NCBI GenBank assembly: GCA_004431415.1
Contig: QPMI01000472.1
Location: 62,001 to 126,000 of the forward strand
Source: Cyanophora paradoxa CCMP329
Taxonomy: Eukaryota > Plantae > Glaucophyta
Length of the DNA: 64,000 nt
Reading direction: 5' to 3'
This document shows, piece by piece, positions 1 to 64,000 of the stretch. The position numbers were made by a program, and so were the translations under genes. A model generated the notes under the pieces. It was not told the origin of the DNA, made no database searches, and worked only from the letters and a program-made list of their open reading frames with translations. Positions within the stretch are counted from its first letter, which is position 1. Every line of letters begins with the position of its first letter.

Positions 1-700
1 CAGGGGTCGATCTGTGGTAAAGATTGCTAACAGTGAGAAACTCTGCAAGAAATATGCTGCAAGTCCATTGATCAAGGCAACCAATGTATTAAACGAAAAT
101 GCTGTTGCCTTTGAGATGTACTCAAAGCATGTTCACTTAGATAAACCAGTAGCAATTGGTGCTTTTGTGCTGGATTTCGCCAAACTCCATAATAGCAGGT
201 TCTTTTATGATGTGGTGAGGAGAACTTGGGAAACAGCAGAGCTGCTGTTCCATGATACAGATTCTTTCTGTCTACTGCTGCATACCAATGATCTAAATAA
301 TGAGATGAAGCGAATTGCTGAACACCTGGATTGCAGTAATTATGATCCAGCCCACCCTCTCTTTGATAGGAGTAATCGCTTGATTCCAGGTAAATATAAA
401 AACGAGTTCCCCCATGCAAAGATTGTGGAGTATGTAGGTCTGAGATCGAAACTCTATGCTTTCAGAACTGAGACCTTTGATAAAATAAAGATGTCTGGTA
501 CTTCCTCAAAAGACGTTCACTTTGATGATTTCAAGAGATGCTTGTTTGAAGGCATCACCAAAACAGTAGCAGTAGTAAACAAGCGAAGACAAGACCACAA
601 CCTATATGATTTGGAGAGCAGAAGGGTGGCTCTAAACCAACTCGATAGCAAAAGGAAGATATTAGACGATGGAATTCACAGCATTCCATTTGGGCTCTAA
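1..700 (+). CDS. polB: Protein-primed family B DNA polymerase, C-terminal part (5' truncated by window)
   Basis: Motif C FHDTDS, GKYKNE and LRSKLY; near-identical to 44693-45392. Confidence 0.92.
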   Translation, partial: RGRSVVKIANSEKLCKKYAASPLIKATNVLNENAVAFEMYSKHVHLDKPVAIGAFVLDFAKLHNSRFFYDVVRRTWETAELLFHDTDSFCLLLHTNDLNNEMKRIAEHLDCSNYDPAHPLFDRSNRLIPGKYKNEFPHAKIVEYVGLRSKLYAFRTETFDKIKMSGTSSKDVHFDDFKRCLFEGITKTVAVVNKRRQDHNLYDLESRRVALNQLDSKRKILDDGIHSIPFGL

Positions 701-883
701 TCTACTTCATTAATCTTTCTTTTTCTTTGGTTTCGCTTTCCAAGAAGTAATAAACCGCGAATTAAATGCAGCAGCCAAATACATCTTAATCCAGGGTCAT
801 TGGGCTCGATTGCAAAATAGTTTGGAATTGTGTTCTCTTTCCACACAGACTCTTGCATTTATTATATGAGAGATAAGGTAAAG

Positions 884-2284
884 ATGCCTTCCACACAAAT
901 AGGATTGAGACAACCACCAAGAATTGTGAGAAAAGAGGCAATTGAAGATCGAGGGAATATCCTACCTATCACAGTTCCAGTGGAAGAGAAAAGCAGTCGA
1001 ATATTGAAAAGATCAGAGATGGTCAAGCAATTAATCCCAGAGACCCTCCCAGCTGAGACAGCACCAAAAGAGTCGAAGATTGCTAAGAAGTTCTATGATC
1101 CCAGGACAGGCTACAAGGGATTCACAGCAATGAGACAGGAACTACCAGAAGAGAACTACAAGAAGATGAGAGAATGGTATGATAAACAGGAGGTTGTCCA
1201 AATTAATGCACCAACTCTATCTCGAAAGAGAGATCCCATGATTCCAATTAGGCAACCCCTTGATACCTATGTGATTGATCTGCTCTTCTTTCCTGCATAC
1301 AAAAAGCAGAATGATGGTTATGATACATTTATGAGTGCAATGGAATCAACCCTGAGAACAGGGTTCATAATTCCAATGAGAGACAAGAGTGCTCTTACTA
1401 CTCTTGCAGCATTCAAGCAACTTGAACAAAGAGTCCCCAGACCGATTGTTCGCATTCAGAGTGATAGTGGAAGCGAATTTACCAATGTGCTATTCACAGA
1501 TTATTTGGGAACCAAATTCATAGAGCATCAACTAAGTGATGTTGCAGATCACAGAACCCAAGGTCGAATTGAAGCCTTTAACAGACAGATCAAAAGATTG
1601 ATCACAAACTACTGCATTGCAAATAATACTGCACGATTTTTTGATGTGTTGGGTGATATTGAGTATAATTATAATAATACCATTCACTCTGCAACCAAGA
1701 GAAAACCAGCAGAGACCACAGAAGCCCACTACAAAGAGATTGTGAATATGGAGGATCAGAGATTCAAGAAATCGATCGAATATCTTGATGCCCTGAAACC
1801 TGGAATGTTTGTGAGAGTAAAAGTTGAAAAGAATCCATTTGCAAAGCAGGGTGTTAATTGGTCTCGAATTGTTTATAGTGTGGAGGGCAGAGAGGGCTTC
1901 AAGTTCAGAATCAGAAGTCCAAGTGGTGAGATAGTTGATGGTAGATTCGCTTTTCATGAACTGCTGCCCATCAAAGGTGTTGAGTATCATGAAACTCCCA
2001 CAGTGGATGCCCTTGAACATGCAAAGGAGGAAGCCAGGGTTGATTCTGCAATCAGAAAGGAGGGCATAGAAAAAGCAAGTGAAGTACCAAAAGAACCCCT
2101 CACAGAAGCAAGAGCACAAAAGAAGGGAAGAGTAGAGAAGGAATTAAAGAAGTTGACCATAGCAGGAACCCAGAAATTATCAGAAGTTAACAGTCAGAGG
2201 TGGTATAATGACTTTTCAACCACCAAGGAAACATATACTGCACCCCAAACTCGATTTAATCTACGAAGTGGGCAGAGGAAATAG
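884..2284 (+). CDS. Retroviral-like (rve) DDE integrase, Polinton type
   Basis: DDE triad YVIDLL / IQSDSGSEF / GRIEAFNR; YNNTIHSATKRKP; C-terminal GMFVRV..F.K...NWS...GRF..EL SH3-like segment. Start may be ATG 866 or 884. Confidence 0.93.
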   Translation: MPSTQIGLRQPPRIVRKEAIEDRGNILPITVPVEEKSSRILKRSEMVKQLIPETLPAETAPKESKIAKKFYDPRTGYKGFTAMRQELPEENYKKMREWYDKQEVVQINAPTLSRKRDPMIPIRQPLDTYVIDLLFFPAYKKQNDGYDTFMSAMESTLRTGFIIPMRDKSALTTLAAFKQLEQRVPRPIVRIQSDSGSEFTNVLFTDYLGTKFIEHQLSDVADHRTQGRIEAFNRQIKRLITNYCIANNTARFFDVLGDIEYNYNNTIHSATKRKPAETTEAHYKEIVNMEDQRFKKSIEYLDALKPGMFVRVKVEKNPFAKQGVNWSRIVYSVEGREGFKFRIRSPSGEIVDGRFAFHELLPIKGVEYHETPTVDALEHAKEEARVDSAIRKEGIEKASEVPKEPLTEARAQKKGRVEKELKKLTIAGTQKLSEVNSQRWYNDFSTTKETYTAPQTRFNLRSGQRK

Positions 2285-2285
2285 A

Positions 2286-2528
2286 TTAACAACGCTTTCG
2301 GAATCTCTTAGACCTCTGGCGAATTCTCCTCATTTGTCTATCTTTTTCAAGAATTTCCAAGAAGAAAGTTTCAAGGTTTGAGACCAGCTGGTAATTGTAA
2401 ACAAAGAACAGTCTCACATGCTCTGGCTGTGACATGAAGAAATTGTAATAGAAAGCAGTTTTGAAATCATGGACCCAGTCTGATTGGGCAGCATGGATGA
2501 TAGCAGGGTCTTGGTAGATGGGATCCAT
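2286..2528 (-). CDS. Small hypothetical viral protein with basic C-terminus
   Basis: ATG at 2528 lies ~33 nt downstream of an AAAAATTGA motif; the ORF is conserved in copy B. Confidence 0.5.
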   Translation of the reverse strand: MDPIYQDPAIIHAAQSDWVHDFKTAFYYNFFMSQPEHVRLFFVYNYQLVSNLETFFLEILEKDRQMRRIRQRSKRFRKRC

Positions 2529-2689
2529 AGCAGAAGTTGAGAGAATCCAGAAAATCCTTGTCAATTTTTTATTTTGTTAGTGCCCGATCTCAACGACACA
2601 CGAACGGCGCTGTCGAGAGGATTCCGAATCTGTTTTCAGAATTGAAAACGGAGCAGTTGGTAATAAAATACATATATATGACCGATATT

Positions 2690-3065
2690 GAAGTTTCGGT
2701 GAAGTTTCAATGAAGTTTCGGAGCGAAGTTTCAATGAAGTTTCGGAGCGAAGTTTCAACGAAGTTTCGGAGCGAAGTTTTTATGAAGTTTCGGTGAAGTT
2801 GCGAATGACGTCATGAGTGTCTTTTCGGTTCGCGAATAATTAAGTGGACATGGCGGCGTCCCGTCGTTTTTTTGAAGAGGTGTCCTCGAAAATGGTGCCC
2901 CGTCATTTTCGTGAAACGGTGTCCTCGAAAATATATCTTATCCTGTTGAAAAAAATGGTTGCTCGTCATCGCAACCAGGTTGCGCAACCACTCAATCGGA
3001 AAAAAATTGGGTGCGCAACCACTCAATCGGAAAAAAATTGGTTGCGCAACCAGTATGACGTCATG
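2690..3065. repeat. Intergenic short-repeat region (GAAGTTTC array; GGTTGCGCAACC palindromes; two ATGACGTCAT palindromes)
   Basis: About 9-10 gaagtt(tc) units at 2690-2800; atgacgtcat at 2805-2814 and 3055-3064. Confidence 0.85.
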
Positions 3066-3522
3066 ACATCACGTGTTTCATGACAAATATATATACCATA
3101 CATTTCGTGTGACACAGAAGCCCCCAGTCGCCGACCGACCAATCCGCTATTTTATGGTCAAAATGTATATATGCGCATATATACTTGACGGTTCGCGTTA
3201 CCACTGTCGGCATCGAATAACGTTCCTACTGTGGTGCTGTCGGCATCTTCAAATGCTTGTATCTCGTCACCAGAACATCGGATTGCGACCGTCGACATAG
3301 CGCTGGAAAGCGCTTGCAAAGACCTACACGACAATATAGGTGTCGAGTATATATATGTATATATATCATACATATATTTCGAAAAAACGACTTGTCGGCT
3401 ACTTTCTACTGCAAAGAACATGCAGTAAAATAATGCAAAAATACAGTAGCTACTGTAAAAATCGCCATAATGTGGGCGAAGATACAGTAGCCACTGGATC
3501 ATACGTCAGGAATTCTGAAATA

Positions 3523-5064
3523 TTATACACTTCGAATAAATGCACCTGTGACATCCACTCTCATAGTTGGGGTGTTGATGTATACAAGTGGATAAATTCG
3601 AATATACCTTGTCCTCAGAGGGTAGCCAATATAGAAAACGTCTTTAATAGAGGTGGGATACCCAGAACTGTATGAGACATCACCACTGTTGTGGGCATTA
3701 TTGATAGTTTCACACATAAACACTCTATTCACACCTTCATACTTGATAAATGACCAGGAAACACCATCTTGTGATGTTGCAACATTGAAGGTCTTAACAA
3801 AGGCATTTGTCACACCAGAACCATATGCAATTATAGATGCTACCTCAAATATATATGGGAAGGATACTTGCAGATACTCAGTGGGAACACTCCATATTCC
3901 ATCAGGAGCAGATGCATTTGCCTCCCAACCTGTTAATGATGGTCTTGCTTTAAATGCCTCCCTTCCAATTTTCGATGATGAAGCAGTGAATGCACCATCT
4001 GATAGAAGATACCAGTTAGCATCAATGGGAGGTATGCTATTCAGAGTGGATGATATATAGAACCTTGCAGGGTTCTTGATTTCGTAATTTGCAACCAGTA
4101 AATCACAGAGTCTATCAATCATCACAGTGTTTGCTGCTATGTACATTTCGGTTGCATCTATCATATCTGGGATCTTAGAGGTATCATCCAAAGAGTTTAC
4201 TATGGTCTTTGGAAGTGGAACAGAGAGTCTATAATATCTTGCATATCCTTGATCATCATTGTATGGGAGAAACTCTTGCATCTTTTCCAGAGCAGACAGT
4301 TCACTTGCAGCCATCAACATATTGATTAATGGACTTCCAGAGGTCGAAGCAATCCAAGAGAGGATGCCCCAGCTGTTCACATCTTCATAAGAGTAACCCA
4401 CATTTGGAGCATCTGTTTCATTGACTTCACCACAGGATATACTTATCACTATAATATCATCATCATCATCATAGATCTTCTTAGCATGACTGTAACCACA
4501 GACACTGGGATTGTTGTTACCTGAGATTGCACCATCAATTAGAGACATCCCATCATAGTTCACAGGTGAGAAATATGTTGGAGCAGCAGAGGTAGATCTT
4601 GCAGCAATCTTGCTGGGGATGGATTTGTAGGAGTTATCATTGGTGATAAAAATGGGCTTCATACTCACAGTGTCAAAACTTGTGATCACTACATCTTTCA
4701 GAGAGTCTTGAATGAGAGACTCACCAGTAACAGTAAGAATGGCTGTCTCCAATGGGGTCACATCATACTTGGTGTTGAAGAGTGCATTATCAATAATATT
4801 TCGGGGATTTGCAAAGATTAAAGGCAGTTGATTGAGATAAGTGGAATGCAAATCGGTTGCAGTGAGTTTAGGTTCGTTTGGAAATTCGGGATTTTTCACA
4901 TTGAGACCAATCGCAATTATCCCACCAGTGGATGTTCCACTCACCAGATCAACAAGGTCAATTACTCTTTTTCCTGTTCGAGTTTCGATTTCTTTAAGCA
5001 ATCTCGTAATAATTATACCACGAGCTCCCCCACCTGAGAGACTGAGGCAAATCTTCAAAGGCAT
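3523..5064 (-). CDS. Patatin-like phospholipase fused to a C-terminal discoidin (F5/8 type C) domain
   Basis: GGGARG, GTSTG and SAAPTYF...DGA patatin motifs; C-terminal EYLQVSF...SQDGVSW...RTRYIRIYP...MRVDV discoidin pattern. Confidence 0.9.
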   Translation of the reverse strand: MPLKICLSLSGGGARGIIITRLLKEIETRTGKRVIDLVDLVSGTSTGGIIAIGLNVKNPEFPNEPKLTATDLHSTYLNQLPLIFANPRNIIDNALFNTKYDVTPLETAILTVTGESLIQDSLKDVVITSFDTVSMKPIFITNDNSYKSIPSKIAARSTSAAPTYFSPVNYDGMSLIDGAISGNNNPSVCGYSHAKKIYDDDDDIIVISISCGEVNETDAPNVGYSYEDVNSWGILSWIASTSGSPLINMLMAASELSALEKMQEFLPYNDDQGYARYYRLSVPLPKTIVNSLDDTSKIPDMIDATEMYIAANTVMIDRLCDLLVANYEIKNPARFYISSTLNSIPPIDANWYLLSDGAFTASSSKIGREAFKARPSLTGWEANASAPDGIWSVPTEYLQVSFPYIFEVASIIAYGSGVTNAFVKTFNVATSQDGVSWSFIKYEGVNRVFMCETINNAHNSGDVSYSSGYPTSIKDVFYIGYPLRTRYIRIYPLVYINTPTMRVDVTGAFIRSV

Positions 5065-5091
5065 TTTGTCACTTTAACATTGACGGATATT

Positions 5092-5802
5092 TTAAGAATT
5101 GTTTACTAATCGGTAATCCTCATCAAACTTTAACAAGTTTGCACGAAATTCCTTTGCCTTTGAAAATGCATCTTCCTCTGTGTATTTTTTAAGTGTGAAC
5201 CGTTTCGAATGTGTTTTCAAATTTCCAGTGTCATCTTTAATTGTTACAATAGCGCAAATATACCAAACATTCCATCTCTTGTCAAACGATTTGAAAATGT
5301 TCGAGGATTCATGAACAAATTTCCGATTGATTGAATTTACCCTCTGAGATACAATTCTGAGATTCTGTTTCCTATTATCAGATCTGATCTGATTAATGTG
5401 ATCAATACATTCTTTTTTGCTTTTCCCTTCATACTTCATTACAGCTCTATGCATATGTCGAAACTTGCATGTGTTTGATGAAACATAACCATTGTGCGAA
5501 TGCCAAATATGAGAATCCAGAATATCAAAGTCTTCCACATCAATTAATCCAAGAACATCATTCTGAGTTGTGAATTCAATCGTTTTATCATCAACATATC
5601 GATATTTGTTAAACACTTTTCCCTGTGCAATACAAACTTCTTTCAAAGCACTTTCGGCTTCATCTTTCGTATCAAATCGCTTTTCCTTTCTATTACCGAT
5701 TTTGTCAAAATACTTCATCAACCACTTCTTTTTACAGTCTGTTCTTTTTGAGAGATAGACAGTTCCACCATACTTTGCGATGTTATCACTGTAAAGCCAC
5801 AT
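5092..5802 (-). CDS. HNH homing endonuclease (HNH_3 type, possible AP2-like DNA-binding domains)
   Basis: MHRAVM...IDHINQIRSDNRKQNLR motif. Confidence 0.88.
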   Translation of the reverse strand: MWLYSDNIAKYGGTVYLSKRTDCKKKWLMKYFDKIGNRKEKRFDTKDEAESALKEVCIAQGKVFNKYRYVDDKTIEFTTQNDVLGLIDVEDFDILDSHIWHSHNGYVSSNTCKFRHMHRAVMKYEGKSKKECIDHINQIRSDNRKQNLRIVSQRVNSINRKFVHESSNIFKSFDKRWNVWYICAIVTIKDDTGNLKTHSKRFTLKKYTEEDAFSKAKEFRANLLKFDEDYRLVNNS

Positions 5803-5926
5803 TTTGCTCCGTTACTCCTCCTTATAATACTTATCCTTAAATACTTTTTGACATCATTTTTTGAGGCGAAGGGGCATCTTTACTTAACTCAAATGTAATA
5901 AATCTCTATAAGTAGAGTAAACAGGG

Positions 5927-8900
5927 ATGAGTTTCAATTATCCAGCAAACCTACAAACCATTCCCTCATCAGGAAGAGGGAAGACAGATAACAAACATGT
6001 AAATTTCGATAACTTGACAGCCAGAGGGTCAATCTCAATTGACCACAGTGCAGATGAACCCTCAAAGACTCACCCAAGAGAGCATGCACTTTCAATAAAC
6101 GAAATGGATCCCGAAAAGGAGGATGTGAGTGTTGCTTTCAGCATGGGAAATGTGAAATCGAATCAGGTAGCCCAGATTAAAGCAACCAGGAGCAGACCAA
6201 GAAAACTGAAAACCAGTGGAACCCACCCAGATATTCCAACTCGATTCGATAGTGGTAGGTTAATATTCAATGTTCAAAATGAGAAGGGTGGGCATCAGAG
6301 TGGTTTGAGAATCTATAATGAAGGATCAAATGCAATTGCACAAATTCCCGAAATATTACAGATAGCCCCCATGGAGAAACCAACAAAATCGAGTTCACTA
6401 ACAATGTTTATCCAAGAGATATTGTGGAGAATGCGGCTTCTAATGCGCAATTCGGTTTCCAACTACCTGGTGATACAGCAAAGAATAAGGCGTCTATCAC
6501 TGTCAACAGTAGCCCCACTCAATCAGTAACAATTCATTTACATCCAGACCTTGTCGAAATGGATAGACACCTTTTACCTTTGGTGACAAACACCAAAGAT
6601 CTTGGTATTAGAACCAGACAATGGCGAAATATCCATGGAAGCAATGTCTATGCAAATGGAGAGAAACTTGTAAGTGAGAAGACCATAAGAGAGATCTTTG
6701 AGTATTATGGACCTGTCCCAGTTCCCTTCCCACTACCATGGGATCCACCAGATTTAACACCGAAAAAGCAACCAGGCAGAGAGTACACAGCAGATGAGAC
6801 AGTTCCTTTTGGTCAACACATTGTGAGTTGGGAGCAGGTTCGAAATAAACCTATAATTGAACCAAGAAAGCAAATTGATGAGCAATATTTACCTCCTGAA
6901 ATCGATATTTTGGAGCTTGACGAATACCAGTTCGTTCCAGATGAGGAGGAATACCTTCCTGATGGTTTCGACCCACAGGAGTATGAATATGATCAATATG
7001 ACCCCAATGAGGAAGAGTATTTACCAGATGGTTTAGATCCACAAGAGTATGAGTATGAGCAAAATTATGAACCCCATGAGGAATATTTAGCAGATGGTCA
7101 CGAACCACCAGTTGTGGATTATGAGCAACCATATGAACCCCATGAAGAATTATTACCAGATGGATTTCGCCCAGAGATTTGGGAATTCTTCCCTGATTGG
7201 GAGCAGATCAACAATAAACCAGCCAGATTTCCACCAGAGGATCACAACCATGACTGGGATGAGATCTTAGGTAAACCAGAGAAATTCCCACCAGAGGATC
7301 ATAGGCACGATTGGGAAGACATTGATAATGTCCCTCTCACATTTACACCATCTACACATCGTCACATTTGGAGCGAAATAGACGAACAGCCAGTTTTTGC
7401 ACAATTAAATGCAATCGGAAACGTTTTTAATGGGGTCACACTTTACCAATCGATTAATATACCTGAAAGGCTATTTTTGAATGATCATTATGTTAGTCTC
7501 AATGGGTCATTTACAGGTCAAGAAGGCACACCGATGGTGGGAACTCTTGCAGTAAGATTACCCAGGGATCCAATCGTAAATGGAGTGTATAGTGGTGATT
7601 TCAACGTAGGAGTGAACGATACTTTCCCCAGTATTTATGTTACGAATTATCACCCAGGGGAAACAGGACAAGTAGCGGATTTTTCAGCAGCTATTCAAGT
7701 AAATGTAACGGATCAAAGCGCATATGATGGAGCAAGACCTAAAATAGTTTTCACAAGGGAGAAAGTTGTAAACTATCTTCCTGTTGCAGGACAACCCACA
7801 GATGATCACGGTAAATGTGAGATGGCGTGGATTAAGACAACAACAGGTGGCGCCTTAGAAGTCAATCAGAGAATGGCGGCGAAAAACTTACATAATACAA
7901 CCCTTTCAGGAGTGGTTACAGATGATTACCTAACCAATAAAGGATATCTTACCTCAGCAGATTTAAGCACTTACACAACCGATGCAGAATTAGCGGCAGC
8001 ACTTGCGAATTATCTACCTCTCACAGGTGGAACTGTAACAGGAACTGTGAATGCTACCACTTTACAAATTGGCGGTAACACAATACCGAAAGGTTTCGAT
8101 TTTGACCAATTAGATACTGTTTCGACAGATAGAAGCGCAAATAATTGGACTGTTAATTGGACAGGACATAGAACGGGACAAACAGGATGTTACACCACAC
8201 CTGAGAATGATGCAGATGTTACGGGTTGTTGGATGCGTTGGGCAATACCAGAAGGTATGAAATCGTTTTATATTCAACTTTTAAATTGGCATAATTGTAG
8301 ATATTTCGATATTTACGGTGAAACTGTTAATGGATATCAGCATTTCTTAAAACGTGTTAATCACTATCAAGCAATACAAGATAGCGGAATTCAAGATGGT
8401 ACCTATAATGCTATTATCTATACTTCTATAAACTGTGATTTCTATAAAAAGATTGTGGTAAAAGGTGTGAAAGGTCGCATTTATTTTACGGGTGTGTTTG
8501 GTTGGAGTCGTCAGAGAGCAACCGATAATGATGTTGGATTAATTCATTATGATAATATCGCTTTTAATCCTGTCGGCAAATATTCCGATTTCGATGTGGT
8601 GAGTGGTTGGAATAGCACAGGTGTATCATTCCCAGCCGGAGCTTGGACAACAGGATGGAAACCCACAACAGATAACCCAGTGGAAGGTTTTTATAGCAAC
8701 CAAATAGATGATGAAAGTGGTAGTGGGTATATGCAATGTCAAGTGCCGGCAGGAATGAAAACATGTCACATACAATACTTATGTTGGACAAATCACAGAT
8801 ATTTTGATATTTACGGATACCGCAACAGTCGATGGAATTATATTATGAGAGTAAATACGTATCAAAATGTTCAAAACACAGCCGACACAGCTTGGCATTC

Positions 8901-10910
8901 GAGTTTATTATGGACATCCGTATTTTGTGGGAGTTTCTCATATATTGGAATTTTCGCAAAGAAAGGACGAACTCACATTGGAATGCTTGGATGGACAAAA
9001 GAAGTAGGTAGAACAGCGCCAGCGAATGGTTTGATAAGTTGGGATAACGTTTACAGTCGTCCGGCGTTATTTACAGCCGCAGACCTTCCAGGAACGGCAA
9101 TATGGGCAGTACAGACATGGCTTACATCAACAGATAGCGTTCCGCGTTTTTATTTTGGAAATGGTATTACTACATACATTCGAGGATATGAGGATGGTAA
9201 CGGTGTGTCGATTGAGTTTAGAAATTCAGCAGATGCATGGCTATTAAGATCGTATTCAAATGGTAACCTTGCAGTTAACAATACTGTGTCAGCTCCAACC
9301 ATAAGTGGAACGATTATTAATGGGGGTTCGATAAATGCAACTACAAACTATAAATTTGGCGACAAAACAATGCCTCGATGTGTAGAATATGATGCATCAG
9401 TTGCAGCAAATTCGCCACATGGTTATGCAGGAGGTTGGGGTTTTGAAGGTGGAACAGCATGGGAACCCTACTATAATTACGGTGGGTATGCTTACAATAA
9501 TGAGAGTGGCGACACTGTTGTTAACGGCTCATGGGTTGATTACACAATACCCACTGATTTATATACAGGAACAGCCCACTTAACATATCTCCCTTGGGTA
9601 AATTGTCGTTACTTTGAGATTTGGGGAATTAATAGACAAGGAAATGCGGTTTTCATTGCAAGAGTGAATAGTTATCATCAATATGAAAGCGCACCAGATG
9701 GAAACCACAATGGTTTACAAAATGTCCCTATTATGTTGGGAAATCGCTTTATTCGCCTTCGTATTATTCCAAAGGTAGGAAGAGTTCACATAATGGGCAT
9801 TGGATTTACTCGCACTTGGACAGGAAGTAGTTATGGTGGTCACACAGGTTATGTTTCTTGGATAACATTTATAGTAAACCAAATCTACTAACAACAAATT
9901 TAGTTGGAAATATTACAGGTTTTGATACTTGGAGTGGAACAGGTAGTGGTGGTCTATCATTTAGTGGTGGTTGGACAACAGGTTGGACGGCTTCTTATTC
10001 TAATCCTGTGGAGGGATTTTACAGCTATATAGCAGATGATTCCACAAGTGGAGATTGGGCGCAAATTGAAGTCCCAGCAAATATGCAAACATGCCATGTC
10101 CAATATTTGTGTTGGTCGAATAGTCGATATTTCGATATTGGAGGCTATCGAGCAGGTCGATGGTTCCACATTATGCGAGTTAATACTTATCAGACTGTCT
10201 CAAATTATGGAACCACAGATTATCACGATGGATTGGCGTGGGCTTCTTTTGCTTGTGATTATTTCACACATGTAAGATTTGTTGCAAGAAAAGGGAGATG
10301 TTATATTGGTATGGTTGGATGGACGAAAGAAAAAGGGAGAACCTCACCAGCAAATGGTATGATCAGTTGGGATAATGTTTATAGTAAAGATGCTCGCACA
10401 ACTTGGGAAACCGGAACATGGATAACATCAAGTGATAATTATTCAAGAATATATTTCGGTACATCATCGACTACATACATTAAAGGTTATGGTTACGAAA
10501 TGATCCATTTTAGAAATGGAATTGATATAACAATGCAAGCTTTTTATAATGATGGTGACGTTTACTTTTGGGGATGGCTTACACAAGGAAGTGATAGAAG
10601 ATACAAAACCGACATTAAAAATATAACCGGCGCCCTTTCAGCAATCGAACAATTACAGGGTGTGAGTTATAAAAAGATTGGTGATGAAAAACAGAAAGTT
10701 AACTTAGGTTTGATTGCGCAAGATGTCCAAAAAGTCATACCAGAAGTAGTAGGTAAAAATCACGAAAATTATTTAACCCTTGCATACACAGGTTTAATTC
10801 CAGTTCTCATTGAAGCTGTGAAGGAGTTGTCCCAAAAATGCAAAGCTTTAACACAAACCTGTCAGAATCTCCAAAGTCAAATAAACCAAATTAAAAATGT
10901 CACAGTATAA
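5927..10910 (+). CDS. Large fibre/receptor-binding protein (~1660 aa after correcting two 1-nt frameshifts) with C-terminal peptidase S74 chaperone
   Basis: ORFs 5927-6529, 6424-9891 and 9858-10910 join at homopolymers; the 9858 junction is in frame in copy B. Contains HxHxW repeats, YLPLTGGT, four related ~150 aa domains and SDRRYKTDI...GLIAQDV...coiled coil. Confidence 0.82.
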
Positions 10911-10913
10911 TAA

Positions 10914-11219
10914 ATGGCGACCTATCCACTTGGTGGAACCACCTATTCTACTGAGCCTGTTGCGCTTTCTTTCGATACAATCACCCTTGTAAACGCATTA
11001 CAAACAGTTGAAAAAACGATTCAGCAAACTAACAAACTGTCACCGGTTGTTCATGAATATAAAAACCTCTTGGTTAATGTCCTTGCGCAATCGGCTCATG
11101 GTGACCCAGTAAAAAAATATGGTGAATGTGATTCTAACCTCAAAGCGATGACATCCAACATCCAATGTCTAACAACCGCTTACCAATCTCTTGGATCCAA
11201 TCTAATTGCTTTGGCTTGA
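10914..11219 (+). CDS. Hypothetical viral protein (101 aa)
   Basis: ATG ORF tightly packed after the fibre gene; identical in copy B. Confidence 0.65.
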   Translation: MATYPLGGTTYSTEPVALSFDTITLVNALQTVEKTIQQTNKLSPVVHEYKNLLVNVLAQSAHGDPVKKYGECDSNLKAMTSNIQCLTTAYQSLGSNLIALA

Positions 11220-11258
11220 ATGGTGTTTATTTTTCTTTCCTTCTTAGTAAAAGAAGCA

Positions 11259-12116
11259 ATGGGTGAATATAATCGAGTTCAACTTCCAATATATTCCCTT
11301 GGATCCCCTGCAATGCACTTTCGCCAACACGAAGTTAATGATGAAGTTCGTGGTTTAGAATCCACAGAGAGACCCAATTCCAATGGTAACTCCTTTGATA
11401 AAAATTCGATTATTCGAGTTAAAGAACTGAGAGCAGACAAGAATTCTGGTGTGGTTAAAACAACTCGACTCCTTGTCTCAAATGCAAACTTTTTTCAACC
11501 TACTAATGGAGGTCCTGATGCATACAGTGTTGATCTGAAAGCCCTCGATTTCGATAAGAATTCTGCTGCTGTTACTGTGAGATCAGGAGGAGCATTTATT
11601 GGTGGTGGTTGCAGAGTCTCAGGTCAACTCTCTTCATCAATTGCATACAATGATGTCCCAGATACTCTACCCCAAAATGTAGAGGATCCTCAACGAATTC
11701 GCTTGTATGCTCCTGTTTCCCAGCAACCTTTCATTCAGTTCTTCAATGAAATAACAGTTACACTTCTTAACTCTGTGGTTCCTGAGGGATTCCCAAATGA
11801 GAGAGTGGTTTATAATAATCAAGTTCCCATGGCTTTACAATCTCTCTGTCGTCCTGCAAACAATCAAATCGGTCATTATTACTTGTATTTCGTCCAACCT
11901 CACTTGCATTTCGGTCGGGGTTATTGCTCTGTTGGAAATGGGGGAGCTGCTTCATATGATCTGCATGTTACTGATCTTGGAACCTATCGAATTCTGATTG
12001 TTGGAGCAAGAACAGATATTGCTGCTGTGTCTGCTCTTCGTGGGTATAATCCCAATGACATTTTGAATACAGCATTTTATTCCGAGCCAGATATTATAGA
12101 CGACCCCACCCCATAA
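11259..12116 (+). CDS. Putative virion protein, paralog 1
   Basis: Shares N-terminal V.GL.STE...ELR.DKN.G.VKTT.LLV.NANF...GGA.IG.G.RV.G with the next ORF. Confidence 0.7.
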   Translation: MGEYNRVQLPIYSLGSPAMHFRQHEVNDEVRGLESTERPNSNGNSFDKNSIIRVKELRADKNSGVVKTTRLLVSNANFFQPTNGGPDAYSVDLKALDFDKNSAAVTVRSGGAFIGGGCRVSGQLSSSIAYNDVPDTLPQNVEDPQRIRLYAPVSQQPFIQFFNEITVTLLNSVVPEGFPNERVVYNNQVPMALQSLCRPANNQIGHYYLYFVQPHLHFGRGYCSVGNGGAASYDLHVTDLGTYRILIVGARTDIAAVSALRGYNPNDILNTAFYSEPDIIDDPTP

Positions 12117-12139
12117 AAGATATATCTGTTTAATGTAAA

Positions 12140-12967
12140 ATGGCTGCCCCAGTAGAGCGAATTATTACACCCCAACTCTCATTAGCAGCACCTGCGAATC
12201 ACGTTTTGCAGCATGCTACCTTTGATGATGTAGAAGGTCTCCAATCGACAGAAGTACAACCTACCATGAATACATTTGGTTCCACCCATAAACTGAGATT
12301 GCAGGAACTCAGATGTGATAAAAATAATGGAATAGTTAAGACAACGAAACTCCTTGTCACAAATGCAAACTTTTCTGCCCATTATGGAGACCCAGACAGT
12401 TATGGTGATCCTCTGTCTACTTATTCTTTTGAATCTCGGTCGGGAGCTATTAACTGCAAAACGGGGGGAGCATATATTGGTGATGGTCTTCGGGTTGGTG
12501 GAGCTGTTGGTGCGCCTCTTTTCGTAAATGATCAACCCAATCCCATTGATCCAAACACCAGAATTCGCACCTATGTCCCCAGTATGAATGCACCATATAT
12601 TATCAAGATCTTCCCAATTGTTGTGAATGAACAGACATCAGTAGTTGATTCTCTTGTTGAAATTGGTGACCACTACAAGGTGGTCGTGGATATTCCACCA
12701 GATGTTTATGCTGTCTGTCAAGTAGAGGGTGGAACCCCAAATATTGCAGTTGTGATCACCCCATATGACAATTTCGGAATTGCTTATCATGGAGTGAATT
12801 TCGGTCTTGAAGATTACCAGTTCTTGGTGAGAGCCACCAGGTTTGGTATCTACAAATGCATTCTCTATGCTGAGAGAACCGATGCTATTGCAAAACAGAA
12901 TACATATGCAGAATATTACGGCACAAATCGCTACTTCCCCATTTTCGGGCAGGATACTGCTCCATAG
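12140..12967 (+). CDS. Putative virion protein, paralog 2
   Basis: Clear N-terminal similarity to 11259-12116. Confidence 0.7.
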   Translation: MAAPVERIITPQLSLAAPANHVLQHATFDDVEGLQSTEVQPTMNTFGSTHKLRLQELRCDKNNGIVKTTKLLVTNANFSAHYGDPDSYGDPLSTYSFESRSGAINCKTGGAYIGDGLRVGGAVGAPLFVNDQPNPIDPNTRIRTYVPSMNAPYIIKIFPIVVNEQTSVVDSLVEIGDHYKVVVDIPPDVYAVCQVEGGTPNIAVVITPYDNFGIAYHGVNFGLEDYQFLVRATRFGIYKCILYAERTDAIAKQNTYAEYYGTNRYFPIFGQDTAP

Positions 12968-12992
12968 AAATCTCAGGTATATATAGAGAGGG

Positions 12993-13264
12993 ATGGATGA
13001 TAAAACAAAGAAATTCATAGAATCTGCAATGATGGTTCATGGTGATGCTAAATTCGATTATACTGAGACAGTGTATAAGAAAGCACAAGAGAAGGTCTCT
13101 GTTAGATGCCTTAAATGCAACAAGATCCTGCAAACCTACCCATTTAATCATGTAAGGGCAGTGGATGCAGAGAATGCAACAAGAAATCCTCTCATGCATA
13201 TAGAAAAAAGACGACATCAGGAATTGTGATAGATGATAAACCAGTGGTACTGTACTTTGATTAG
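12993..13264 (+). CDS. Small zinc-ribbon protein of the repeat type found in viral homing endonucleases (DUF723-like); 1-nt frameshift in this copy
   Basis: FIESA..VHGD.KFDY...Y.....KV...C.KC......P.NH..GSGC.EC; intact at 57824-58096. Confidence 0.65.
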
Positions 13265-13450
13265 ATCTTTGAGAGAGAGATGAGGATCTTGCCCCATTTT
13301 CCCTTTGTGATTATGCATGTATCAAAACAGTTTGGACAGGTCTTATGGTAATGCAGCAGGATGATATCCACCAACTCATAAGGTAGCACTCTTGCTAAGA
13401 TGGTTCGCATTCTACCAATCGCGTTTTTAATTTTTCTAAATTATTCATAA

Positions 13451-13852
13451 ATGAATACTCATCGAGGCTTCCATGTGATGCTGGATTACAAATTCAGAAC
13501 CCAATTAGCAGTAGGAATGGAGGACTTGGAGACAACAACCAGGTGGTTAATGCAGTTCTTGCAAACTATTATTCAAGAGCAAGGTATTCGAGTAGTTCAC
13601 AAGCATTGCGAGATTTTCGATGGTGGTATTTCTCCTCCTGGTTTTGCAATGGTTCTTCTGCTGGATGAGAGCCACTGCACTGCTCATTGTTACTCAAATG
13701 AAGGTATGTTGGCGATTGATATATTCAGTTGTGGATTAGAAGCAGAGAGAAAAACCACGAGAGTATCTCATGAGATAGATGAGAGAATAACAGGTGTGTT
13801 TTCAGGGTTGGAGAAATCGGAGAAACATAGAGTATTGCGATTTCCGAGTTAG
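13451..13852 (+). CDS. speD: S-adenosylmethionine decarboxylase proenzyme (prokaryote/virus-type, pyruvoyl-dependent)
   Basis: G.H..LD N-terminus, PPGFAMVLLLD-ESH-CTAHCY self-cleavage site, AIDIFSCG; 133 aa. Confidence 0.88.
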   Translation: MNTHRGFHVMLDYKFRTQLAVGMEDLETTTRWLMQFLQTIIQEQGIRVVHKHCEIFDGGISPPGFAMVLLLDESHCTAHCYSNEGMLAIDIFSCGLEAERKTTRVSHEIDERITGVFSGLEKSEKHRVLRFPS

Positions 13853-14891
13853 TTGACACTGAGAAATTCAGAATTTCAGATGGGCTTACTGAAAATGGTG
13901 TAGTAGGCACTTTAAAAATCGAAGTAGGCACTTTTTAATTGAAGTTAGGCACTTTTAATTGACGTTAGGCACTTAGGCACCTTTTCTGGAAATTCTCTAT
14001 AAAAACTAAAATCAACGTTTTGAAAAACACAAGTTGATGTATTTGGGACTTCTTTTTAATTCTCGATTAAGAAGTGCCTAACCGCCTAAACCGCCTACCA
14101 AAGATGCCTACTTCGATTGATCGATCGGAGACCATGCAACTCTGTGACAATTTTTCGAAGAGAAAATGCCCATCCCCAATCTTCTCAATTGTTTAATTGG
14201 AGACCATGCAACTCTGTGACACTTTTCAATGCAAAAATGTACATCAGCAATCTCATCGATTCTTTAATTGGACATAATGCAGTACCGATATATTCCAATA
14301 GAAAATCCCGCAATCTAATCGATTGTTTAATTGGAGATAATGCAACTCTGTGACACTTTTTGGGTGCAAAAATGTACATCCGCAATCCCATCGATTGTTT
14401 AATTGGACATAATGCAACTCTGTGACACTTTTTGCGTTTTTCGATACAGAATGGGCGGTGGTCCACTTCAATACCAAAGAGATATATCGAGTTTATGCGA
14501 ATTTATGCGAATTTATGCGAATTAATCGCGATTATATCGTTCTTTAAGTAGTTTAATGTTAATCAATCGAAGTTATATATGTAATCGACAAAGAACATAT
14601 TATATCGATATAATATCGATTGAATCAATCGTGAATATGCATTAAATTAAACGCGTTTATCATTTTTAATACAAAGTTTGCATTACTTTATACAAAGTTT
14701 GCATTATTTTATACAAAGTTTGCATTATTTTATACAAAGTTTGCATAAAAAGTTAAAGAAATTAATCGATAAATATGTATTTTAGTATTAAATTAACACA
14801 TATTGAAAAACGAATTTAAATCCAGAGTGAATCGAGATCGCGAAGTGATCGAGATGAACGAAGGGATTTAAATTCGTTTTTCAATATGTGT
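13757..14891. repeat. Right terminal inverted repeat region of copy A (~1135 bp) with internal tandem repeats and terminal hairpin
   Basis: 13757-13899 and ~14400-14891 are reverse complements of 32859-33001 and 31864-~32310; 28-bp palindrome arms at 14796-14823 and 14864-14891. Confidence 0.88.
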
Positions 14892-17800
14892 GTTCCTCTC
14901 GCGCGCGTCCGACCGACGGAGTCCTGTCGGCGCGCAGCTGGGGCCCCTCTCGGACGTCACCCCCTCCCCCACCGACTTCGCCTACACCTCCTACACCCCG
15001 TTCCCAGGGCTGGTGACTGCAGATTGCTGAGTAAGGCTGAGCGCCGATGCTGACAGGTCCTTGCGCCGCAGGATCTGGACGTGCGATCCCGACCGGGCGA
15101 CGGGGAGTTTTTCCAGTCGATGTCGGTCTGGGCCGACCAGTCTTTCACCCGCACATCCGTCCCAACGGAGCTTATAGGCTCCGCCGCCGGCCGCTACCAG
15201 TCGGAATGCTACTGGGGGCGAGACTGCTTCGTCTGGTACGTCCACAACTGGTTCTCCTTCGCGTACTCTGGGTGCCCGCGCTGCTGCAAGGTTTGCTGCG
15301 CACTTCCCGTTGCCCCCCGTGTTCTCGAGCCGAGCCTCCCGCGTGTGCAGCCCGACGGCTCGACGAAGTACGAGAACGTGGACGTCTGGCCTGCCGACTT
15401 CTGCACGGCCGATCCGTGGCGCTTCATAGAGGTCGGCCGCAACTTCTCCACGGACGAGCGGTGCGCCGCTCCGCGTCCCGGCCGCATGCGAAGCTGACGC
15501 GGGCTTCGGGCCGAGCAGGTGGCTGCACACGACGTGGGGCCGGGAGATCTACCTCATAACGGCGGCCACATCGGACGTCAATGACGGAGAGGGCTTCGAC
15601 TGGCTCGGCGCCCTCGGGACCATCTTCATGATCGACGTCTCCCCCGACGGATATGCCTCATCCTACCTCCTGCACGTGCGCGCCAGTCGTTTGGCGTGTT
15701 GTCGCCGCCGAGATCAGACGCTTGTGCAGGCCGAGGCGCTCGGCTACGGGCTCAGCCGCAAGGTGGACCTCTCCTCGACTTCCCTCTACCCGTTCGACAC
15801 CAACACGGCGCTCAACTGCGCCCTCTGTGCGACCGCCTCTGGCCGGTCCGACCGCGATCGCGAGTTTGTGACCCGACCGGCTTCGCGCAGGGGCCGACGA
15901 GGGATCAAGCACGGCAATGATGCACGACCAGCAGATCTTTGCCTTCTGGCAGGTATGAGCAGCCTGCCCCGGTGTCCCAGATCCGCCGGCCTCGACATGG
16001 TCGGCCTCTCGCAGAGGGGAGTGGCGTATTTCGCTTCGTACGTCAAGTTCCCGAGCAACACCGTCGAGCCCCGCATCCGCCTCTGCCACTTCGGCGGAGT
16101 CGTCGAGATCTCGTTCGACGCGCACCTCAGCTCGATCACGCCCGTGGACCACTCCAACGAGGGCTCTGCAATGTACAAGTCCGAATGGTGAGCCGCCCGC
16201 CTGCGCCGCTCAAGTTTGCACTTGAATTAATTCGAGGTCGCGCTCAGGTGGCAGCGCAACGCGGAGGCGATCCCGCCCGGCGCCGTGGCCCACGCGATGG
16301 CTGCCGACGGGCGCGTCGAGGCCGACGGGCCCCTCATCTACCACGCCATCATCCGCCACCCTTTCTTCCCGACCGGCGCGTGCCCGGAGAGCTTCCAACG
16401 CGACCTCTCCTGCGCCGCGTTCAACGTCTCGCACGTCGTTGCCCGCTGGAGCTTCGCCGTGACACCCTCGACGGGCGAAGCGACGCTGCTGCGCCCGCCG
16501 TCCGTCATCCTCGCTCGCTCCGTCAGCTGGTACGGTGCGTGTATCGCAGGCGTTTCGCACGCGGGTTCGCCAGCTGTCGCCTTATCTTATCGTTTAGACA
16601 CCTGGATAATCCAGAACGAGAGACCGGGTGTCGCCGGCCCCGGGATCGGCGTGCGTCATCTCAGATCCCCAGCCCTTTCTTTGCGACCTCCAGATCTTTG
16701 ATCCTTCCGGTTGATGCAGGCGCTGGAAGGGAAGTGGGTAGAAGGCCGCCGCCACTCGTTCTACGTCCTGGGCGACGAGGTCGTCCGCTTCAGCCGCCCG
16801 GGGGCCTTTGAGTCGGGCATCGGCGGCGTCGAGAGCGGCCGCATCCGCCTGCAGCCAGACGGCTGGTCGCCCACCCTGCAGGGCTGGTACTCGGTCCCCG
16901 CCGCGGTCTACAAGAGCGGATCCCTCTTCATCGTCCGCGAGCTCCACACGGCGAGCAACACGAAATCGTACCCCTGGGGCCTCTCAGACTTCGACGCCGG
17001 CCCCATCTGGATGCTACCATCGAGCCGCCTCCGCAAGTTGGTGTGGCGCTCGAGGTCAACCCACCTGATCAAGGTCCACTGCCTTCAGGCCGTGTCCTTG
17101 GGCTGCTGATCATGAGCGCGGCCCACAGGTCGACAACGTCGACGCCGCGACCTTCTCTGGCCCGTTCAGCGTTGTCATCCCCTCCTTCGCGCAGGGCATC
17201 ATGTGCCTGCATTGCTTGCGCTCGCATAACTGGCCGCCCGTTGACCCCTGCGCGCAGAGGCGCGCACGTGGTGGGCGATTTCAGCGCCCGGGCGCGCTTT
17301 AACGACGACCCCGCAAACACGGGCTCGCTGCCCTTCGTCGAGGCCCCTTTCATCGCATTCTACGCCCGGGAGGTGAGCGGAGTTTGTGCAAAGCGTGAAG
17401 GGCTTTGCGAGTAACACGTCGGGCCCGCAGCCGGCGTTCATCGTCAAGGTGTACACAGAATGCCCTCCGGGAACTGTGAGCTCGCTTTTATCGGTCTGCT
17501 CCCGCGAACCGACCGATGTTGCAGAGCTTCAACGTCGCTTCCGCGAGCGGCAACGCCGCCGGGGACGACTGCCTTCCGCTGCCCGCCGGCCTCTACTCGA
17601 ACAGGACCGGCCTGATCAGCACGGGCGAGGCGACCGTCTGCGCCCCTGGCACCTTCACGACAGGCGGCGCGACCGCGCCCTCCATCTGCCCCGCGGGCAC
17701 CTACTCCGACGCCGGCGCGTCGTCCTGCTACGGTCCGCGCCGCAATCGCACTCGTTTGCTGCTCCAGTCTTTGTCGCTGCTGATGCGAGGACGGTCGACA

Positions 17801-20800
17801 TCAGACTGCCCGCAGAACACGTACTCGATCGCGCCGGGCACACCTTGCACCCCGTGCGCGTCGAACGCGTTCACGCAGACGTCAAAGTGGACCTCGGAGT
17901 GCCTGACCTGCTCGTGCACGACTTTCCGTTCGTGCATGCAAGCGTCGCGCCTCACGAGATGCTTTCGCGTTCAGACCCGGCACGGTCTTGCCGTACGCGG
18001 GAGCGTCCGTCTGCATCCCGTGCCCGGCGTTCACCTACTCGGCGCGGGGAGCCGTCGGATCGTGTTTATCCTGTGCGCCGTCCTTCTGGTCGCGGCTGCG
18101 CTCGTTCCTCATCCTTGCGGCAGGCGATCCGGGCTTTGTTCCCACCTCTGACGCATCCACGTGCGAACCGTGGCACGTGACTCAAACAGGCTTGCAACAA
18201 CGTGCAGACCATCTGACCGCTTCGCGCAGCCCCGCCGGAACTTTTCAGGCTGCGAATCGGACGGCCTGCCGAATCTGCCCCGCATTGCATTACTCCCGTG
18301 CTGGCGCTGCCGGCTCGTGCACGCCCTGCGCCGATGGTTCGCAAGTCGCCTCGCTGCCTTGTCTGCGCTGTGGAAAACTGACCGCAATTCAGGCTGGATT
18401 GCACTCGATGACCGGCAGTCCTGCATCGCTTGTGCTGCGGGATCATATCGTGCACAAAACATGACGGACTGCGCAAGGTGCGATCAAAGACATTGGTGAC
18501 GTTGTCAAAGCTTTTTTCGCGTTCCCTCTAAGCAGAGCCACCGTCGATAGATGTCCGTTGAACACCATCGCGATCCAGCCCGGGCTGGCTGCGTGCCAGA
18601 GCTGCCCTCCAGGACAAGTGAGCGCGGCGGACCAGGGATCCTGCGTGCCCTGCGCCTCTGGTCCGCGGAATGCTGCTGGCCATGGCTCCAACGACGTCGA
18701 CGCGCCGCCGCCCATATGCATCTCACCGCCTTCCGCGCTCTCAGGGACGTACCGCAACAGCAGCATGCTGTACTGCAGCCCGGTGCCGTACGGAGCCGTC
18801 GCCAACGTCGGGAGCAGCGTGTACACGGTCCTCAGCTTTCCTCTTTCTGCAGTCGAGCCGCGCTGGTAGCTCATGCGGCGTTCGCCAGATGTGCAATCCC
18901 GGGGAGGTGCCGAACACGGTCCAGTCTGAGTGCAGGCCGTGCGGCAAGGGGAACTACGAGGAGAATCTGCTCTGCAGGACCTGCTCCGGCACCTCGTACA
19001 ATCCTGTGGAAGCCTCCCGCACTTGCCTGGAGTGGCGAGCAGTCTCCCTGCTCGACCCGGCGCGATCGAGAAACTGATGTTTTCGCTTGCAGCGACGGCG
19101 GGTACTACGCGAGCGCAGACAGGCAGGGCTGCCTGCCGTACGCTTTTTATGATCCCGAGAGGCTTTTTCGCGCCTGACCTGTCTTGGCCGCGCAGATGCC
19201 TCGCCGGGCAGTTCTTGGACCCATCGGCGAGCATGACGCAATGCCAAGCCTGTCCCCATGGTGTGTCCACGTCCGCAGCTTTCGCACGCAGATACGGTCA
19301 TGCGCTTTCGCCTCTGCAGGGACGTACAGCACAGCCGGCGCGGCCGCGTGCACGCCCTGCCAGCCTGGACGGCGAGAGCATTCTGACTGTTGCTCACGTT
19401 CGTTCCGCTGAAGTTCTCCAACAGGGTATCGAACGCGGACCGCACCGCCTGCGACCCGTGCGAGGCGGGCAAGTACGAGAGCGGCGGCGTCTGTCTGGAC
19501 TGCCCGCTGAATGCCGTGACGCCGTCGGTCGGCGCCACGTCCTGCACCGAGTGCGGCGCAGGATTCGTCGCGTCTCTCGACAAGCAGAACTGCGACGTGT
19601 GCCCGCTCACTTAGCGCCGCGCTTCGTCCTCCGACGGTCCCTCCGCAGCCGTGCCCGCAGGGGACGACGCGGCCAGCGAACGAGTCCAGCTGCCGACAGT
19701 GCCCCTTCCGGTCCGCCTGCCTGCAGTAGCCGCTTGGCTGCGCGCGGAGAGCTGACCCCTTCTCAGGTTCTACACTCCGGCGGCTGGCGCGTCCTCCTGC
19801 ACGCCCTGGTGCGCCTCGCGGCTCGGCGTCTCGATTATTTCTGTCGACTGAGCTTTCTGAAGCCCGCGGGGTACCGAGAGCTCAGACAATCGTACGGAGT
19901 GCCGTCCCTGCACGGGGGTGCGCTTTCTACGGCCCCGCTGGATCCCAGTACCTAATTAATTCGCTGAACGACGCAGGGGTTCTTCGAGAAGGACGGCCGC
20001 TGCTTCCCCTGCCCCCTCGTGCGTCTAGATCTCGACTTTTCTTCATCGACTTCGCCAGCCACAGGAGATTGAATGCGCTCTTCTAGGGCTCGTTCAGCGA
20101 CATGGGCGCCTTCAACGAATGCCCGAAGTGCCCTAAGGGCACGATCAGCAACGAGGACCGGACCGCCTGCGGGTTCTGCCCTCCGGGGCTGTACGCGAAC
20201 GGCACCTTCTGCGTCCCGGTGCGCTGCCTCGTGCATCTGCGAGGTCGACGCCCTTCCTATTGCTAACGCGCGAAACAGTGCCCGGCGGGCACGATCTCCC
20301 TTCTTGGCGACCTGGCCTGCACGAGATGCAAGCCGGTAGCTGGGCGTCTCGAGCTCGCATATATATTTGCAGGCGCACGTCGCGACCTACGTCGACGCCA
20401 TTGCAGGGGACGGTCTCGAGCGACGACCGGACCGAGTGCAATCCATGTCCAGCGGGGACGTTCCACGGGGAAGGGACGAACATCTGCTTCCCTTGCAAGC
20501 AGGTGCTGCTTTTCGCGTGCCATCAGTCCTTTGCGCGGCTCTGACCGGAGTCCGCAGGGCGAGTTCGCTTCGGCGCGGACCTTTGGGGCCTGCTCCCGGT
20601 GCGACCTCGGGTCGTACAGCGCTCCCGATGGGTTCGGACCCTCCCTTTCGACCGTTTGCTCTTCGAATTCGGGGCGCCCTTACTTTCGCCTCAGCACGCG
20701 CTGTGTCCCTTGCGACGCCGGCTCGTTCATGCCGGTCGGCTCGATAGTCTGCGAGAAGGCCCGCGATTCGGCTTCGAATTCGTTCTGTGGTTGTGGGAAG

Positions 20801-23800
20801 CTTACGACCCGCGTCGCGCAGTGCCCGGCCAACACGTACACGGACCTGCCGGGGCGCGGGGGCTCCTGCGACGAGTGCGAAGGGGGGTACATCGCTTCGA
20901 CCGAGCGCCGCAGCTGCGTCCCGTGCCGCCCGGTGCCTTCTTTCGTCGCGGAGCGGCGTTCTTCTCTCTGAGATGGAAGGCGCGCAGGGCCAGTATCGGA
21001 ACGGGTCCATGCCGATCTGCCTGGACTGTCCCCCTGGGGCCTTCAGCTCGGACTTTGGCTCCCCTTACTGCGGCTACTGGTGCGCGAGACCTTCGCCGCG
21101 CTCTTTCATCCGACTGAAGGATCGCTCAGCCCGCCCGGAGAGGTACCGCGGGAGGACCAGGTCGAGTGCACGCGTGAGCGCGCGCGAGAGGCGCTTCGCC
21201 GCGCCGCCTCACCGTCCCGCAGCGTGCCCGGCCGGCTCGGTCCCCGACACCGCGACCTTCGAGTGCAGCCCGTGCGAAACAAACGCGATCGCTCCCTCGG
21301 CGGGGCTCTCCGAGTGCCAGGTCAGACCATGCTTTTCTTCGAGGGCTGAATTCGAAGCTAACGAGCGTCCTGCAGCTCTGCCCGCCGGGCAACAAGGCGG
21401 ACGCGGCGCGGCGCGTCTGTGTGCCGTGCCATCGGTGCCCAATTCAATGAATTCGCACACACCGAGACAATACGGCTAATGATAGAACTGAGGTGTCCGT
21501 AAAGTGTCAAGTCGAAAGATGAGCCTACTGGTTACGCCGGGTAGGGAACCTAACAGCCATCGGACAGGGTGGAGCTAGTCAAGGAGACGTAAACTAAAGC
21601 AAAGCTAACCCAGAGCAGAGAGCTACTACCTATACATCTAGCCTAGCTTAGGACTAGGCTACAGAGAGGACTACCCAGGGGTCTACGAGTGCTGCCTGCT
21701 AGTGCTGCCTGCCTAGGACCGTCGGGACGTCCGGAGCTCGCGGGCTGTTCTACTGTACGGTAGGAAAGCCAGGACGGACCCGCGGTCTAATCTGCCTACT
21801 CTCGACGCGGCCGCGACTACAGTTAGCGCGGCGGGCTCCGCGTCGAGGGGCCGCTCGCCCGAAGCGCGGGTGGAAGCACGTCGGCGTAGAGGGGCCGAGG
21901 GGAATGAGGCGAGGGGGACGTTGCGGGGAAGAAGTGGGCGGACGGAGAAGGTCGGCGCCGGCCGTGGCGGGGAGGGGAGGGTCGGATTTCTCGGTCAGCA
22001 GGGCTTCCAGCCTCGAACCAGCCGCCGCACCCCCGCCGCGGGCAATTGCGAGCCCCCCTCCGCGGCGGTCCTTCAACCCACGGTCCTGGCACGATGGCCG
22101 GGGTATCTGGTGGGTGCAACGACCAGCCGAAGCCTTCCGCCAAGCCTTCCGGTCCATCGTTCCCTCCCTGTCGAGGCGCGAGGAGCGTTGGCGAGGTCGT
22201 GAGTGGGAGGCAGGGCCAAGAGAGCGAGCAGGAGGGCAGAACGGGAGAGGGAGGCAAGGCAGGCGCTCGCTTGGGCGGGCCCAGCGAGTCGGACGGGGCG
22301 GCTATATCTAGTGTGTGCGAGGCTAAGAGTAGAGCAGGGAAGTTTCTCGAGGACTAGGTATGGTGAAGTAGTAGGTAGGTGGTGTCGAGAGTCTCCTCCC
22401 GACGTAGCCCCCCCCCCCCCCCCCCCCCTTTCGCGCGACTCGGGGTACCGTTTAGAGCGGGCTAGGATGTGGCTCCCAAGGGCGTACCTTGACGCAATCG
22501 TAGAGCTCTTGGGCGCGGAGCGCCGCCTTCCAGCCCGCGTACTCCGGTGGGCAGTCTGCGTTCCGAGCGGCGTTGAGTAGATTGTGAAGGCGAATCGGCC
22601 CGTCGCAGGCGGCGCAGACTTCCTTACAGGTCCGGGGGCCGCGGGCCCGCTCTCGGGCGCGGGCGCCCGTGCGGGGCGGGCGCGGTCGCTTCTTTGAGGC
22701 CTGGGAGACGCGGCAGTCGCGTTCCCACTCCGCGTTGATTTCGCAGCGACGTGACCAGAGGCGTCGGGCCCGCTCCAGAAGCGTCTGCCGAACGCGTTTA
22801 GCTGCGCGTGCCGCGTACCGGGGTGCAAGGTTCAGGCAGCGTGCGAGGGCGCTTTCTAGACTCTGCGGAGCAAGGCCCTGGAGCACCCAGAGGCGCGGGT
22901 ACGCGTACGGCCTACCATCGTAGCTGCGCGCCTCGGCGTCGTCGTCCGCGACGCGGAGGAAGATTGGGACCAGGTCGGGGCAAGGAGGGCTCCTGCTGGC
23001 GGCGCTGTGAGTCCGTGGGCCTCTCTGTATGCGCAGAGCAGAAGTCGGTTCAGTTCGCGAGCAGTCTCCGCGCGGTGCGCGACCGCATGCGGACCCGGGC
23101 ACAGGAAGACGTGCGGGAAAGTTTCAGTCGGGCCTGCGGTAAGAGCCGTCGGTGCCCGGTTCGGGCGGCTGGGGCCCGCTGCTGGTTGGGCATGCGAGGC
23201 CTCTGGTGCAGTCTGGCTGTTCTGTGAGGCTGTCGGGCCGCTAGTCTCTGCACGAGGGAAAGGCGTTCTGGTGGCGCAGCCCGCACAGCGTCCCCCAGGG
23301 TTGCAGGCGGCGTAGAGTTCCTTCTGGTCACGTACCCGGACTTCGTTCGCTGGTAGCGAGCTACAGAGCAGCTGCGTCCGAAACTTGAATAGCGCGTTGC
23401 GGGCTCCATTGGCGCCTTGGAATCGGGAGCCTACGCTCGTTTCCGCATATAGCCCTGCTATGTCTGCGCCGTCGGCGCCTCGGCGCAGGAGCGCGCCAGC
23501 CAGCGGTTGTTGGGTCCAGGCAAAGTGCGTCTGGTGCTCGTGAAGTGCGTCCATGTGTGCCTTGGGGTCCCCTTCCACCCGTCGTGTGCGCCCGTCGGGG
23601 TCGCTGATGGTGAGCACCGCAGGCATGCTGAAGGCCGGCGGCAGAAAGAGAGGTTCATGCCGGTTTTCGTCCGCCAGATCCAGGTCGGCCGCCACGTTCG
23701 CTCCGGCGTCCGCGATGTCGTTGTGGGGTCGCGGGCGTCGCCCTTCGCGTGCGCTTTGACTTTGACGAGTTTGAGCGGCCGCCCGCGCTCCTCTAGCATT

Positions 23801-26800
23801 GTCCTGAGCTTGCTCCATGCGTACAGTTCCGCGGAGCAGGCGTGCCGGATGTATTCCCGCGGGCTGCGGCAGCTCGCGTGCTGGACGAAATCGGAGTACC
23901 AGCGGATCGCGTTCATGTTGTCGACGTGTAGAACCGCTCCGAAAGGCGAGAGCAGGTCAGCCATGAGCACCGCCTGGAGTTCCGCCTTGTTGATCTCCTG
24001 CAGGCCCCGGAGCCGGGCAAAGAAGTCCGTGAGGATACCCGGCGGGTGCAGGCTTGCGCCAGTTCTGAGGTCCGTTTCCGGCCAGTGTACTGCGTAGCCC
24101 GCGCGAGCGTTAACCGTCTGGCCCTCTTTCAGGCTCCCGTCCGTCCAGGCGTACGCTGGGGCGTCGGCCACGTATGAGCCGCCGGACGCCGCCTCGGCCT
24201 CCAGGTGCTCTTTGCGGTAGCGGGCTTCGAGGCCCTTCCAGGTCTCCAGGTATGCAACCCAACTGTACGGATCGGCCTGATAGTAATATAGCTCGCGCGC
24301 CTCCTTGTTGGAGCTGACCGGGGGCGCTTCATCTTGCGGCAGGGGGGCAAGTCGGGCGGGTTCGCCTCGAGCGTGGCGAGGTGAGCGGCGTCGGGCTCGG
24401 AGAGGAGGTGCCAGTTGACCCTCTCATCGCCCTCCTGCTTTGCCTGCAGCAGCATCCGCCATCGGTGCGCAGTGATGGTCGCGGCCGCCTGCCTGAAGGG
24501 CTTGAAGTATTCAAGACGGGCTTGGCGCAGGACCTGGCGACTGGCGCGCCCCGAGCGCGTCTGTACCTGCCCCTCGCATTCTTCCACGGGGGCGCCCGAC
24601 ACTTCTACTAGCTCCACCGTGCCGGGGATCGTGCAGAGTGCGGACGCGTGCTCTACCCATCCTCCACCGCCGTCCCGTACTTGCCCTCGTCATCGCAGGT
24701 GCTCGTCGCCCGGCAGGCCGCGCCGGCGCCTTGAGGGCAGACGTGGTTGTCGTGCCAGTGGCGGCGGCCCTCTCCCGGTACGATATTAAAGCGGCGCGCA
24801 GCTGGGGCGGGCGGCCCTTCGCGGGGTCCGAGCTGACAGTGGCCATCGCAGCGGCAGTAGGCTCCGTTGGCCTCGTCGTCGGCCTCTTCTGGGACGGGGA
24901 CCCAGTGCTCCAGCCGGCACTCCGTCGCTACTAGGCTGCCGGCCTCGGCCTCAGCGGAGCGGACCCGGCCGATTTCCGGTACCGCATCCGTCTCGTGAAT
25001 CGTTGCGAGGTCGTAGTAGCAGACGAAGTCTCCCGGTTGGTGAATTAACTTCCTTGCCCCGCCCGGAAGCTGTACCATGGCCGAGGAAGGGGTACCGGGC
25101 GGTTGCCGCATGGGTATCGGAGGGCGCCCGAACCGCGCCCGTCGATCGTGAGGGCCTTGGCCACCGCCTTCCACCAGGCGGGCGCTGCCCAAGGGAGCGT
25201 GCCGCGGGGGCGCGGAGGTGCAGGTCTCGCCAGGTGCAGAGGCGTTCCCCATCGCGCGCCGTGACGTCGGACATCCAGTAGAGCCGTGCGCGGTGGAGGG
25301 CGGGCGCAGCCGTGCTGAACACTTCCCGGGGAATGTGTGAGGTAAGCACGAATTCCCGGCGCAGTTCCGCGGGGTCGGGCCAAGTGGCTGCGGGGGGTAC
25401 GGCGTGAACAAGAAGCGGGCGTGGTTGGACTGGATCCGGTAGAGCCGGCGCTGCAGGAGCGGCATCACTGCGGCGATCGCATTCGATCGAGCAAGCTGGC
25501 GTGACACTGGGGCGTTCAGGAACTCGGTCGGCAGCAGCGGGACGCCTAGCTTGCGCTGGAGGTCCCGGATGCGGTGCATCATCACCTGAGATAGCAGCTC
25601 TTCCGGCTCGCCACAGAGGCGGACGAGCAGATCCGTGATTTGGTTCTTGGCCATCATGTGCGCTGTGCGCGGCAGGCTGTACGTGCCGTGGCTCCAGAGC
25701 GCGTAGTTGGAAGTCGATGCCGCCAGGCCCCATGGTGCTTAACCACGCGCATCCAGATGGCATCTAGGCGATCGCACTGCCTCTCTGTGAGCGGCGTCAC
25801 TTTGAGCCCGTAGGCGATCCGCGCCTGCACGACGGCCTCGACAACGTAGCAGGCCTCTTGCGCGGTCAGCTGCTTACGAGCTATGACCGCCACCGTCTCG
25901 CGAGCCTGCGTTTCCATCTGTCTGATCTGCTCCTTCCACGACAGGTTCGCGGTCAGGTAGACGCCGAGCAGCTTGAAATGCTCGCCCGGTTTCAGCTTCT
26001 TGCCGACCGGGACGCGGGGATTGCCGAGCAGCGGGGTTCAGGCTCGGGTGAGACGTTGTTGTACGCAAACTCTGTTTTCCGCGCGTTGACGGCGATGTCG
26101 TGCAGGCGGAAGAATTCAGACGCCACGTCCGCGAGCATCTGGATCCCTTCGGCCGATCCGCTCATCCACTGCGTGTCGTCCGCGTAGGCGCTCCCGGTCA
26201 CCCGTGCGGGGCGAAGTCCGCGTCGTCTTCGCCCATGCCCATGACGTACGCGACCCCCGCGCCCCCCTTTTCCTGCTCGAGCCTGTCCAATTCTTGTTGA
26301 GCGCAGAGCAAGGCATCGTAGAAGATGAGCCAGTGGAGCGGGGATTCGATGCCGCCCTGCGGGAGCCCACATTCGAGTTCAAACACGTCTGACAGTCCGT
26401 GGCCCGTGATAGCTCGCGCCCGGCGTCGTTCGAATATGTTGCGGTGCAGGTCGATGTACGTCTCGGGGGCCCCGATGCGTCGGAGGGAGAGCTCCATGCT
26501 GGCCCAGGAAACTGAATCGTACGCCCGTCTGATATCCTGTAGCAAGAGGTAGATGGGCTTGCGGTGCTCCTTAGCGTCCTCTAGAATAGCGACCATTAGG
26601 TGAAGGGCATCATCGGTCGCCTTAGCCTTCCTGAAGCCATAATTTACCCCCTTAAGGATTCCGTGCTTCTCGATGGCCTCGGCTAGCCGTTTCGTGACGA
26701 GGCCCGTCGTTAGCTTGAGGCCAACTTCCTGCAGCGTGATCGGGCGGAGGTTCCCTTCAATGTCTCCGTCCCAGCTCCCGTTCTTGGGGATCCCGAAGAT

Positions 26801-29800
26801 ATTGCTCTCACACATCTCGGCGGGCAGGTCGCGCAGGCGGAGGGCCTCGCAGACGATGGCCATCAGGAGCCGACGACCGCGGGGGGGGTACGCCTCTGGA
26901 TCCATGGCGTCCGGCAGGTCGGGGTTCCAGAGCGTCTTCAGGATCGCGTTCGTGCAGTTGGAGGGCCCTCCCGCTCCATCCGTGAGCGAGCGCACGTGTG
27001 CCCCTAGCTCTTCGTACGTAGGCTCAGCCATGACTCCCGCGAAGGCTTCCGCGGTCGCCACGTGCGTCCCGAGGGGGCGGTAGAGCGCGCGCCAGAAGTC
27101 GGGGGCAGGAAGGCTAGCTGGGAGTCGGGTATTAAGTCCGCTGTGCACCCTACCAGGGGTTTCTCTTCGCACACCACTGACGCCAGTGCTCCGCCATCAC
27201 TGCCTTCACCTCCTCGGGGGCCGTGTAAATTTCATAGAAGTTGCCTTCGCGCGCGAGGCGGGTGACGTGCATGATCGGCTCCCCCTGGACCGCTCCAGAA
27301 TGGAGTCTAGATAGCTGCGCAGCTTGCGCGGGTCTGCAAACCGGGCCTGGCGCGCAGTAACGAATTCCTGGATCTGTCGCTGCTTCTCTGCGCGCGTCTC
27401 GTGTTGGTGGCGCCGGCGGACGCGGTTGCGCCATGCGTTCAGCGACCGGAAGTACAGCCGCCACGCTACGTAGCGCCCCGGGAACGGCGCCTCGTCGTCA
27501 GCGTCGCGTACGGGGCGGCGGGGCATGGGTTCGGGTCCGGGGACGAGCCCTTTGATGAGAGCCTCCAGTTTCTCGATCCGGGCGACCAGCGGGGCCGACG
27601 GCAAGCCTCCGGGCGCTTCAACAGTCCATCCAGCGATCAGGCGCTCCACTTTCTTGGACATGACCAGCTGCCACGGCACCGCTCTGCGAGTGGCGGGCGC
27701 GATCCGCGGGCTTTCAAGCATTTGTGTTCCTTAGCGAGTGTCAGCACCGCCTCCGTGGCCTGTCGGTAGAGAGAGCTGACCCGGTCCCTGCGCTCTTGTT
27801 CCGTGCCCGCCGCGCCTAGCGCTTTCTCAAGATCGCTTTCCAGGGCTTGCAGACGGTCTTCTACAGCCTTTCGGAAGGCCGGCAGCTTCTCCTTCTCAAG
27901 TAGGTGCGGTGCGAAGAGCGGCGGCGGGTGCGCCGGGCGGGCATCGCCCGCGGGCGGTCTGGCGAGTTCGGCTTTGAGCAGATCGTAGTCGGCCATGACC
28001 GGGAAGTGGTCAGAGGGGTGCGGTAGCGCCACCTCTGGCGGCAGCGGGTGCACCGCCAGGAGCGCTGGCGCGAGACCTGCAGAGTGCAACACCGCATCGA
28101 TACGTCCTGCCGAGATGACCGCGGCGCCTTCGGCGACGGCGGGCCCGTCCATTTGCTGGTCCTGTTCCGAGTCCGAGTCGTCGGCGCCGTCGTCCCCGCC
28201 ATCCTCTTCGGCGCCGTGCTGGCTCGGGCCGCGCCTGATGAAGGTAACTTCGTGTTCGTGGCCTTTCTGTGTCGCCGCGTCAACTAGTGCCCAGGTGCCG
28301 GTCAGTTTTCCCCACCACTCGCGTTCCGGCGTCCAGGACTGGACGAACCGTCCGCGCGGATGCGGGACGTGGCCGGCGTCTTCACGGAGTTCCAGTCGCC
28401 GAGAAGGATGAGGTGCGCGGTCGAGCGCGATCGGAAGTCCGCGTAGATGCGCTCGATGCATTCGAGGAGCGCCGCCTGATCGGTCTTGTGCTCAGGCTTC
28501 CGCTGGGTGGCCGGCATGTATACGCTCACTACGAAGAGCTGGCGGTTTCCCTTAAAGCGCATTTCACAGCCGGCAAGCCGGCCCGGGTAGTGATAGTGGC
28601 GCGCGATGTGCCGCGCCCAGGGCGCCGCCACCCATAGCGCCGCTCCGTTTCCTTTCGGTTTTGTTTTCTTAATTGAGTGGATTAGGCGACCCCGCGTGAT
28701 CGAGCTCTTGGGGGGCTCGCCGGGCTCCGCTGCCGGGGTGAAGAGCGCCGAGTGCAGTTCGGCGCGCGTGACTGAGAGCTCTTGGAGAGCCATCACGTCG
28801 ACCCCCCATTTCACGGCGAAGTCTTCGGCCTGCTGAAGCCGGCCCTCGGACGTGCCCCGCACGTTAAAGGTCATCATCCTGAGATTCCCCTCCGGCTTGT
28901 GGCGCATGAGCGATGGGGGCGGGCCTATGAGGGGGCTCCCTGAGGCGTAATGGGTGGTTGGGAAAAGGTCGCCAAACGAGATATGCCCCGGAGCGTTAGT
29001 GTTGACGTCTACAGCGGCAGACACGTTAGGGGGTCGGACAGCGTCTAGGGTTGGAGGATGTCTGTGCTCGGCGGGACGCGCGCAGCGGTCCGACTGATCA
29101 GCTAGTTGGTCACATCTGGCTGCCCAGAGATGCGCGTGCACGTGGTTCCAGGCGTGCGTGTGCCTAGCCGCCCCGGACCCGTCGCCTGTGCGCCGCATCG
29201 TCCAAGTCTCAAAAGTCTGCGGTCGGGAAGCCGTCAAATTACAGCTGACACGTACAGTAGCGGCCTCGCAGGAAAGGGGCGCTAAATGCGCGTCTGGGCG
29301 GGAAATGGGCGATGCGGCTTGCCCAGCCTCAGCGACTTGGCGCTTGGGGGAGGAGGAGGAGGCGGGTCTGAGAGCGGGTCGGTAGAGAGCGGGTCGGCAG
29401 CGGGTGTATGGCGAGGCGTGGCCAGGGAGGCCAGACGTAGCTCGGCAAGGAGATTGATTCAAGAGGGCGGTCCAGGGTGTGCGTGAGACGCGGTAACTGC
29501 TTGCAGTTACATCACCCAGGGACTCCCGGGCGATGTTGCCGCGTTGGCGGGGCGGTTTGGAGAGAGTGGCCGGCATACCTACGCAGACATCGCGGCGGAC
29601 GCTACCTAGGCTGTCGCGGCCTCTACTCTCGCACTGGTGATCGCGCACGCAGCGCTACGCTGCGAGCTAGGCGGGTTGGCAGGCGCCTTCCTGTTTTTTT
29701 CCCACGGGGGGTATCCCCGTGCCCATCGGTGCGGGCTTTACCTCCTGAAGTCCGCTGGACGCCGGCCGACTCGGCGACTCCGCGCAGGGGACGCGCATGC

Positions 29801-31863
29801 CGGCGGGCTCGCCCACTTGCGAGGCCTGCCCGCCGAACACGGTTTCTGGGCCCGGCGCTTCCGATTGCAGCGCCTGCGAGGCGGGGTTTGTCTCCGACGA
29901 TGGGCTGGCGTGCGCCGCGTGCCCGCCCGGGTCGTTCCGCGCGAGCCTCAATCCGAACGCGGCTTGCACGCCGTGGTACGTCAACGTCGAGGCTCTAGAT
30001 CTGTCCGCGTTGCATCGAATAGTCGCGCTCCCCGCAGCCCATCGGGAACGTACGCCCCCGGGAACGGGAGCGCGGTCTGCCAGGCCTGCCCGCCGCGAAC
30101 GCTCTGCCCGGTCGCTACCAGCGAGCCGCACTTGCTCGACCTCTCCTCCGCGTCGCTGCGGTCGGAGCCGACGAGGCGCCGGGCGCGCCGCCGGGTGCTG
30201 GACTTCGATCCCGAGGACGCGAACCTGAACGGCGACCCGTTCGAGTACGGCAAGAACACGGGGACGGTCACTCAGGTCCGCGGAGCACACTCGAGCGTCC
30301 GCGTCGCCTATCCAACACGCGGCCGCGCAGGCCGTTGTCCGCACGGAGGAAGAGACGCTGGACCGCACCAACAGGGTACGATCCCACTTCAAACATTTGA
30401 GCCTCGCCCGTCCTCCGCTGAATTTCGCAGCTCTTCGCGATCATCGGGCGGGCGCTGTGTTCGGCGTCGCCCTGGTCGGGCTCGCTGCTTTCCTCTACCT
30501 GCGCGTCCTGCCCGCCGCAAGCATCGACCAGCGCGCCGCGCGCTACCGGCGCGTCCAGCGCCTCCACCTCCTCTTCCGCGGTGCCTCCTCTGTGGTCGTG
30601 TGGCATCAACGGCGTGCAGTCTGACGCGATCCGCAGAGGAGGTGGAGACGGACGAGACAAAGGATGAAAACACCGCGGAGGTGGACGGCAAGCAGAGCCA
30701 GACTGGCAAGCACGACGAAGCTCGAGCCCCGACGGACTTGGACGCGTACAGGAAGGGCGATCAAAAGGGGCGGACGGTCTCCGGCGCCGTGTTCAGCCTC
30801 CTCGCCGTCGCCGCCGTCCTCGTCGCTCTGGCCTTCGTTTTTGTCCAGTACGCCATTGCGAACTACAGCATCGTCCAGAGGCGAGTCCGAACGTGAGAAG
30901 AATGGCTGGACAAAACGGCTGAGATCGCTTCGCGCAGCCTGAACCCCGGCGTCTCGCCGTCGGCGGGCAACATATCCGGCGCCTTCTCCTTCTCCGCCAC
31001 CTTCCGCGGCTACCGGGGGGCCTGCGCCGCCAACGCCGACGCCGCCTTCGCCGCCTCCGGCATCGCCGGCGCGCAATCGATCAAGACCTCCCCGTACGAC
31101 TCCGGCGCCTCGTGCAAGTGCGCTTCGCCCCGCCTCCGATCAAGCTCCGCGCTCCTAACTACAGCAGCGTCACCTGGACCTGCGATGCGTGCCGCATCTC
31201 GTCCATCTCCGGCGCAGGAGTCACGCTCCGCCTCACCTCCCGCCTTGCCTCCGCCGTGTCGATCCTCTACACCATCAAGGCGAGCGCGCCTTCCGACTCT
31301 GCAGACCGCCGTCGGCGCCAACCGCTGCGCAGGTCCCGGAGCTCGTGACCGCCGACGGGTTCGTGCAGACCTCGCGCAACGACACGTGAGCCTCGGCGGA
31401 GCTCGCCATGATTCCTGCAGCTGACGCCCGGCGCACAGGGTCTTCCGCGGCTCGACGGCCGTCCCCCTCCCCATGGCCCTCACCCCCATGCACTTCACCT
31501 CCACGGACGACGTGCGCCGCCCGCCCCGATCGACCCTTCTCGCCGCGCTCACTTCTTTCCGCGAAGGGCCGCCCGCGCTACTTCGCGGCGCTCTCCCTAT
31601 CCGACACCGCGTCGGCCGAGCGAGACCCCGCCACCTTCGTGCGCGATCTCGACGGCCCGATTGACCTCTGCTCAAAGTCGGGCGCGCGCAGGGCCTCTGC
31701 TCGCCGAACCGCCCCCTGGCGTCCGCCGAGTGCGCCGACGAGTCGGTCGCCGCCTCCGCCACCTTCCGCGTCGCCGAGGCGCGACTTCACCCGACACTCT
31801 CGCGCCCTTCCTTACTTCTGACTGACTCCGGCGCCTCAGGTGTACGTGCTCGTCGACCGCAAG
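14892..31863 (+). CDS. Host intron-rich gene for a large cysteine-rich (GCC2/GCC3, TNFR-like repeat) transmembrane protein, interrupted by a LINE and a virus insertion; bounds approximate and may be pseudogenised
   Basis: Dozens of CxxCPxGxY/F repeats split over frames by ~50-65 nt introns; hydrophobic TM segments near 30440-30510 and 30780-30860; GC-rich. Confidence 0.75.
21439..29716 (-). mobile_element. Non-LTR retrotransposon (APE-RT-RNase H LINE), ~8.3 kb, flanked by a 15-16 bp TSD
   Basis: TSD ccgtgc(c)catcggtgc at 21424-21438 and 29717-29732; intronless reverse-strand pol domains. Confidence 0.9.
22452..28907 (-). CDS. LINE pol polyprotein: AP endonuclease, reverse transcriptase, RNase H, C-terminal zinc motif (multiple frameshifts)
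   Basis: APE: TFNVRG, ALQE, SVYMP, LGDWN, SDHFPV. RT: LRPITL, YGFR, DIRRAYDSV, GLPQG..SP, AYADD, FKLLG. RNase H: AWTDGS, NKAELQA, KVKAH, NDIAD. Zinc motif: CAGC...ETFPHVFLC. Confidence 0.88.
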
Positions 31864-33001
31864 ACACATATTGAAAAACGAATTTAAATCCCTCCGCTTC
31901 GCGCTTCGCGCTTCGCTCCTGGATTTAAATTCGTTTTTCAATATGTGTTAATTTAATACTAAAATACATATTTTTCGATTAATTTCTTTAACTTTTTATG
32001 CAAACTTTGTATAAAATAATGCAAACTTTGTATTAAAAATGAAAACGCGTTTACCAAAATGCATATTTTCGATTAAACTTCGATAGATTCAATTGATCTT
32101 TTATCGATTGATTATGTACTTTGTTGTTTACATACAAATCTGCGATAGATTAACATTAAACTACTTAAAGAACGATATAATCGCGATTAATTCGCATAAA
32201 TTCGCATAAACTCGATATATCTCTCATGTATTGAAGTAGACCACCGCCCATTCTGTATCGAAAAACGCAAAAAGTGTCACAGAGTTGCATGGTCTCCAAT
32301 TGAACAATCGATTAGATTCCATATGTTCTATAAAACATAATAAATGAATTCAAGTGTGACAGGTAGTATTCAAATGATATTCAGTAAGAGATATATTTGT
32401 TTTTGAGAAAGTCAGTAAGAGGGGTAGAATGTCTGTGACAGGTGTGACAGGTGTGACAGGTGTTTTCAAAAGTCTGTCATTTTTGAAAAATTTAAAAAGT
32501 TTGAAAATAGGTGTCACACCTGTCACACCTGTCACACTCAATTAAACTATCTGTCACACCCGATCTCCTTACCATTTTCAGTAAGACAGAAAAGTATTCA
32601 TGAAATCGACTATTGTTGGGTGGATTTTGAAGGTGTCACACCTGTCACAAAGACTGTTTTCAGTAAGACAACAATAAATTCTTGACAATCTCAGTAATAA
32701 ATAGAGTCTTTTGTTAATTTGGTGTGACGGGTGTGACAGGTGTGACAGGTGTTTTCAAAAGTCTGTCATTTTTGAAAAATTTAAAAAGTTTGAAAATAGG
32801 TGTCACACCTGTCACAGGCGTCACAGTCAATTAAATAGGTGTCACACCCGATTATCGGACCATTTTCAGTAAGCCCATCTGAAATTCTGAATTTCTCAGT
32901 GTCAACTAACTCGGAAATCGCAATACTCTATGTTTCTCCGATTTCTCCAACCCTGAAAACACACCTGTTATTCTCTCATCTATCTCATGAGATACTCTCG
33001 T
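31864..33001. repeat. Left terminal inverted repeat region (~1138 bp) with terminal hairpin and GTGTGACAG iteron cassettes
   Basis: Reverse complement of the right end at its outer ~450 bp and inner 143 bp; palindrome arms at 31864-31891 and 31921-31948. Confidence 0.88.
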
Positions 33002-33048
33002 TTCGCCAAAAATTGACAAACGATTTCCCATCATGCTGTAAAGGAAAC

Positions 33049-33303
33049 ATGCCGATTAACCAGCAATATCACAATTTCCATGGGACTTACATCTTGATTG
33101 TCAAGAAACTCCCAGAGCATTATGAGATCTTCCAAGAGATGGGATTGCGAATTACAAGGAGATCAACCCTTTGTAGATTCTTGAAAAAGAATGGTGCTAA
33201 ATGGGATAAGACAATTCGCAAATGGTATACAGAAGATCCCAAGAGTCCCCTTCTGGATGTTTTCGAAACAGTGAATTTGGATCGGTTTAATCATTACCAA
33301 TAG
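33049..33303 (+). CDS. Small protein with DUF5710-like motif
   Basis: LKKNGAKWDKTIRKWY resembles the K..GA.WD...K.WY signature; AAAAATTGA 33 nt upstream of the ATG. Confidence 0.55.
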   Translation: MPINQQYHNFHGTYILIVKKLPEHYEIFQEMGLRITRRSTLCRFLKKNGAKWDKTIRKWYTEDPKSPLLDVFETVNLDRFNHYQ

Positions 33304-34219
33304 CCAGAAACTCCAACTGGAATGAGTTGTCTATCCCATTCATGTCTACAAGATCACCATAATAATCTCTAAACTCAACTGTTAACTCTCTAATGACCAA
33401 ATTGCGATCGGTTATTTTTATGTATTCACTGTGCTCTCCACTGTGATAAACATACTGTCCAATATCTTTACTTAATTGCAATCTGAGAATCGCCCCTTGA
33501 TTCTGTGGTTGTGATCTTGGGACAATATTGTGGTTTGTAGCAAATGGGGAGAGTTCTTTAATGTGCATGTATAAATACTGTTCTGCATTCATATCTGTCA
33601 TCTTGGATGCTTCTAACTTGTAGTTTAAGCGAGATGCCTCAAATTCATATCCTGTGAATGTTATTCCCCATTGGGGATGGTTTGGGGTGATTGGTACTCC
33701 TGCAAAATAGAGGAAATTCTCTGGGGCATATAAAGACCTTGCAGACTCTGGGAAATCGTAGATGTGCTCAATTGAAGCGACCCAATCAACAGAACTCACC
33801 CCAAGAAGTTTACCCAATCGCTGTGTAGATGCTACCAATTCGAATTGAACATTACTGTAAAACTCTAACTTGTAGGAAGTAGGGTTGTAGTAGACCTTGA
33901 ATGCATATGTGAGATTGTTGCTCCCAGTAAAGGTGAAATTCAGACCATAATTATATGGACTGGTGACCCCGAAATGCCCTTGATTAATATACCCACTTGG
34001 GAGAAGGAAGACCTGTTTGGTTTCAGAGATGCCTTGGTAGAAGAATCTGACAAGAAGGTGGTCTGTTCCAATGGAATTATAGATGCTGTTGGGGATCTCT
34101 GCATACAAAACTCGACATTCTCTTGGTTTGGTTACTGGGGTTGTGAGTGCAACTTTGTAGGAGTTTTCTATTTGTCCATCTGATCGGTCTCTGCTATCTA
34201 TATTGACCAGCCGAATCAT
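33287..34219 (-). CDS. Minor capsid (penton-like, single jelly-roll) protein 1
   Basis: N-terminal IDSRDR...Y.V.L.......AEIPNSIYN and C-terminal LTVEFRDYYG.LVDMNG.DNSF.LEF, typical of PLV/NCLDV pentons; next to the MCP. Confidence 0.8.
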   Translation of the reverse strand: MIRLVNIDSRDRSDGQIENSYKVALTTPVTKPRECRVLYAEIPNSIYNSIGTDHLLVRFFYQGISETKQVFLLPSGYINQGHFGVTSPYNYGLNFTFTGSNNLTYAFKVYYNPTSYKLEFYSNVQFELVASTQRLGKLLGVSSVDWVASIEHIYDFPESARSLYAPENFLYFAGVPITPNHPQWGITFTGYEFEASRLNYKLEASKMTDMNAEQYLYMHIKELSPFATNHNIVPRSQPQNQGAILRLQLSKDIGQYVYHSGEHSEYIKITDRNLVIRELTVEFRDYYGDLVDMNGIDNSFQLEFLAIGND

Positions 34220-34247
34220 TTTAATATATGTTTATAGATAAAAGAAG

Positions 34248-35258
34248 ATGCCTGTGGATTACATTGAAGTGAGCTCTTTCAATACAATTTCGGGAGATGG
34301 ACCTACTTCGAGTTTTATTGCTCGCCTCCCCAGCACATATGAATTTGTAAGAGCAGTAAGACTGGTCTCAGCAGAATTTTATAACAGCATTCCCATGGTG
34401 AGTGGTGAAACCAAACCAGGAGATGTGACAATAGATAATGCAATCTACCTTTATTGGTCTGAATATCTTTCTGGTGCAGGAAGCACTGGTATTCCAACTG
34501 ATCGACCTGCTGCTGATTATGAATCATGGAAACACATTGTGATAAGTCGCAGCACACCCATTCAAAACCACCAACAACTGGTGAATGTAATTAACTCCAA
34601 ACTTGCATTGAGAGAGCCACCAGTAGCAATTCGCTGTAAATGGGATGATACACTGAAACGAGTAATATTCCATTCCACCATACCGTTTTACCTGGCTTTC
34701 TCAACTGCAATAAACCCAACCCAGGCACAGATTCAGAGGTTTTTGAGTTCTGCTCGACTGCTTGGTCTTGATCCTGGGAGATATGGTAACACACCAATCC
34801 AATCACAGGTGTACAATACTCTTACTGATGGTATCTTCACTGGGTCGATGGTGCATGGTATTATATCTTCATTTGAACCCGAGAAGACCAGGGATAGTGT
34901 CCTATTTGTGAGAGTAAAGGAGTTGGGTGATCTTGTGCAATGTGGTGATGGTCTCCTCACTGGATATTTCCACAAAATCGTGGTTCCTGATAAAGATTAT
35001 GGTGAGCATGTCGTTTATAATTCGACAGAAGCCCATCCGATTTATAAATACTATAACAAGAATCTGGGGCTCTCCACATTTTCGGTTGACATTGTGAATG
35101 CAATTAATGAACCAATTGATTTCGAGGGTCAACCTGTCCACCTCACCTTCGAAATTCGATATGGTGATGAACCTGCTGGTGATCCTGTGTACGAATACTT
35201 CAAGAGGAGAATGGCGGAAACACATCCATCTTATCCGGTTATTGCGAATTTTGCGTAA
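34248..35258 (+). CDS. Minor capsid (penton-like) protein 2
   Basis: F...L...Y..V.AVRLVSAEFYNS and C-terminal LSTFSVDIVN..NEPIDFEG.PVHLTFEI pattern. Confidence 0.75.
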   Translation: MPVDYIEVSSFNTISGDGPTSSFIARLPSTYEFVRAVRLVSAEFYNSIPMVSGETKPGDVTIDNAIYLYWSEYLSGAGSTGIPTDRPAADYESWKHIVISRSTPIQNHQQLVNVINSKLALREPPVAIRCKWDDTLKRVIFHSTIPFYLAFSTAINPTQAQIQRFLSSARLLGLDPGRYGNTPIQSQVYNTLTDGIFTGSMVHGIISSFEPEKTRDSVLFVRVKELGDLVQCGDGLLTGYFHKIVVPDKDYGEHVVYNSTEAHPIYKYYNKNLGLSTFSVDIVNAINEPIDFEGQPVHLTFEIRYGDEPAGDPVYEYFKRRMAETHPSYPVIANFA

Positions 35259-35312
35259 AATCAAGGATCATTGGTGAATTTTTTATGTTGCAGTATAATA
35301 AAAGAGATAATC

Positions 35313-36686
35313 ATGGATATTACTTCGACCCTCCAACGTCTTTCTCTGAAAGAAGCTCTAACAACCCCAGAAGAAGCCAAGGCGTTCTTCTTGGACAACT
35401 CTCTCATGCTTGGTCTTGAATCCAAGTCGAAGCCAGTTCTTGTTGTTGTGAACCCAAGCAACACTTTTGAGAATAATGCTGGAAATCGCATTTCTTTCAA
35501 GCTCCCTCGCTACAATTTCTGTGGAAAACTCGAACTTGCGTTTGACCTTCCAGCTGTCACTTTTGCTGGTGATACCGACCTTGTTCGCAATGGATACGTT
35601 CGCCCAGTTGGTGCTCTTGTCTCTCGACTTGAAATCACCTATGGATCTTACACTTTCCATGTGCCTTCTGATTTCCTTGCTCATTTCCCTCTTATCTATT
35701 ACAGTGAGGATCAACTCGCCAAGAAGAAGCGTTCAATGGGAATGGTTCATGGTATCCCTGCCCATGGAACCAACCGACTTGGTGGGTCATTTTTCACTGA
35801 AATCCCAGTCCCATGGCTAAACCACTACCTACCTCTTGGTGCTCTCTCAGAAGAAATGGTGGTAACTGTCTGGTTCAAGGATGCTGGAAAGGGTTATGTT
35901 GAGACTTCTTATGGTGGTCGTGCTCTTCCTGTTGTTGGTGGAACAGCTGCTGATAAGACAGAGGATGATGGACTTGGTGCTACTGCTAATGCTACTCTTG
36001 CCCATGTTGGTCAACAGATCACCACTTTTGGAATTGGTGCAACAACAAACCCCGAAATTAAAGTCACTTCTCCTCGTCTTTACATGCATGCTATTAATGT
36101 TTCTGATGAACTGTTTGCTACTGTCATTGAGAAGGTGAAGACCACTGGTATGGCTATTCCTGCTCTGGATATTGGTTTTGTTGACAGTGTCAATTTTGCT
36201 GCAAAAGGCAATGCTCAACCAAATCGTATTAACCTGTCACAGATCTCTGGTCTTGTCTATGGTCTTCTTGTTTCAGTTCGTGATGCCGCAGGTATTGATG
36301 GTTTCAATGGTTCCCACAGTGTCCTAAAAACGCATGCTAACTCAAAAGACATCACTTTCACTGTTGAAATTAATGGTCAACGTCTCTATGCTACTGAGCC
36401 CATCCCTCTCCTCAAAGGTGCCGAATTAATTGCGGATGCCTTCAAGTGCTCAAATATGGACAAGGTTGCAGACAAATATGTCCTCAGTGGTCTACCATTC
36501 TGTGTTGATGGAGAGAAAGCGATTCGCAACATTGCCCAGTCTGGCTATGTTGATCTCACGAACTCCTCCTCTTCTTTCCTCACTCTATACATGCCTTCTG
36601 ACCAGACAATCACAGTTAATGTTCGTGCTCTCATGCACAGTTTCATTATTGTTGACAAAGATGGTCTCCGACGCATTAATCTGTAA
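35313..36686 (+). CDS. Major capsid protein (double jelly-roll, PLV type)
   Basis: 457 aa, beta-rich; ISFKLPR..F...L.L.FDLP, LVSRLEITYG, EIPVPW..YLPL.AL; lies between the pentons and the packaging ATPase. Confidence 0.8.
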   Translation: MDITSTLQRLSLKEALTTPEEAKAFFLDNSLMLGLESKSKPVLVVVNPSNTFENNAGNRISFKLPRYNFCGKLELAFDLPAVTFAGDTDLVRNGYVRPVGALVSRLEITYGSYTFHVPSDFLAHFPLIYYSEDQLAKKKRSMGMVHGIPAHGTNRLGGSFFTEIPVPWLNHYLPLGALSEEMVVTVWFKDAGKGYVETSYGGRALPVVGGTAADKTEDDGLGATANATLAHVGQQITTFGIGATTNPEIKVTSPRLYMHAINVSDELFATVIEKVKTTGMAIPALDIGFVDSVNFAAKGNAQPNRINLSQISGLVYGLLVSVRDAAGIDGFNGSHSVLKTHANSKDITFTVEINGQRLYATEPIPLLKGAELIADAFKCSNMDKVADKYVLSGLPFCVDGEKAIRNIAQSGYVDLTNSSSSFLTLYMPSDQTITVNVRALMHSFIIVDKDGLRRINL

Positions 36687-36748
36687 AACCATGATCAGTA
36701 ACATTTCGTTATTTTTATCTATCTTTATTAAGAAAGATCCACAAAGCC

Positions 36749-37531
36749 ATGAACGATTTGGAAGAATTTAATGCAGGCGAAATGATAACCCCACCATTTC
36801 GTGCTCTTTTCATAGGAAAGTCTGCAACAGGCAAGTCAGAATGTGTGAAATATTGGTTGAAACAGCTGCATGATGCGAAAAAGATCGATACTGTTCTTGT
36901 TGTGAGTGGGACGTCCTTCAATCATTTCTGGGATGCAGTTGCAACATTGCAACTCGGGAAATGGGATGCTGCTTACATTTCCAAATTACTGGATGAAAGG
37001 CAGGAGAAAATCGAAAAAGGGGAACCTGTGAATCAAATGTGTATTGTCCTTGATGATTTAATAGATAATGAGTTAGTCGATTTAACTCGCGATAAAATTG
37101 TTGGCTCTGTTTTCAATAGGGGGCGCCATGCGATGGTGTCCTGTGTCTGCATAACTCAGAAATTGCGTAAGGTTTCTTCAACAATTCGAGTAAATTCGGA
37201 TTATGCTGTGTTCCTGAGTGCTGCTAATCGCAAAGAACTCGAAGCAATTGAAGAGGAGTACAATATCATGCGAAACAAGGACGATTTCTATAAGATGTTC
37301 GAGGAATATGTACACTCCTACCAATATATTGTGTGGTCTTCTGCAAATTATTCGGTGAACTATTATGTTGATAAAGCGGATTTGGTCAAAGATTTCCCAT
37401 TTCCTCGGTTCCACAGGAAGCCCAAAAAGAAAGAAGATGAACTACCATCTCCACAGAAAGAGGAAGCACCCAAAGAGGTCAAGAGTGGTGTTCATTCAAA
37501 CAAACTGATGCGATATAAGAGAGGATTGTAA
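36749..37531 (+). CDS. A32-like (FtsK-HerA) genome packaging ATPase
   Basis: PFRALFIGKSATGKS (Walker A), IVLDD (Walker B), RGRH, ITQK, IRVNSDY. Confidence 0.93.
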   Translation: MNDLEEFNAGEMITPPFRALFIGKSATGKSECVKYWLKQLHDAKKIDTVLVVSGTSFNHFWDAVATLQLGKWDAAYISKLLDERQEKIEKGEPVNQMCIVLDDLIDNELVDLTRDKIVGSVFNRGRHAMVSCVCITQKLRKVSSTIRVNSDYAVFLSAANRKELEAIEEEYNIMRNKDDFYKMFEEYVHSYQYIVWSSANYSVNYYVDKADLVKDFPFPRFHRKPKKKEDELPSPQKEEAPKEVKSGVHSNKLMRYKRGL

Positions 37532-37559
37532 AATAATCTCTGCTTCTTATAAATATACA

Positions 37560-38294
37560 ATGCCTTCGAAACGCAAAGTTGGCGTTCCTGCTGGTGCTAT
37601 GTCATATTCTGCATCATCTGGAACCGGTTCTATTAACACAGATCCCATGAAATTCAATGGTGTCAATGAAGTGAAAGCATCACAGCAACAGGAGGATCCC
37701 CTCAATGCTGCTTACGAAGAATCACCAGATGATAAAGCACCCCAAGCATCCACCAGTGATCAACTCAATATTTCGCCCGAAACCTCTAAGATGAAGGCAG
37801 TTGGTGAAGGAGCTCGTCGAATTATTGGTGCTGCTGATGACAAAGGACTGGGTCTCCAAGATCTCTCACTTGCTCGCAAAGGTGAAGGTGTCTCCAAGGA
37901 ATCAGACAAGGTAATTCAATCCATGGCTGGTGAGGTGACCTACAAGGTCGCACCTACACAGAATATCCACCGAATTCCCAAAGCCCAATGGGACGAAATG
38001 ACTGCGAAACTGAAAGATCTGGAAGCGAAATCCAGTGCTCTTGAACAGTATGTCTCTGAGAAGAAAGAGAGAGCGAAATTGAAGGAGATGCTGCGAAAGG
38101 AGGTGTACAGAATGGGAATCACTGGTCTCCCAGATAAGCAATTCATTGGTAAGAAAGAGACTCAAATTGATGAGCAAGCAGTTGATGAGATGAAGACCAA
38201 AACCCAGAAGGGCACCATTGAACCTGGTGCTACCAAATCAGAGGTTGATAAAGGTGTTGCCCCAACAGTATATAAACGACGAGTTTGGCTTTAA
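37560..38294 (+). CDS. Hypothetical viral protein (244 aa, low complexity/coiled coil; possible core protein)
   Basis: Long ATG ORF co-oriented in the structural module. Confidence 0.65.
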   Translation: MPSKRKVGVPAGAMSYSASSGTGSINTDPMKFNGVNEVKASQQQEDPLNAAYEESPDDKAPQASTSDQLNISPETSKMKAVGEGARRIIGAADDKGLGLQDLSLARKGEGVSKESDKVIQSMAGEVTYKVAPTQNIHRIPKAQWDEMTAKLKDLEAKSSALEQYVSEKKERAKLKEMLRKEVYRMGITGLPDKQFIGKKETQIDEQAVDEMKTKTQKGTIEPGATKSEVDKGVAPTVYKRRVWL

Positions 38295-38321
38295 TTATCT
38301 TGCATTAAGAGAGAGAGCATC

Positions 38322-38555
38322 ATGGATTTCTTGCGAAAACTCATAGAGATGTTTAATCTCCACATTGTGAGCAATTGTCACAGTGGCTGCTGTGAAACCA
38401 AAGTCGAAATCGAATTCTCAGACACTGAAAGCCATGGATCAGGTGGTAGGAGATTATCCACAGACTCGGTGGATTTCGAGGAGCATATTAAGACAGAGAC
38501 AGTGAGGCGAAGGTCTGTATCTTTCACAGATCCAAAATTAAATATCGGTAATTAA
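38322..38555 (+). CDS. Hypothetical viral protein (77 aa)
   Basis: ATG ORF packed after the previous gene. Confidence 0.5.
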   Translation: MDFLRKLIEMFNLHIVSNCHSGCCETKVEIEFSDTESHGSGGRRLSTDSVDFEEHIKTETVRRRSVSFTDPKLNIGN

Positions 38556-38756
38556 TATCGAATGCTCAGTCTCCCTGAGATCTATGCTATCCTTGAAAGG
38601 AAATCCGCTGAATATGCAACAGAAGCCGCAATAAAAAAGCGTAGACAGGAACTGGTCTCGATCTGCAAAAAATGACAAGGGATTTAAGGGTAAGGTGTGT
38701 TTGATTGGTGAACCCGGACAAATTATTTTCTCGTCCAAATATAAGGAACATATCAA

Positions 38757-38984
38757 ATGGAAACTGAATCTGTGGTCGAATTCGAACTTGCAATGAGCGA
38801 AATGGATCCCAATGAGAGGAAAAGGTTGTATGACCGCTTGTACTTCCAGAAACGCTATCAAGATGAGGAGTTCCGTGAATTATATCGTAAAAAGGCACTG
38901 GAACGATATTATCGCAGGAAAGCTGCTGAGATGGATCCCAATAATCCAGTAAAACGCCCAGTTGGTCGTCCCAGGAAATACTGA
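38757..38984 (+). CDS. Small basic DNA-binding protein with C-terminal AT-hook
   Basis: KRPVGRPRKY C-terminus; upstream AAAAAATGA...ATTTAAGG motif. Confidence 0.65.
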   Translation: METESVVEFELAMSEMDPNERKRLYDRLYFQKRYQDEEFRELYRKKALERYYRRKAAEMDPNNPVKRPVGRPRKY

Positions 38985-39178
38985 ACCGCCCCCAAAGTCC
39001 CAAATATCCGCTGAATCCTTTTTGTTACCATGATCGATCGACTTTTCGATGGATCATTACCATATATCGAGCGCCAATCGGAAAACCCAAAGGTATTTAA
39101 AGGTTAGCCGCCAAAAAATGACAAGGATCCGGAGAAATTAATTTCTCCATTAAGTATAAGAAGCCCCCAATTATCGAA

Positions 39179-41539
39179 ATGAACGCTGCCGCCAAGAAAT
39201 CCCTGAAACGCCTTGTTGACTGGCTTCGTGAAGACGATGTCCTGTCTGAGAATATCGTAATTCCTGTTGATCCTGATACCAAAAAGCCACTTTTCGCTCA
39301 TAAAGACGGAACCTGGACTTGGGATAAATTCGATGAAGCCCTGAAATCCGGTAAGTATACTGCTTGGGGCATTCTCGCTCGTAATATCATGGTAATTGAC
39401 TTCGACCAAGAGGAGGATTTCGCCAAATTCGAGGAGCAATTCCCTGATGATTTCGGTGGTGTCAATCCACTTGCTAAAACAAAAAAAGGATATCATGCTT
39501 ATTTCGCTCGACCTGCTGAATTCGACACCATTAAGATCTGGGATAAAGCAGGTGCATTCAAAGGAAACCCCAAGATCGACTGCAAAACGATTGCATCCAC
39601 TGGGACTGCTGGGGTAATTAATGTTTGTCCCAGTCCCAACAAAACATGGATCAGAGAGCCATGGGCATCTGAGTGTGAGTTAAATGAACCCACTGCTGAG
39701 TTGCAAAAGTGGATTGTTGAAAACTACGAATTCCCCAAAGGTGCACATTCTTATTATGCAAGGTGCGCTGAGGAGAATTTGCAGAAACATATTCTTTCTA
39801 AACTCGAAGAATTCGGTTTCATCTTGCCCACAATCATCAATGAGACCAAGATGGGATACAATTTCACTGCTGAGAACAAAGGTCTGATCTGTCCCTGCTG
39901 CAAGGGAAGCCATGACTCGAACAATTGGTATATTATTCAAGGAAAGGAGAAAGACAAGTACATTGTTTCGAGTTACAGTGCAAACTGCAAGAAGCGACTT
40001 ATCACAATTCGTGTAAAGGAAGAGACAGATGCGAATATCGAAAATCTGATTGATCGGTCTGCTGGATCTGATGGTGCCCATTATGATGTTGCACAGGTTG
40101 CCTATCTTGTTCTGCAAGACAAATACAAGTATTCCAACAAGACCTGGTTCAAGTTCAATGATGTATGTGGGATTTGGGAGATGGATGAAACTGGGAGGCG
40201 AATCTTTCTCTGTTTGAGCTGCAAGGTCTGTCCAGTTTATCTTCAACGTTCTGTTCAACTCGCACAGAGAGCTCTTCGTGATGAAGAGAACCGCAATTCC
40301 TTGGAGGAAAGGTCAAAGATTCTGCTGGGAATTGCTAAGAGCCTCAAACAGACTACATACAGAACTGCACTTATGTCTGATCTTTCAGTTCTGTTCAGTG
40401 ACAAGACCTTTTTCGAGAGACTTGATACTGTTCCCAACATCATAGGATTCACAAATGGTGTATTTGACTTGAACTCCATGACTTTTCGACAGGGACTCCC
40501 AGATGATATGGTGAGCAAGACTGTTGGCTACGATTATACCACAGAAATTGACCAAGAGAAGGTTGCAAAGATTAAATCCATCTATGCAGATCTGATCGAA
40601 TCTGATGAAAACCGCGAATTTATGATGGGATTAATTGCCTATGCTCTGTGTGGTTTGACAGAAAATCAGAGATACACTTGCTGGACTGGAATTGGAGCAA
40701 ATGGGAAATCTCTGCTCCAAGAGTTGGTGAAAGACACATTTGGTGAATACTATGGGTCACTGGACATGACATATTGGACTAAACCCAAGAAGAGTTCATC
40801 AGAGGCTGCCCCAGAACTCGCTTGCATTCTTGGTAAACGGATTGTTTTCAGTAATGAAGCAGAAGATGGTGATATGCTTCAACTGAACAAAATCAAACAA
40901 GTTACTGGTGGGAATGAGATGAAGGTTCGAACTCTATACAAAGATCTTGTAACATTCATTCCCATGTTCCAGTTGTTCTTGTCTACAAATGACAATCTGG
41001 GGATCAGTAAACCAGATGCAGCAATCCAAAGGCGAATTATCTACTACCGATTCGAAAATGTCTTCAAGGTCGATCCTCAGCCTGGTGAGAAGAAAGCAGA
41101 CATCACTCTAATGCGCCTAATGAAGAATGATGATGATTATAAAATGGCGCATATGTCCATTCTCCTGGAAATGTGGAGAACCCATTCTCTCAATGAATTC
41201 GTCACCAAACCACCCCAGTCCATTGTTGATCAAGGTATGGAGTATTTCAATGAGAATGACAAGATTGGAGAGTGGATTCGAGAGAATTATGAACTCACCA
41301 AGAGTCAAGGCGATTTCACTACAAGTGAGTCCATCATGAGTGACTTCAAGAGAGACCACATGGGCAAATCTGATGAGAAAATCTCAGATTGCACCATTAT
41401 GAAGAGACTTCGCGAAGTCTTTAATGTGAAGTCTGACAGAAAACGAGTGAATGGTGTCCTTGCTCGTGGTTACTTTGGGATCAAAAAGAAGCATGGTCGC
41501 AGATTGATGGATGACAGTGTTGAAGGTGGGGATGAGTAA
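39179..41539 (+). CDS. Primase-polymerase (AEP/PrimPol) fused to a D5-like SF3 helicase
   Basis: MVIDFD and TKKGYHAYF primase motifs; CPCC..H zinc site; IGFTNGVFDL D5_N; GIGANGKS Walker A; FSNEAE Walker B; IKQVTGG; AIQRRI. Confidence 0.92.
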   Translation: MNAAAKKSLKRLVDWLREDDVLSENIVIPVDPDTKKPLFAHKDGTWTWDKFDEALKSGKYTAWGILARNIMVIDFDQEEDFAKFEEQFPDDFGGVNPLAKTKKGYHAYFARPAEFDTIKIWDKAGAFKGNPKIDCKTIASTGTAGVINVCPSPNKTWIREPWASECELNEPTAELQKWIVENYEFPKGAHSYYARCAEENLQKHILSKLEEFGFILPTIINETKMGYNFTAENKGLICPCCKGSHDSNNWYIIQGKEKDKYIVSSYSANCKKRLITIRVKEETDANIENLIDRSAGSDGAHYDVAQVAYLVLQDKYKYSNKTWFKFNDVCGIWEMDETGRRIFLCLSCKVCPVYLQRSVQLAQRALRDEENRNSLEERSKILLGIAKSLKQTTYRTALMSDLSVLFSDKTFFERLDTVPNIIGFTNGVFDLNSMTFRQGLPDDMVSKTVGYDYTTEIDQEKVAKIKSIYADLIESDENREFMMGLIAYALCGLTENQRYTCWTGIGANGKSLLQELVKDTFGEYYGSLDMTYWTKPKKSSSEAAPELACILGKRIVFSNEAEDGDMLQLNKIKQVTGGNEMKVRTLYKDLVTFIPMFQLFLSTNDNLGISKPDAAIQRRIIYYRFENVFKVDPQPGEKKADITLMRLMKNDDDYKMAHMSILLEMWRTHSLNEFVTKPPQSIVDQGMEYFNENDKIGEWIRENYELTKSQGDFTTSESIMSDFKRDHMGKSDEKISDCTIMKRLREVFNVKSDRKRVNGVLARGYFGIKKKHGRRLMDDSVEGGDE

Positions 41540-41606
41540 ATAAAACGGAATCAATACTTAATACTGTGAATTTCTAATTTTTTAAAACCCTTACTGTAAA
41601 TGGTTT

Positions 41607-41712
41607 GTGTGACAGGTGTGACAGGTGTGACAGGTGTTTTCAGAAGTCTGAGGATTTTTAAAAATTTAAAAAAGTTTGCAAATAGGTGTCACACCTGTCA
41701 CACCCGTCACAC
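41607..41712. promoter_or_regulatory. Inverted iteron cassette (3x GTGTGACAG, AT-rich core, 3x inverted); candidate replication origin
   Basis: Lies 67 bp after the helicase stop; near-identical cassettes at 32434-32537 and 32722-32825. Confidence 0.6.
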
Positions 41713-41863
41713 CCAATTAACCACAGACTCCCCCCTGTGGGTCGATCACTTTCGCGAATAATAATTGGACAATATAAAAACGTATCGGAAATCGGTGTGT
41801 TGTGACAAAAATTGACTGGCGATTTAAGGGATCGTTGCGTATTTCACTTGACTAAGACAGAAA

Positions 41864-42055
41864 ATGGATTATTTTGATGAAATTCGGCAGCAGCTTGTCG
41901 AAAAGAATGATATTGCAGAGGTGGCGGATTATATTGCAAAGATCAGAGCGATCAATGGTAGACCATATCAAAAGAAGCGAGTGTATGCAAGCAGACTCGA
42001 CACAGTGAATGTATATATCCCCAAAGGCACGAATGTGCGAATCATAAGAACCTGA
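41864..42055 (+). CDS. Small hypothetical protein
   Basis: ATG ORF with upstream AAAAATTGA at 41807-41815. Confidence 0.5.
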   Translation: MDYFDEIRQQLVEKNDIAEVADYIAKIRAINGRPYQKKRVYASRLDTVNVYIPKGTNVRIIRT

Positions 42056-42111
42056 AAAATGCGAAATGCGTTTAAAACGCCCAAAAATAATATGTTCCCT
42101 TAAAGTAAAAG

Positions 42112-45100
42112 ATGCCCCGCCAATCCAATAGAATCATCAAAGAGAAGAAAAACGAAATACTCGGTCTTTTAGGAACCCTTTTAGTCACTGGTGATATTAC
42201 AGAATTCGAATATGATCGCCAGGCAGCAATCTTGGATAGGAGACCAAGATTATCTCAACTCACAGAAATTACAAATCGCCTCTATGATCGTTTTGAGAAA
42301 ATGGAGGAATTCAGGGATGAAGGTTTAAGGTTGGGAACAATTGAACCCGAGATTGAGGATGGGGAAGCAATGAACAAAGCATATTCTTGGTTAACCTATC
42401 GAGCAAGAGGGGAGGTTATCCAAGATGGGATTGAATTCTTGGAGAGAATTGCAACCACTCTACCTCAGAGACTCAGACAGAAACTCCAAGACCTGAGAGC
42501 AATTAAGACTCGGTTGACCTTCATTTGTAAATTCACCAAAGTGAGTGATCCAAGGGTGTGGATCACCAAGTTCATTTATAGTGATTACTTTGTCATCACA
42601 AGATCACGAAATATTGATGTTGAACTGCGAAATGCCCTTCAATCCATGCAGGAGCAGATGATGCAGGTGGACAGTTACAGACTGGATCGCATTGAGATGC
42701 TGAGAGTGGTAATAATGTCTTATGCTCCTGTGGGTGGTTGCTTCTTCTCAACACCTGAGTGGATTGGATCAAAGAGAGCAACTGTGAATGTGAAGAATAT
42801 TGATGGTCAAGACTGCTTCAAGTATGCAATCTTGGCTTACCTGCACCGAAATGATATTAATAAACACAAGAGCAATGAACCCAGCCAGTATAGAAGATGG
42901 TTAAACGAACTCAATTTCGAAGGCATCCAGTTTCCAGTTGCCTGTGATGCAGAGGTTATTGATAAATTCGAAGAGCAGAACCCTGAACTGAGTATCAACA
43001 TTTATGGTGCAGATAATCAAGCACAGTGTTTCTATCCTCTCCATCAATCCAGCAACCCCAGGAGAAAGACCAAGATTAACCTTTTATTAATCGAAAACGA
43101 AGAGGATGATAGAGGGCATTATATCACCATCATGTCTCTGAGTAGACTTCTGAAAACCACCTTTGATAAAGCCCATGATGGTCGCATTTATTATTGTGAG
43201 ACCTGTCTGTCTCGTTTCAGAACTCAGGAGAAGCTGGATGTACATATAGAAGCGAATCGCTGCATTGATTGGAGGGAGAGCAAAGGTAAATGCCCGAAAT
43301 CTGGAAGTCACATTGCATTTGGGCTTCAACACCTTCGCAAAACTGTGTGGCTTCCCACTATCTGCTATGTAAAAATGGATAGTCACTCGGTTCCAATTGA
43401 TGAGAACCGCAGTAAAAGAGAGGTAAAATCGGTCTCTCTGACAGTTGTGATGGGGGATGAGGTGATCTCTCATTATTTCGAGGGATCAGATCCACTTGGT
43501 GATCTGTTCACCACTCTCACAGAGATCAGACCCAAGTAATCCGCACTCTATTCACCAATATTCCAATGCACCCACTCACAGAAGAGCAGAAAGCACAATA
43601 CAAGATCACTAAACACTGTTATATCTGTGCTGAACGATTTACCCATGAGAATTTCCCAGTGAGAGACCATTGTCATCAATCAGGAGCATTTATTGGGAAA
43701 GCATGCCGAAACTGCAACCTCCACAGGAGAATCTCAAAGCAAACGAAAGTAGCAATAGTGGTGGATCACATGGATGAATGTGGACACGAAATATTCCGCA
43801 AAATTGCACAGCAAGATGATAAACTTCGTGTTGAGATCCTGAGCACGAATTTCGATCAATACCTGTCCCTGCAATGGGGCATGTGGAAATTCATTGATGC
43901 TTCGCATTTCATGGACTTCCAGGCAGTGGATGCAAGTGATCTAATGGGTAAATTCCAGACATTCCGAGAATTGGCGTTTTCCCAATATGGATTGGATCCT
44001 GCCCACTATGTGAGCGCTCCTGGATTATCCTGGGATGCAATGCTCATTTATACCAGAGCAAAGATCGAGCAGATCAGTGATGTAGGGCAATACGAATTCA
44101 TTGAGAGAGCAATTCGAGGTGGGTTTGCTACAATGCCTACTCGATATGCAAAGGTGGAAAACCCAGATGACCATATAGTTCTCTTGGATGCAAATAATCT
44201 GTATGGTTTTGCTCTCAGTAAAGAACTGCCCATTGGCGATTTTCGATGGGAAGATGTCACAGAGGCACTTAAAGAGACCTCTGGACGAAGTGCTTTCATT
44301 GAAGTAGACCTGGAATACCCACAAACTCTCACAGATCATTACGATTTTCCACTTGTAGTAAATAAAGAGCAAATCAGCACCGAAATGCTGGGTGAGTATC
44401 AACGAAAACTACTGGATATCACAGGTGAGAAGATAAGCAAAGACCCCAAACTCACAGCAACATTCTCACCCAAAAACAACTATGTGATCTCCCAACCTCT
44501 CTTGGTCTATCTTGTGAGCAAAGGTATTATAATTAAGAAGGTTCACAGGGTTCTCTCATTTGCAACCTCTGCATTCATGAAGAGTTATATTGATCTAAAT
44601 ACGAAACTGAGGCGCCAATCTGTCACCAGATTCGAGTCTGACTTCTTTAAATTAATGAACAATGCAATCTATGGTAAATGCCTCGAATCATGCAGGGGTC
44701 GATCTGTGGTAAAGATTGCTAACAGTGAGAAACTCTGCAAGAAATATGCTGCAAGTCCATTGATCAAGGCAACCGATGTATTAAACGAAAATGCTGTTGC
44801 CTTTGAGATGTACTCAAAGCATGTTCACTTAGATAAACCATTAGCAATTGGTGCTTTTGTGCTGGATTTCGCCAAACTCCATAATAGCAGGTTCTTTTAT
44901 GATGTGGTGAGGAGAACTTGGGAAACAGCAGAGCTGCTGTTCCATGATACAGATTCTTTCTGTCTACTGCTGCATACCAATGATCTAAATAATGAGATGA
45001 AGCGAATTGCTGAACACCTGGATTGCAGTAATTATGATCCAGCCCACCCTCTCTTTGATAGGAGTAATCGCTTGATTCCAGGTAAATATAAAAACGAGTT

Positions 45101-45392
45101 CCCCCATGCAAAGATTGTGGAGTATGTAGGTCTGAGATCGAAACTCTATGCTTTCAGAACTGAGACCTTTGATAAAATAAAAATGTCTGGAACCTCCTCA
45201 AAAGAGGTTTACTTTGATGATTTCAAGAGATGCTTGTTTGAAGGCATCACCAAAACAGTAGCAGTAGTAAACAAGCGAAGACAAGACCACAACCTATATG
45301 ATTTGGAGAGCAGAAGGGTGGCTCTAAACCAACTCGATAGCAAAAGGAAGATATTAGACGATGGAATTCACAGCATTCCATTTGGGCTCTAA
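42112..45392 (+). CDS. polB: Protein-primed family B DNA polymerase with N-terminal extension, C2H2 finger and endonuclease VII-like insert (1-nt frameshift near 43535)
   Basis: CFKYAI, CETCLSRF..L..H, CYIC...RDHCHQSG...G.AC..CNL, YGLDPAHY, DANNLYG, KLMNNAIYGK, FHDTDS. Confidence 0.93.
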
Positions 45393-45575
45393 TCTACTTC
45401 ATTAATCTTTCTTTTTCTTTGGTTTCGCTCTCCAAGAAGTAATAAACCGCGAATTAAATGCAGCAGCCAAATACATCTTAATCCAGGATCATTGGGCTCG
45501 ATTGCAAAATAGTTTGGAATTGTGTTCTCTTTCCACACAGACTCTTGCATTTATTATATGAGAGATAAGGTAAAG

Positions 45576-46973
45576 ATGCCTTCAACACAAATAGGATTGA
45601 GACAACCACCAAGAATTGTGAGAAAAGAGGCAATTGAAGATCGAGGGAATATCCTGCCCATCACAGTTCCAGTGGAGGAGAAGAGCAGTCGAATATTAAA
45701 AAGATCAGAGATGGTCAAGCAATTAATCCAGAGACCCTCCCAGCTGAGACAGCAACAAAAGAGTCAAAGATTGCTAAGAAGTTCTATGATCCCAGGACAG
45801 GCTACAAAGGATTTACTGCAATGAGACAGGAACTACCAGAGGAGAACTACAAGAAGATGAGAGAATGGTATGATAAGCAGGAGGTTGTCCAAATTAATGC
45901 ACCCACTCTATCTCGAAAGAGAGATCCCATGATTCCAATTAGGCAACCCCTTGATACATATGTGATTGATCTGCTCTTCTTTCCTGCATACAAAAAGCAG
46001 AATGATGGTTATGATACATTTATGAGTGCAATGGAATCAACCCTGAGAACAGGGTTCATAATTCCAATGAGAGACAAGAGTGCTCTTACTACTCTTGCAG
46101 CATTCAAGCAACTTGAACAAAGAGTCCCAGACCGATTGTTCGCATTCAGAGTGATAGTGGAAGCGAATTTACCAATGTGCTATTCACAGATTATTTGGGA
46201 ACCAAATTCATAGAGCATCAACTAAGTGATGTTGCAGATCACAGAACCCAAGGTCGAATTGAAGCCTTTAACAGACAGATCAAAAGATTGATCACAAACT
46301 ACTGCATTGCAAATAATACTGCACGATTTTTTGATGTGTTGGGTGATATTGAGTATAATTATAATAATACCATTCACTCTGCAACCAAGAGAAAACCAGC
46401 AGAGACCACAGAAGCCCACTACAAAGAGATTGTGAATATGGAGGATCAGAGATTCAAGAAATCGATCGAATATCTTGATGCCCTGAAACCTGGAATGTTT
46501 GTGAGAGTAAAAGTTGAAAAGAATCCATTTGCAAAGCAGGGTGTTAATTGGTCTCGAATTGTTTATAGTGTGGAGGGCAGAGAGGGCTTCAAGTTCAGAA
46601 TCAGAAGTCCAAGTGGTGAGATAGTTGATGGTAGATTCGCTTTTCATGAACTGCTGCCCATCAAAGGTGTTGAGTATCATGAAACTCCCACAGTGGATGC
46701 CCTTGAACATGCAAAGGAGGAAGCCAGGGTTGATTCTGCAATCAGAAAGGAGGGCATAGAAAAAGCAAGTGAAGTACCAAAAGAACCCTCACAGAAGCAA
46801 GAGCACAAAAGAAGGGTAGAGTAGAGAAGGAATTAAAGAAGTTGACCATAGCAGGAACCCAGAAATTATCAGAAGTTAACAGTCAGAGGTGGTATAATGA
46901 CTTTTCAACCACCAAGGAAACATATACTGCACCCCAAACTCGATTTAATCTACGAAGTGGGCAGAGGAAATAG
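45576..46973 (+). CDS. rve integrase, copy B (several 1-nt frameshifts)
   Basis: Near-identical to 884-2284. Confidence 0.88.
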
Positions 46974-46974
46974 A

Positions 46975-47217
46975 TTAACAACGCTTTCGGAATCTCTTAG
47001 ACCTCTGGCGAATTCTCCTCATTTGTCTATCTTTTTCAAGAATTTCCAAGAAGAAAGTTTCAAGGTTTGAGACCAGCTGGTAATTGTAAACAAAGAACAG
47101 TCTCACATGCTCTGGCTGTGACATGAAGAAATTGTAATAGAAAGCAGTTTTGAAATCATGGACCCAGTCTGATTGGGCAGCATGGATGATAGCAGGGTCT
47201 TGGTAGATGGGATCCAT
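46975..47217 (-). CDS. Small hypothetical viral protein, copy B
   Basis: Identical to 2286-2528. Confidence 0.5.
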   Translation of the reverse strand: MDPIYQDPAIIHAAQSDWVHDFKTAFYYNFFMSQPEHVRLFFVYNYQLVSNLETFFLEILEKDRQMRRIRQRSKRFRKRC

Positions 47218-47378
47218 AGCAGAAGTTGAGAGAATCCAGAAAATCCTTGTCAATTTTTTATTTTGTTAGTGCCCGATCTCAACGAAACACGAACGGCGCT
47301 GTCGAGAGGATTCCGAATCTGTTTTCAGAATTGAAAACGGAGCAGTTGGTAATAAAATACATATATATGACCGATATT

Positions 47379-47901
47379 GAAGTTTCGGTGAAGTTTCAAT
47401 GAAGTTTCGGAGCGAAGTTTCAATGAAGTTTCGGAGCGAAGTTTCAACGAAGTTTCGGAGCGAAGTTTTTATGAAGTTTCGGTGAAGTTGCGAATGACGT
47501 CATGAGTGTCTTTTCGGTTCGCGAATAATTAAGTGGACATGGCGGCGTCCCGTCGTTTTTTGAAGAGGTGTCCTCGAAAATGGTGCCCCGTCATTTTCGT
47601 GAAACGGTGTCCTCGAAAATATATCTTATCCTGTTGAAAAAATGGTTGCTCGTCATCGCAACCATCATCGCAACCATGGTTGCATCATCGCAACCATCAT
47701 CGCAACCATGGTTGCATCATCGCAACCAGGTTGCGCAACCACTCAATCGGAAAAAATTGTGTGCGCAACCACTCAATCGGAAAAAATTGGTTGCGCAACC
47801 AGGTTGCGCAACCAGCGCAACCATGGTTGCATCATGGTTGCATCATATCGCAACCATGGTTGCATCATTGCAACCAGGTTGCGCAACCAGTATGACGTCA
47901 T
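47379..47901. repeat. Intergenic short-repeat region, copy B, with expanded GCAACCATGGTTGC palindromic array
   Basis: About 145 bp longer than copy A owing to extra catcgcaacc/atggttgc units. Confidence 0.85.
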
Positions 47902-48358
47902 GACATCACGAGTTTCATGACAAATATATATACCATACATTTCGTGTGACACAGAAGCCCCAGTCGCCGACCGACCAATCCGCTATTTTATGGTCAAAAT
48001 GTATATATGCGCATATATACTTGACGGTTCGCGTTACCACTGTCGGCATCGAATAACGTTCCTACTGTGGTGCTGTCGGCATCTTCAAATGCTTGTATCT
48101 CGTCACCAGAACATCGGATTGCGACCGTCGACATAGCGCTGGAAAGCGCTTGCAAAGACCTACACGACAATATAGGTGTCGAGTATATATATGTATATAT
48201 ATCATACATATATTTCGAAAAAACGACTTGTCGGCTACTTTCTACTGCAAAGAACATGCAGTAAAATAATGCAAAAATACAGTAGCTACTGTAAAAATCG
48301 CCATAATGTGGGCGAAGATACAGTAGCCACTGGATCATACGTCAGGAATTCTGAAATA

Positions 48359-49899
48359 TTATACACTTCGAATAAATGCACCTGTGACATCCACTCTCAT
48401 AGTTGGGGTGTTGATGTATACAAGTGGATAAATTCGAATATACCTTGTCCTCAGAGGGTAGCCAATATAGAAAACGTCTTTAATAGAGGTGGGATACCCA
48501 GAACTGTATGAGACATCACCACTGTTGTGGGCATTATTGATAGTTTCACACATAAACACTCTATTCACACCTTCATACTTGATAAATGACCAGGAAACAC
48601 CATCTTGTGATGTTGCAACATTGAAGGTCTTAACAAAGGCATTTGTCACACCAGAACCATATGCAATTATAGATGCTACCTCAAATATATATGGGAAGGA
48701 TACTTGCAGATACTCAGTGGGAACACTCCATATTCCATCAGGAGCAGATGCATTTGCCTCCCAACCTGTTAATGATGGTCTTGCTTTAAATGCCTCCCTT
48801 CCAATTTTCGATGATGAAGCAGTGAATGCACCATCTGATAGAAGATACCAGTTAGCATCAATGGAGGTATGCTATTCAGAGTGGATGATATATAGAACCT
48901 TGCAGGGTTCTTGATTTCGTAATTTGCAACCAGTAAATCACAGAGTCTATCAATCATCACAGTGTTTGCTGCTATGTACATTTCGGTTGCATCTATCATA
49001 TCTGGGATCTTAGAGGTATCATCCAAAGAGTTTACTATGGTCTTTGGAAGTGGAACAGAGAGTCTATAATATCTTGCATATCCTTGATCATCATTGTATG
49101 GGAGAAACTCTTGCATCTTTTCCAGAGCAGACAGTTCACTTGCAGCCATCAACATATTGATTAATGGACTTCCAGAGGTCGAAGCAATCCAAGAGAGGAT
49201 GCCCCAGCTGTTCACATCTTCATAAGAGTAACCCACATTTGGAGCATCTGTTTCATTGACTTCACCACAGGATATACTTATCACTATAATATCATCATCA
49301 TCATCATAGATCTTCTTAGCATGACTGTAACCACAGACACTGGGATTGTTGTTACCTGAGATTGCACCATCAATTAGAGACATCCCATCATAGTTCACAG
49401 GTGAGAAATATGTTGGAGCAGCAGAGGTAGATCTTGCAGCAATCTTGCTGGGGATGGATTTGTAGGAGTTATCATTGGTGATAAAAATGGGCTTCATACT
49501 CACAGTGTCAAAACTTGTGATCACTACATCTTTCAGAGAGTCTTGAATGAGAGACTCACCAGTAACAGTAAGAATGGCTGTCTCCAATGGGGTCACATCA
49601 TACTTGGTGTTGAAGAGTGCATTATCAATAATATTTCGGGGATTTGCAAAGATTAAAGGCAGTTGATTGAGATAAGTGGAATGCAAATCGGTTGCAGTGA
49701 GTTTAGGTTCGTTTGGAAATTCGGGATTTTTCACATTGAGACCAATCGCAATTATCCCACCAGTGGATGTTCCACTCACCAGATCAACAAGGTCAATTAC
49801 TCTTTTTCCTGTTCGAGTTTCGATTTCTTTAAGCAATCTCGTAATAATTATACCACGAGCTCCCCCACCTGAGAGACTGAGGCAAATCTTCAAAGGCAT
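48359..49899 (-). CDS. Patatin-discoidin phospholipase, copy B (1-nt frameshift)
   Basis: Duplicate of 3523-5064. Confidence 0.86.
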
Positions 49900-49926
49900 T
49901 TTGTCACTTTAACATTGACGGATATT

Positions 49927-50637
49927 TTAAGAATTGTTTACTAATCGGTAATCCTCATCAAACTTTAACAAGTTTGCACGAAATTCCTTTGCCTTTGAAA
50001 ATGCATCTTCCTCTGTGTATTTTTTAAGTGTGAACCGTTTCGAATGTGTTTTCAAATTTCCAGTGTCATCTTTAATTGTTACAATAGCGCAAATATACCA
50101 AACATTCCATCTCTTGTCAAACGATTTGAAAATGTTCGAGGATTCATGAACAAATTTCCGATTGATTGAATTTACCCTCTGAGATACAATTCTGAGATTC
50201 TGTTTCCTATTATCAGATCTGATCTGATTAATGTGATCAATACATTCTTTTTTGCTTTTCCCTTCATACTTCATTACAGCTCTATGCATATGTCGAAACT
50301 TGCATGTGTTTGATGAAACATAACCATTGTGCGAATGCCAAATATGAGAATCCAGAATATCAAAGTCTTCCACATCAATTAATCCAAGAACATCATTCTG
50401 AGTTGTGAATTCAATCGTTTTATCATCAACATATCGATATTTGTTAAACACTTTTCCCTGTGCAATACAAACTTCTTTCAAAGCACTTTCGGCTTCATCT
50501 TTCGTATCAAATCGCTTTTCCTTTCTATTACCGATTTTGTCAAAATACTTCATCAACCACTTCTTTTTACAGTCTGTTCTTTTTGAGAGATAGACAGTTC
50601 CACCATACTTTGCGATGTTATCACTGTAAAGCCACAT
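49927..50637 (-). CDS. HNH homing endonuclease, copy B
   Basis: Identical translation to 5092-5802. Confidence 0.88.
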   Translation of the reverse strand: MWLYSDNIAKYGGTVYLSKRTDCKKKWLMKYFDKIGNRKEKRFDTKDEAESALKEVCIAQGKVFNKYRYVDDKTIEFTTQNDVLGLIDVEDFDILDSHIWHSHNGYVSSNTCKFRHMHRAVMKYEGKSKKECIDHINQIRSDNRKQNLRIVSQRVNSINRKFVHESSNIFKSFDKRWNVWYICAIVTIKDDTGNLKTHSKRFTLKKYTEEDAFSKAKEFRANLLKFDEDYRLVNNS

Positions 50638-50761
50638 TTTGCTCCGTTACTCCTCCTTATAATACTTATCCTTAAATACTTTTTGACATCATTTTTTGAG
50701 GCGAAGGGGCATCTTTACTTAACTCAAATGTAATAAATCTCTATAAGTAGAGTAAACAGGG

Positions 50762-53700
50762 ATGAGTTTCAATTATCCAGCAAACCTACAAACCATTCCC
50801 TCATCAGGAAGAGGGAAGACAGATAACAAACATGTAAATTTCGATAACTTGACAGCCAGAGGGTCAATCTCAATTGACCACAGTGCAGATGAACCCTCAA
50901 AGACTCACCCAAGAGAGCATGCACTTTCAATAAACGAAATGGATCCCGAAAAGGAGGATGTGAGTGTTGCTTTCAGCATGGGAAATGTGAAATCGAATCA
51001 GGTAGCCCAGATTAAAGCAACCAGGAGCAGACCAAGAAAACTGAAAACCAGTGGAACCCACCCAGATATTCCAACTCGATTCGATAGTGGTAGGTTAATA
51101 TTCAATGTTCAAAATGAGAAGGGTGGGCATCAGAGTGGTTTGAGAATCTATAATGAAGGATCAAATGCAATTGCACAAATTCCCGAAATATTACAGATAG
51201 CCCCCATGGAGAAACCAACAAAATCGAGTTCACTAACAATGTTTATCCAAGAGATATTGTGGAGAATGCGGCTTCTAATGCGCAATTCGGTTTCCAACTA
51301 CCTGGTGATACAGCAAAGAATAAGGCGTCTATCACTGTCAACAGTAGCCCCACTCAATCAGTAACAATTCATTTACATCCAGACCTTGTCGAAATGGATA
51401 GACACCTTTTACCTTTGGTGACAAACACCAAAGATCTTGGTATTAGAACCAGACAATGGCGAAATATCCATGGAAGCAATGTCTATGCAAATGGAGAGAA
51501 ACTTGTAAGTGAGAAGACCATAAGAGAGATCTTTGAGTATTATGGACCTGTCCCAGTTCCCTTCCCACTACCATGGATCCACCAGATTTAACACCGAAAA
51601 AGCAACCAGGCAGAGAGTACACAGCAGATGAGACAGTTCCTTTTGGTCAACACATTGTGAGTTGGGAGCAGGTTCGAAATAAACCTATAATTGAACCAAG
51701 AAAGCAAATTGATGAGCAATATTTACCTCCTGAAATCGATATTTTGGAGCTTGACGAATACCAGTTCGTTCCAGATGAGGAGGAATACCTTCCTGATGGT
51801 TTCGACCCACAGGAGTATGAATATGATCAATATGACCCCAATGAGGAAGAGTATTTACCAGATGGTTTAGATCCACAAGAGTATGAGTATGAGCAAAATT
51901 ATGAACCCCATGAGGAATATTTAGCAGATGGTCACGAACCACCAGTTGTGGATTATGAGCAACCATATGAACCCCATGAAGAATTATTACCAGATGGATT
52001 TCGCCAGAGATTTGGGAATTCTTCCCTGATTGGGAGCAGATCAACAATAAACCAGCCAGATTTCCACCAGAGGATCACAACCATGACTGGGATGAGATCT
52101 TAGGTAAACCAGAGAAATTCCCACCAGAGGATCATAGGCACGATTGGGAAGACATTGATAATGTCCCTCTCACATTTACACCATCTACACATCGTCACAT
52201 TTGGAGCGAAATAGACGAACAGCCAGTTTTTGCACAATTAAATGCAATCGGAAACGTTTTTAATGGGGTCACACTTTACCAATCGATTAATATACCTGAA
52301 AGGCTATTTTTGAATGATCATTATGTTAGTCTCAATGGGTCATTTACAGGTCAAGAAGGCACACCGATGGTGGGAACTCTTGCAGTAAGATTACCCAGGG
52401 ATCCAATCGTAAATGGAGTGTATAGTGGTGATTTCAACGTAGGAGTGAACGATACTTTCCCCAGTATTTATGTTACGAATTATCACCCAGGGGAAACAGG
52501 ACAAGTAGCGGATTTTTCAGCAGCTATTCAAGTAAATGTAACGGATCAAAGCGCATATGATGGAGCAAGACCTAAAATAGTTTTCACAAGGGAGAAAGTT
52601 GTAAACTATCTTCCTGTTGCAGGACAACCCACAGATGATCACGGTAAATGTGAGATGGCGTGGATTAAGACAACAACAGGTGGCGCCTTAGAAGTCAATC
52701 AGAGAATGGCGGCGAAAAACTTACATAATACAACCCTTTCAGGAGTGGTTACAGATGATTACCTAACCAATAAAGGATATCTTACCTCAGCAGATTTAAG
52801 CACTTACACAACCGATGCAGAATTAGCGGCAGCACTTGCGAATTATCTACCTCTCACAGGTGGAACTGTAACAGGAACTGTGAATGCTACCACTTTACAA
52901 ATTGGCGGTAACACAATACCGAAAGGTTTCGATTTTGACCAATTAGATACTGTTTCGACAGATAGAAGCGCAAATAATTGGACTGTTAATTGGACAGGAC
53001 ATAGAACGGGACAAACAGGATGTTACACCACACCTGAGAATGATGCAGATGTTACGGGTTGTTGGATGCGTTGGGCAATACCAGAAGGTATGAAATCGTT
53101 TTATATTCAACTTTTAAATTGGCATAATTGTAGATATTTCGATATTTACGGTGAAACTGTTAATGGATATCAGCATTTCTTAAAACGTGTTAATCACTAT
53201 CAAGCAATACAAGATAGCGGAATTCAAGATGGTACCTATAATGCTATTATCTATACTTCTATAAACTGTGATTTCTATAAAAAGATTGTGGTAAAAGGTG
53301 TGAAAGGTCGCATTTATTTTACGGGTGTGTTTGGTTGGAGTCGTCAGAGAGCAACCGATAATGATGTTGGATTAATTCATTATGATAATATCGCTTTTAA
53401 TCCTGTCGGCAAATATTCCGATTTCGATGTGGTGAGTGGTTGGAATAGCACAGGTGTATCATTCCAGCCGGAGCTTGGACAACAGGATGGAAACCCACAA
53501 CAGATAACCCAGTGGAAGGTTTTTATAGCAACCAAATAGATGATGAAAGTGGTAGTGGGTATATGCAATGTCAAGTGCCGGCAGGAATGAAAACATGTCA
53601 CATACAATACTTATGTTGGACAAATCACAGATATTTTGATATTTACGGATACCGCAACAGTCGATGGAATTATATTATGAGAGTAAATACGTATCAAAAT

Positions 53701-55742
53701 GTTCAAAACACAGCCGACACAGCTTGGCATTCGAGTTTATTATGGACATCCGTATTTTGTGGGAGTTTCTCATATATTGGAATTTTCGCAAAGAAAGGAC
53801 GAACTCACATTGGAATGCTTGGATGGACAAAAGAAGTAGGTAGAACAGCGCCAGCGAATGGTTTGATAAGTTGGGATAACGTTTACAGTCGTCCGGCGTT
53901 ATTTACAGCCGCAGACCTTCCAGGAACGGCAATATGGGCAGTACAGACATGGCTTACATCAACAGATAGCGTTCCGCGTTTTTATTTTGGAAATGGTATT
54001 ACTACATACATTCGAGGATATGAGGATGGTAACGGTGTGTCGATTGAGTTTAGAAATTCAGCAGATGCATGGCTATTAAGATCGTATTCAAATGGTAACC
54101 TTGCAGTTAACAATACTGTGTCAGCTCCAACCATAAGTGGAACGATTATTAATGGGGGTTCGATAAATGCAACTACAAACTATAAATTTGGCGACAAAAC
54201 AATGCCTCGATGTGTAGAATATGATGCATCAGTTGCAGCAAATTCGCCACATGGTTATGCAGGAGGTTGGGGTTTTGAAGGTGGAACAGCATGGGAACCC
54301 TACTATAATTACGGTGGGTATGCTTACAATAATGAGAGTGGCGACACTGTTGTTAACGGCTCATGGGTTGATTACACAATACCCACTGATTTATATACAG
54401 GAACAGCCCACTTAACATATCTCCCTTGGGTAAATTGTCGTTACTTTGAGATTTGGGGAATTAATAGACAAGGAAATGCGGTTTTCATTGCAAGAGTGAA
54501 TAGTTATCATCAATATGAAAGCGCACCAGATGGAAACCACAATGGTTTACAAAATGTCCCTATTATGTTGGGAAATCGCTTTATTCGCCTTCGTATTATT
54601 CCAAAGGTAGGAAGAGTTCACATAATGGGCATTGGATTTACTCGCACTTGGACAGGAAGTAGTTATGGTGGTCACACAGGTTATGTTTCTTGGGATAACA
54701 TTTATAGTAAACCAAATCTACTAACAACAAATTTAGTTGGAAATATTACAGGTTTTGATACTTGGAGTGGAACAGGTAGTGGTGGTCTATCATTTAGTGG
54801 TGGTTGGACAACAGGTTGGACGGCTTCTTATTCTAATCCTGTGGAGGGATTTTACAGCTATATAGCAGATGATTCCACAAGTGGAGATTGGGCGCAAATT
54901 GAAGTCCCAGCAAATATGCAAACATGCCATGTCCAATATTTGTGTTGGTCGAATAGTCGATATTTCGATATTGGAGGCTATCGAGCAGGTCGATGGTTCC
55001 ACATTATGCGAGTTAATACTTATCAGACTGTCTCAAATTATGGAACCACAGATTATCACGATGGATTGGCGTGGGCTTCTTTTGCTTGTGATTATTTCAC
55101 ACATGTAAGATTTGTTGCAAGAAAAGGGAGATGTTATATTGGTATGGTTGGATGGACGAAAGAAAAAGGGAGAACCTCACCAGCAAATGGTATGATCAGT
55201 TGGGATAATGTTTATAGTAAAGATGCTCGCACAACTTGGGAAACCGGAACATGGATAACATCAAGTGATAATTATTCAAGAATATATTTCGGTACATCAT
55301 CGACTACATACATTAAAGGTTATGGTTACGAAATGATCCATTTTAGAAATGGAATTGATATAACAATGCAAGCTTTTTATAATGATGGTGACGTTTACTT
55401 TTGGGATGGCTTACACAAGGAAGTGATAGAAGATACAAAACCGACATTAAAAATATAACCGGCGCCCTTTCAGCAATCGAACAATTACAGGGTGTGAGTT
55501 ATAAAAAGATTGGTGATGAAAAACAGAAAGTTAACTTAGGTTTGATTGCGCAAGATGTCCAAAAAGTCATACCAGAAGTAGTAGGTAAAAATCACGAAAA
55601 TTATTTAACCCTTGCATACACAGGTTTAATTCCAGTTCTCATTGAAGCTGTGAAGGAGTTGTCCCAAAAATGCAAAGCTTTAACACAAACCTGTCAGAAT
55701 CTCCAAAGTCAAATAAACCAAATTAAAAATGTCACAGTATAA
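50762..55742 (+). CDS. Fibre protein with S74 chaperone, copy B (several 1-nt frameshifts)
   Basis: Duplicate of 5927-10910. Confidence 0.8.
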
Positions 55743-55745
55743 TAA

Positions 55746-56051
55746 ATGGCGACCTATCCACTTGGTGGAACCACCTATTCTACTGAGCCTGTTGCGCTTT
55801 CTTTCGATACAATCACCCTTGTAAACGCATTACAAACAGTTGAAAAAACGATTCAGCAAACTAACAAACTGTCACCGGTTGTTCATGAATATAAAAACCT
55901 CTTGGTTAATGTCCTTGCGCAATCGGCTCATGGTGACCCAGTAAAAAAATATGGTGAATGTGATTCTAACCTCAAAGCGATGACATCCAACATCCAATGT
56001 CTAACAACCGCTTACCAATCTCTTGGATCCAATCTAATTGCTTTGGCTTGA
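55746..56051 (+). CDS. Hypothetical viral protein, copy B
   Basis: Identical to 10914-11219. Confidence 0.65.
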   Translation: MATYPLGGTTYSTEPVALSFDTITLVNALQTVEKTIQQTNKLSPVVHEYKNLLVNVLAQSAHGDPVKKYGECDSNLKAMTSNIQCLTTAYQSLGSNLIALA

Positions 56052-56090
56052 ATGGTGTTTATTTTTCTTTCCTTCTTAGTAAAAGAAGCA

Positions 56091-56969
56091 ATGGGTGAAT
56101 ATAATCGAGTTCAACTTCCAATATATTCCCTTGGATCCCCTGCAATGCACTTTCGCCAACACGAAGTTAATGATGAAGTTCGTGGTTTAGAATCCACAGA
56201 GAGACCCAATTCCAATGGTAACTCCTTTGATAAAAATTCGATTATTCGAGTTAAAGAACTGAGAGCAGACAAGAATTCTGGTGTGGTTAAAACAACTCGA
56301 CTCCTTGTCTCAAATGCAAACTTTTTTCAACCTACTAATGGAGGTCCTGATGCATACAGTGTTGATCTGAAAGCCCTCGATTTCGATAAGAATTCTGCTG
56401 CTGTTACTGTGAGATCAGGAGGAGCATTTATTGGTGGTGGTTGCAGAGTCTCAGGTCAACTCTCTTCATCAATTGCATACAATGATGTCCCAGATACTCT
56501 ACCCCAAAATGTAGAGGATCCTCAACGAATTCGCTTGTATGCTCCTGTTTCCCAGCAACCTTTCATTCAGTTCTTCAATGAAATAACAGTTACACTTCTT
56601 AACTCTGTGGTTCCTGAGGGATTCCCAAATGAGAGAGTGGTTTATAATAATCAAGTTCCCATGGCTTTACAATCTCTCTGTCGTCCTGCAAACAATCAAA
56701 TCGGTCATTATTACTTGTATTTCGTCCAACCTCACTTGCATTTCGGTCGGGGTTATTGCTCTGTTGGAAATGGGGGAGCTGCTTCATATGATCTGCATGT
56801 TACTGATCTTGGAACCTATCGAATTCTGATTGTTGGAGCAAGAACAGATATTGCTGCTGTGTCTGCTCTTCGTGGGTATAATCCCAATGACATTTTGAAT
56901 ACAGCATTTTATTCCGAGCCAGATATTATAGACGACCCCACCCATAAAAGATATATCTGTTTAATGTAA
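56091..56969 (+). CDS. Putative virion protein paralog 1, copy B
   Basis: Duplicate of 11259-12116; a terminal 1-nt deletion shifts the stop. Confidence 0.68.
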   Translation: MGEYNRVQLPIYSLGSPAMHFRQHEVNDEVRGLESTERPNSNGNSFDKNSIIRVKELRADKNSGVVKTTRLLVSNANFFQPTNGGPDAYSVDLKALDFDKNSAAVTVRSGGAFIGGGCRVSGQLSSSIAYNDVPDTLPQNVEDPQRIRLYAPVSQQPFIQFFNEITVTLLNSVVPEGFPNERVVYNNQVPMALQSLCRPANNQIGHYYLYFVQPHLHFGRGYCSVGNGGAASYDLHVTDLGTYRILIVGARTDIAAVSALRGYNPNDILNTAFYSEPDIIDDPTHKRYICLM

Positions 56970-56970
56970 A

Positions 56971-57798
56971 ATGGCTGCCCCAGTAGAGCGAATTATTACA
57001 CCCCAACTCTCATTAGCAGCACCTGCGAATCACGTTTTGCAGCATGCTACCTTTGATGATGTAGAAGGTCTCCAATCGACAGAAGTACAACCTACCATGA
57101 ATACATTTGGTTCCACCCATAAACTGAGATTGCAGGAACTCAGATGTGATAAAAATAATGGAATAGTTAAGACAACGAAACTCCTTGTCACAAATGCAAA
57201 CTTTTCTGCCCATTATGGAGACCCAGACAGTTATGGTGATCCTCTGTCTACTTATTCTTTTGAATCTCGGTCGGGAGCTATTAACTGCAAAACGGGGGGA
57301 GCATATATTGGTGATGGTCTTCGGGTTGGTGGAGCTGTTGGTGCGCCTCTTTTCGTAAATGATCAACCCAATCCCATTGATCCAAACACCAGAATTCGCA
57401 CCTATGTCCCCAGTATGAATGCACCATATATTATCAAGATCTTCCCAATTGTTGTGAATGAACAGACATCAGTAGTTGATTCTCTTGTTGAAATTGGTGA
57501 CCACTACAAGGTGGTCGTGGATATTCCACCAGATGTTTATGCTGTCTGTCAAGTAGAGGGTGGAACCCCAAATATTGCAGTTGTGATCACCCCATATGAC
57601 AATTTCGGAATTGCTTATCATGGAGTGAATTTCGGTCTTGAAGATTACCAGTTCTTGGTGAGAGCCACCAGGTTTGGTATCTACAAATGCATTCTCTATG
57701 CTGAGAGAACCGATGCTATTGCAAAACAGAATACATATGCAGAATATTACGGCACAAATCGCTACTTCCCCATTTTCGGGCAGGATACTGCTCCATAG
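56971..57798 (+). CDS. Putative virion protein paralog 2, copy B
   Basis: Identical to 12140-12967. Confidence 0.7.
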   Translation: MAAPVERIITPQLSLAAPANHVLQHATFDDVEGLQSTEVQPTMNTFGSTHKLRLQELRCDKNNGIVKTTKLLVTNANFSAHYGDPDSYGDPLSTYSFESRSGAINCKTGGAYIGDGLRVGGAVGAPLFVNDQPNPIDPNTRIRTYVPSMNAPYIIKIFPIVVNEQTSVVDSLVEIGDHYKVVVDIPPDVYAVCQVEGGTPNIAVVITPYDNFGIAYHGVNFGLEDYQFLVRATRFGIYKCILYAERTDAIAKQNTYAEYYGTNRYFPIFGQDTAP

Positions 57799-57823
57799 AA
57801 ATCTCAGGTATATATAGAGAGGG

Positions 57824-58096
57824 ATGGATGATAAAACAAAGAAATTCATAGAATCTGCAATGATGGTTCATGGTGATGCTAAATTCGATTATACTGAGAC
57901 AGTGTATAAGAAAGCACAAGAGAAGGTCTCTGTTAGATGCCTTAAATGCAACAAGATCCTGCAAACCTACCCATTTAATCATGTAAGGGGCAGTGGATGC
58001 AGAGAATGCAACAAGAAATCCTCTCATGCATATAGAAAAAAGACGACATCAGGAATTGTGATAGATGATAAACCAGTGGTACTGTACTTTGATTAG
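57824..58096 (+). CDS. Small zinc-ribbon (DUF723-like) protein, copy B, intact
   Basis: CLKC...HVRGSGCREC. Confidence 0.68.
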   Translation: MDDKTKKFIESAMMVHGDAKFDYTETVYKKAQEKVSVRCLKCNKILQTYPFNHVRGSGCRECNKKSSHAYRKKTTSGIVIDDKPVVLYFD

Positions 58097-58282
58097 ATCT
58101 TTGAGAGAGAGATGAGGATCTTGCCCCATTTTCCCTTTGTGATTATGCATGTATCAAAACAGTTTGGACAGGTCTTATGGTAATGCAGCAGGATGATATC
58201 CACCAACTCATAAGGTAGCACTCTTGCTAAGATGGTTCGCATTCTACCAATCGCGTTTTTAATTTTTCTAAATTATTCATAA

Positions 58283-58684
58283 ATGAATACTCATCGAGGC
58301 TTCCATGTGATGCTGGATTACAAATTCAGAACCCAATTAGCAGTAGGAATGGAGGACTTGGAGACAACAACCAGGTGGTTAATGCAGTTCTTGCAAACTA
58401 TTATTCAAGAGCAAGGTATTCGAGTAGTTCACAAGCATTGCGAGATTTTCGATGGTGGTATTTCTCCTCCTGGTTTTGCAATGGTTCTTCTGCTGGATGA
58501 GAGCCACTGCACTGCTCATTGTTACTCAAATGAAGGTATGTTGGCGATTGATATATTCAGTTGTGGATTAGAAGCAGAGAGAAAAACCACGAGAGTATCT
58601 CATGAGATAGATGAGAGAATAACAGGTGTGTTTTCAGGGTTGGAGAAATCGGAGAAACATAGAGTATTGCGATTTCCGAGTTAG
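58283..58684 (+). CDS. speD: S-adenosylmethionine decarboxylase proenzyme, copy B
   Basis: Identical to 13451-13852; ESH cleavage motif. Confidence 0.88.
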   Translation: MNTHRGFHVMLDYKFRTQLAVGMEDLETTTRWLMQFLQTIIQEQGIRVVHKHCEIFDGGISPPGFAMVLLLDESHCTAHCYSNEGMLAIDIFSCGLEAERKTTRVSHEIDERITGVFSGLEKSEKHRVLRFPS

Positions 58685-59723
58685 TTGACACTGAGAAATT
58701 CAGAATTTCAGATGGGCTTACTGAAAATGGTGTAGTAGGCACTTTAAAAATCGAAGTAGGCACTTTTTAATTGAAGTTAGGCACTTTTAATTGACGTTAG
58801 GCACTTAGGCACCTTTTCTGGAAATTCTCTATAAAAACTAAAATCAACGTTTTGAAAAACACAAGTTGATGTATTTGGGACTTCTTTTTAATTCTCGATT
58901 AAGAAGTGCCTAACCGCCTAAACCGCCTACCAAAGATGCCTACTTCGATTGATCGATCGGAGACCATGCAACTCTGTGACAATTTTTCGAAGAGAAAATG
59001 CCCATCCCCAATCTTCTCAATTGTTTAATTGGAGACCATGCAACTCTGTGACACTTTTCAATGCAAAAATGTACATCAGCAATCTCATCGATTCTTTAAT
59101 TGGACATAATGCAGTACCGATATATTCCAATAGAAAATCCCGCAATCTAATCGATTGTTTAATTGGAGATAATGCAACTCTGTGACACTTTTTGGGTGCA
59201 AAAATGTACATCCGCAATCCCATCGATTGTTTAATTGGACATAATGCAACTCTGTGACACTTTTTGCGTTTTTCGATACAGAATGGGCGGTGGTCCACTT
59301 CAATACCAAAGAGATATATCGAGTTTATGCGAATTTATGCGAATTTATGCGAATTAATCGCGATTATATCGTTCTTTAAGTAGTTTAATGTTAATCAATC
59401 GAAGTTATATATGTAATCGACAAAGAACATATTATATCGATATAATATCGATTGAATCAATCGTGAATATGCATTAAATTAAACGCGTTTATCATTTTTA
59501 ATACAAAGTTTGCATTACTTTATACAAAGTTTGCATTATTTTATACAAAGTTTGCATTATTTTATACAAAGTTTGCATAAAAAGTTAAAGAAATTAATCG
59601 ATAAATATGTATTTTAGTATTAAATTAACACATATTGAAAAACGAATTTAAATCCAGAGTGAATCGAGATCGCGAAGTGATCGAGATGAACGAAGGGATT
59701 TAAATTCGTTTTTCAATATGTGT
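58589..59723. repeat. Right terminal inverted repeat region of copy B
   Basis: Same as 13757-14891; hairpin arms at 59628-59655 and 59696-59723. Confidence 0.88.
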
Positions 59724-62150
59724 GTTCCTCTCGCGCGCGTCCGACCGACGGAGTCCTGTCGGCGCGCAGCTGGGGCCCCTCTCGGACGTCACCCCCTCCC
59801 CCACCGACTTCGCCTACACCTCCTACACCCCGTTCCCAGGGCTGGTGACTGCAGATTGCTGAGTAAGGCTGAGCGCCGATGCTGACAGGTCCTTGCGCCG
59901 CAGGATCTGGACGTGCGATCCCGACCGGGCGACGGGGAGTTTTTCCAGTCGATGTCGGTCTGGGCCGACCAGTCTTTCACCCGCACATCCGTCCCAACGG
60001 AGCTTATAGGCTCCGCCGCCGGCCGCTACCAGTCGGAATGCTACTGGGGGCGAGACTGCTTCGTCTGGTACGTCCACAACTGGTTCTCCTTCGCGTACTC
60101 TGGGTGCCCGCGCTGCTGCAAGGTTTGCTGCGCACTTCCCGTTGCCCCCCGTGTTCTCGAGCCGAGCCTCCCGCGTGTGCAGCCCGACGGCTCGACGAAG
60201 TACGAGAACGTGGACGTCTGGCCTGCCGACTTCTGCACGGCCGATCCGTGGCGCTTCATAGAGGTCGGCCGCAACTTCTCCACGGACGAGCGGTGCGCCG
60301 CTCCGCGTCCCGGCCGCATGCGAAGCTGACGCGGGCTTCGGGCCGAGCAGGTGGCTGCACACGACGTGGGGCCGGGAGATCTACCTCATAACGGCGGCCA
60401 CATCGGACGTCAATGACGGAGAGGGCTTCGACTGGCTCGGCGCCCTCGGGACCATCTTCATGATCGACGTCTCCCCCGACGGATATGCCTCATCCTACCT
60501 CCTGCACGTGCGCGCCAGTCGTTTGGCGTGTTGTCGCCGCCGAGATCAGACGCTTGTGCAGGCCGAGGCGCTCGGCTACGGGCTCAGCCGCAAGGTGGAC
60601 CTCTCCTCGACTTCCCTCTACCCGTTCGACACCAACACGGCGCTCAACTGCGCCCTCTGTGCGACCGCCTCTGGCCGGTCCGACCGCGATCGCGAGTTTG
60701 TGACCCGACCGGCTTCGCGCAGGGGCCGACGAGGGATCAAGCACGGCAATGATGCACGACCAGCAGATCTTTGCCTTCTGGCAGGTATGAGCAGCCTGCC
60801 CCGGTGTCCCAGATCCGCCGGCCTCGACATGGTCGGCCTCTCGCAGAGGGGAGTGGCGTATTTCGCTTCGTACGTCAAGTTCCCGAGCAACACCGTCGAG
60901 CCCCGCATCCGCCTCTGCCACTTCGGCGGAGTCGTCGAGATCTCGTTCGACGCGCACCTCAGCTCGATCACGCCCGTGGACCACTCCAACGAGGGCTCTG
61001 CAATGTACAAGTCCGAATGGTGAGCCGCCCGCCTGCGCCGCTCAAGTTTGCACTTGAATTAATTCGAGGTCGCGCTCAGGTGGCAGCGCAACGCGGAGGC
61101 GATCCCGCCCGGCGCCGTGGCCCACGCGATGGCTGCCGACGGGCGCGTCGAGGCCGACGGGCCCCTCATCTACCACGCCATCATCCGCCACCCTTTCTTC
61201 CCGACCGGCGCGTGCCCGGAGAGCTTCCAACGCGACCTCTCCTGCGCCGCGTTCAACGTCTCGCACGTCGTTGCCCGCTGGAGCTTCGCCGTGACACCCT
61301 CGACGGGCGAAGCGACGCTGCTGCGCCCGCCGTCCGTCATCCTCGCTCGCTCCGTCAGCTGGTACGGTGCGTGTATCGCAGGCGTTTCGCACGCGGGTTC
61401 GCCAGCTGTCGCCTTATCTTATCGTTTAGACACCTGGATAATCCAGAACGAGAGACCGGGTGTCGCCGGCCCCGGATCGGCGTGCGTCATCTCAGATCCC
61501 CAGCCCTTTCTTTGCGACCTCCAGATCTTTGATCCTTCCGGTTGATGCAGGCGCTGGAAGGGAAGTGGGTAGAAGGCCGCCGCCACTCGTTCTACGTCCT
61601 GGGCGACGAGGTCGTCCGCTTCAGCCGCCCGGGGGCCTTTGAGTCGGGCATCGGCGGCGTCGAGAGCGGCCGCATCCGCCTGCAGCCAGACGGCTGGTCG
61701 CCCACCCTGCAGGGCTGGTACTCGGTCCCCGCCGCGGTCTACAAGAGCGGATCCCTCTTCATCGTCCGCGAGCTCCACACGGCGAGCAACACGAAATCGT
61801 ACCCCTGGGGCCTCTCAGACTTCGACGCCGGCCCCATCTGGATGCTACCATCGAGCCGCCTCCGCAAGTTGGTGTGGCGCTCGAGGTCAACCCACCTGAT
61901 CAAGGTCCACTGCCTTCAGGCCGTGTCCTTGGGCTGCTGATCATGAGCGCGGCCCACAGGTCGACAACGTCGACGCCGCGACCTTCTCTGGCCCGTTCAG
62001 CGTTGTCATCCCCTCCTTCGCGCAGGGCATCATGTGCCTGCATTGCTTGCGCTCGCATAACTGGCCGCCCGTTGACCCCTGCGCGCAGAGGCGCGCACGT
62101 GGTGGGCGATTTCAGCGCCCGGGCGCGCTTTAACGACGACCCCGCAAACA
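59724..62150 (+). pseudogene. Duplicated 5' portion of the host cysteine-rich gene, broken at 62150
   Basis: Matches 14892-17319 and diverges abruptly after ...cccgcaaaca. Confidence 0.75.
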
Positions 62151-62184
62151 TATATCTGCACTTTTGGAGTATTGCAATACCTTC

Positions 62185-62585
62185 GACAGAATCTGCGACA
62201 GAATCAGTCGATAAAATTCGACTGATTCGGTCGACCGATTCTGGCCCAAAATCAGTCGATCGACTGATTCTGTCGATCGACTGATTTTGTCGACCGATTC
62301 TGGCGCAGAATCAGTCGATAAAATTCGACTGATTCGGTCGACCGATTCTGGCGCAAAATCAGTCGATCGACTGATTCTGTCGATCGACTGATTTTGTCGA
62401 CCGATTCTGGCGCAGAATCAGTCGATAAAATTCGACTGATTCGGTCGACCGATTCTGTCGCAGAATCAGTCGATCGACTGATTCTGTCGATCGACTGATT
62501 TTGTCGACCGATTCTGGCGCAGAATCAGTCGATAAAATTCGACTGATTCGGTCGACCGATTCTGGCGCAGAATCAGTCGATCAGT
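62185..62585. repeat. 107-bp-period tandem array of nested palindromes (AATCAGTCGA/TCGACTGATT), near the end of an unidentified insertion starting at 62151
   Basis: gaatcagtcgataaaattcgactgattc at 62201, 62308, 62415 and 62522. Confidence 0.85.
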
Positions 62586-62723
62586 TGTGTTTTATCGTAT
62601 AATAATTTCACCCTTATCTGTCGATCTATTTCTTATCTGTCGATCTATAATATCAACTGAAATCAATTATAGCCAGTTCTGAAAAATATTGTGTTATATA
62701 TAATTATACGCAGCCCTTGCTAC

Positions 62724-63208
62724 TAGGGTTGCCACTTACGGCGTAAGTCCCCCAAAACCCGCCGTAAGTGTAAGTGTAAGTGTAAGTGTAAGTCGTAAGT
62801 CCGCCGTAAGTCGGCCGTAAGTCGGCCAGAAACCATAGAAAACACGTCTCAATCTGCGAGATAGATTGTCTTCAGTCTTTTTCTGTGTGTTTGGGAAGGA
62901 ATGGGGCTTGTTTAAGCAGTAAAAGGTCCACCCCAGGTAGATACCATGACCACCGGAGGCCCGTTCCGGGGTCTTCTAACCCCGTTCAGAGGCCTTAAAG
63001 CACGTCTGAATCTGTAAGATGTGCGAATCTACTCGATTTAGATCGATTTTAACTTAAATCTACGCTCTTTTTGCTGCTCGCAGAGGGTATCCCCATGGGG
63101 ACTTACGACTTACGGCCGTAAGTCCCATTTCGGGGGCCCGTAAGTGTAAGTCGCCACTTACACTTACGGACTTACGCGTAAGTCTGTAAGTCGTAAGTGG
63201 CAACCCTA
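62724..63208. mobile_element. Non-autonomous hAT transposon (MITE), 485 bp
   Basis: 17-bp TIR tagggttgccacttacg / cgtaagtggcaacccta; 8-bp TSD cttgctac at 62716-62723 and 63209-63216; subterminal gtaagt/acttac repeats. Confidence 0.9.
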
Positions 63209-64000
63209 CTTGCTACCGCCTGCTGCATCCGTCCATATGCAGCAATCCTGGACTGGCCCAGGCGCCTTCCCGGACCCAGCGGTCCAGCATCCCAGCAGGC
63301 AGCACAAATAGCCCCCAGCAAATCCGTGTGAGGCAGCGTGGCACGGGGGGCCTAGCAAGAGTAGCCAAAGAGACTAGTACTAGTACTACGTCGGCACGTC
63401 CCCCTGCGGCCCGCGGCCAGGGCAAAGGTCTCCGGCCAAAATTGAGCGGCGCCGGCCGCGGGGCGGGCCCCGCCGTCACGGCGGGAGCTCCGAGCTCGCG
63501 GGGCCGCAGGGGGCCGCGCCCGGTGGCGGCGGCGGGGGCGGCGGGGGGCGGGCCACCTTCTCCGCGGCGCGCTCCTCCAGGAGGGCCCGCAGCGCCTCCA
63601 GCTTCACCGGCTGCGCCCCCGCCGCCCCGTCGGCCTCGGCGGGGGCGGGCCCAGCGCGAGCACCTCGAGGCGGCGGCGGGAGAGCGAAGCCCGCGAGTCG
63701 ATGCGCGGGCGCGGCCTGCGCGGGCGCGCGTAAGGCGGCGCGGGCGGCGGGCGGCGGGCGGGGAAGGGGCGCGGGGGGCGCACGGGGGTACGCGGCCGGG
63801 CATGCACCTCGGCGAGGAGAGGAGGCAGAAGATCAGCTTGCGATCGCTCCGCGTCCGCTGATGGCGAGAGCGACGCGCTCGCTGCGCTTGGAGAGTCAAT
63901 CGAAAGAAAAGAAGCGTCCGCGCCGGCGAACGACCGCACCTCGGCCCGAGCGGCCGAAAGCATGATCTCCGAGGCGCCCGGCAGCCCGCGACCGCGACCG

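What the first reader, a model, noticed from the sequence alone, without database searches (positions are those of the whole stretch)
31864..59723. Complete endogenous Polinton-like virus with an unusual gene combination
Seen: pPolB, rve integrase, an intact-looking primase-D5 helicase, MCP, two pentons, an A32 ATPase, a lipase, a phage-like fibre and AdoMetDC within ~1.1 kb inverted ends. No adenain-like maturation protease is recognisable. Known: canonical Mavericks carry pPolB, integrase and protease, whereas PLVs generally lack the protease. Inference: a recently active, virion-forming protist PLV that may represent an undescribed lineage, with two alternative replication modules.
Basis: partly seen in the sequence, partly recalled or inferred. 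Interest (0 to 1): 0.85.

Follow-up and report, generated by a model that had tools for sequence, protein, structure and literature searches.

The report
Algal provirus with phage-style replication origin
This is one copy of an already catalogued family of integrated DNA viruses, most likely from the alga Cyanophora, whose polymerase has lost its proofreading motifs and whose primase-helicase gene is followed by a phage-like repeat array that likely acts as its replication origin, so the two replication enzymes probably work together rather than as alternatives.

Summary
The 27.9 kb low-GC element is real, and most named genes check out; the two pentons stayed unconfirmed. It is not undescribed: its capsid belongs to the Cyanophora paradoxa viral elements catalogued in two papers' supplements, one of which tabulates the same gene set (pPolB, D5 helicase, rve, lipase, S74 fibre, AdoMetDC, no protease) over 156 elements. 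The frame breaks in pPolB, integrase, lipase and fibre are probably assembly errors. This copy has no target duplication, unmatched ends, and a right half identical to a neighbouring copy, so it is probably a mosaic of two insertions. New here: the pPolB lacks all three proofreading motifs kept by 7 of 7 relatives, as mavirus pPolB does; an inverted iteron/AT-rich cassette lies 69 bp behind the primase-helicase gene and twice in the left end; the same iteron lies at the 3' end of primase/helicase genes in 12 of 22 viral contigs holding it (control motif 0 of 17). Both termini carry perfect 28-bp palindromes. Best reading: one combined replisome with an internal origin, not two alternative modules. 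Virions, expression and origin activity are untested.

The parts
31864..59723 (.). Whole integrated element, 27,860 bp, about 40% GC; no target-site duplication
31864..31948 (.). Left terminal palindrome, perfect 28-bp arms
   Evidence: 6 exact arms in the window, 0 in 100 shuffles
31864..33001 (+). Left terminal repeat: shared outer part, two iteron cassettes, shared inner 143 bp
32434..32537 (.). Iteron cassette 1: three 9-bp repeats, AT-rich core (78% AT), three inverted repeats
32723..32846 (.). Iteron cassette 2, near-copy of cassette 1
33287..34219 (-). 310 aa, penton-like by recalled motif only
   Evidence: no hit
34248..35258 (+). 336 aa, penton-like by recalled motif only
   Evidence: no hit; fold failed
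35313..36686 (+). Major capsid protein, 457 aa, double-jelly-roll type, Cyanophora family
36749..37531 (+). A32-like packaging ATPase
37560..38294 (+). 244 aa, no family
39179..41539 (+). Prim-Pol primase fused to D5-like SF3 helicase; C-terminus aligns with a Pox_D5-like winged-helix region
41607..41712 (.). Iteron cassette 3, starting 69 bp behind the primase-helicase stop; predicted origin
42112..45392 (+). pPolB, split by a one-base break near 43530; vOTU Cys235/His336 kept; ExoI and ExoII acidic residues lost, about 100 residues with ExoIII missing near 43916; polymerase motifs A, B, C intact
45558..46973 (+). rve-type integrase; one-base breaks near 45727, 46125, 46785 here, one 472-aa frame in the copy at 866-2284
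47379..47911 (.). Short-repeat and palindromic array; the two window copies switch from about 1% different to identical here
48359..49899 (-). Patatin phospholipase fused to F5/8 type C domain (break near 48862; one 513-aa frame in the other copy)
49927..50637 (-). HNH-AP2 endonuclease, absent from most family members (joint 49881 to 50702 in 4 of 4 runs)
50762..55742 (+). Long fibre gene with internal repeats and C-terminal Peptidase_S74 chaperone; several one-base breaks
55746..56051 (+). 101 aa, no family at cut-off
56052..56969 (+). 305 aa unknown, paralogue of the next gene
   Evidence: 35% identity, E 5e-39
56971..57798 (+). 275 aa unknown, paralogue of the previous gene
57824..58096 (+). 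90 aa zinc-finger module like those of phage endonucleases
58283..58684 (+). Prokaryote-type AdoMetDC homologue; its 3' end lies in the inner part of the right repeat
58589..59723 (-). Right terminal repeat, with a different repeat cassette at 58736-58930
59628..59723 (.). Right terminal palindrome, same 28-bp arms, different loop
1..14891 (+). Second, partial copy of the same family (pPolB end to right terminus), followed by 2.4 kb of host DNA that also follows the main copy

Best explanation
This is an integrated double-jelly-roll DNA virus of the family already catalogued in Cyanophora paradoxa, whose proofreading-deficient protein-primed polymerase likely works together with a separate primase-helicase that is predicted to load on an iteron/AT-rich origin placed right behind its own gene and in the terminal repeat. 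Shown: gene content, loss of the exonuclease motifs, intact polymerase and vOTU motifs, the cassette and its position, terminal palindromes, many close copies. Inferred: the helicase binds the iterons through its C-terminal winged helix, melts the AT-rich core and primes; pPolB extends, and its terminal-protein part primes the free linear ends; the rve integrase inserts new copies; MCP, A32 ATPase, probable pentons, fibre and patatin-F5/8 protein build and deliver a particle, perhaps with a helper giant virus (analogy only). This particular copy is probably a join of the left part of one insertion and the right part of its neighbour. Confidence that it is a Cyanophora-family PLV is about 0.95; the figure below is for the joint-replisome and origin mechanism.
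For: Family: closest MCP is a Cyanophora paradoxa protein that Bellas 2023 lists as an HHpred-confirmed MCP beside a closer 465-aa one (42 of the first 46 residues identical, read by eye); Bulzu 2025 Table S6 gives the same gene set for 156 glaucophyte elements, all nine protease columns 0. Polymerase: ExoI, ExoII and ExoIII are present in 7 of the 7 full-length relatives aligned (8 loci fetched, one truncated and left out) and altered or deleted here; motifs A, B, C intact; vOTU Cys and His invariant in 8 of 8 rows. Krupovic 2024 reports exonuclease loss going with gain of a separate SF3 helicase in mavirus. Origin: 12 exact 9-bp iterons in the element against a mean of 0.18 (max 2) in 100 simulations; layout matches the SaPI origin description; the exact 19-mer sits at or inside the 3' end of a primase/helicase gene in 12 of 22 viral contigs (about 8 independent), one with the same Prim-Pol/D5_N/SF3/Pox_D5 layout, and a 21-mer in 7 of 45 prokaryotic loci (6 distinct); control motif 0 of 17. 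Mosaic copy: 29 substitutions in the first 2,990 bases shared with the neighbour, then almost only one-base gaps over 14.3 kb; no target duplication, unmatched ends.
Against: No binding, replication, expression or particle data. 10 of 22 viral and 38 of 45 prokaryotic motif matches are not at a primase/helicase gene (several are coding repeats), so the motif alone does not prove function. The C-terminal winged helix has no Pfam or PDB hit of its own. Only 40 of 156 published elements have D5_N and 49 have PF03175, and the table does not show which co-occur, so the pairing may be loose. Short-read contigs vary in the helicase 3' part and upstream of cassette 3, so cassette and helicase may not co-vary. 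The right-end cassette has a different repeat with no matching gene and no support from the control search. No listed contig was shown to span the exonuclease deletion.
Confidence: 0.6

Rival explanations
1. Replicon turnover caught midway: a mobile primase-helicase with its own origin has invaded the element and its terminal repeat, and the pPolB is decaying, so the two modules are alternatives.
For: Barth 2024 proposes this model and notes a repeat both in the Gezel-14T TIR and just downstream of its end module; a 2026 preprint shows elements with a second replicase, one from this host's contigs; the end cassettes are exchangeable; pPolB C-end shows 4 non-synonymous against 3 synonymous changes.
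Against: pPolB keeps vOTU and all polymerase motifs and is one frame in contigs of 3 of 4 runs; the integrase is under purifying selection; no tyrosine recombinase is present; loss is confined to the exonuclease, as in mavirus.
Confidence: 0.25
2. The cassettes are promoter, packaging or integrase-binding repeats and have nothing to do with the helicase; pPolB replicates the genome from its ends alone.
For: Two of three cassettes lie in a terminal repeat, where such sites are expected; many motif matches elsewhere are not at helicase genes.
Against: One cassette is internal, 69 bp behind the helicase stop, and the same repeat marks 3' ends of primase/helicase genes in unrelated phages.
Confidence: 0.1
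3. The element is a dead, frameshifted relic.
For: pPolB, integrase, lipase and fibre are broken as assembled.
Against: Short-read contigs carry one more base at the breaks near 43530, 45727, 46125, 48862, 51200, 51574, 52003 and 55402, and the same kind of one-base gap occurs in host flanks (30445, and one in 60901-61670); the second copy reads through most of them. Contigs pool many copies, so this exact copy is not proven intact.
Confidence: 0.05

Closest known systems
Cyanophora paradoxa endogenous viral elements (Bellas et al. 2023, PMC10120064, Tables S2 and S4; Bulzu et al. 2025, PMC12220804, Table S6)
   Same: Same MCP family (366 MCP hits in two clusters marked 'new'); same gene set in 156 elements: A32 139, PF03175 49, D5_N 40, rve 85, HNH_3 40, S74 37, lipases 89, AdoMet_dc 66, protease 0; patatin-F5/8 fusion mentioned in the main text.
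   Different: This is a member, not a different thing. The passages and rows I read give no group name or class, and nothing on exonuclease loss, origin cassettes or terminal palindromes.
Mavirus and endogenous mavirus-like elements
   Same: pPolB lacking most of the exonuclease, separate SF3 helicase, rve integrase, TIRs.
   Different: No maturation protease and no detectable match to a virophage MCP; the helicase here carries its own primase; the pPolB is 30-35% identical to exonuclease-intact polymerases of environmental contigs, which suggests an independent loss.
Maverick/Polinton (Polintoviricetes)
   Same: pPolB with vOTU, rve integrase, A32 ATPase, DJR MCP, TIRs.
   Different: No adenain found; MCP does not hit PF21738 and gives no profile match to three PF21738 capsids; no target duplication at this copy.
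SaPI/PICI Pri-Rep plus origin (PMC9371898)
   Same: Primase-helicase gene followed at once by iterons in opposite orientation around an AT-rich centre; SF3 helicase with a C-terminal winged-helix-like region.
   Different: Bacterial satellites using host polymerase; here the cassette is in a eukaryotic virus with its own pPolB and is repeated in the terminal repeat. Works-like claim only.
Gezel-14T end module and the replicon-turnover model (Barth et al. 2024, PMC11296320)
   Same: A repeat present both in the TIR and right behind the primase-helicase module; repeats proposed as origin.
   Different: Gezel-14T has a tyrosine recombinase; no iteron layout was given in the passages read.

Membership tests
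PLV in the broad sense (small eukaryotic DJR viruses) | [quoted passage not shown] | tested here: met
   Published HHpred 98.47% over 406 columns for the 59-60% identical P0001; own low-confidence model ranks DJR capsids first (Foldseek E about 2e-3; VIA Z 9.0, rmsd 4.0, 153 aligned), first jelly roll only
PLV in the broad sense (small eukaryotic DJR viruses) | A32-like packaging ATPase | tested here: met
   Pox_A32 E 1.7e-11
PLV in the broad sense (small eukaryotic DJR viruses) | Single-jelly-roll penton | tested here: inconclusive
   No family hit; fold of one candidate failed; no pairwise match to a DUF5901 protein
PLV in the broad sense (small eukaryotic DJR viruses) | 14-40 kb with terminal inverted repeats | tested here: met
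   27.9 kb; ends related but unmatched in the middle
Cyanophora EVE family (Bellas 2023, Bulzu 2025) | MCP of the Cyanophora clusters | tested here: met
Cyanophora EVE family (Bellas 2023, Bulzu 2025) | Gene set without protease, with rve, lipase, AdoMetDC | tested here: met
Maverick/Polinton (Polintoviricetes) | pPolB and rve integrase | tested here: met
   exonuclease motifs lost
Maverick/Polinton (Polintoviricetes) | Adenain/Ulp1-type maturation protease | tested here: not met
   No hit among 29 frames scanned with Pfam and 20 with PHROGs, gaps read in six frames, one chance-like motif match; a very divergent one cannot be excluded
Maverick/Polinton (Polintoviricetes) | Polinton-type MCP | tested here: inconclusive
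   No PF21738 hit; hhalign probability 0.2% with shallow profiles of 3 sequences each
Maverick/Polinton (Polintoviricetes) | 5-6 bp target-site duplication | tested here: not met
   None at six end offsets; the copy is probably a mosaic, so the family may still make them
Virophages (mavirus type) | Virophage MCP and cysteine protease | tested here: not met
   No Sputnik_MCP Pfam hit, no profile match, no protease
Virophages (mavirus type) | Exonuclease-less pPolB plus separate SF3 helicase plus rve | tested here: met
Virophages (mavirus type) | Dependence on a giant virus | not testable with these tools
   no data
Aquintoviricetes | Placement in MCP and ATPase trees with TsV/Gezel-type PLVs | not testable with these tools
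   Only 2 MCP and 1 ATPase relatives were retrievable; no reference set at hand
SaPI/PICI-type iteron origin (works like) | Iterons right behind the helicase gene, inverted about an AT-rich core | tested here: met
SaPI/PICI-type iteron origin (works like) | C-terminal winged helix on the helicase | tested here: inconclusive
   Aligns at 22% to a phage protein through its Pox_D5-like region; no direct hit
SaPI/PICI-type iteron origin (works like) | Specific binding and melting by the helicase | not testable with these tools
   needs a binding assay

The most novel reading that the evidence does not exclude
An unnamed class-level lineage of glaucophyte viruses has independently rebuilt the mavirus-type replisome (proofreading-less pPolB plus SF3 helicase) and taken from phages a complete primase-helicase-plus-iteron origin unit. 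Origins inside the terminal repeats would let the integrated provirus be copied out of the chromosome without free ends, the terminal palindromes would serve to cut or fold the new ends, and exchange of the end cassettes would switch which helicase drives a copy. That would give a testable answer to how integrated Polinton-type viruses leave the host genome.
Probability: 0.2. Interest if true: 0.75.

Novelty: new variant of a known kind. Interest (0 to 1): 0.5.

Why it matters
The element and its gene list are not new, but the cis-acting side of PLV replication is nearly blank. A short, defined candidate origin next to its cognate primase-helicase, shared in sequence with repeats behind phage primase-helicases, can be tested with one protein and one 110-bp fragment. 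An independent case of exonuclease loss paired with a helicase would support the rule drawn from mavirus. The family sits in a culturable alga at many copies, so induction and particles can be looked for.

Tried and rejected
No whole genome is held for this window, so copies outside it could not be read. MCP relatives: 2 among 1.84 billion representatives, the same 2 by profile, none in viral or metagenome contigs, no PDB sequence match. ATPase and integrase found no relative in viral contigs; ATPase 1 relative at 83%. The protein atlas gave no answer. Both folds were low confidence (pLDDT 36.5 and 36.0); the penton search was noise. hhalign of the MCP profile against capsid candidates from pPolB-related contigs gave nothing. 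No RNA holder listed; this says nothing on expression. The terminal 21-mer matched 2 metagenome contigs with no further similarity. The right-end repeat as a helicase origin: 0 of 17 matches at a helicase 3' end (one primase-helicase gene starts about 400 bp from a match, two matches lie beside parB). Real tandem duplication or mis-join could not be told apart: the repeated flank and the unrepeated flank have similar contig depth (X1 151-170 and 176-191), half-depth side contigs occur at both, and the contig ends exactly at 62150 in 3 of 4 runs. No tRNA. Earlier findings of the scan: nothing relevant in three look-ups. No tree was built: too few relatives. No complex was predicted.
Full report
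Observation. Window 31864-59723 is a 27,860-bp island of about 40% GC in host DNA of about 65% GC. Pfam on 29 frames found an A32 ATPase, a 786-aa Prim-Pol/D5_N/SF3 protein, pPolB, patatin, an F5/8 domain, HNH-AP2 and AdoMetDC. The integrase and the fibre end were scored on a second, partial copy at 1-14891, where they are less broken: PHROG transposase E 2.3e-11, Pfam rve E 0.002 (below cut-off), Peptidase_S74 E 6e-18. No adenain-like protease was found in these scans, in six-frame reading of the gaps, or by a motif scan. The two penton candidates have no hit and one failed to fold; I call them penton-like from recalled motifs only.

Capsid. The 457-aa protein has only 2 relatives among 1.84 billion representatives: P0001 from Cyanophora paradoxa at 59-60% and an unnamed one. 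A three-sequence fold was poor (pLDDT 36.5), yet its first ten PDB matches are all double-jelly-roll capsid or scaffold proteins at E 2e-3 to 9e-3, and the wide search puts the Orf virus scaffold first (Z 9.0, rmsd 4.0, 153 aligned). This supports the first jelly roll only. The stronger basis is published: Table S2 of Bellas 2023 (PMC10120064; passages and supplement rows read, file cut) lists P0001 with an HHpred match of 98.47% over 406 columns to an iridovirus MCP, and a closer 465-aa Cyanophora MCP that shares 42 of the first 46 residues with ours, read by eye. The host is therefore most likely Cyanophora paradoxa or a close relative; all 20 listed holders are runs of one coded organism, none on record as RNA.

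Prior description. Bellas 2023 counts 366 MCP hits in this species, 272 and 94 in two clusters marked 'new'; the main text does not name it. Bulzu 2025 (PMC12220804; passages, section 11 and Table S6 read) tabulates 156 glaucophyte elements: A32 139, PF03175 49, D5_N 40, Prim-Pol 8, PIF1 34, HNH_3 40, rve 85, S74 37, lipases 89, AdoMet_dc 66, and 0 in all nine protease columns; its text mentions the patatin-F5/8 fusion in this group. Starrett 2021 (PMC8502044, passages) notes adintovirus-like proteins in this alga. A 2026 preprint (10.64898/2026.10.13.758929; passages and section 13, figures not seen) describes elements with two replicases and tandem integration, one example from this species.

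State of this copy. As assembled, pPolB, integrase, lipase and fibre are split by one-base breaks. Short-read contigs carry one more base at eight of these places (near 43530 in 3 of 4 runs; 45727, 46125, 48862, 51200, 51574, 52003, 55402 in 4 of 4) and show the same kind of gap in host flanks (26 further indel rows were not shown). These are probably long-read errors, though contigs pool many copies. Single contigs over the element have depth 1,800-2,800 against 150-190 on the flanks in run X1, a rough sign of ten or more close copies. Between the two window copies the integrase has 15 synonymous and 1 non-synonymous change, the pPolB end 3 and 4. The HNH-AP2 gene is skipped by a joint in 4 of 4 runs at higher depth than the form with it (1381 against 485 in X1), so it is a mobile passenger.

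Mosaic. Window 1-17319 repeats 44693-62150, host flank included. The first 2,990 bases differ by 29 substitutions; beyond a repeat array at 47.4-47.9 kb there is one mismatch and ten one-base gaps in 14.3 kb. There is no target duplication, and the ends agree in only 743 of 1228 columns: a shared outer part, a shared inner 143 bp, and different cassettes between. The simplest account is a join of the left part of one insertion with the right part and flank of its neighbour, by unequal crossing-over or by the assembler; depth and contig ends did not decide which. The species is reported as more likely haploid (PMC6704402, passages).

Polymerase. Eight viral contigs encode relatives at 30-35%; they sit with Polinton-type or virophage-type capsids. 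In the seven full-length ones the three exonuclease motifs are present; in ours the ExoI and ExoII acidic residues are replaced and about 100 residues holding ExoIII are missing, while motifs A, B and C are intact. These are three separate in-frame changes, unlike the one-base errors. The vOTU Cys and His are invariant in 8 of 8 rows. Krupovic 2024 (10.1101/2024.03.18.585575, passages) describes vOTU as the likely cutter of the terminal protein and notes that exonuclease loss goes with gain of a helicase, a separate SF3 gene in mavirus. The helicase here is then more likely a partner than an alternative.

Origin-like cassette. Three 9-bp repeats, a 51-bp core of 75-78% AT and inverted repeats start 69 bp behind the helicase stop and recur twice in the left end; the element holds 12 exact repeats against 0.18 expected. 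SaPI origins are described as iterons right behind the rep gene, opposed about an AT-rich centre and bound by a C-terminal winged helix (PMC9371898, passages). A search of viral contigs with the exact 19-mer gave 22 loci. I scanned one frame per locus, the one ending at, overlapping or nearest the match (22 of 60 listed): in 12 of 22, about 8 independent, it is a primase or helicase gene whose 3' end lies within 400 bp; one has the same domain order as ours and aligns to it through the C-terminus. The other 10 are mostly coding repeats. In prokaryotic genomes a 21-mer gave 45 loci; 22 had a long frame ending nearby, and 7 (6 distinct) are DUF927, DUF5906 or AAA_25 genes (DUF927 as a Rep-helicase domain is recalled). 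A control motif from the right-end cassette gave 0 of 17. Barth 2024 (PMC11296320, passages) already proposed repeats as PLV origins and saw a repeat both in the TIR and behind the end module of Gezel-14T. I found no iteron description for PLVs: 'iteron' occurs 0 times in the 15 papers listed of 18, and the repeat string is in no held paper; subscription papers are not covered.

Other features. Both termini are perfect 28-bp palindromes with different loops (6 arms, 0 by chance); their role is unexplained. The AdoMetDC homologue is common in the family but not discussed: no paper held both 'Polinton' and the enzyme name. Viral homologues of this type can be true AdoMetDCs or ornithine or arginine decarboxylases (PMC9992855, passages), so the substrate is open.

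Verdict. A real, probably functional family, already catalogued; this copy is likely a mosaic. It works like a mavirus-type replisome with a SaPI-like origin, but fails membership of Polintons and virophages on the protease and is unplaced by capsid. Novelty: new variant of a known kind. Interest 0.5.

Noticed in passing
L009, L010, L011, L013, L017, L019, L020, L023, L025, L027, L028, L029; L056, L061, L063, L065, L077, L078, L094: One 9-bp repeat recurs at the 3' ends of unrelated primase/helicase genes (VapE, SF3, AAA_25, DUF927, NrS-1 type) in phages and prokaryotic elements; it may be a widespread origin iteron that no held paper prints.
   Followed up: partly
window 22856-29654 (-): LINE-like retrotransposon in several frames (endonuclease Pfam E 3.7e-9; reverse transcriptase and RNase H motifs by eye), lying inside a cysteine-repeat host gene region.
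   Followed up: no
window 62724-63208: Small element with 12-bp inverted ends and an 8-bp direct repeat on both sides, like a non-autonomous hAT transposon (read; family recalled).
   Followed up: no
window 62151-62700: AT-rich insertion with a tandem palindromic array, starting exactly where the 17.3-kb duplication ends; high contig depth.
   Followed up: partly
window 53367-55417: Short-read joints skip 196 to 1820 bases within the fibre gene, suggesting fibre length variants among copies.
   Followed up: no
window 56052-57798: Two tandem paralogous genes with no family hit, with high contig depth in this region.
   Followed up: no
window 58945-59269 and 32265-32318: A roughly 70-bp unit repeated four times in the right end and once in the left end.
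   Followed up: no
L004:3-3839 and 10170-12044: An environmental contig pairs a Polinton-type, exonuclease-intact pPolB with a Sputnik-type capsid.
   Followed up: no

Follow-up and report, generated by a model that had tools for sequence, protein, structure and literature searches.

The locus raises the question of what function is served by a set of short opposed repeats that directly follows the primase-helicase gene of a polinton-like element in the genome of Cyanophora paradoxa. The window, by which is meant the entire stretch of 64,000 nucleotides analysed, carries this set three times; features lie on its forward strand unless another strand is stated. The explanation favoured here, with a probability of about 0.72, is that the segment between 41607 and 41712 is an origin at which the adjacent primase-helicase loads itself, of the type known from SaPIs, P4 and pRN1, and that it has been copied into the end of the element.

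The internal cassette (41607..41712, no strand assigned), the candidate origin, consists of three 9-bp units, an AT-rich core of 52-56 bp and three inverted units. The GTGTGACAG units, which contain the word TGTGACA, start at 41607, 41616 and 41625 and are thus phased by 9 bp, the inverted units occupy 41686-41712 with a single mismatch in the outermost one, and the core (41633-41686) is 72% AT. The distance from the stop of the helicase reading frame (39179-41539) to the cassette is 67 nt. Two further copies, likewise without assigned strand, were found near the left end of the element. Copy 1 (32433..32537) is followed by an extra unit at 32551 and copy 2 (32722..32826) by an extra unit at 32839, and both are 88-91% identical to the internal cassette. 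A 15-bp anchor motif stands beside the internal cassette (41590..41604) and recurs in inverted form behind the extra units of the left copies (32571-32585 and 32859-32873). The preliminary description had reported the 3+3 layout, the two additional copies and the inverted recurrence of the motif, and all of them were borne out with these coordinates.

The arrangement was well separated from chance. The 24-mer pattern, with up to three mismatches allowed, matched 9 times, and none of 100 shuffled sequences contained it. A strict detector of phased units, in which periods of 8-11 were permitted, found exactly these three cassettes in the window, and shuffling the element 60 times produced none. 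The cores of the cassettes are 72-75% AT and represent the 99th percentile of weakest stacking energy within the element. The 3' end of the helicase gene was continuous with the first array in contigs from all four public sequencing runs of the one organism, which excludes faulty assembly as the source of the arrangement; these contigs carry either the form of the window or a diverged form with 16-17 changed letters and 6 gaps per about 228. A metagenome scan for the cassette together with part of its core gave no match. These results confirm the presence of three inverted, 9-bp-phased TGTGACA cassettes with AT-rich cores.

The cassettes reside in an integrated element of 27.9 kb (31865-59724) with terminal inverted repeats and a GC content of about 40% against about 65% in the surrounding DNA, where it adjoins LINE-like genes. 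Its size (within 15-30 kb), terminal repeats and GC contrast are those of polinton-like viruses, and so is the set of A32 ATPase, pPolB and/or primase-helicase, and integrase, the last with a weak match below the cut-off. The A32-type packaging ATPase is encoded at 36749..37531 (PF04665, E 1.7e-11), the protein-primed family B polymerase (pPolB) at 42112..45392 (PF03175 with a weak Endonuclease VII match), and the rve-type integrase, in two pieces, at 45821..46824 (PF00665, E 0.002). Polinton-like viruses typically have a major capsid protein of the double jelly-roll type; a putative major capsid protein of 457 aa (35313..36686) was assigned here by its size and its position next to the ATPase. 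A eukaryotic proteome collection contains a homologue with 59% identity, and searches of Pfam, PHROG and the sequences in the PDB gave no match. The element also has genes for patatin, an HNH protein and AdoMet decarboxylase. Membership in the SaPI/PICI islands, which are bacterial chromosomal elements with a tyrosine integrase and phage-satellite genes, was rejected, as the element carries pPolB, the A32 ATPase, the rve-type integrase and terminal inverted repeats. A search for polinton-like contigs with the ATPase returned only the contig of the query itself.

The copy in the window may be inactive, given its split pPolB and integrase; the former is broken into two reading frames near 43500-43566. 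The parallel protein-primed replication from the termini that had been proposed is accordingly not supported as stated. The flanks of the two element ends do not match, and this absence of a shared target-site duplication fits a recombinant copy. Positions 1-17319 are a near-identical duplicate of 44693-62150 (17.3 kb), comprising the right part of the element with 2.4 kb of host flank, which is either a segmental duplication or an assembly artefact; the integrase duplicate within it (866-2284) forms a single frame of 472 aa. Several other features were observed in this region. A basic 75-aa reading frame without Pfam or PHROG match lies immediately 5' of the helicase gene (38757-38984) and ends in a GRPRK motif, which we take to be AT-hook-like. 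Tandem 24-bp repeats occupy the long intergenic region past the integrase (47366-47506 and 2677-2817), the duplicated host flank terminates in 107-bp tandem repeats with internal palindromes (62183-62582), and the host DNA at 26198-29576 encodes LINE-like reverse transcriptase and endonuclease reading frames.

The gene preceding the internal cassette (39179..41539) encodes a primase-helicase of 786 aa with a Prim-Pol domain and a D5-type SF3 helicase (Pfam PF09250, PF08706 and PF19263); a search of viral contigs revealed no close relative. An AlphaFold model based on an alignment of 100 sequences had a mean pLDDT of 88 and predicted a C-terminal winged helix at about residues 695-770 with a wing hairpin at 752-766; a strand, two helices and a hairpin at 713-770 were modelled with pLDDT of 85-96, and the model of the isolated C-terminal domain was poor (pLDDT 59). 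Structural alignment of the full model gave Z 34.6 for ASFV C962R and Z 31 for poxvirus D5, extending to residue 772-777. SaPI5 PriRep (7ola/7om0) aligned with Z 28.7/28.4 within residues 281-762 of the model; the match with Z 28.7 had an rmsd of 5.4 over 396 aligned residues and covered 281-758. The N-terminal part matched the Prim-Pol domain of pRN1 ORF904 (1rni, Z 13.5), whose domain order is shared. The helicase is thus predicted to have a fold like that of SaPI5 PriRep down to the C-terminal domain. None of 16 proteins (the helicase of the window and 15 relatives) matched Pfam Pox_D5; support for the winged helix comes from the model and from the way it aligns with experimentally determined structures. 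In the diverged copy from the same organism, reading by hand placed four of the listed differences in the wing codons, all of them silent; the copy has 46 further differences beyond those listed.

Cassettes downstream of D5 helicases, for which a survey had been suggested, were searched in a collection of 273 loci, 6 of which had no usable stop. The 195 distinct loci included 5 with less than 400 bp of downstream sequence, and 190 were tested. Four of them were detected under strict settings, all with a period of 9 bp although 8-11 was permitted, at 17-109 bp past the stop (L206 at +17, L234 and L241 at +30, L274 at +109); the background was 2 of 883 windows. A degenerate cassette at +191 bp in L209 was detected only when two mismatches were allowed. 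In a FastTree phylogeny of the ATPase domain (217 sequences), the helicase of the window fell into a clade of 23 members with a support of 0.923, which comprises 17 proteins without DNA, the window, L206, L234, L241, L274 and L209. A 9-bp-phased cassette consequently follows the helicase stop in all five clade loci with DNA (four strict, one relaxed). The remaining 185 loci, of which the majority are giant-virus D5 contigs, gave no match with the strict detector. The five loci represent three lineages besides the window, each with its own word. When inverted repeats were scored without any motif, the same five ranked second to sixth of 190. The position of the cassette after the helicases of this clade is non-random. 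The polinton-like nature of the clade loci was judged by eye from gene content, with a Pfam match for the L206 ATPase only.

Some other loci of the collection were noted. The first rank in the inverted-repeat score belonged to L246, in which a perfect 45-bp inverted repeat without iterons lies within 350 bp past the stop (4017) of a giant-virus D5 gene. The entire contig of L209 (1-9950) is an inverted duplication, either a hairpin end or an assembly chimera, and a loose-detector match at +296 in it was dropped as an artefact of the palindromic contig. A weak loose match at a giant-virus locus (L018/L019/L104, +82) overlaps the end of another reading frame, fails the strict detector and was rejected.

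The preliminary description had further suggested testing whether the iteron varies together with the C-terminus of the helicase. The helicases of L274, L234 and L241 share 86-90% identity in the body of the protein. L274 and L234 have a common word and are 91% identical in the last 32 columns, and L241 has another word and is 66-72% identical to them in these columns. The phage L004 has the same word as the window, and the two wings (DRKRKGGVLMRVW in L004 and DRKRVNGVLARGY in the window) are nearly the same despite a C-terminal region that is only 21% identical. When 15 prokaryotic proteins linked to TGTGACA were searched for a wing pattern chosen after the data had been seen, 4 had it, two of which are kin; none of the 355 control helicases did, nearly all of which come from eukaryotic viruses and almost none from bacteria. 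The pattern is suggestive only. Word and wing residues thus change together in one trio and agree in one phage, a small set, so that a setting of iteron specificity by the wing may be proposed.

The ends of the element carry more than one kind of cassette. The outer terminal inverted repeats (31865..32326 at the left; 59208..59724 at the right, reverse strand) are 80% identical where 31861-32326 aligns with 59208-59726, and an inner inverted block of 143 bp (32859-33001 versus 58589-58731) is 100% identical. At 32859-33001 this block carries the 3' terminal part of the AdoMet decarboxylase gene (58283-58684). The left cassettes sit between the outer and inner blocks and have no mirror copy at the right end; the wording that placed them in the left terminal inverted repeat could thus not be upheld. 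The two ends agree up to the final base of the 15-bp anchor motif and diverge immediately after it. At the right end (58717..58942), the motif (58717-58731), 33 bp past the stop of another gene, is followed at the mirrored place (58736-58942) by a different cassette, which comprises five TAGGCAC-type units, a core of about 90 bp with 74% AT and four inverted TAGGC-type units. A second copy of this motif and cassette is found at 13885..14110 inside the duplicated segment 1-17319. No helicase cognate to the TAGGCAC cassette was found in the window.

The element contains 11 copies of the 7-base head of the anchor motif, compared with a mean of 2.5 and a maximum of 6 in shuffles, and 7 of the 11 adjoin cassettes. 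The orientation of the core relative to the motif is opposite in the internal and the left copies, and in other copies from the same organism a different sequence stands immediately before 41589, seen as loose ends in at least three of the four runs. We infer from this arrangement that the origin cassettes may be exchangeable modules behind a fixed anchor, copies of which were placed at the element end. Since the right end still bears a cassette of another helicase specificity, the present copy is probably a mosaic of two replicon types. At 58945-59270, the right end also contains four repeats of about 70 bp with one TGTGACA each, and one such unit lies at the left end (32275); these are possibly extra binding sites.

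The TGTGACA cassette extends beyond the element. The exact 24-mer was found in 11 viral contigs, three pairs of which are near-identical. In 7 of the 11 it lies in, or at most 250 bp from, the 3' end of a D5-type or AAA_25 primase-helicase gene; two others have it at about 2.1-2.3 kb past a primase-helicase, one in the gene preceding DnaB and one as an unrelated coding repeat. A shorter pattern of two units gave 64 viral loci and added D5, VapE, DUF3987 and NrS-1-type neighbours; many of these loci, and about half of the 34 bacterial loci with the 24-mer, carry the units in a single orientation and are for the most part repeats within coding sequence or products of chance. Where a bacterial locus has at least four copies per orientation, it follows a DUF927, VapE, D5 or Toprim gene in 6 of 7 cases. 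The loose detector also caught the annotated rep_origin of Lactobacillus phage A2, directly 3' of a D5-type primase.

By analogy with SaPI5 PriRep, P4 alpha and pRN1 ORF904, we infer that the helicase would bind the cassette, load, melt the DNA and prime. The winged-helix tails would bind the 9-bp-phased units, and two helicase rings would load, one on either side of the core. The loaded rings would then melt the AT-rich core, and the Prim-Pol domain of the same protein would prime synthesis. The earlier reading of a helicase-loaded origin is in this respect partly supported, by the position in the clade, the predicted PriRep-like fold and the co-variation in a small set; its placement in the terminal repeat and the parallel protein-primed replication are not supported as stated. 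Several points weigh against an origin. The clade test covers three independent lineages besides the window, and the clade has 17 members without DNA. The wing pattern was chosen after the fact and occurs in a minority of the TGTGACA-linked proteins. TGTGACA goes with unrelated helicase families (D5, VapE, AAA_25 and DUF927), an association that might equally be due to a factor of the host or one held in common. In phages, cassettes are also found distant from the helicase, before terminase genes. The winged helix is without Pfam Pox_D5 support, the TAGGCAC cassette is without its helicase in the window, and the element may be inactive.

Other explanations agree with part of these results. The origin may be read by its shape, so that the arms extrude as a cruciform or hairpin and the Prim-Pol helicase assembles there, as has been proposed for pRN1. 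As RNA, the internal cassette indeed folds as a long stem with about -55 kcal/mol and z -6.1, a variant middle unit is mirrored in both arms in L234 and L241, the domain order is that of ORF904, and the origin of pRN1 is described as needing the integrity of its stem but not its GTG motif (PMC4234260). We nevertheless consider this mode of reading unlikely. The constant 9-bp phasing across unrelated words favours recognition of the word, extra single units lie outside the stem, word and wing co-vary, and the arms of the TAGGCAC cassette are poorly paired when folded. The mirrored variants, too, may come from exchange between arms: L234 holds two cassettes (1643-1749 and 2261-2367) flanking one small reading frame, the second 649 bp on; the flanks of the cores are in direct orientation, and the core of the second cassette reads exactly as the reverse complement of that of the first. 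The same RNA folding, together with the position 67 bp past the stop and that of the right-end motif behind another gene, would suit a hairpin terminator, a polyadenylation signal or an operator for self-repression at the helicase transcript. Such a role is very improbable, as the left copies stand close behind no gene and an Rfam search of the element gave no match. In giant viruses, the hairpins that signal the end of transcription follow most genes; a cassette-type hairpin follows only 1 of the 16 genes of the element, and a signal of the giant-virus type was rejected. The mutual similarity of the three copies (88-91%), two of them in tandem, and the iteron-free palindrome at L246 would be expected of a small selfish or inert MITE-like repeat copied inside the element. 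This explanation is just as improbable, because the host part of the window, with 65% GC, contains no TGTGACA cassette and an equivalent layout with unrelated words occupies the corresponding position in three other lineages.

A signal for the genome end or for packaging, recognised by the packaging machinery or another protein, would make the position after the helicase secondary. Two of the three copies and the second type of cassette are indeed near the element ends. With the 14-base TAGGC-type pattern, moreover, 4 of 80 loci (3 distinct phages) had an inverted cassette, all immediately before terminase genes, where several phage TGTGAC cassettes are also located, distant from the helicase. 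Cassettes at such places were observed in L395 (3300-3720), L450 (3280-3600), L452 (3280-3730) and L342 (3500-3775). They are either displaced origins or packaging signals. A DUF5906 SF3 helicase is encoded in all three terminase-side records of at least 22 kb (3 of 5 searched, the two misses being records that are 22-31% complete), so these cassettes may be displaced origins; the helicase genes of three terminase-side phages are followed by no iteron remnant. The cassette also adjoins the 3' end of the helicase rather than the ATPase in the five clade loci. The packaging explanation is consequently given little probability.

The self-loading origin thus remains the preferred reading. A wider proposal, which we advance tentatively and consider rather doubtful, is that viruses of this clade use phage-type iteron origins, each with its own wing and word, and that cassettes are swapped at the anchor motif. 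The copy in the window would then have been caught in the middle of a replacement, with the origin of the new helicase at one end, that of an older helicase at the other and pPolB decaying. What appears to be new is a phased iteron cassette as candidate origin in a polinton-like virus, the origin type itself being known from phages and plasmids. The result supplies a candidate origin of 105 bp and a candidate reader, the wing of 15 residues, together with natural controls in the second cassette of the same element and in the three helicases that share 86-90% identity and have two words between them. If the reading is true, the self-loading module of helicase and iterons operates not only in phages, satellites and plasmids of archaea but also in a clade of viruses of eukaryotes, the core D5 genes of the sampled giant viruses keep no such cassette behind them, and a molecular handle is available on the replication-module turnover proposed at polinton-like virus ends.

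The replication mode of polinton-like viruses is left open in the text of PMC10120064, and for most of them it is stated to be unknown in bioRxiv 10.64898/2026.07.28.741278. PMC11296320 proposes that inverted repeats are the origin for the primase-helicase of polinton-like viruses and that mobile helicases invade the termini and replace pPolB modules; it describes a repeat of more than 300 bp common to the terminus of Gezel-14T and a site downstream of its module. Iterons do not occur in its main text, and its supplements may show repeats. Among titles and the beginnings of abstracts, outside subscription papers, no iteron origin in a polinton-like virus was found.

The closest likeness is to PriRep5 and the ori of SaPI5. 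According to PMC9371898, the origin of a SaPI immediately follows rep; its iterons face each other across an AT-rich region and form the binding site of the winged helix. SaPI5 iterons are described as 7 bases with a 2-base spacer that are read by the wing hairpin (bioRxiv 10.64898/2026.10.17.759575). Similarly, the present locus combines a fused primase-SF3 helicase and a predicted C-terminal winged helix with a candidate ori directly downstream, in which iterons of 7+2-base spacing oppose each other across an AT-rich core, and the structural match reaches Z 28.7. Unlike SaPI5, it stands in a eukaryotic virus context with a Prim-Pol primase, the candidate ori measures about 105 bp versus about 300 bp, two extra copies lie near one end and a second type of cassette at the other, and pPolB and an integrase are present. 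The SaPI likeness given in the preliminary description therefore applies to layout, position and predicted fold; the element is not a SaPI, and the layout is not peculiar to SaPIs but belongs to a broad type of phage and plasmid origin.

The combination of Prim-Pol, SF3 helicase and winged helix with an inverted element of about 100 nt 3' of the gene is shared with pRN1 ORF904 and phage BIP-1. The origin of pRN1 is a 100-nt stem-loop 3' of orf904 that functions when displaced, and in PMC4234260 it is described without iterons, whereas the arms in the window are phased repeats. The P4 primase-helicase binds its origin repeats through a winged helix (PMC4234260), and binding in the window would be analogous. 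As in phage A2, the candidate origin follows a D5-type gene and has inverted arrays around an AT-rich core; unlike in P4 and A2, whose hosts are bacterial, the words differ, and the P4 primase is of the Toprim type. Compared with the end-module hypothesis of PMC11296320, whose main text gives no binding word, the present element has a phased cassette and carries two types of it at its two ends.
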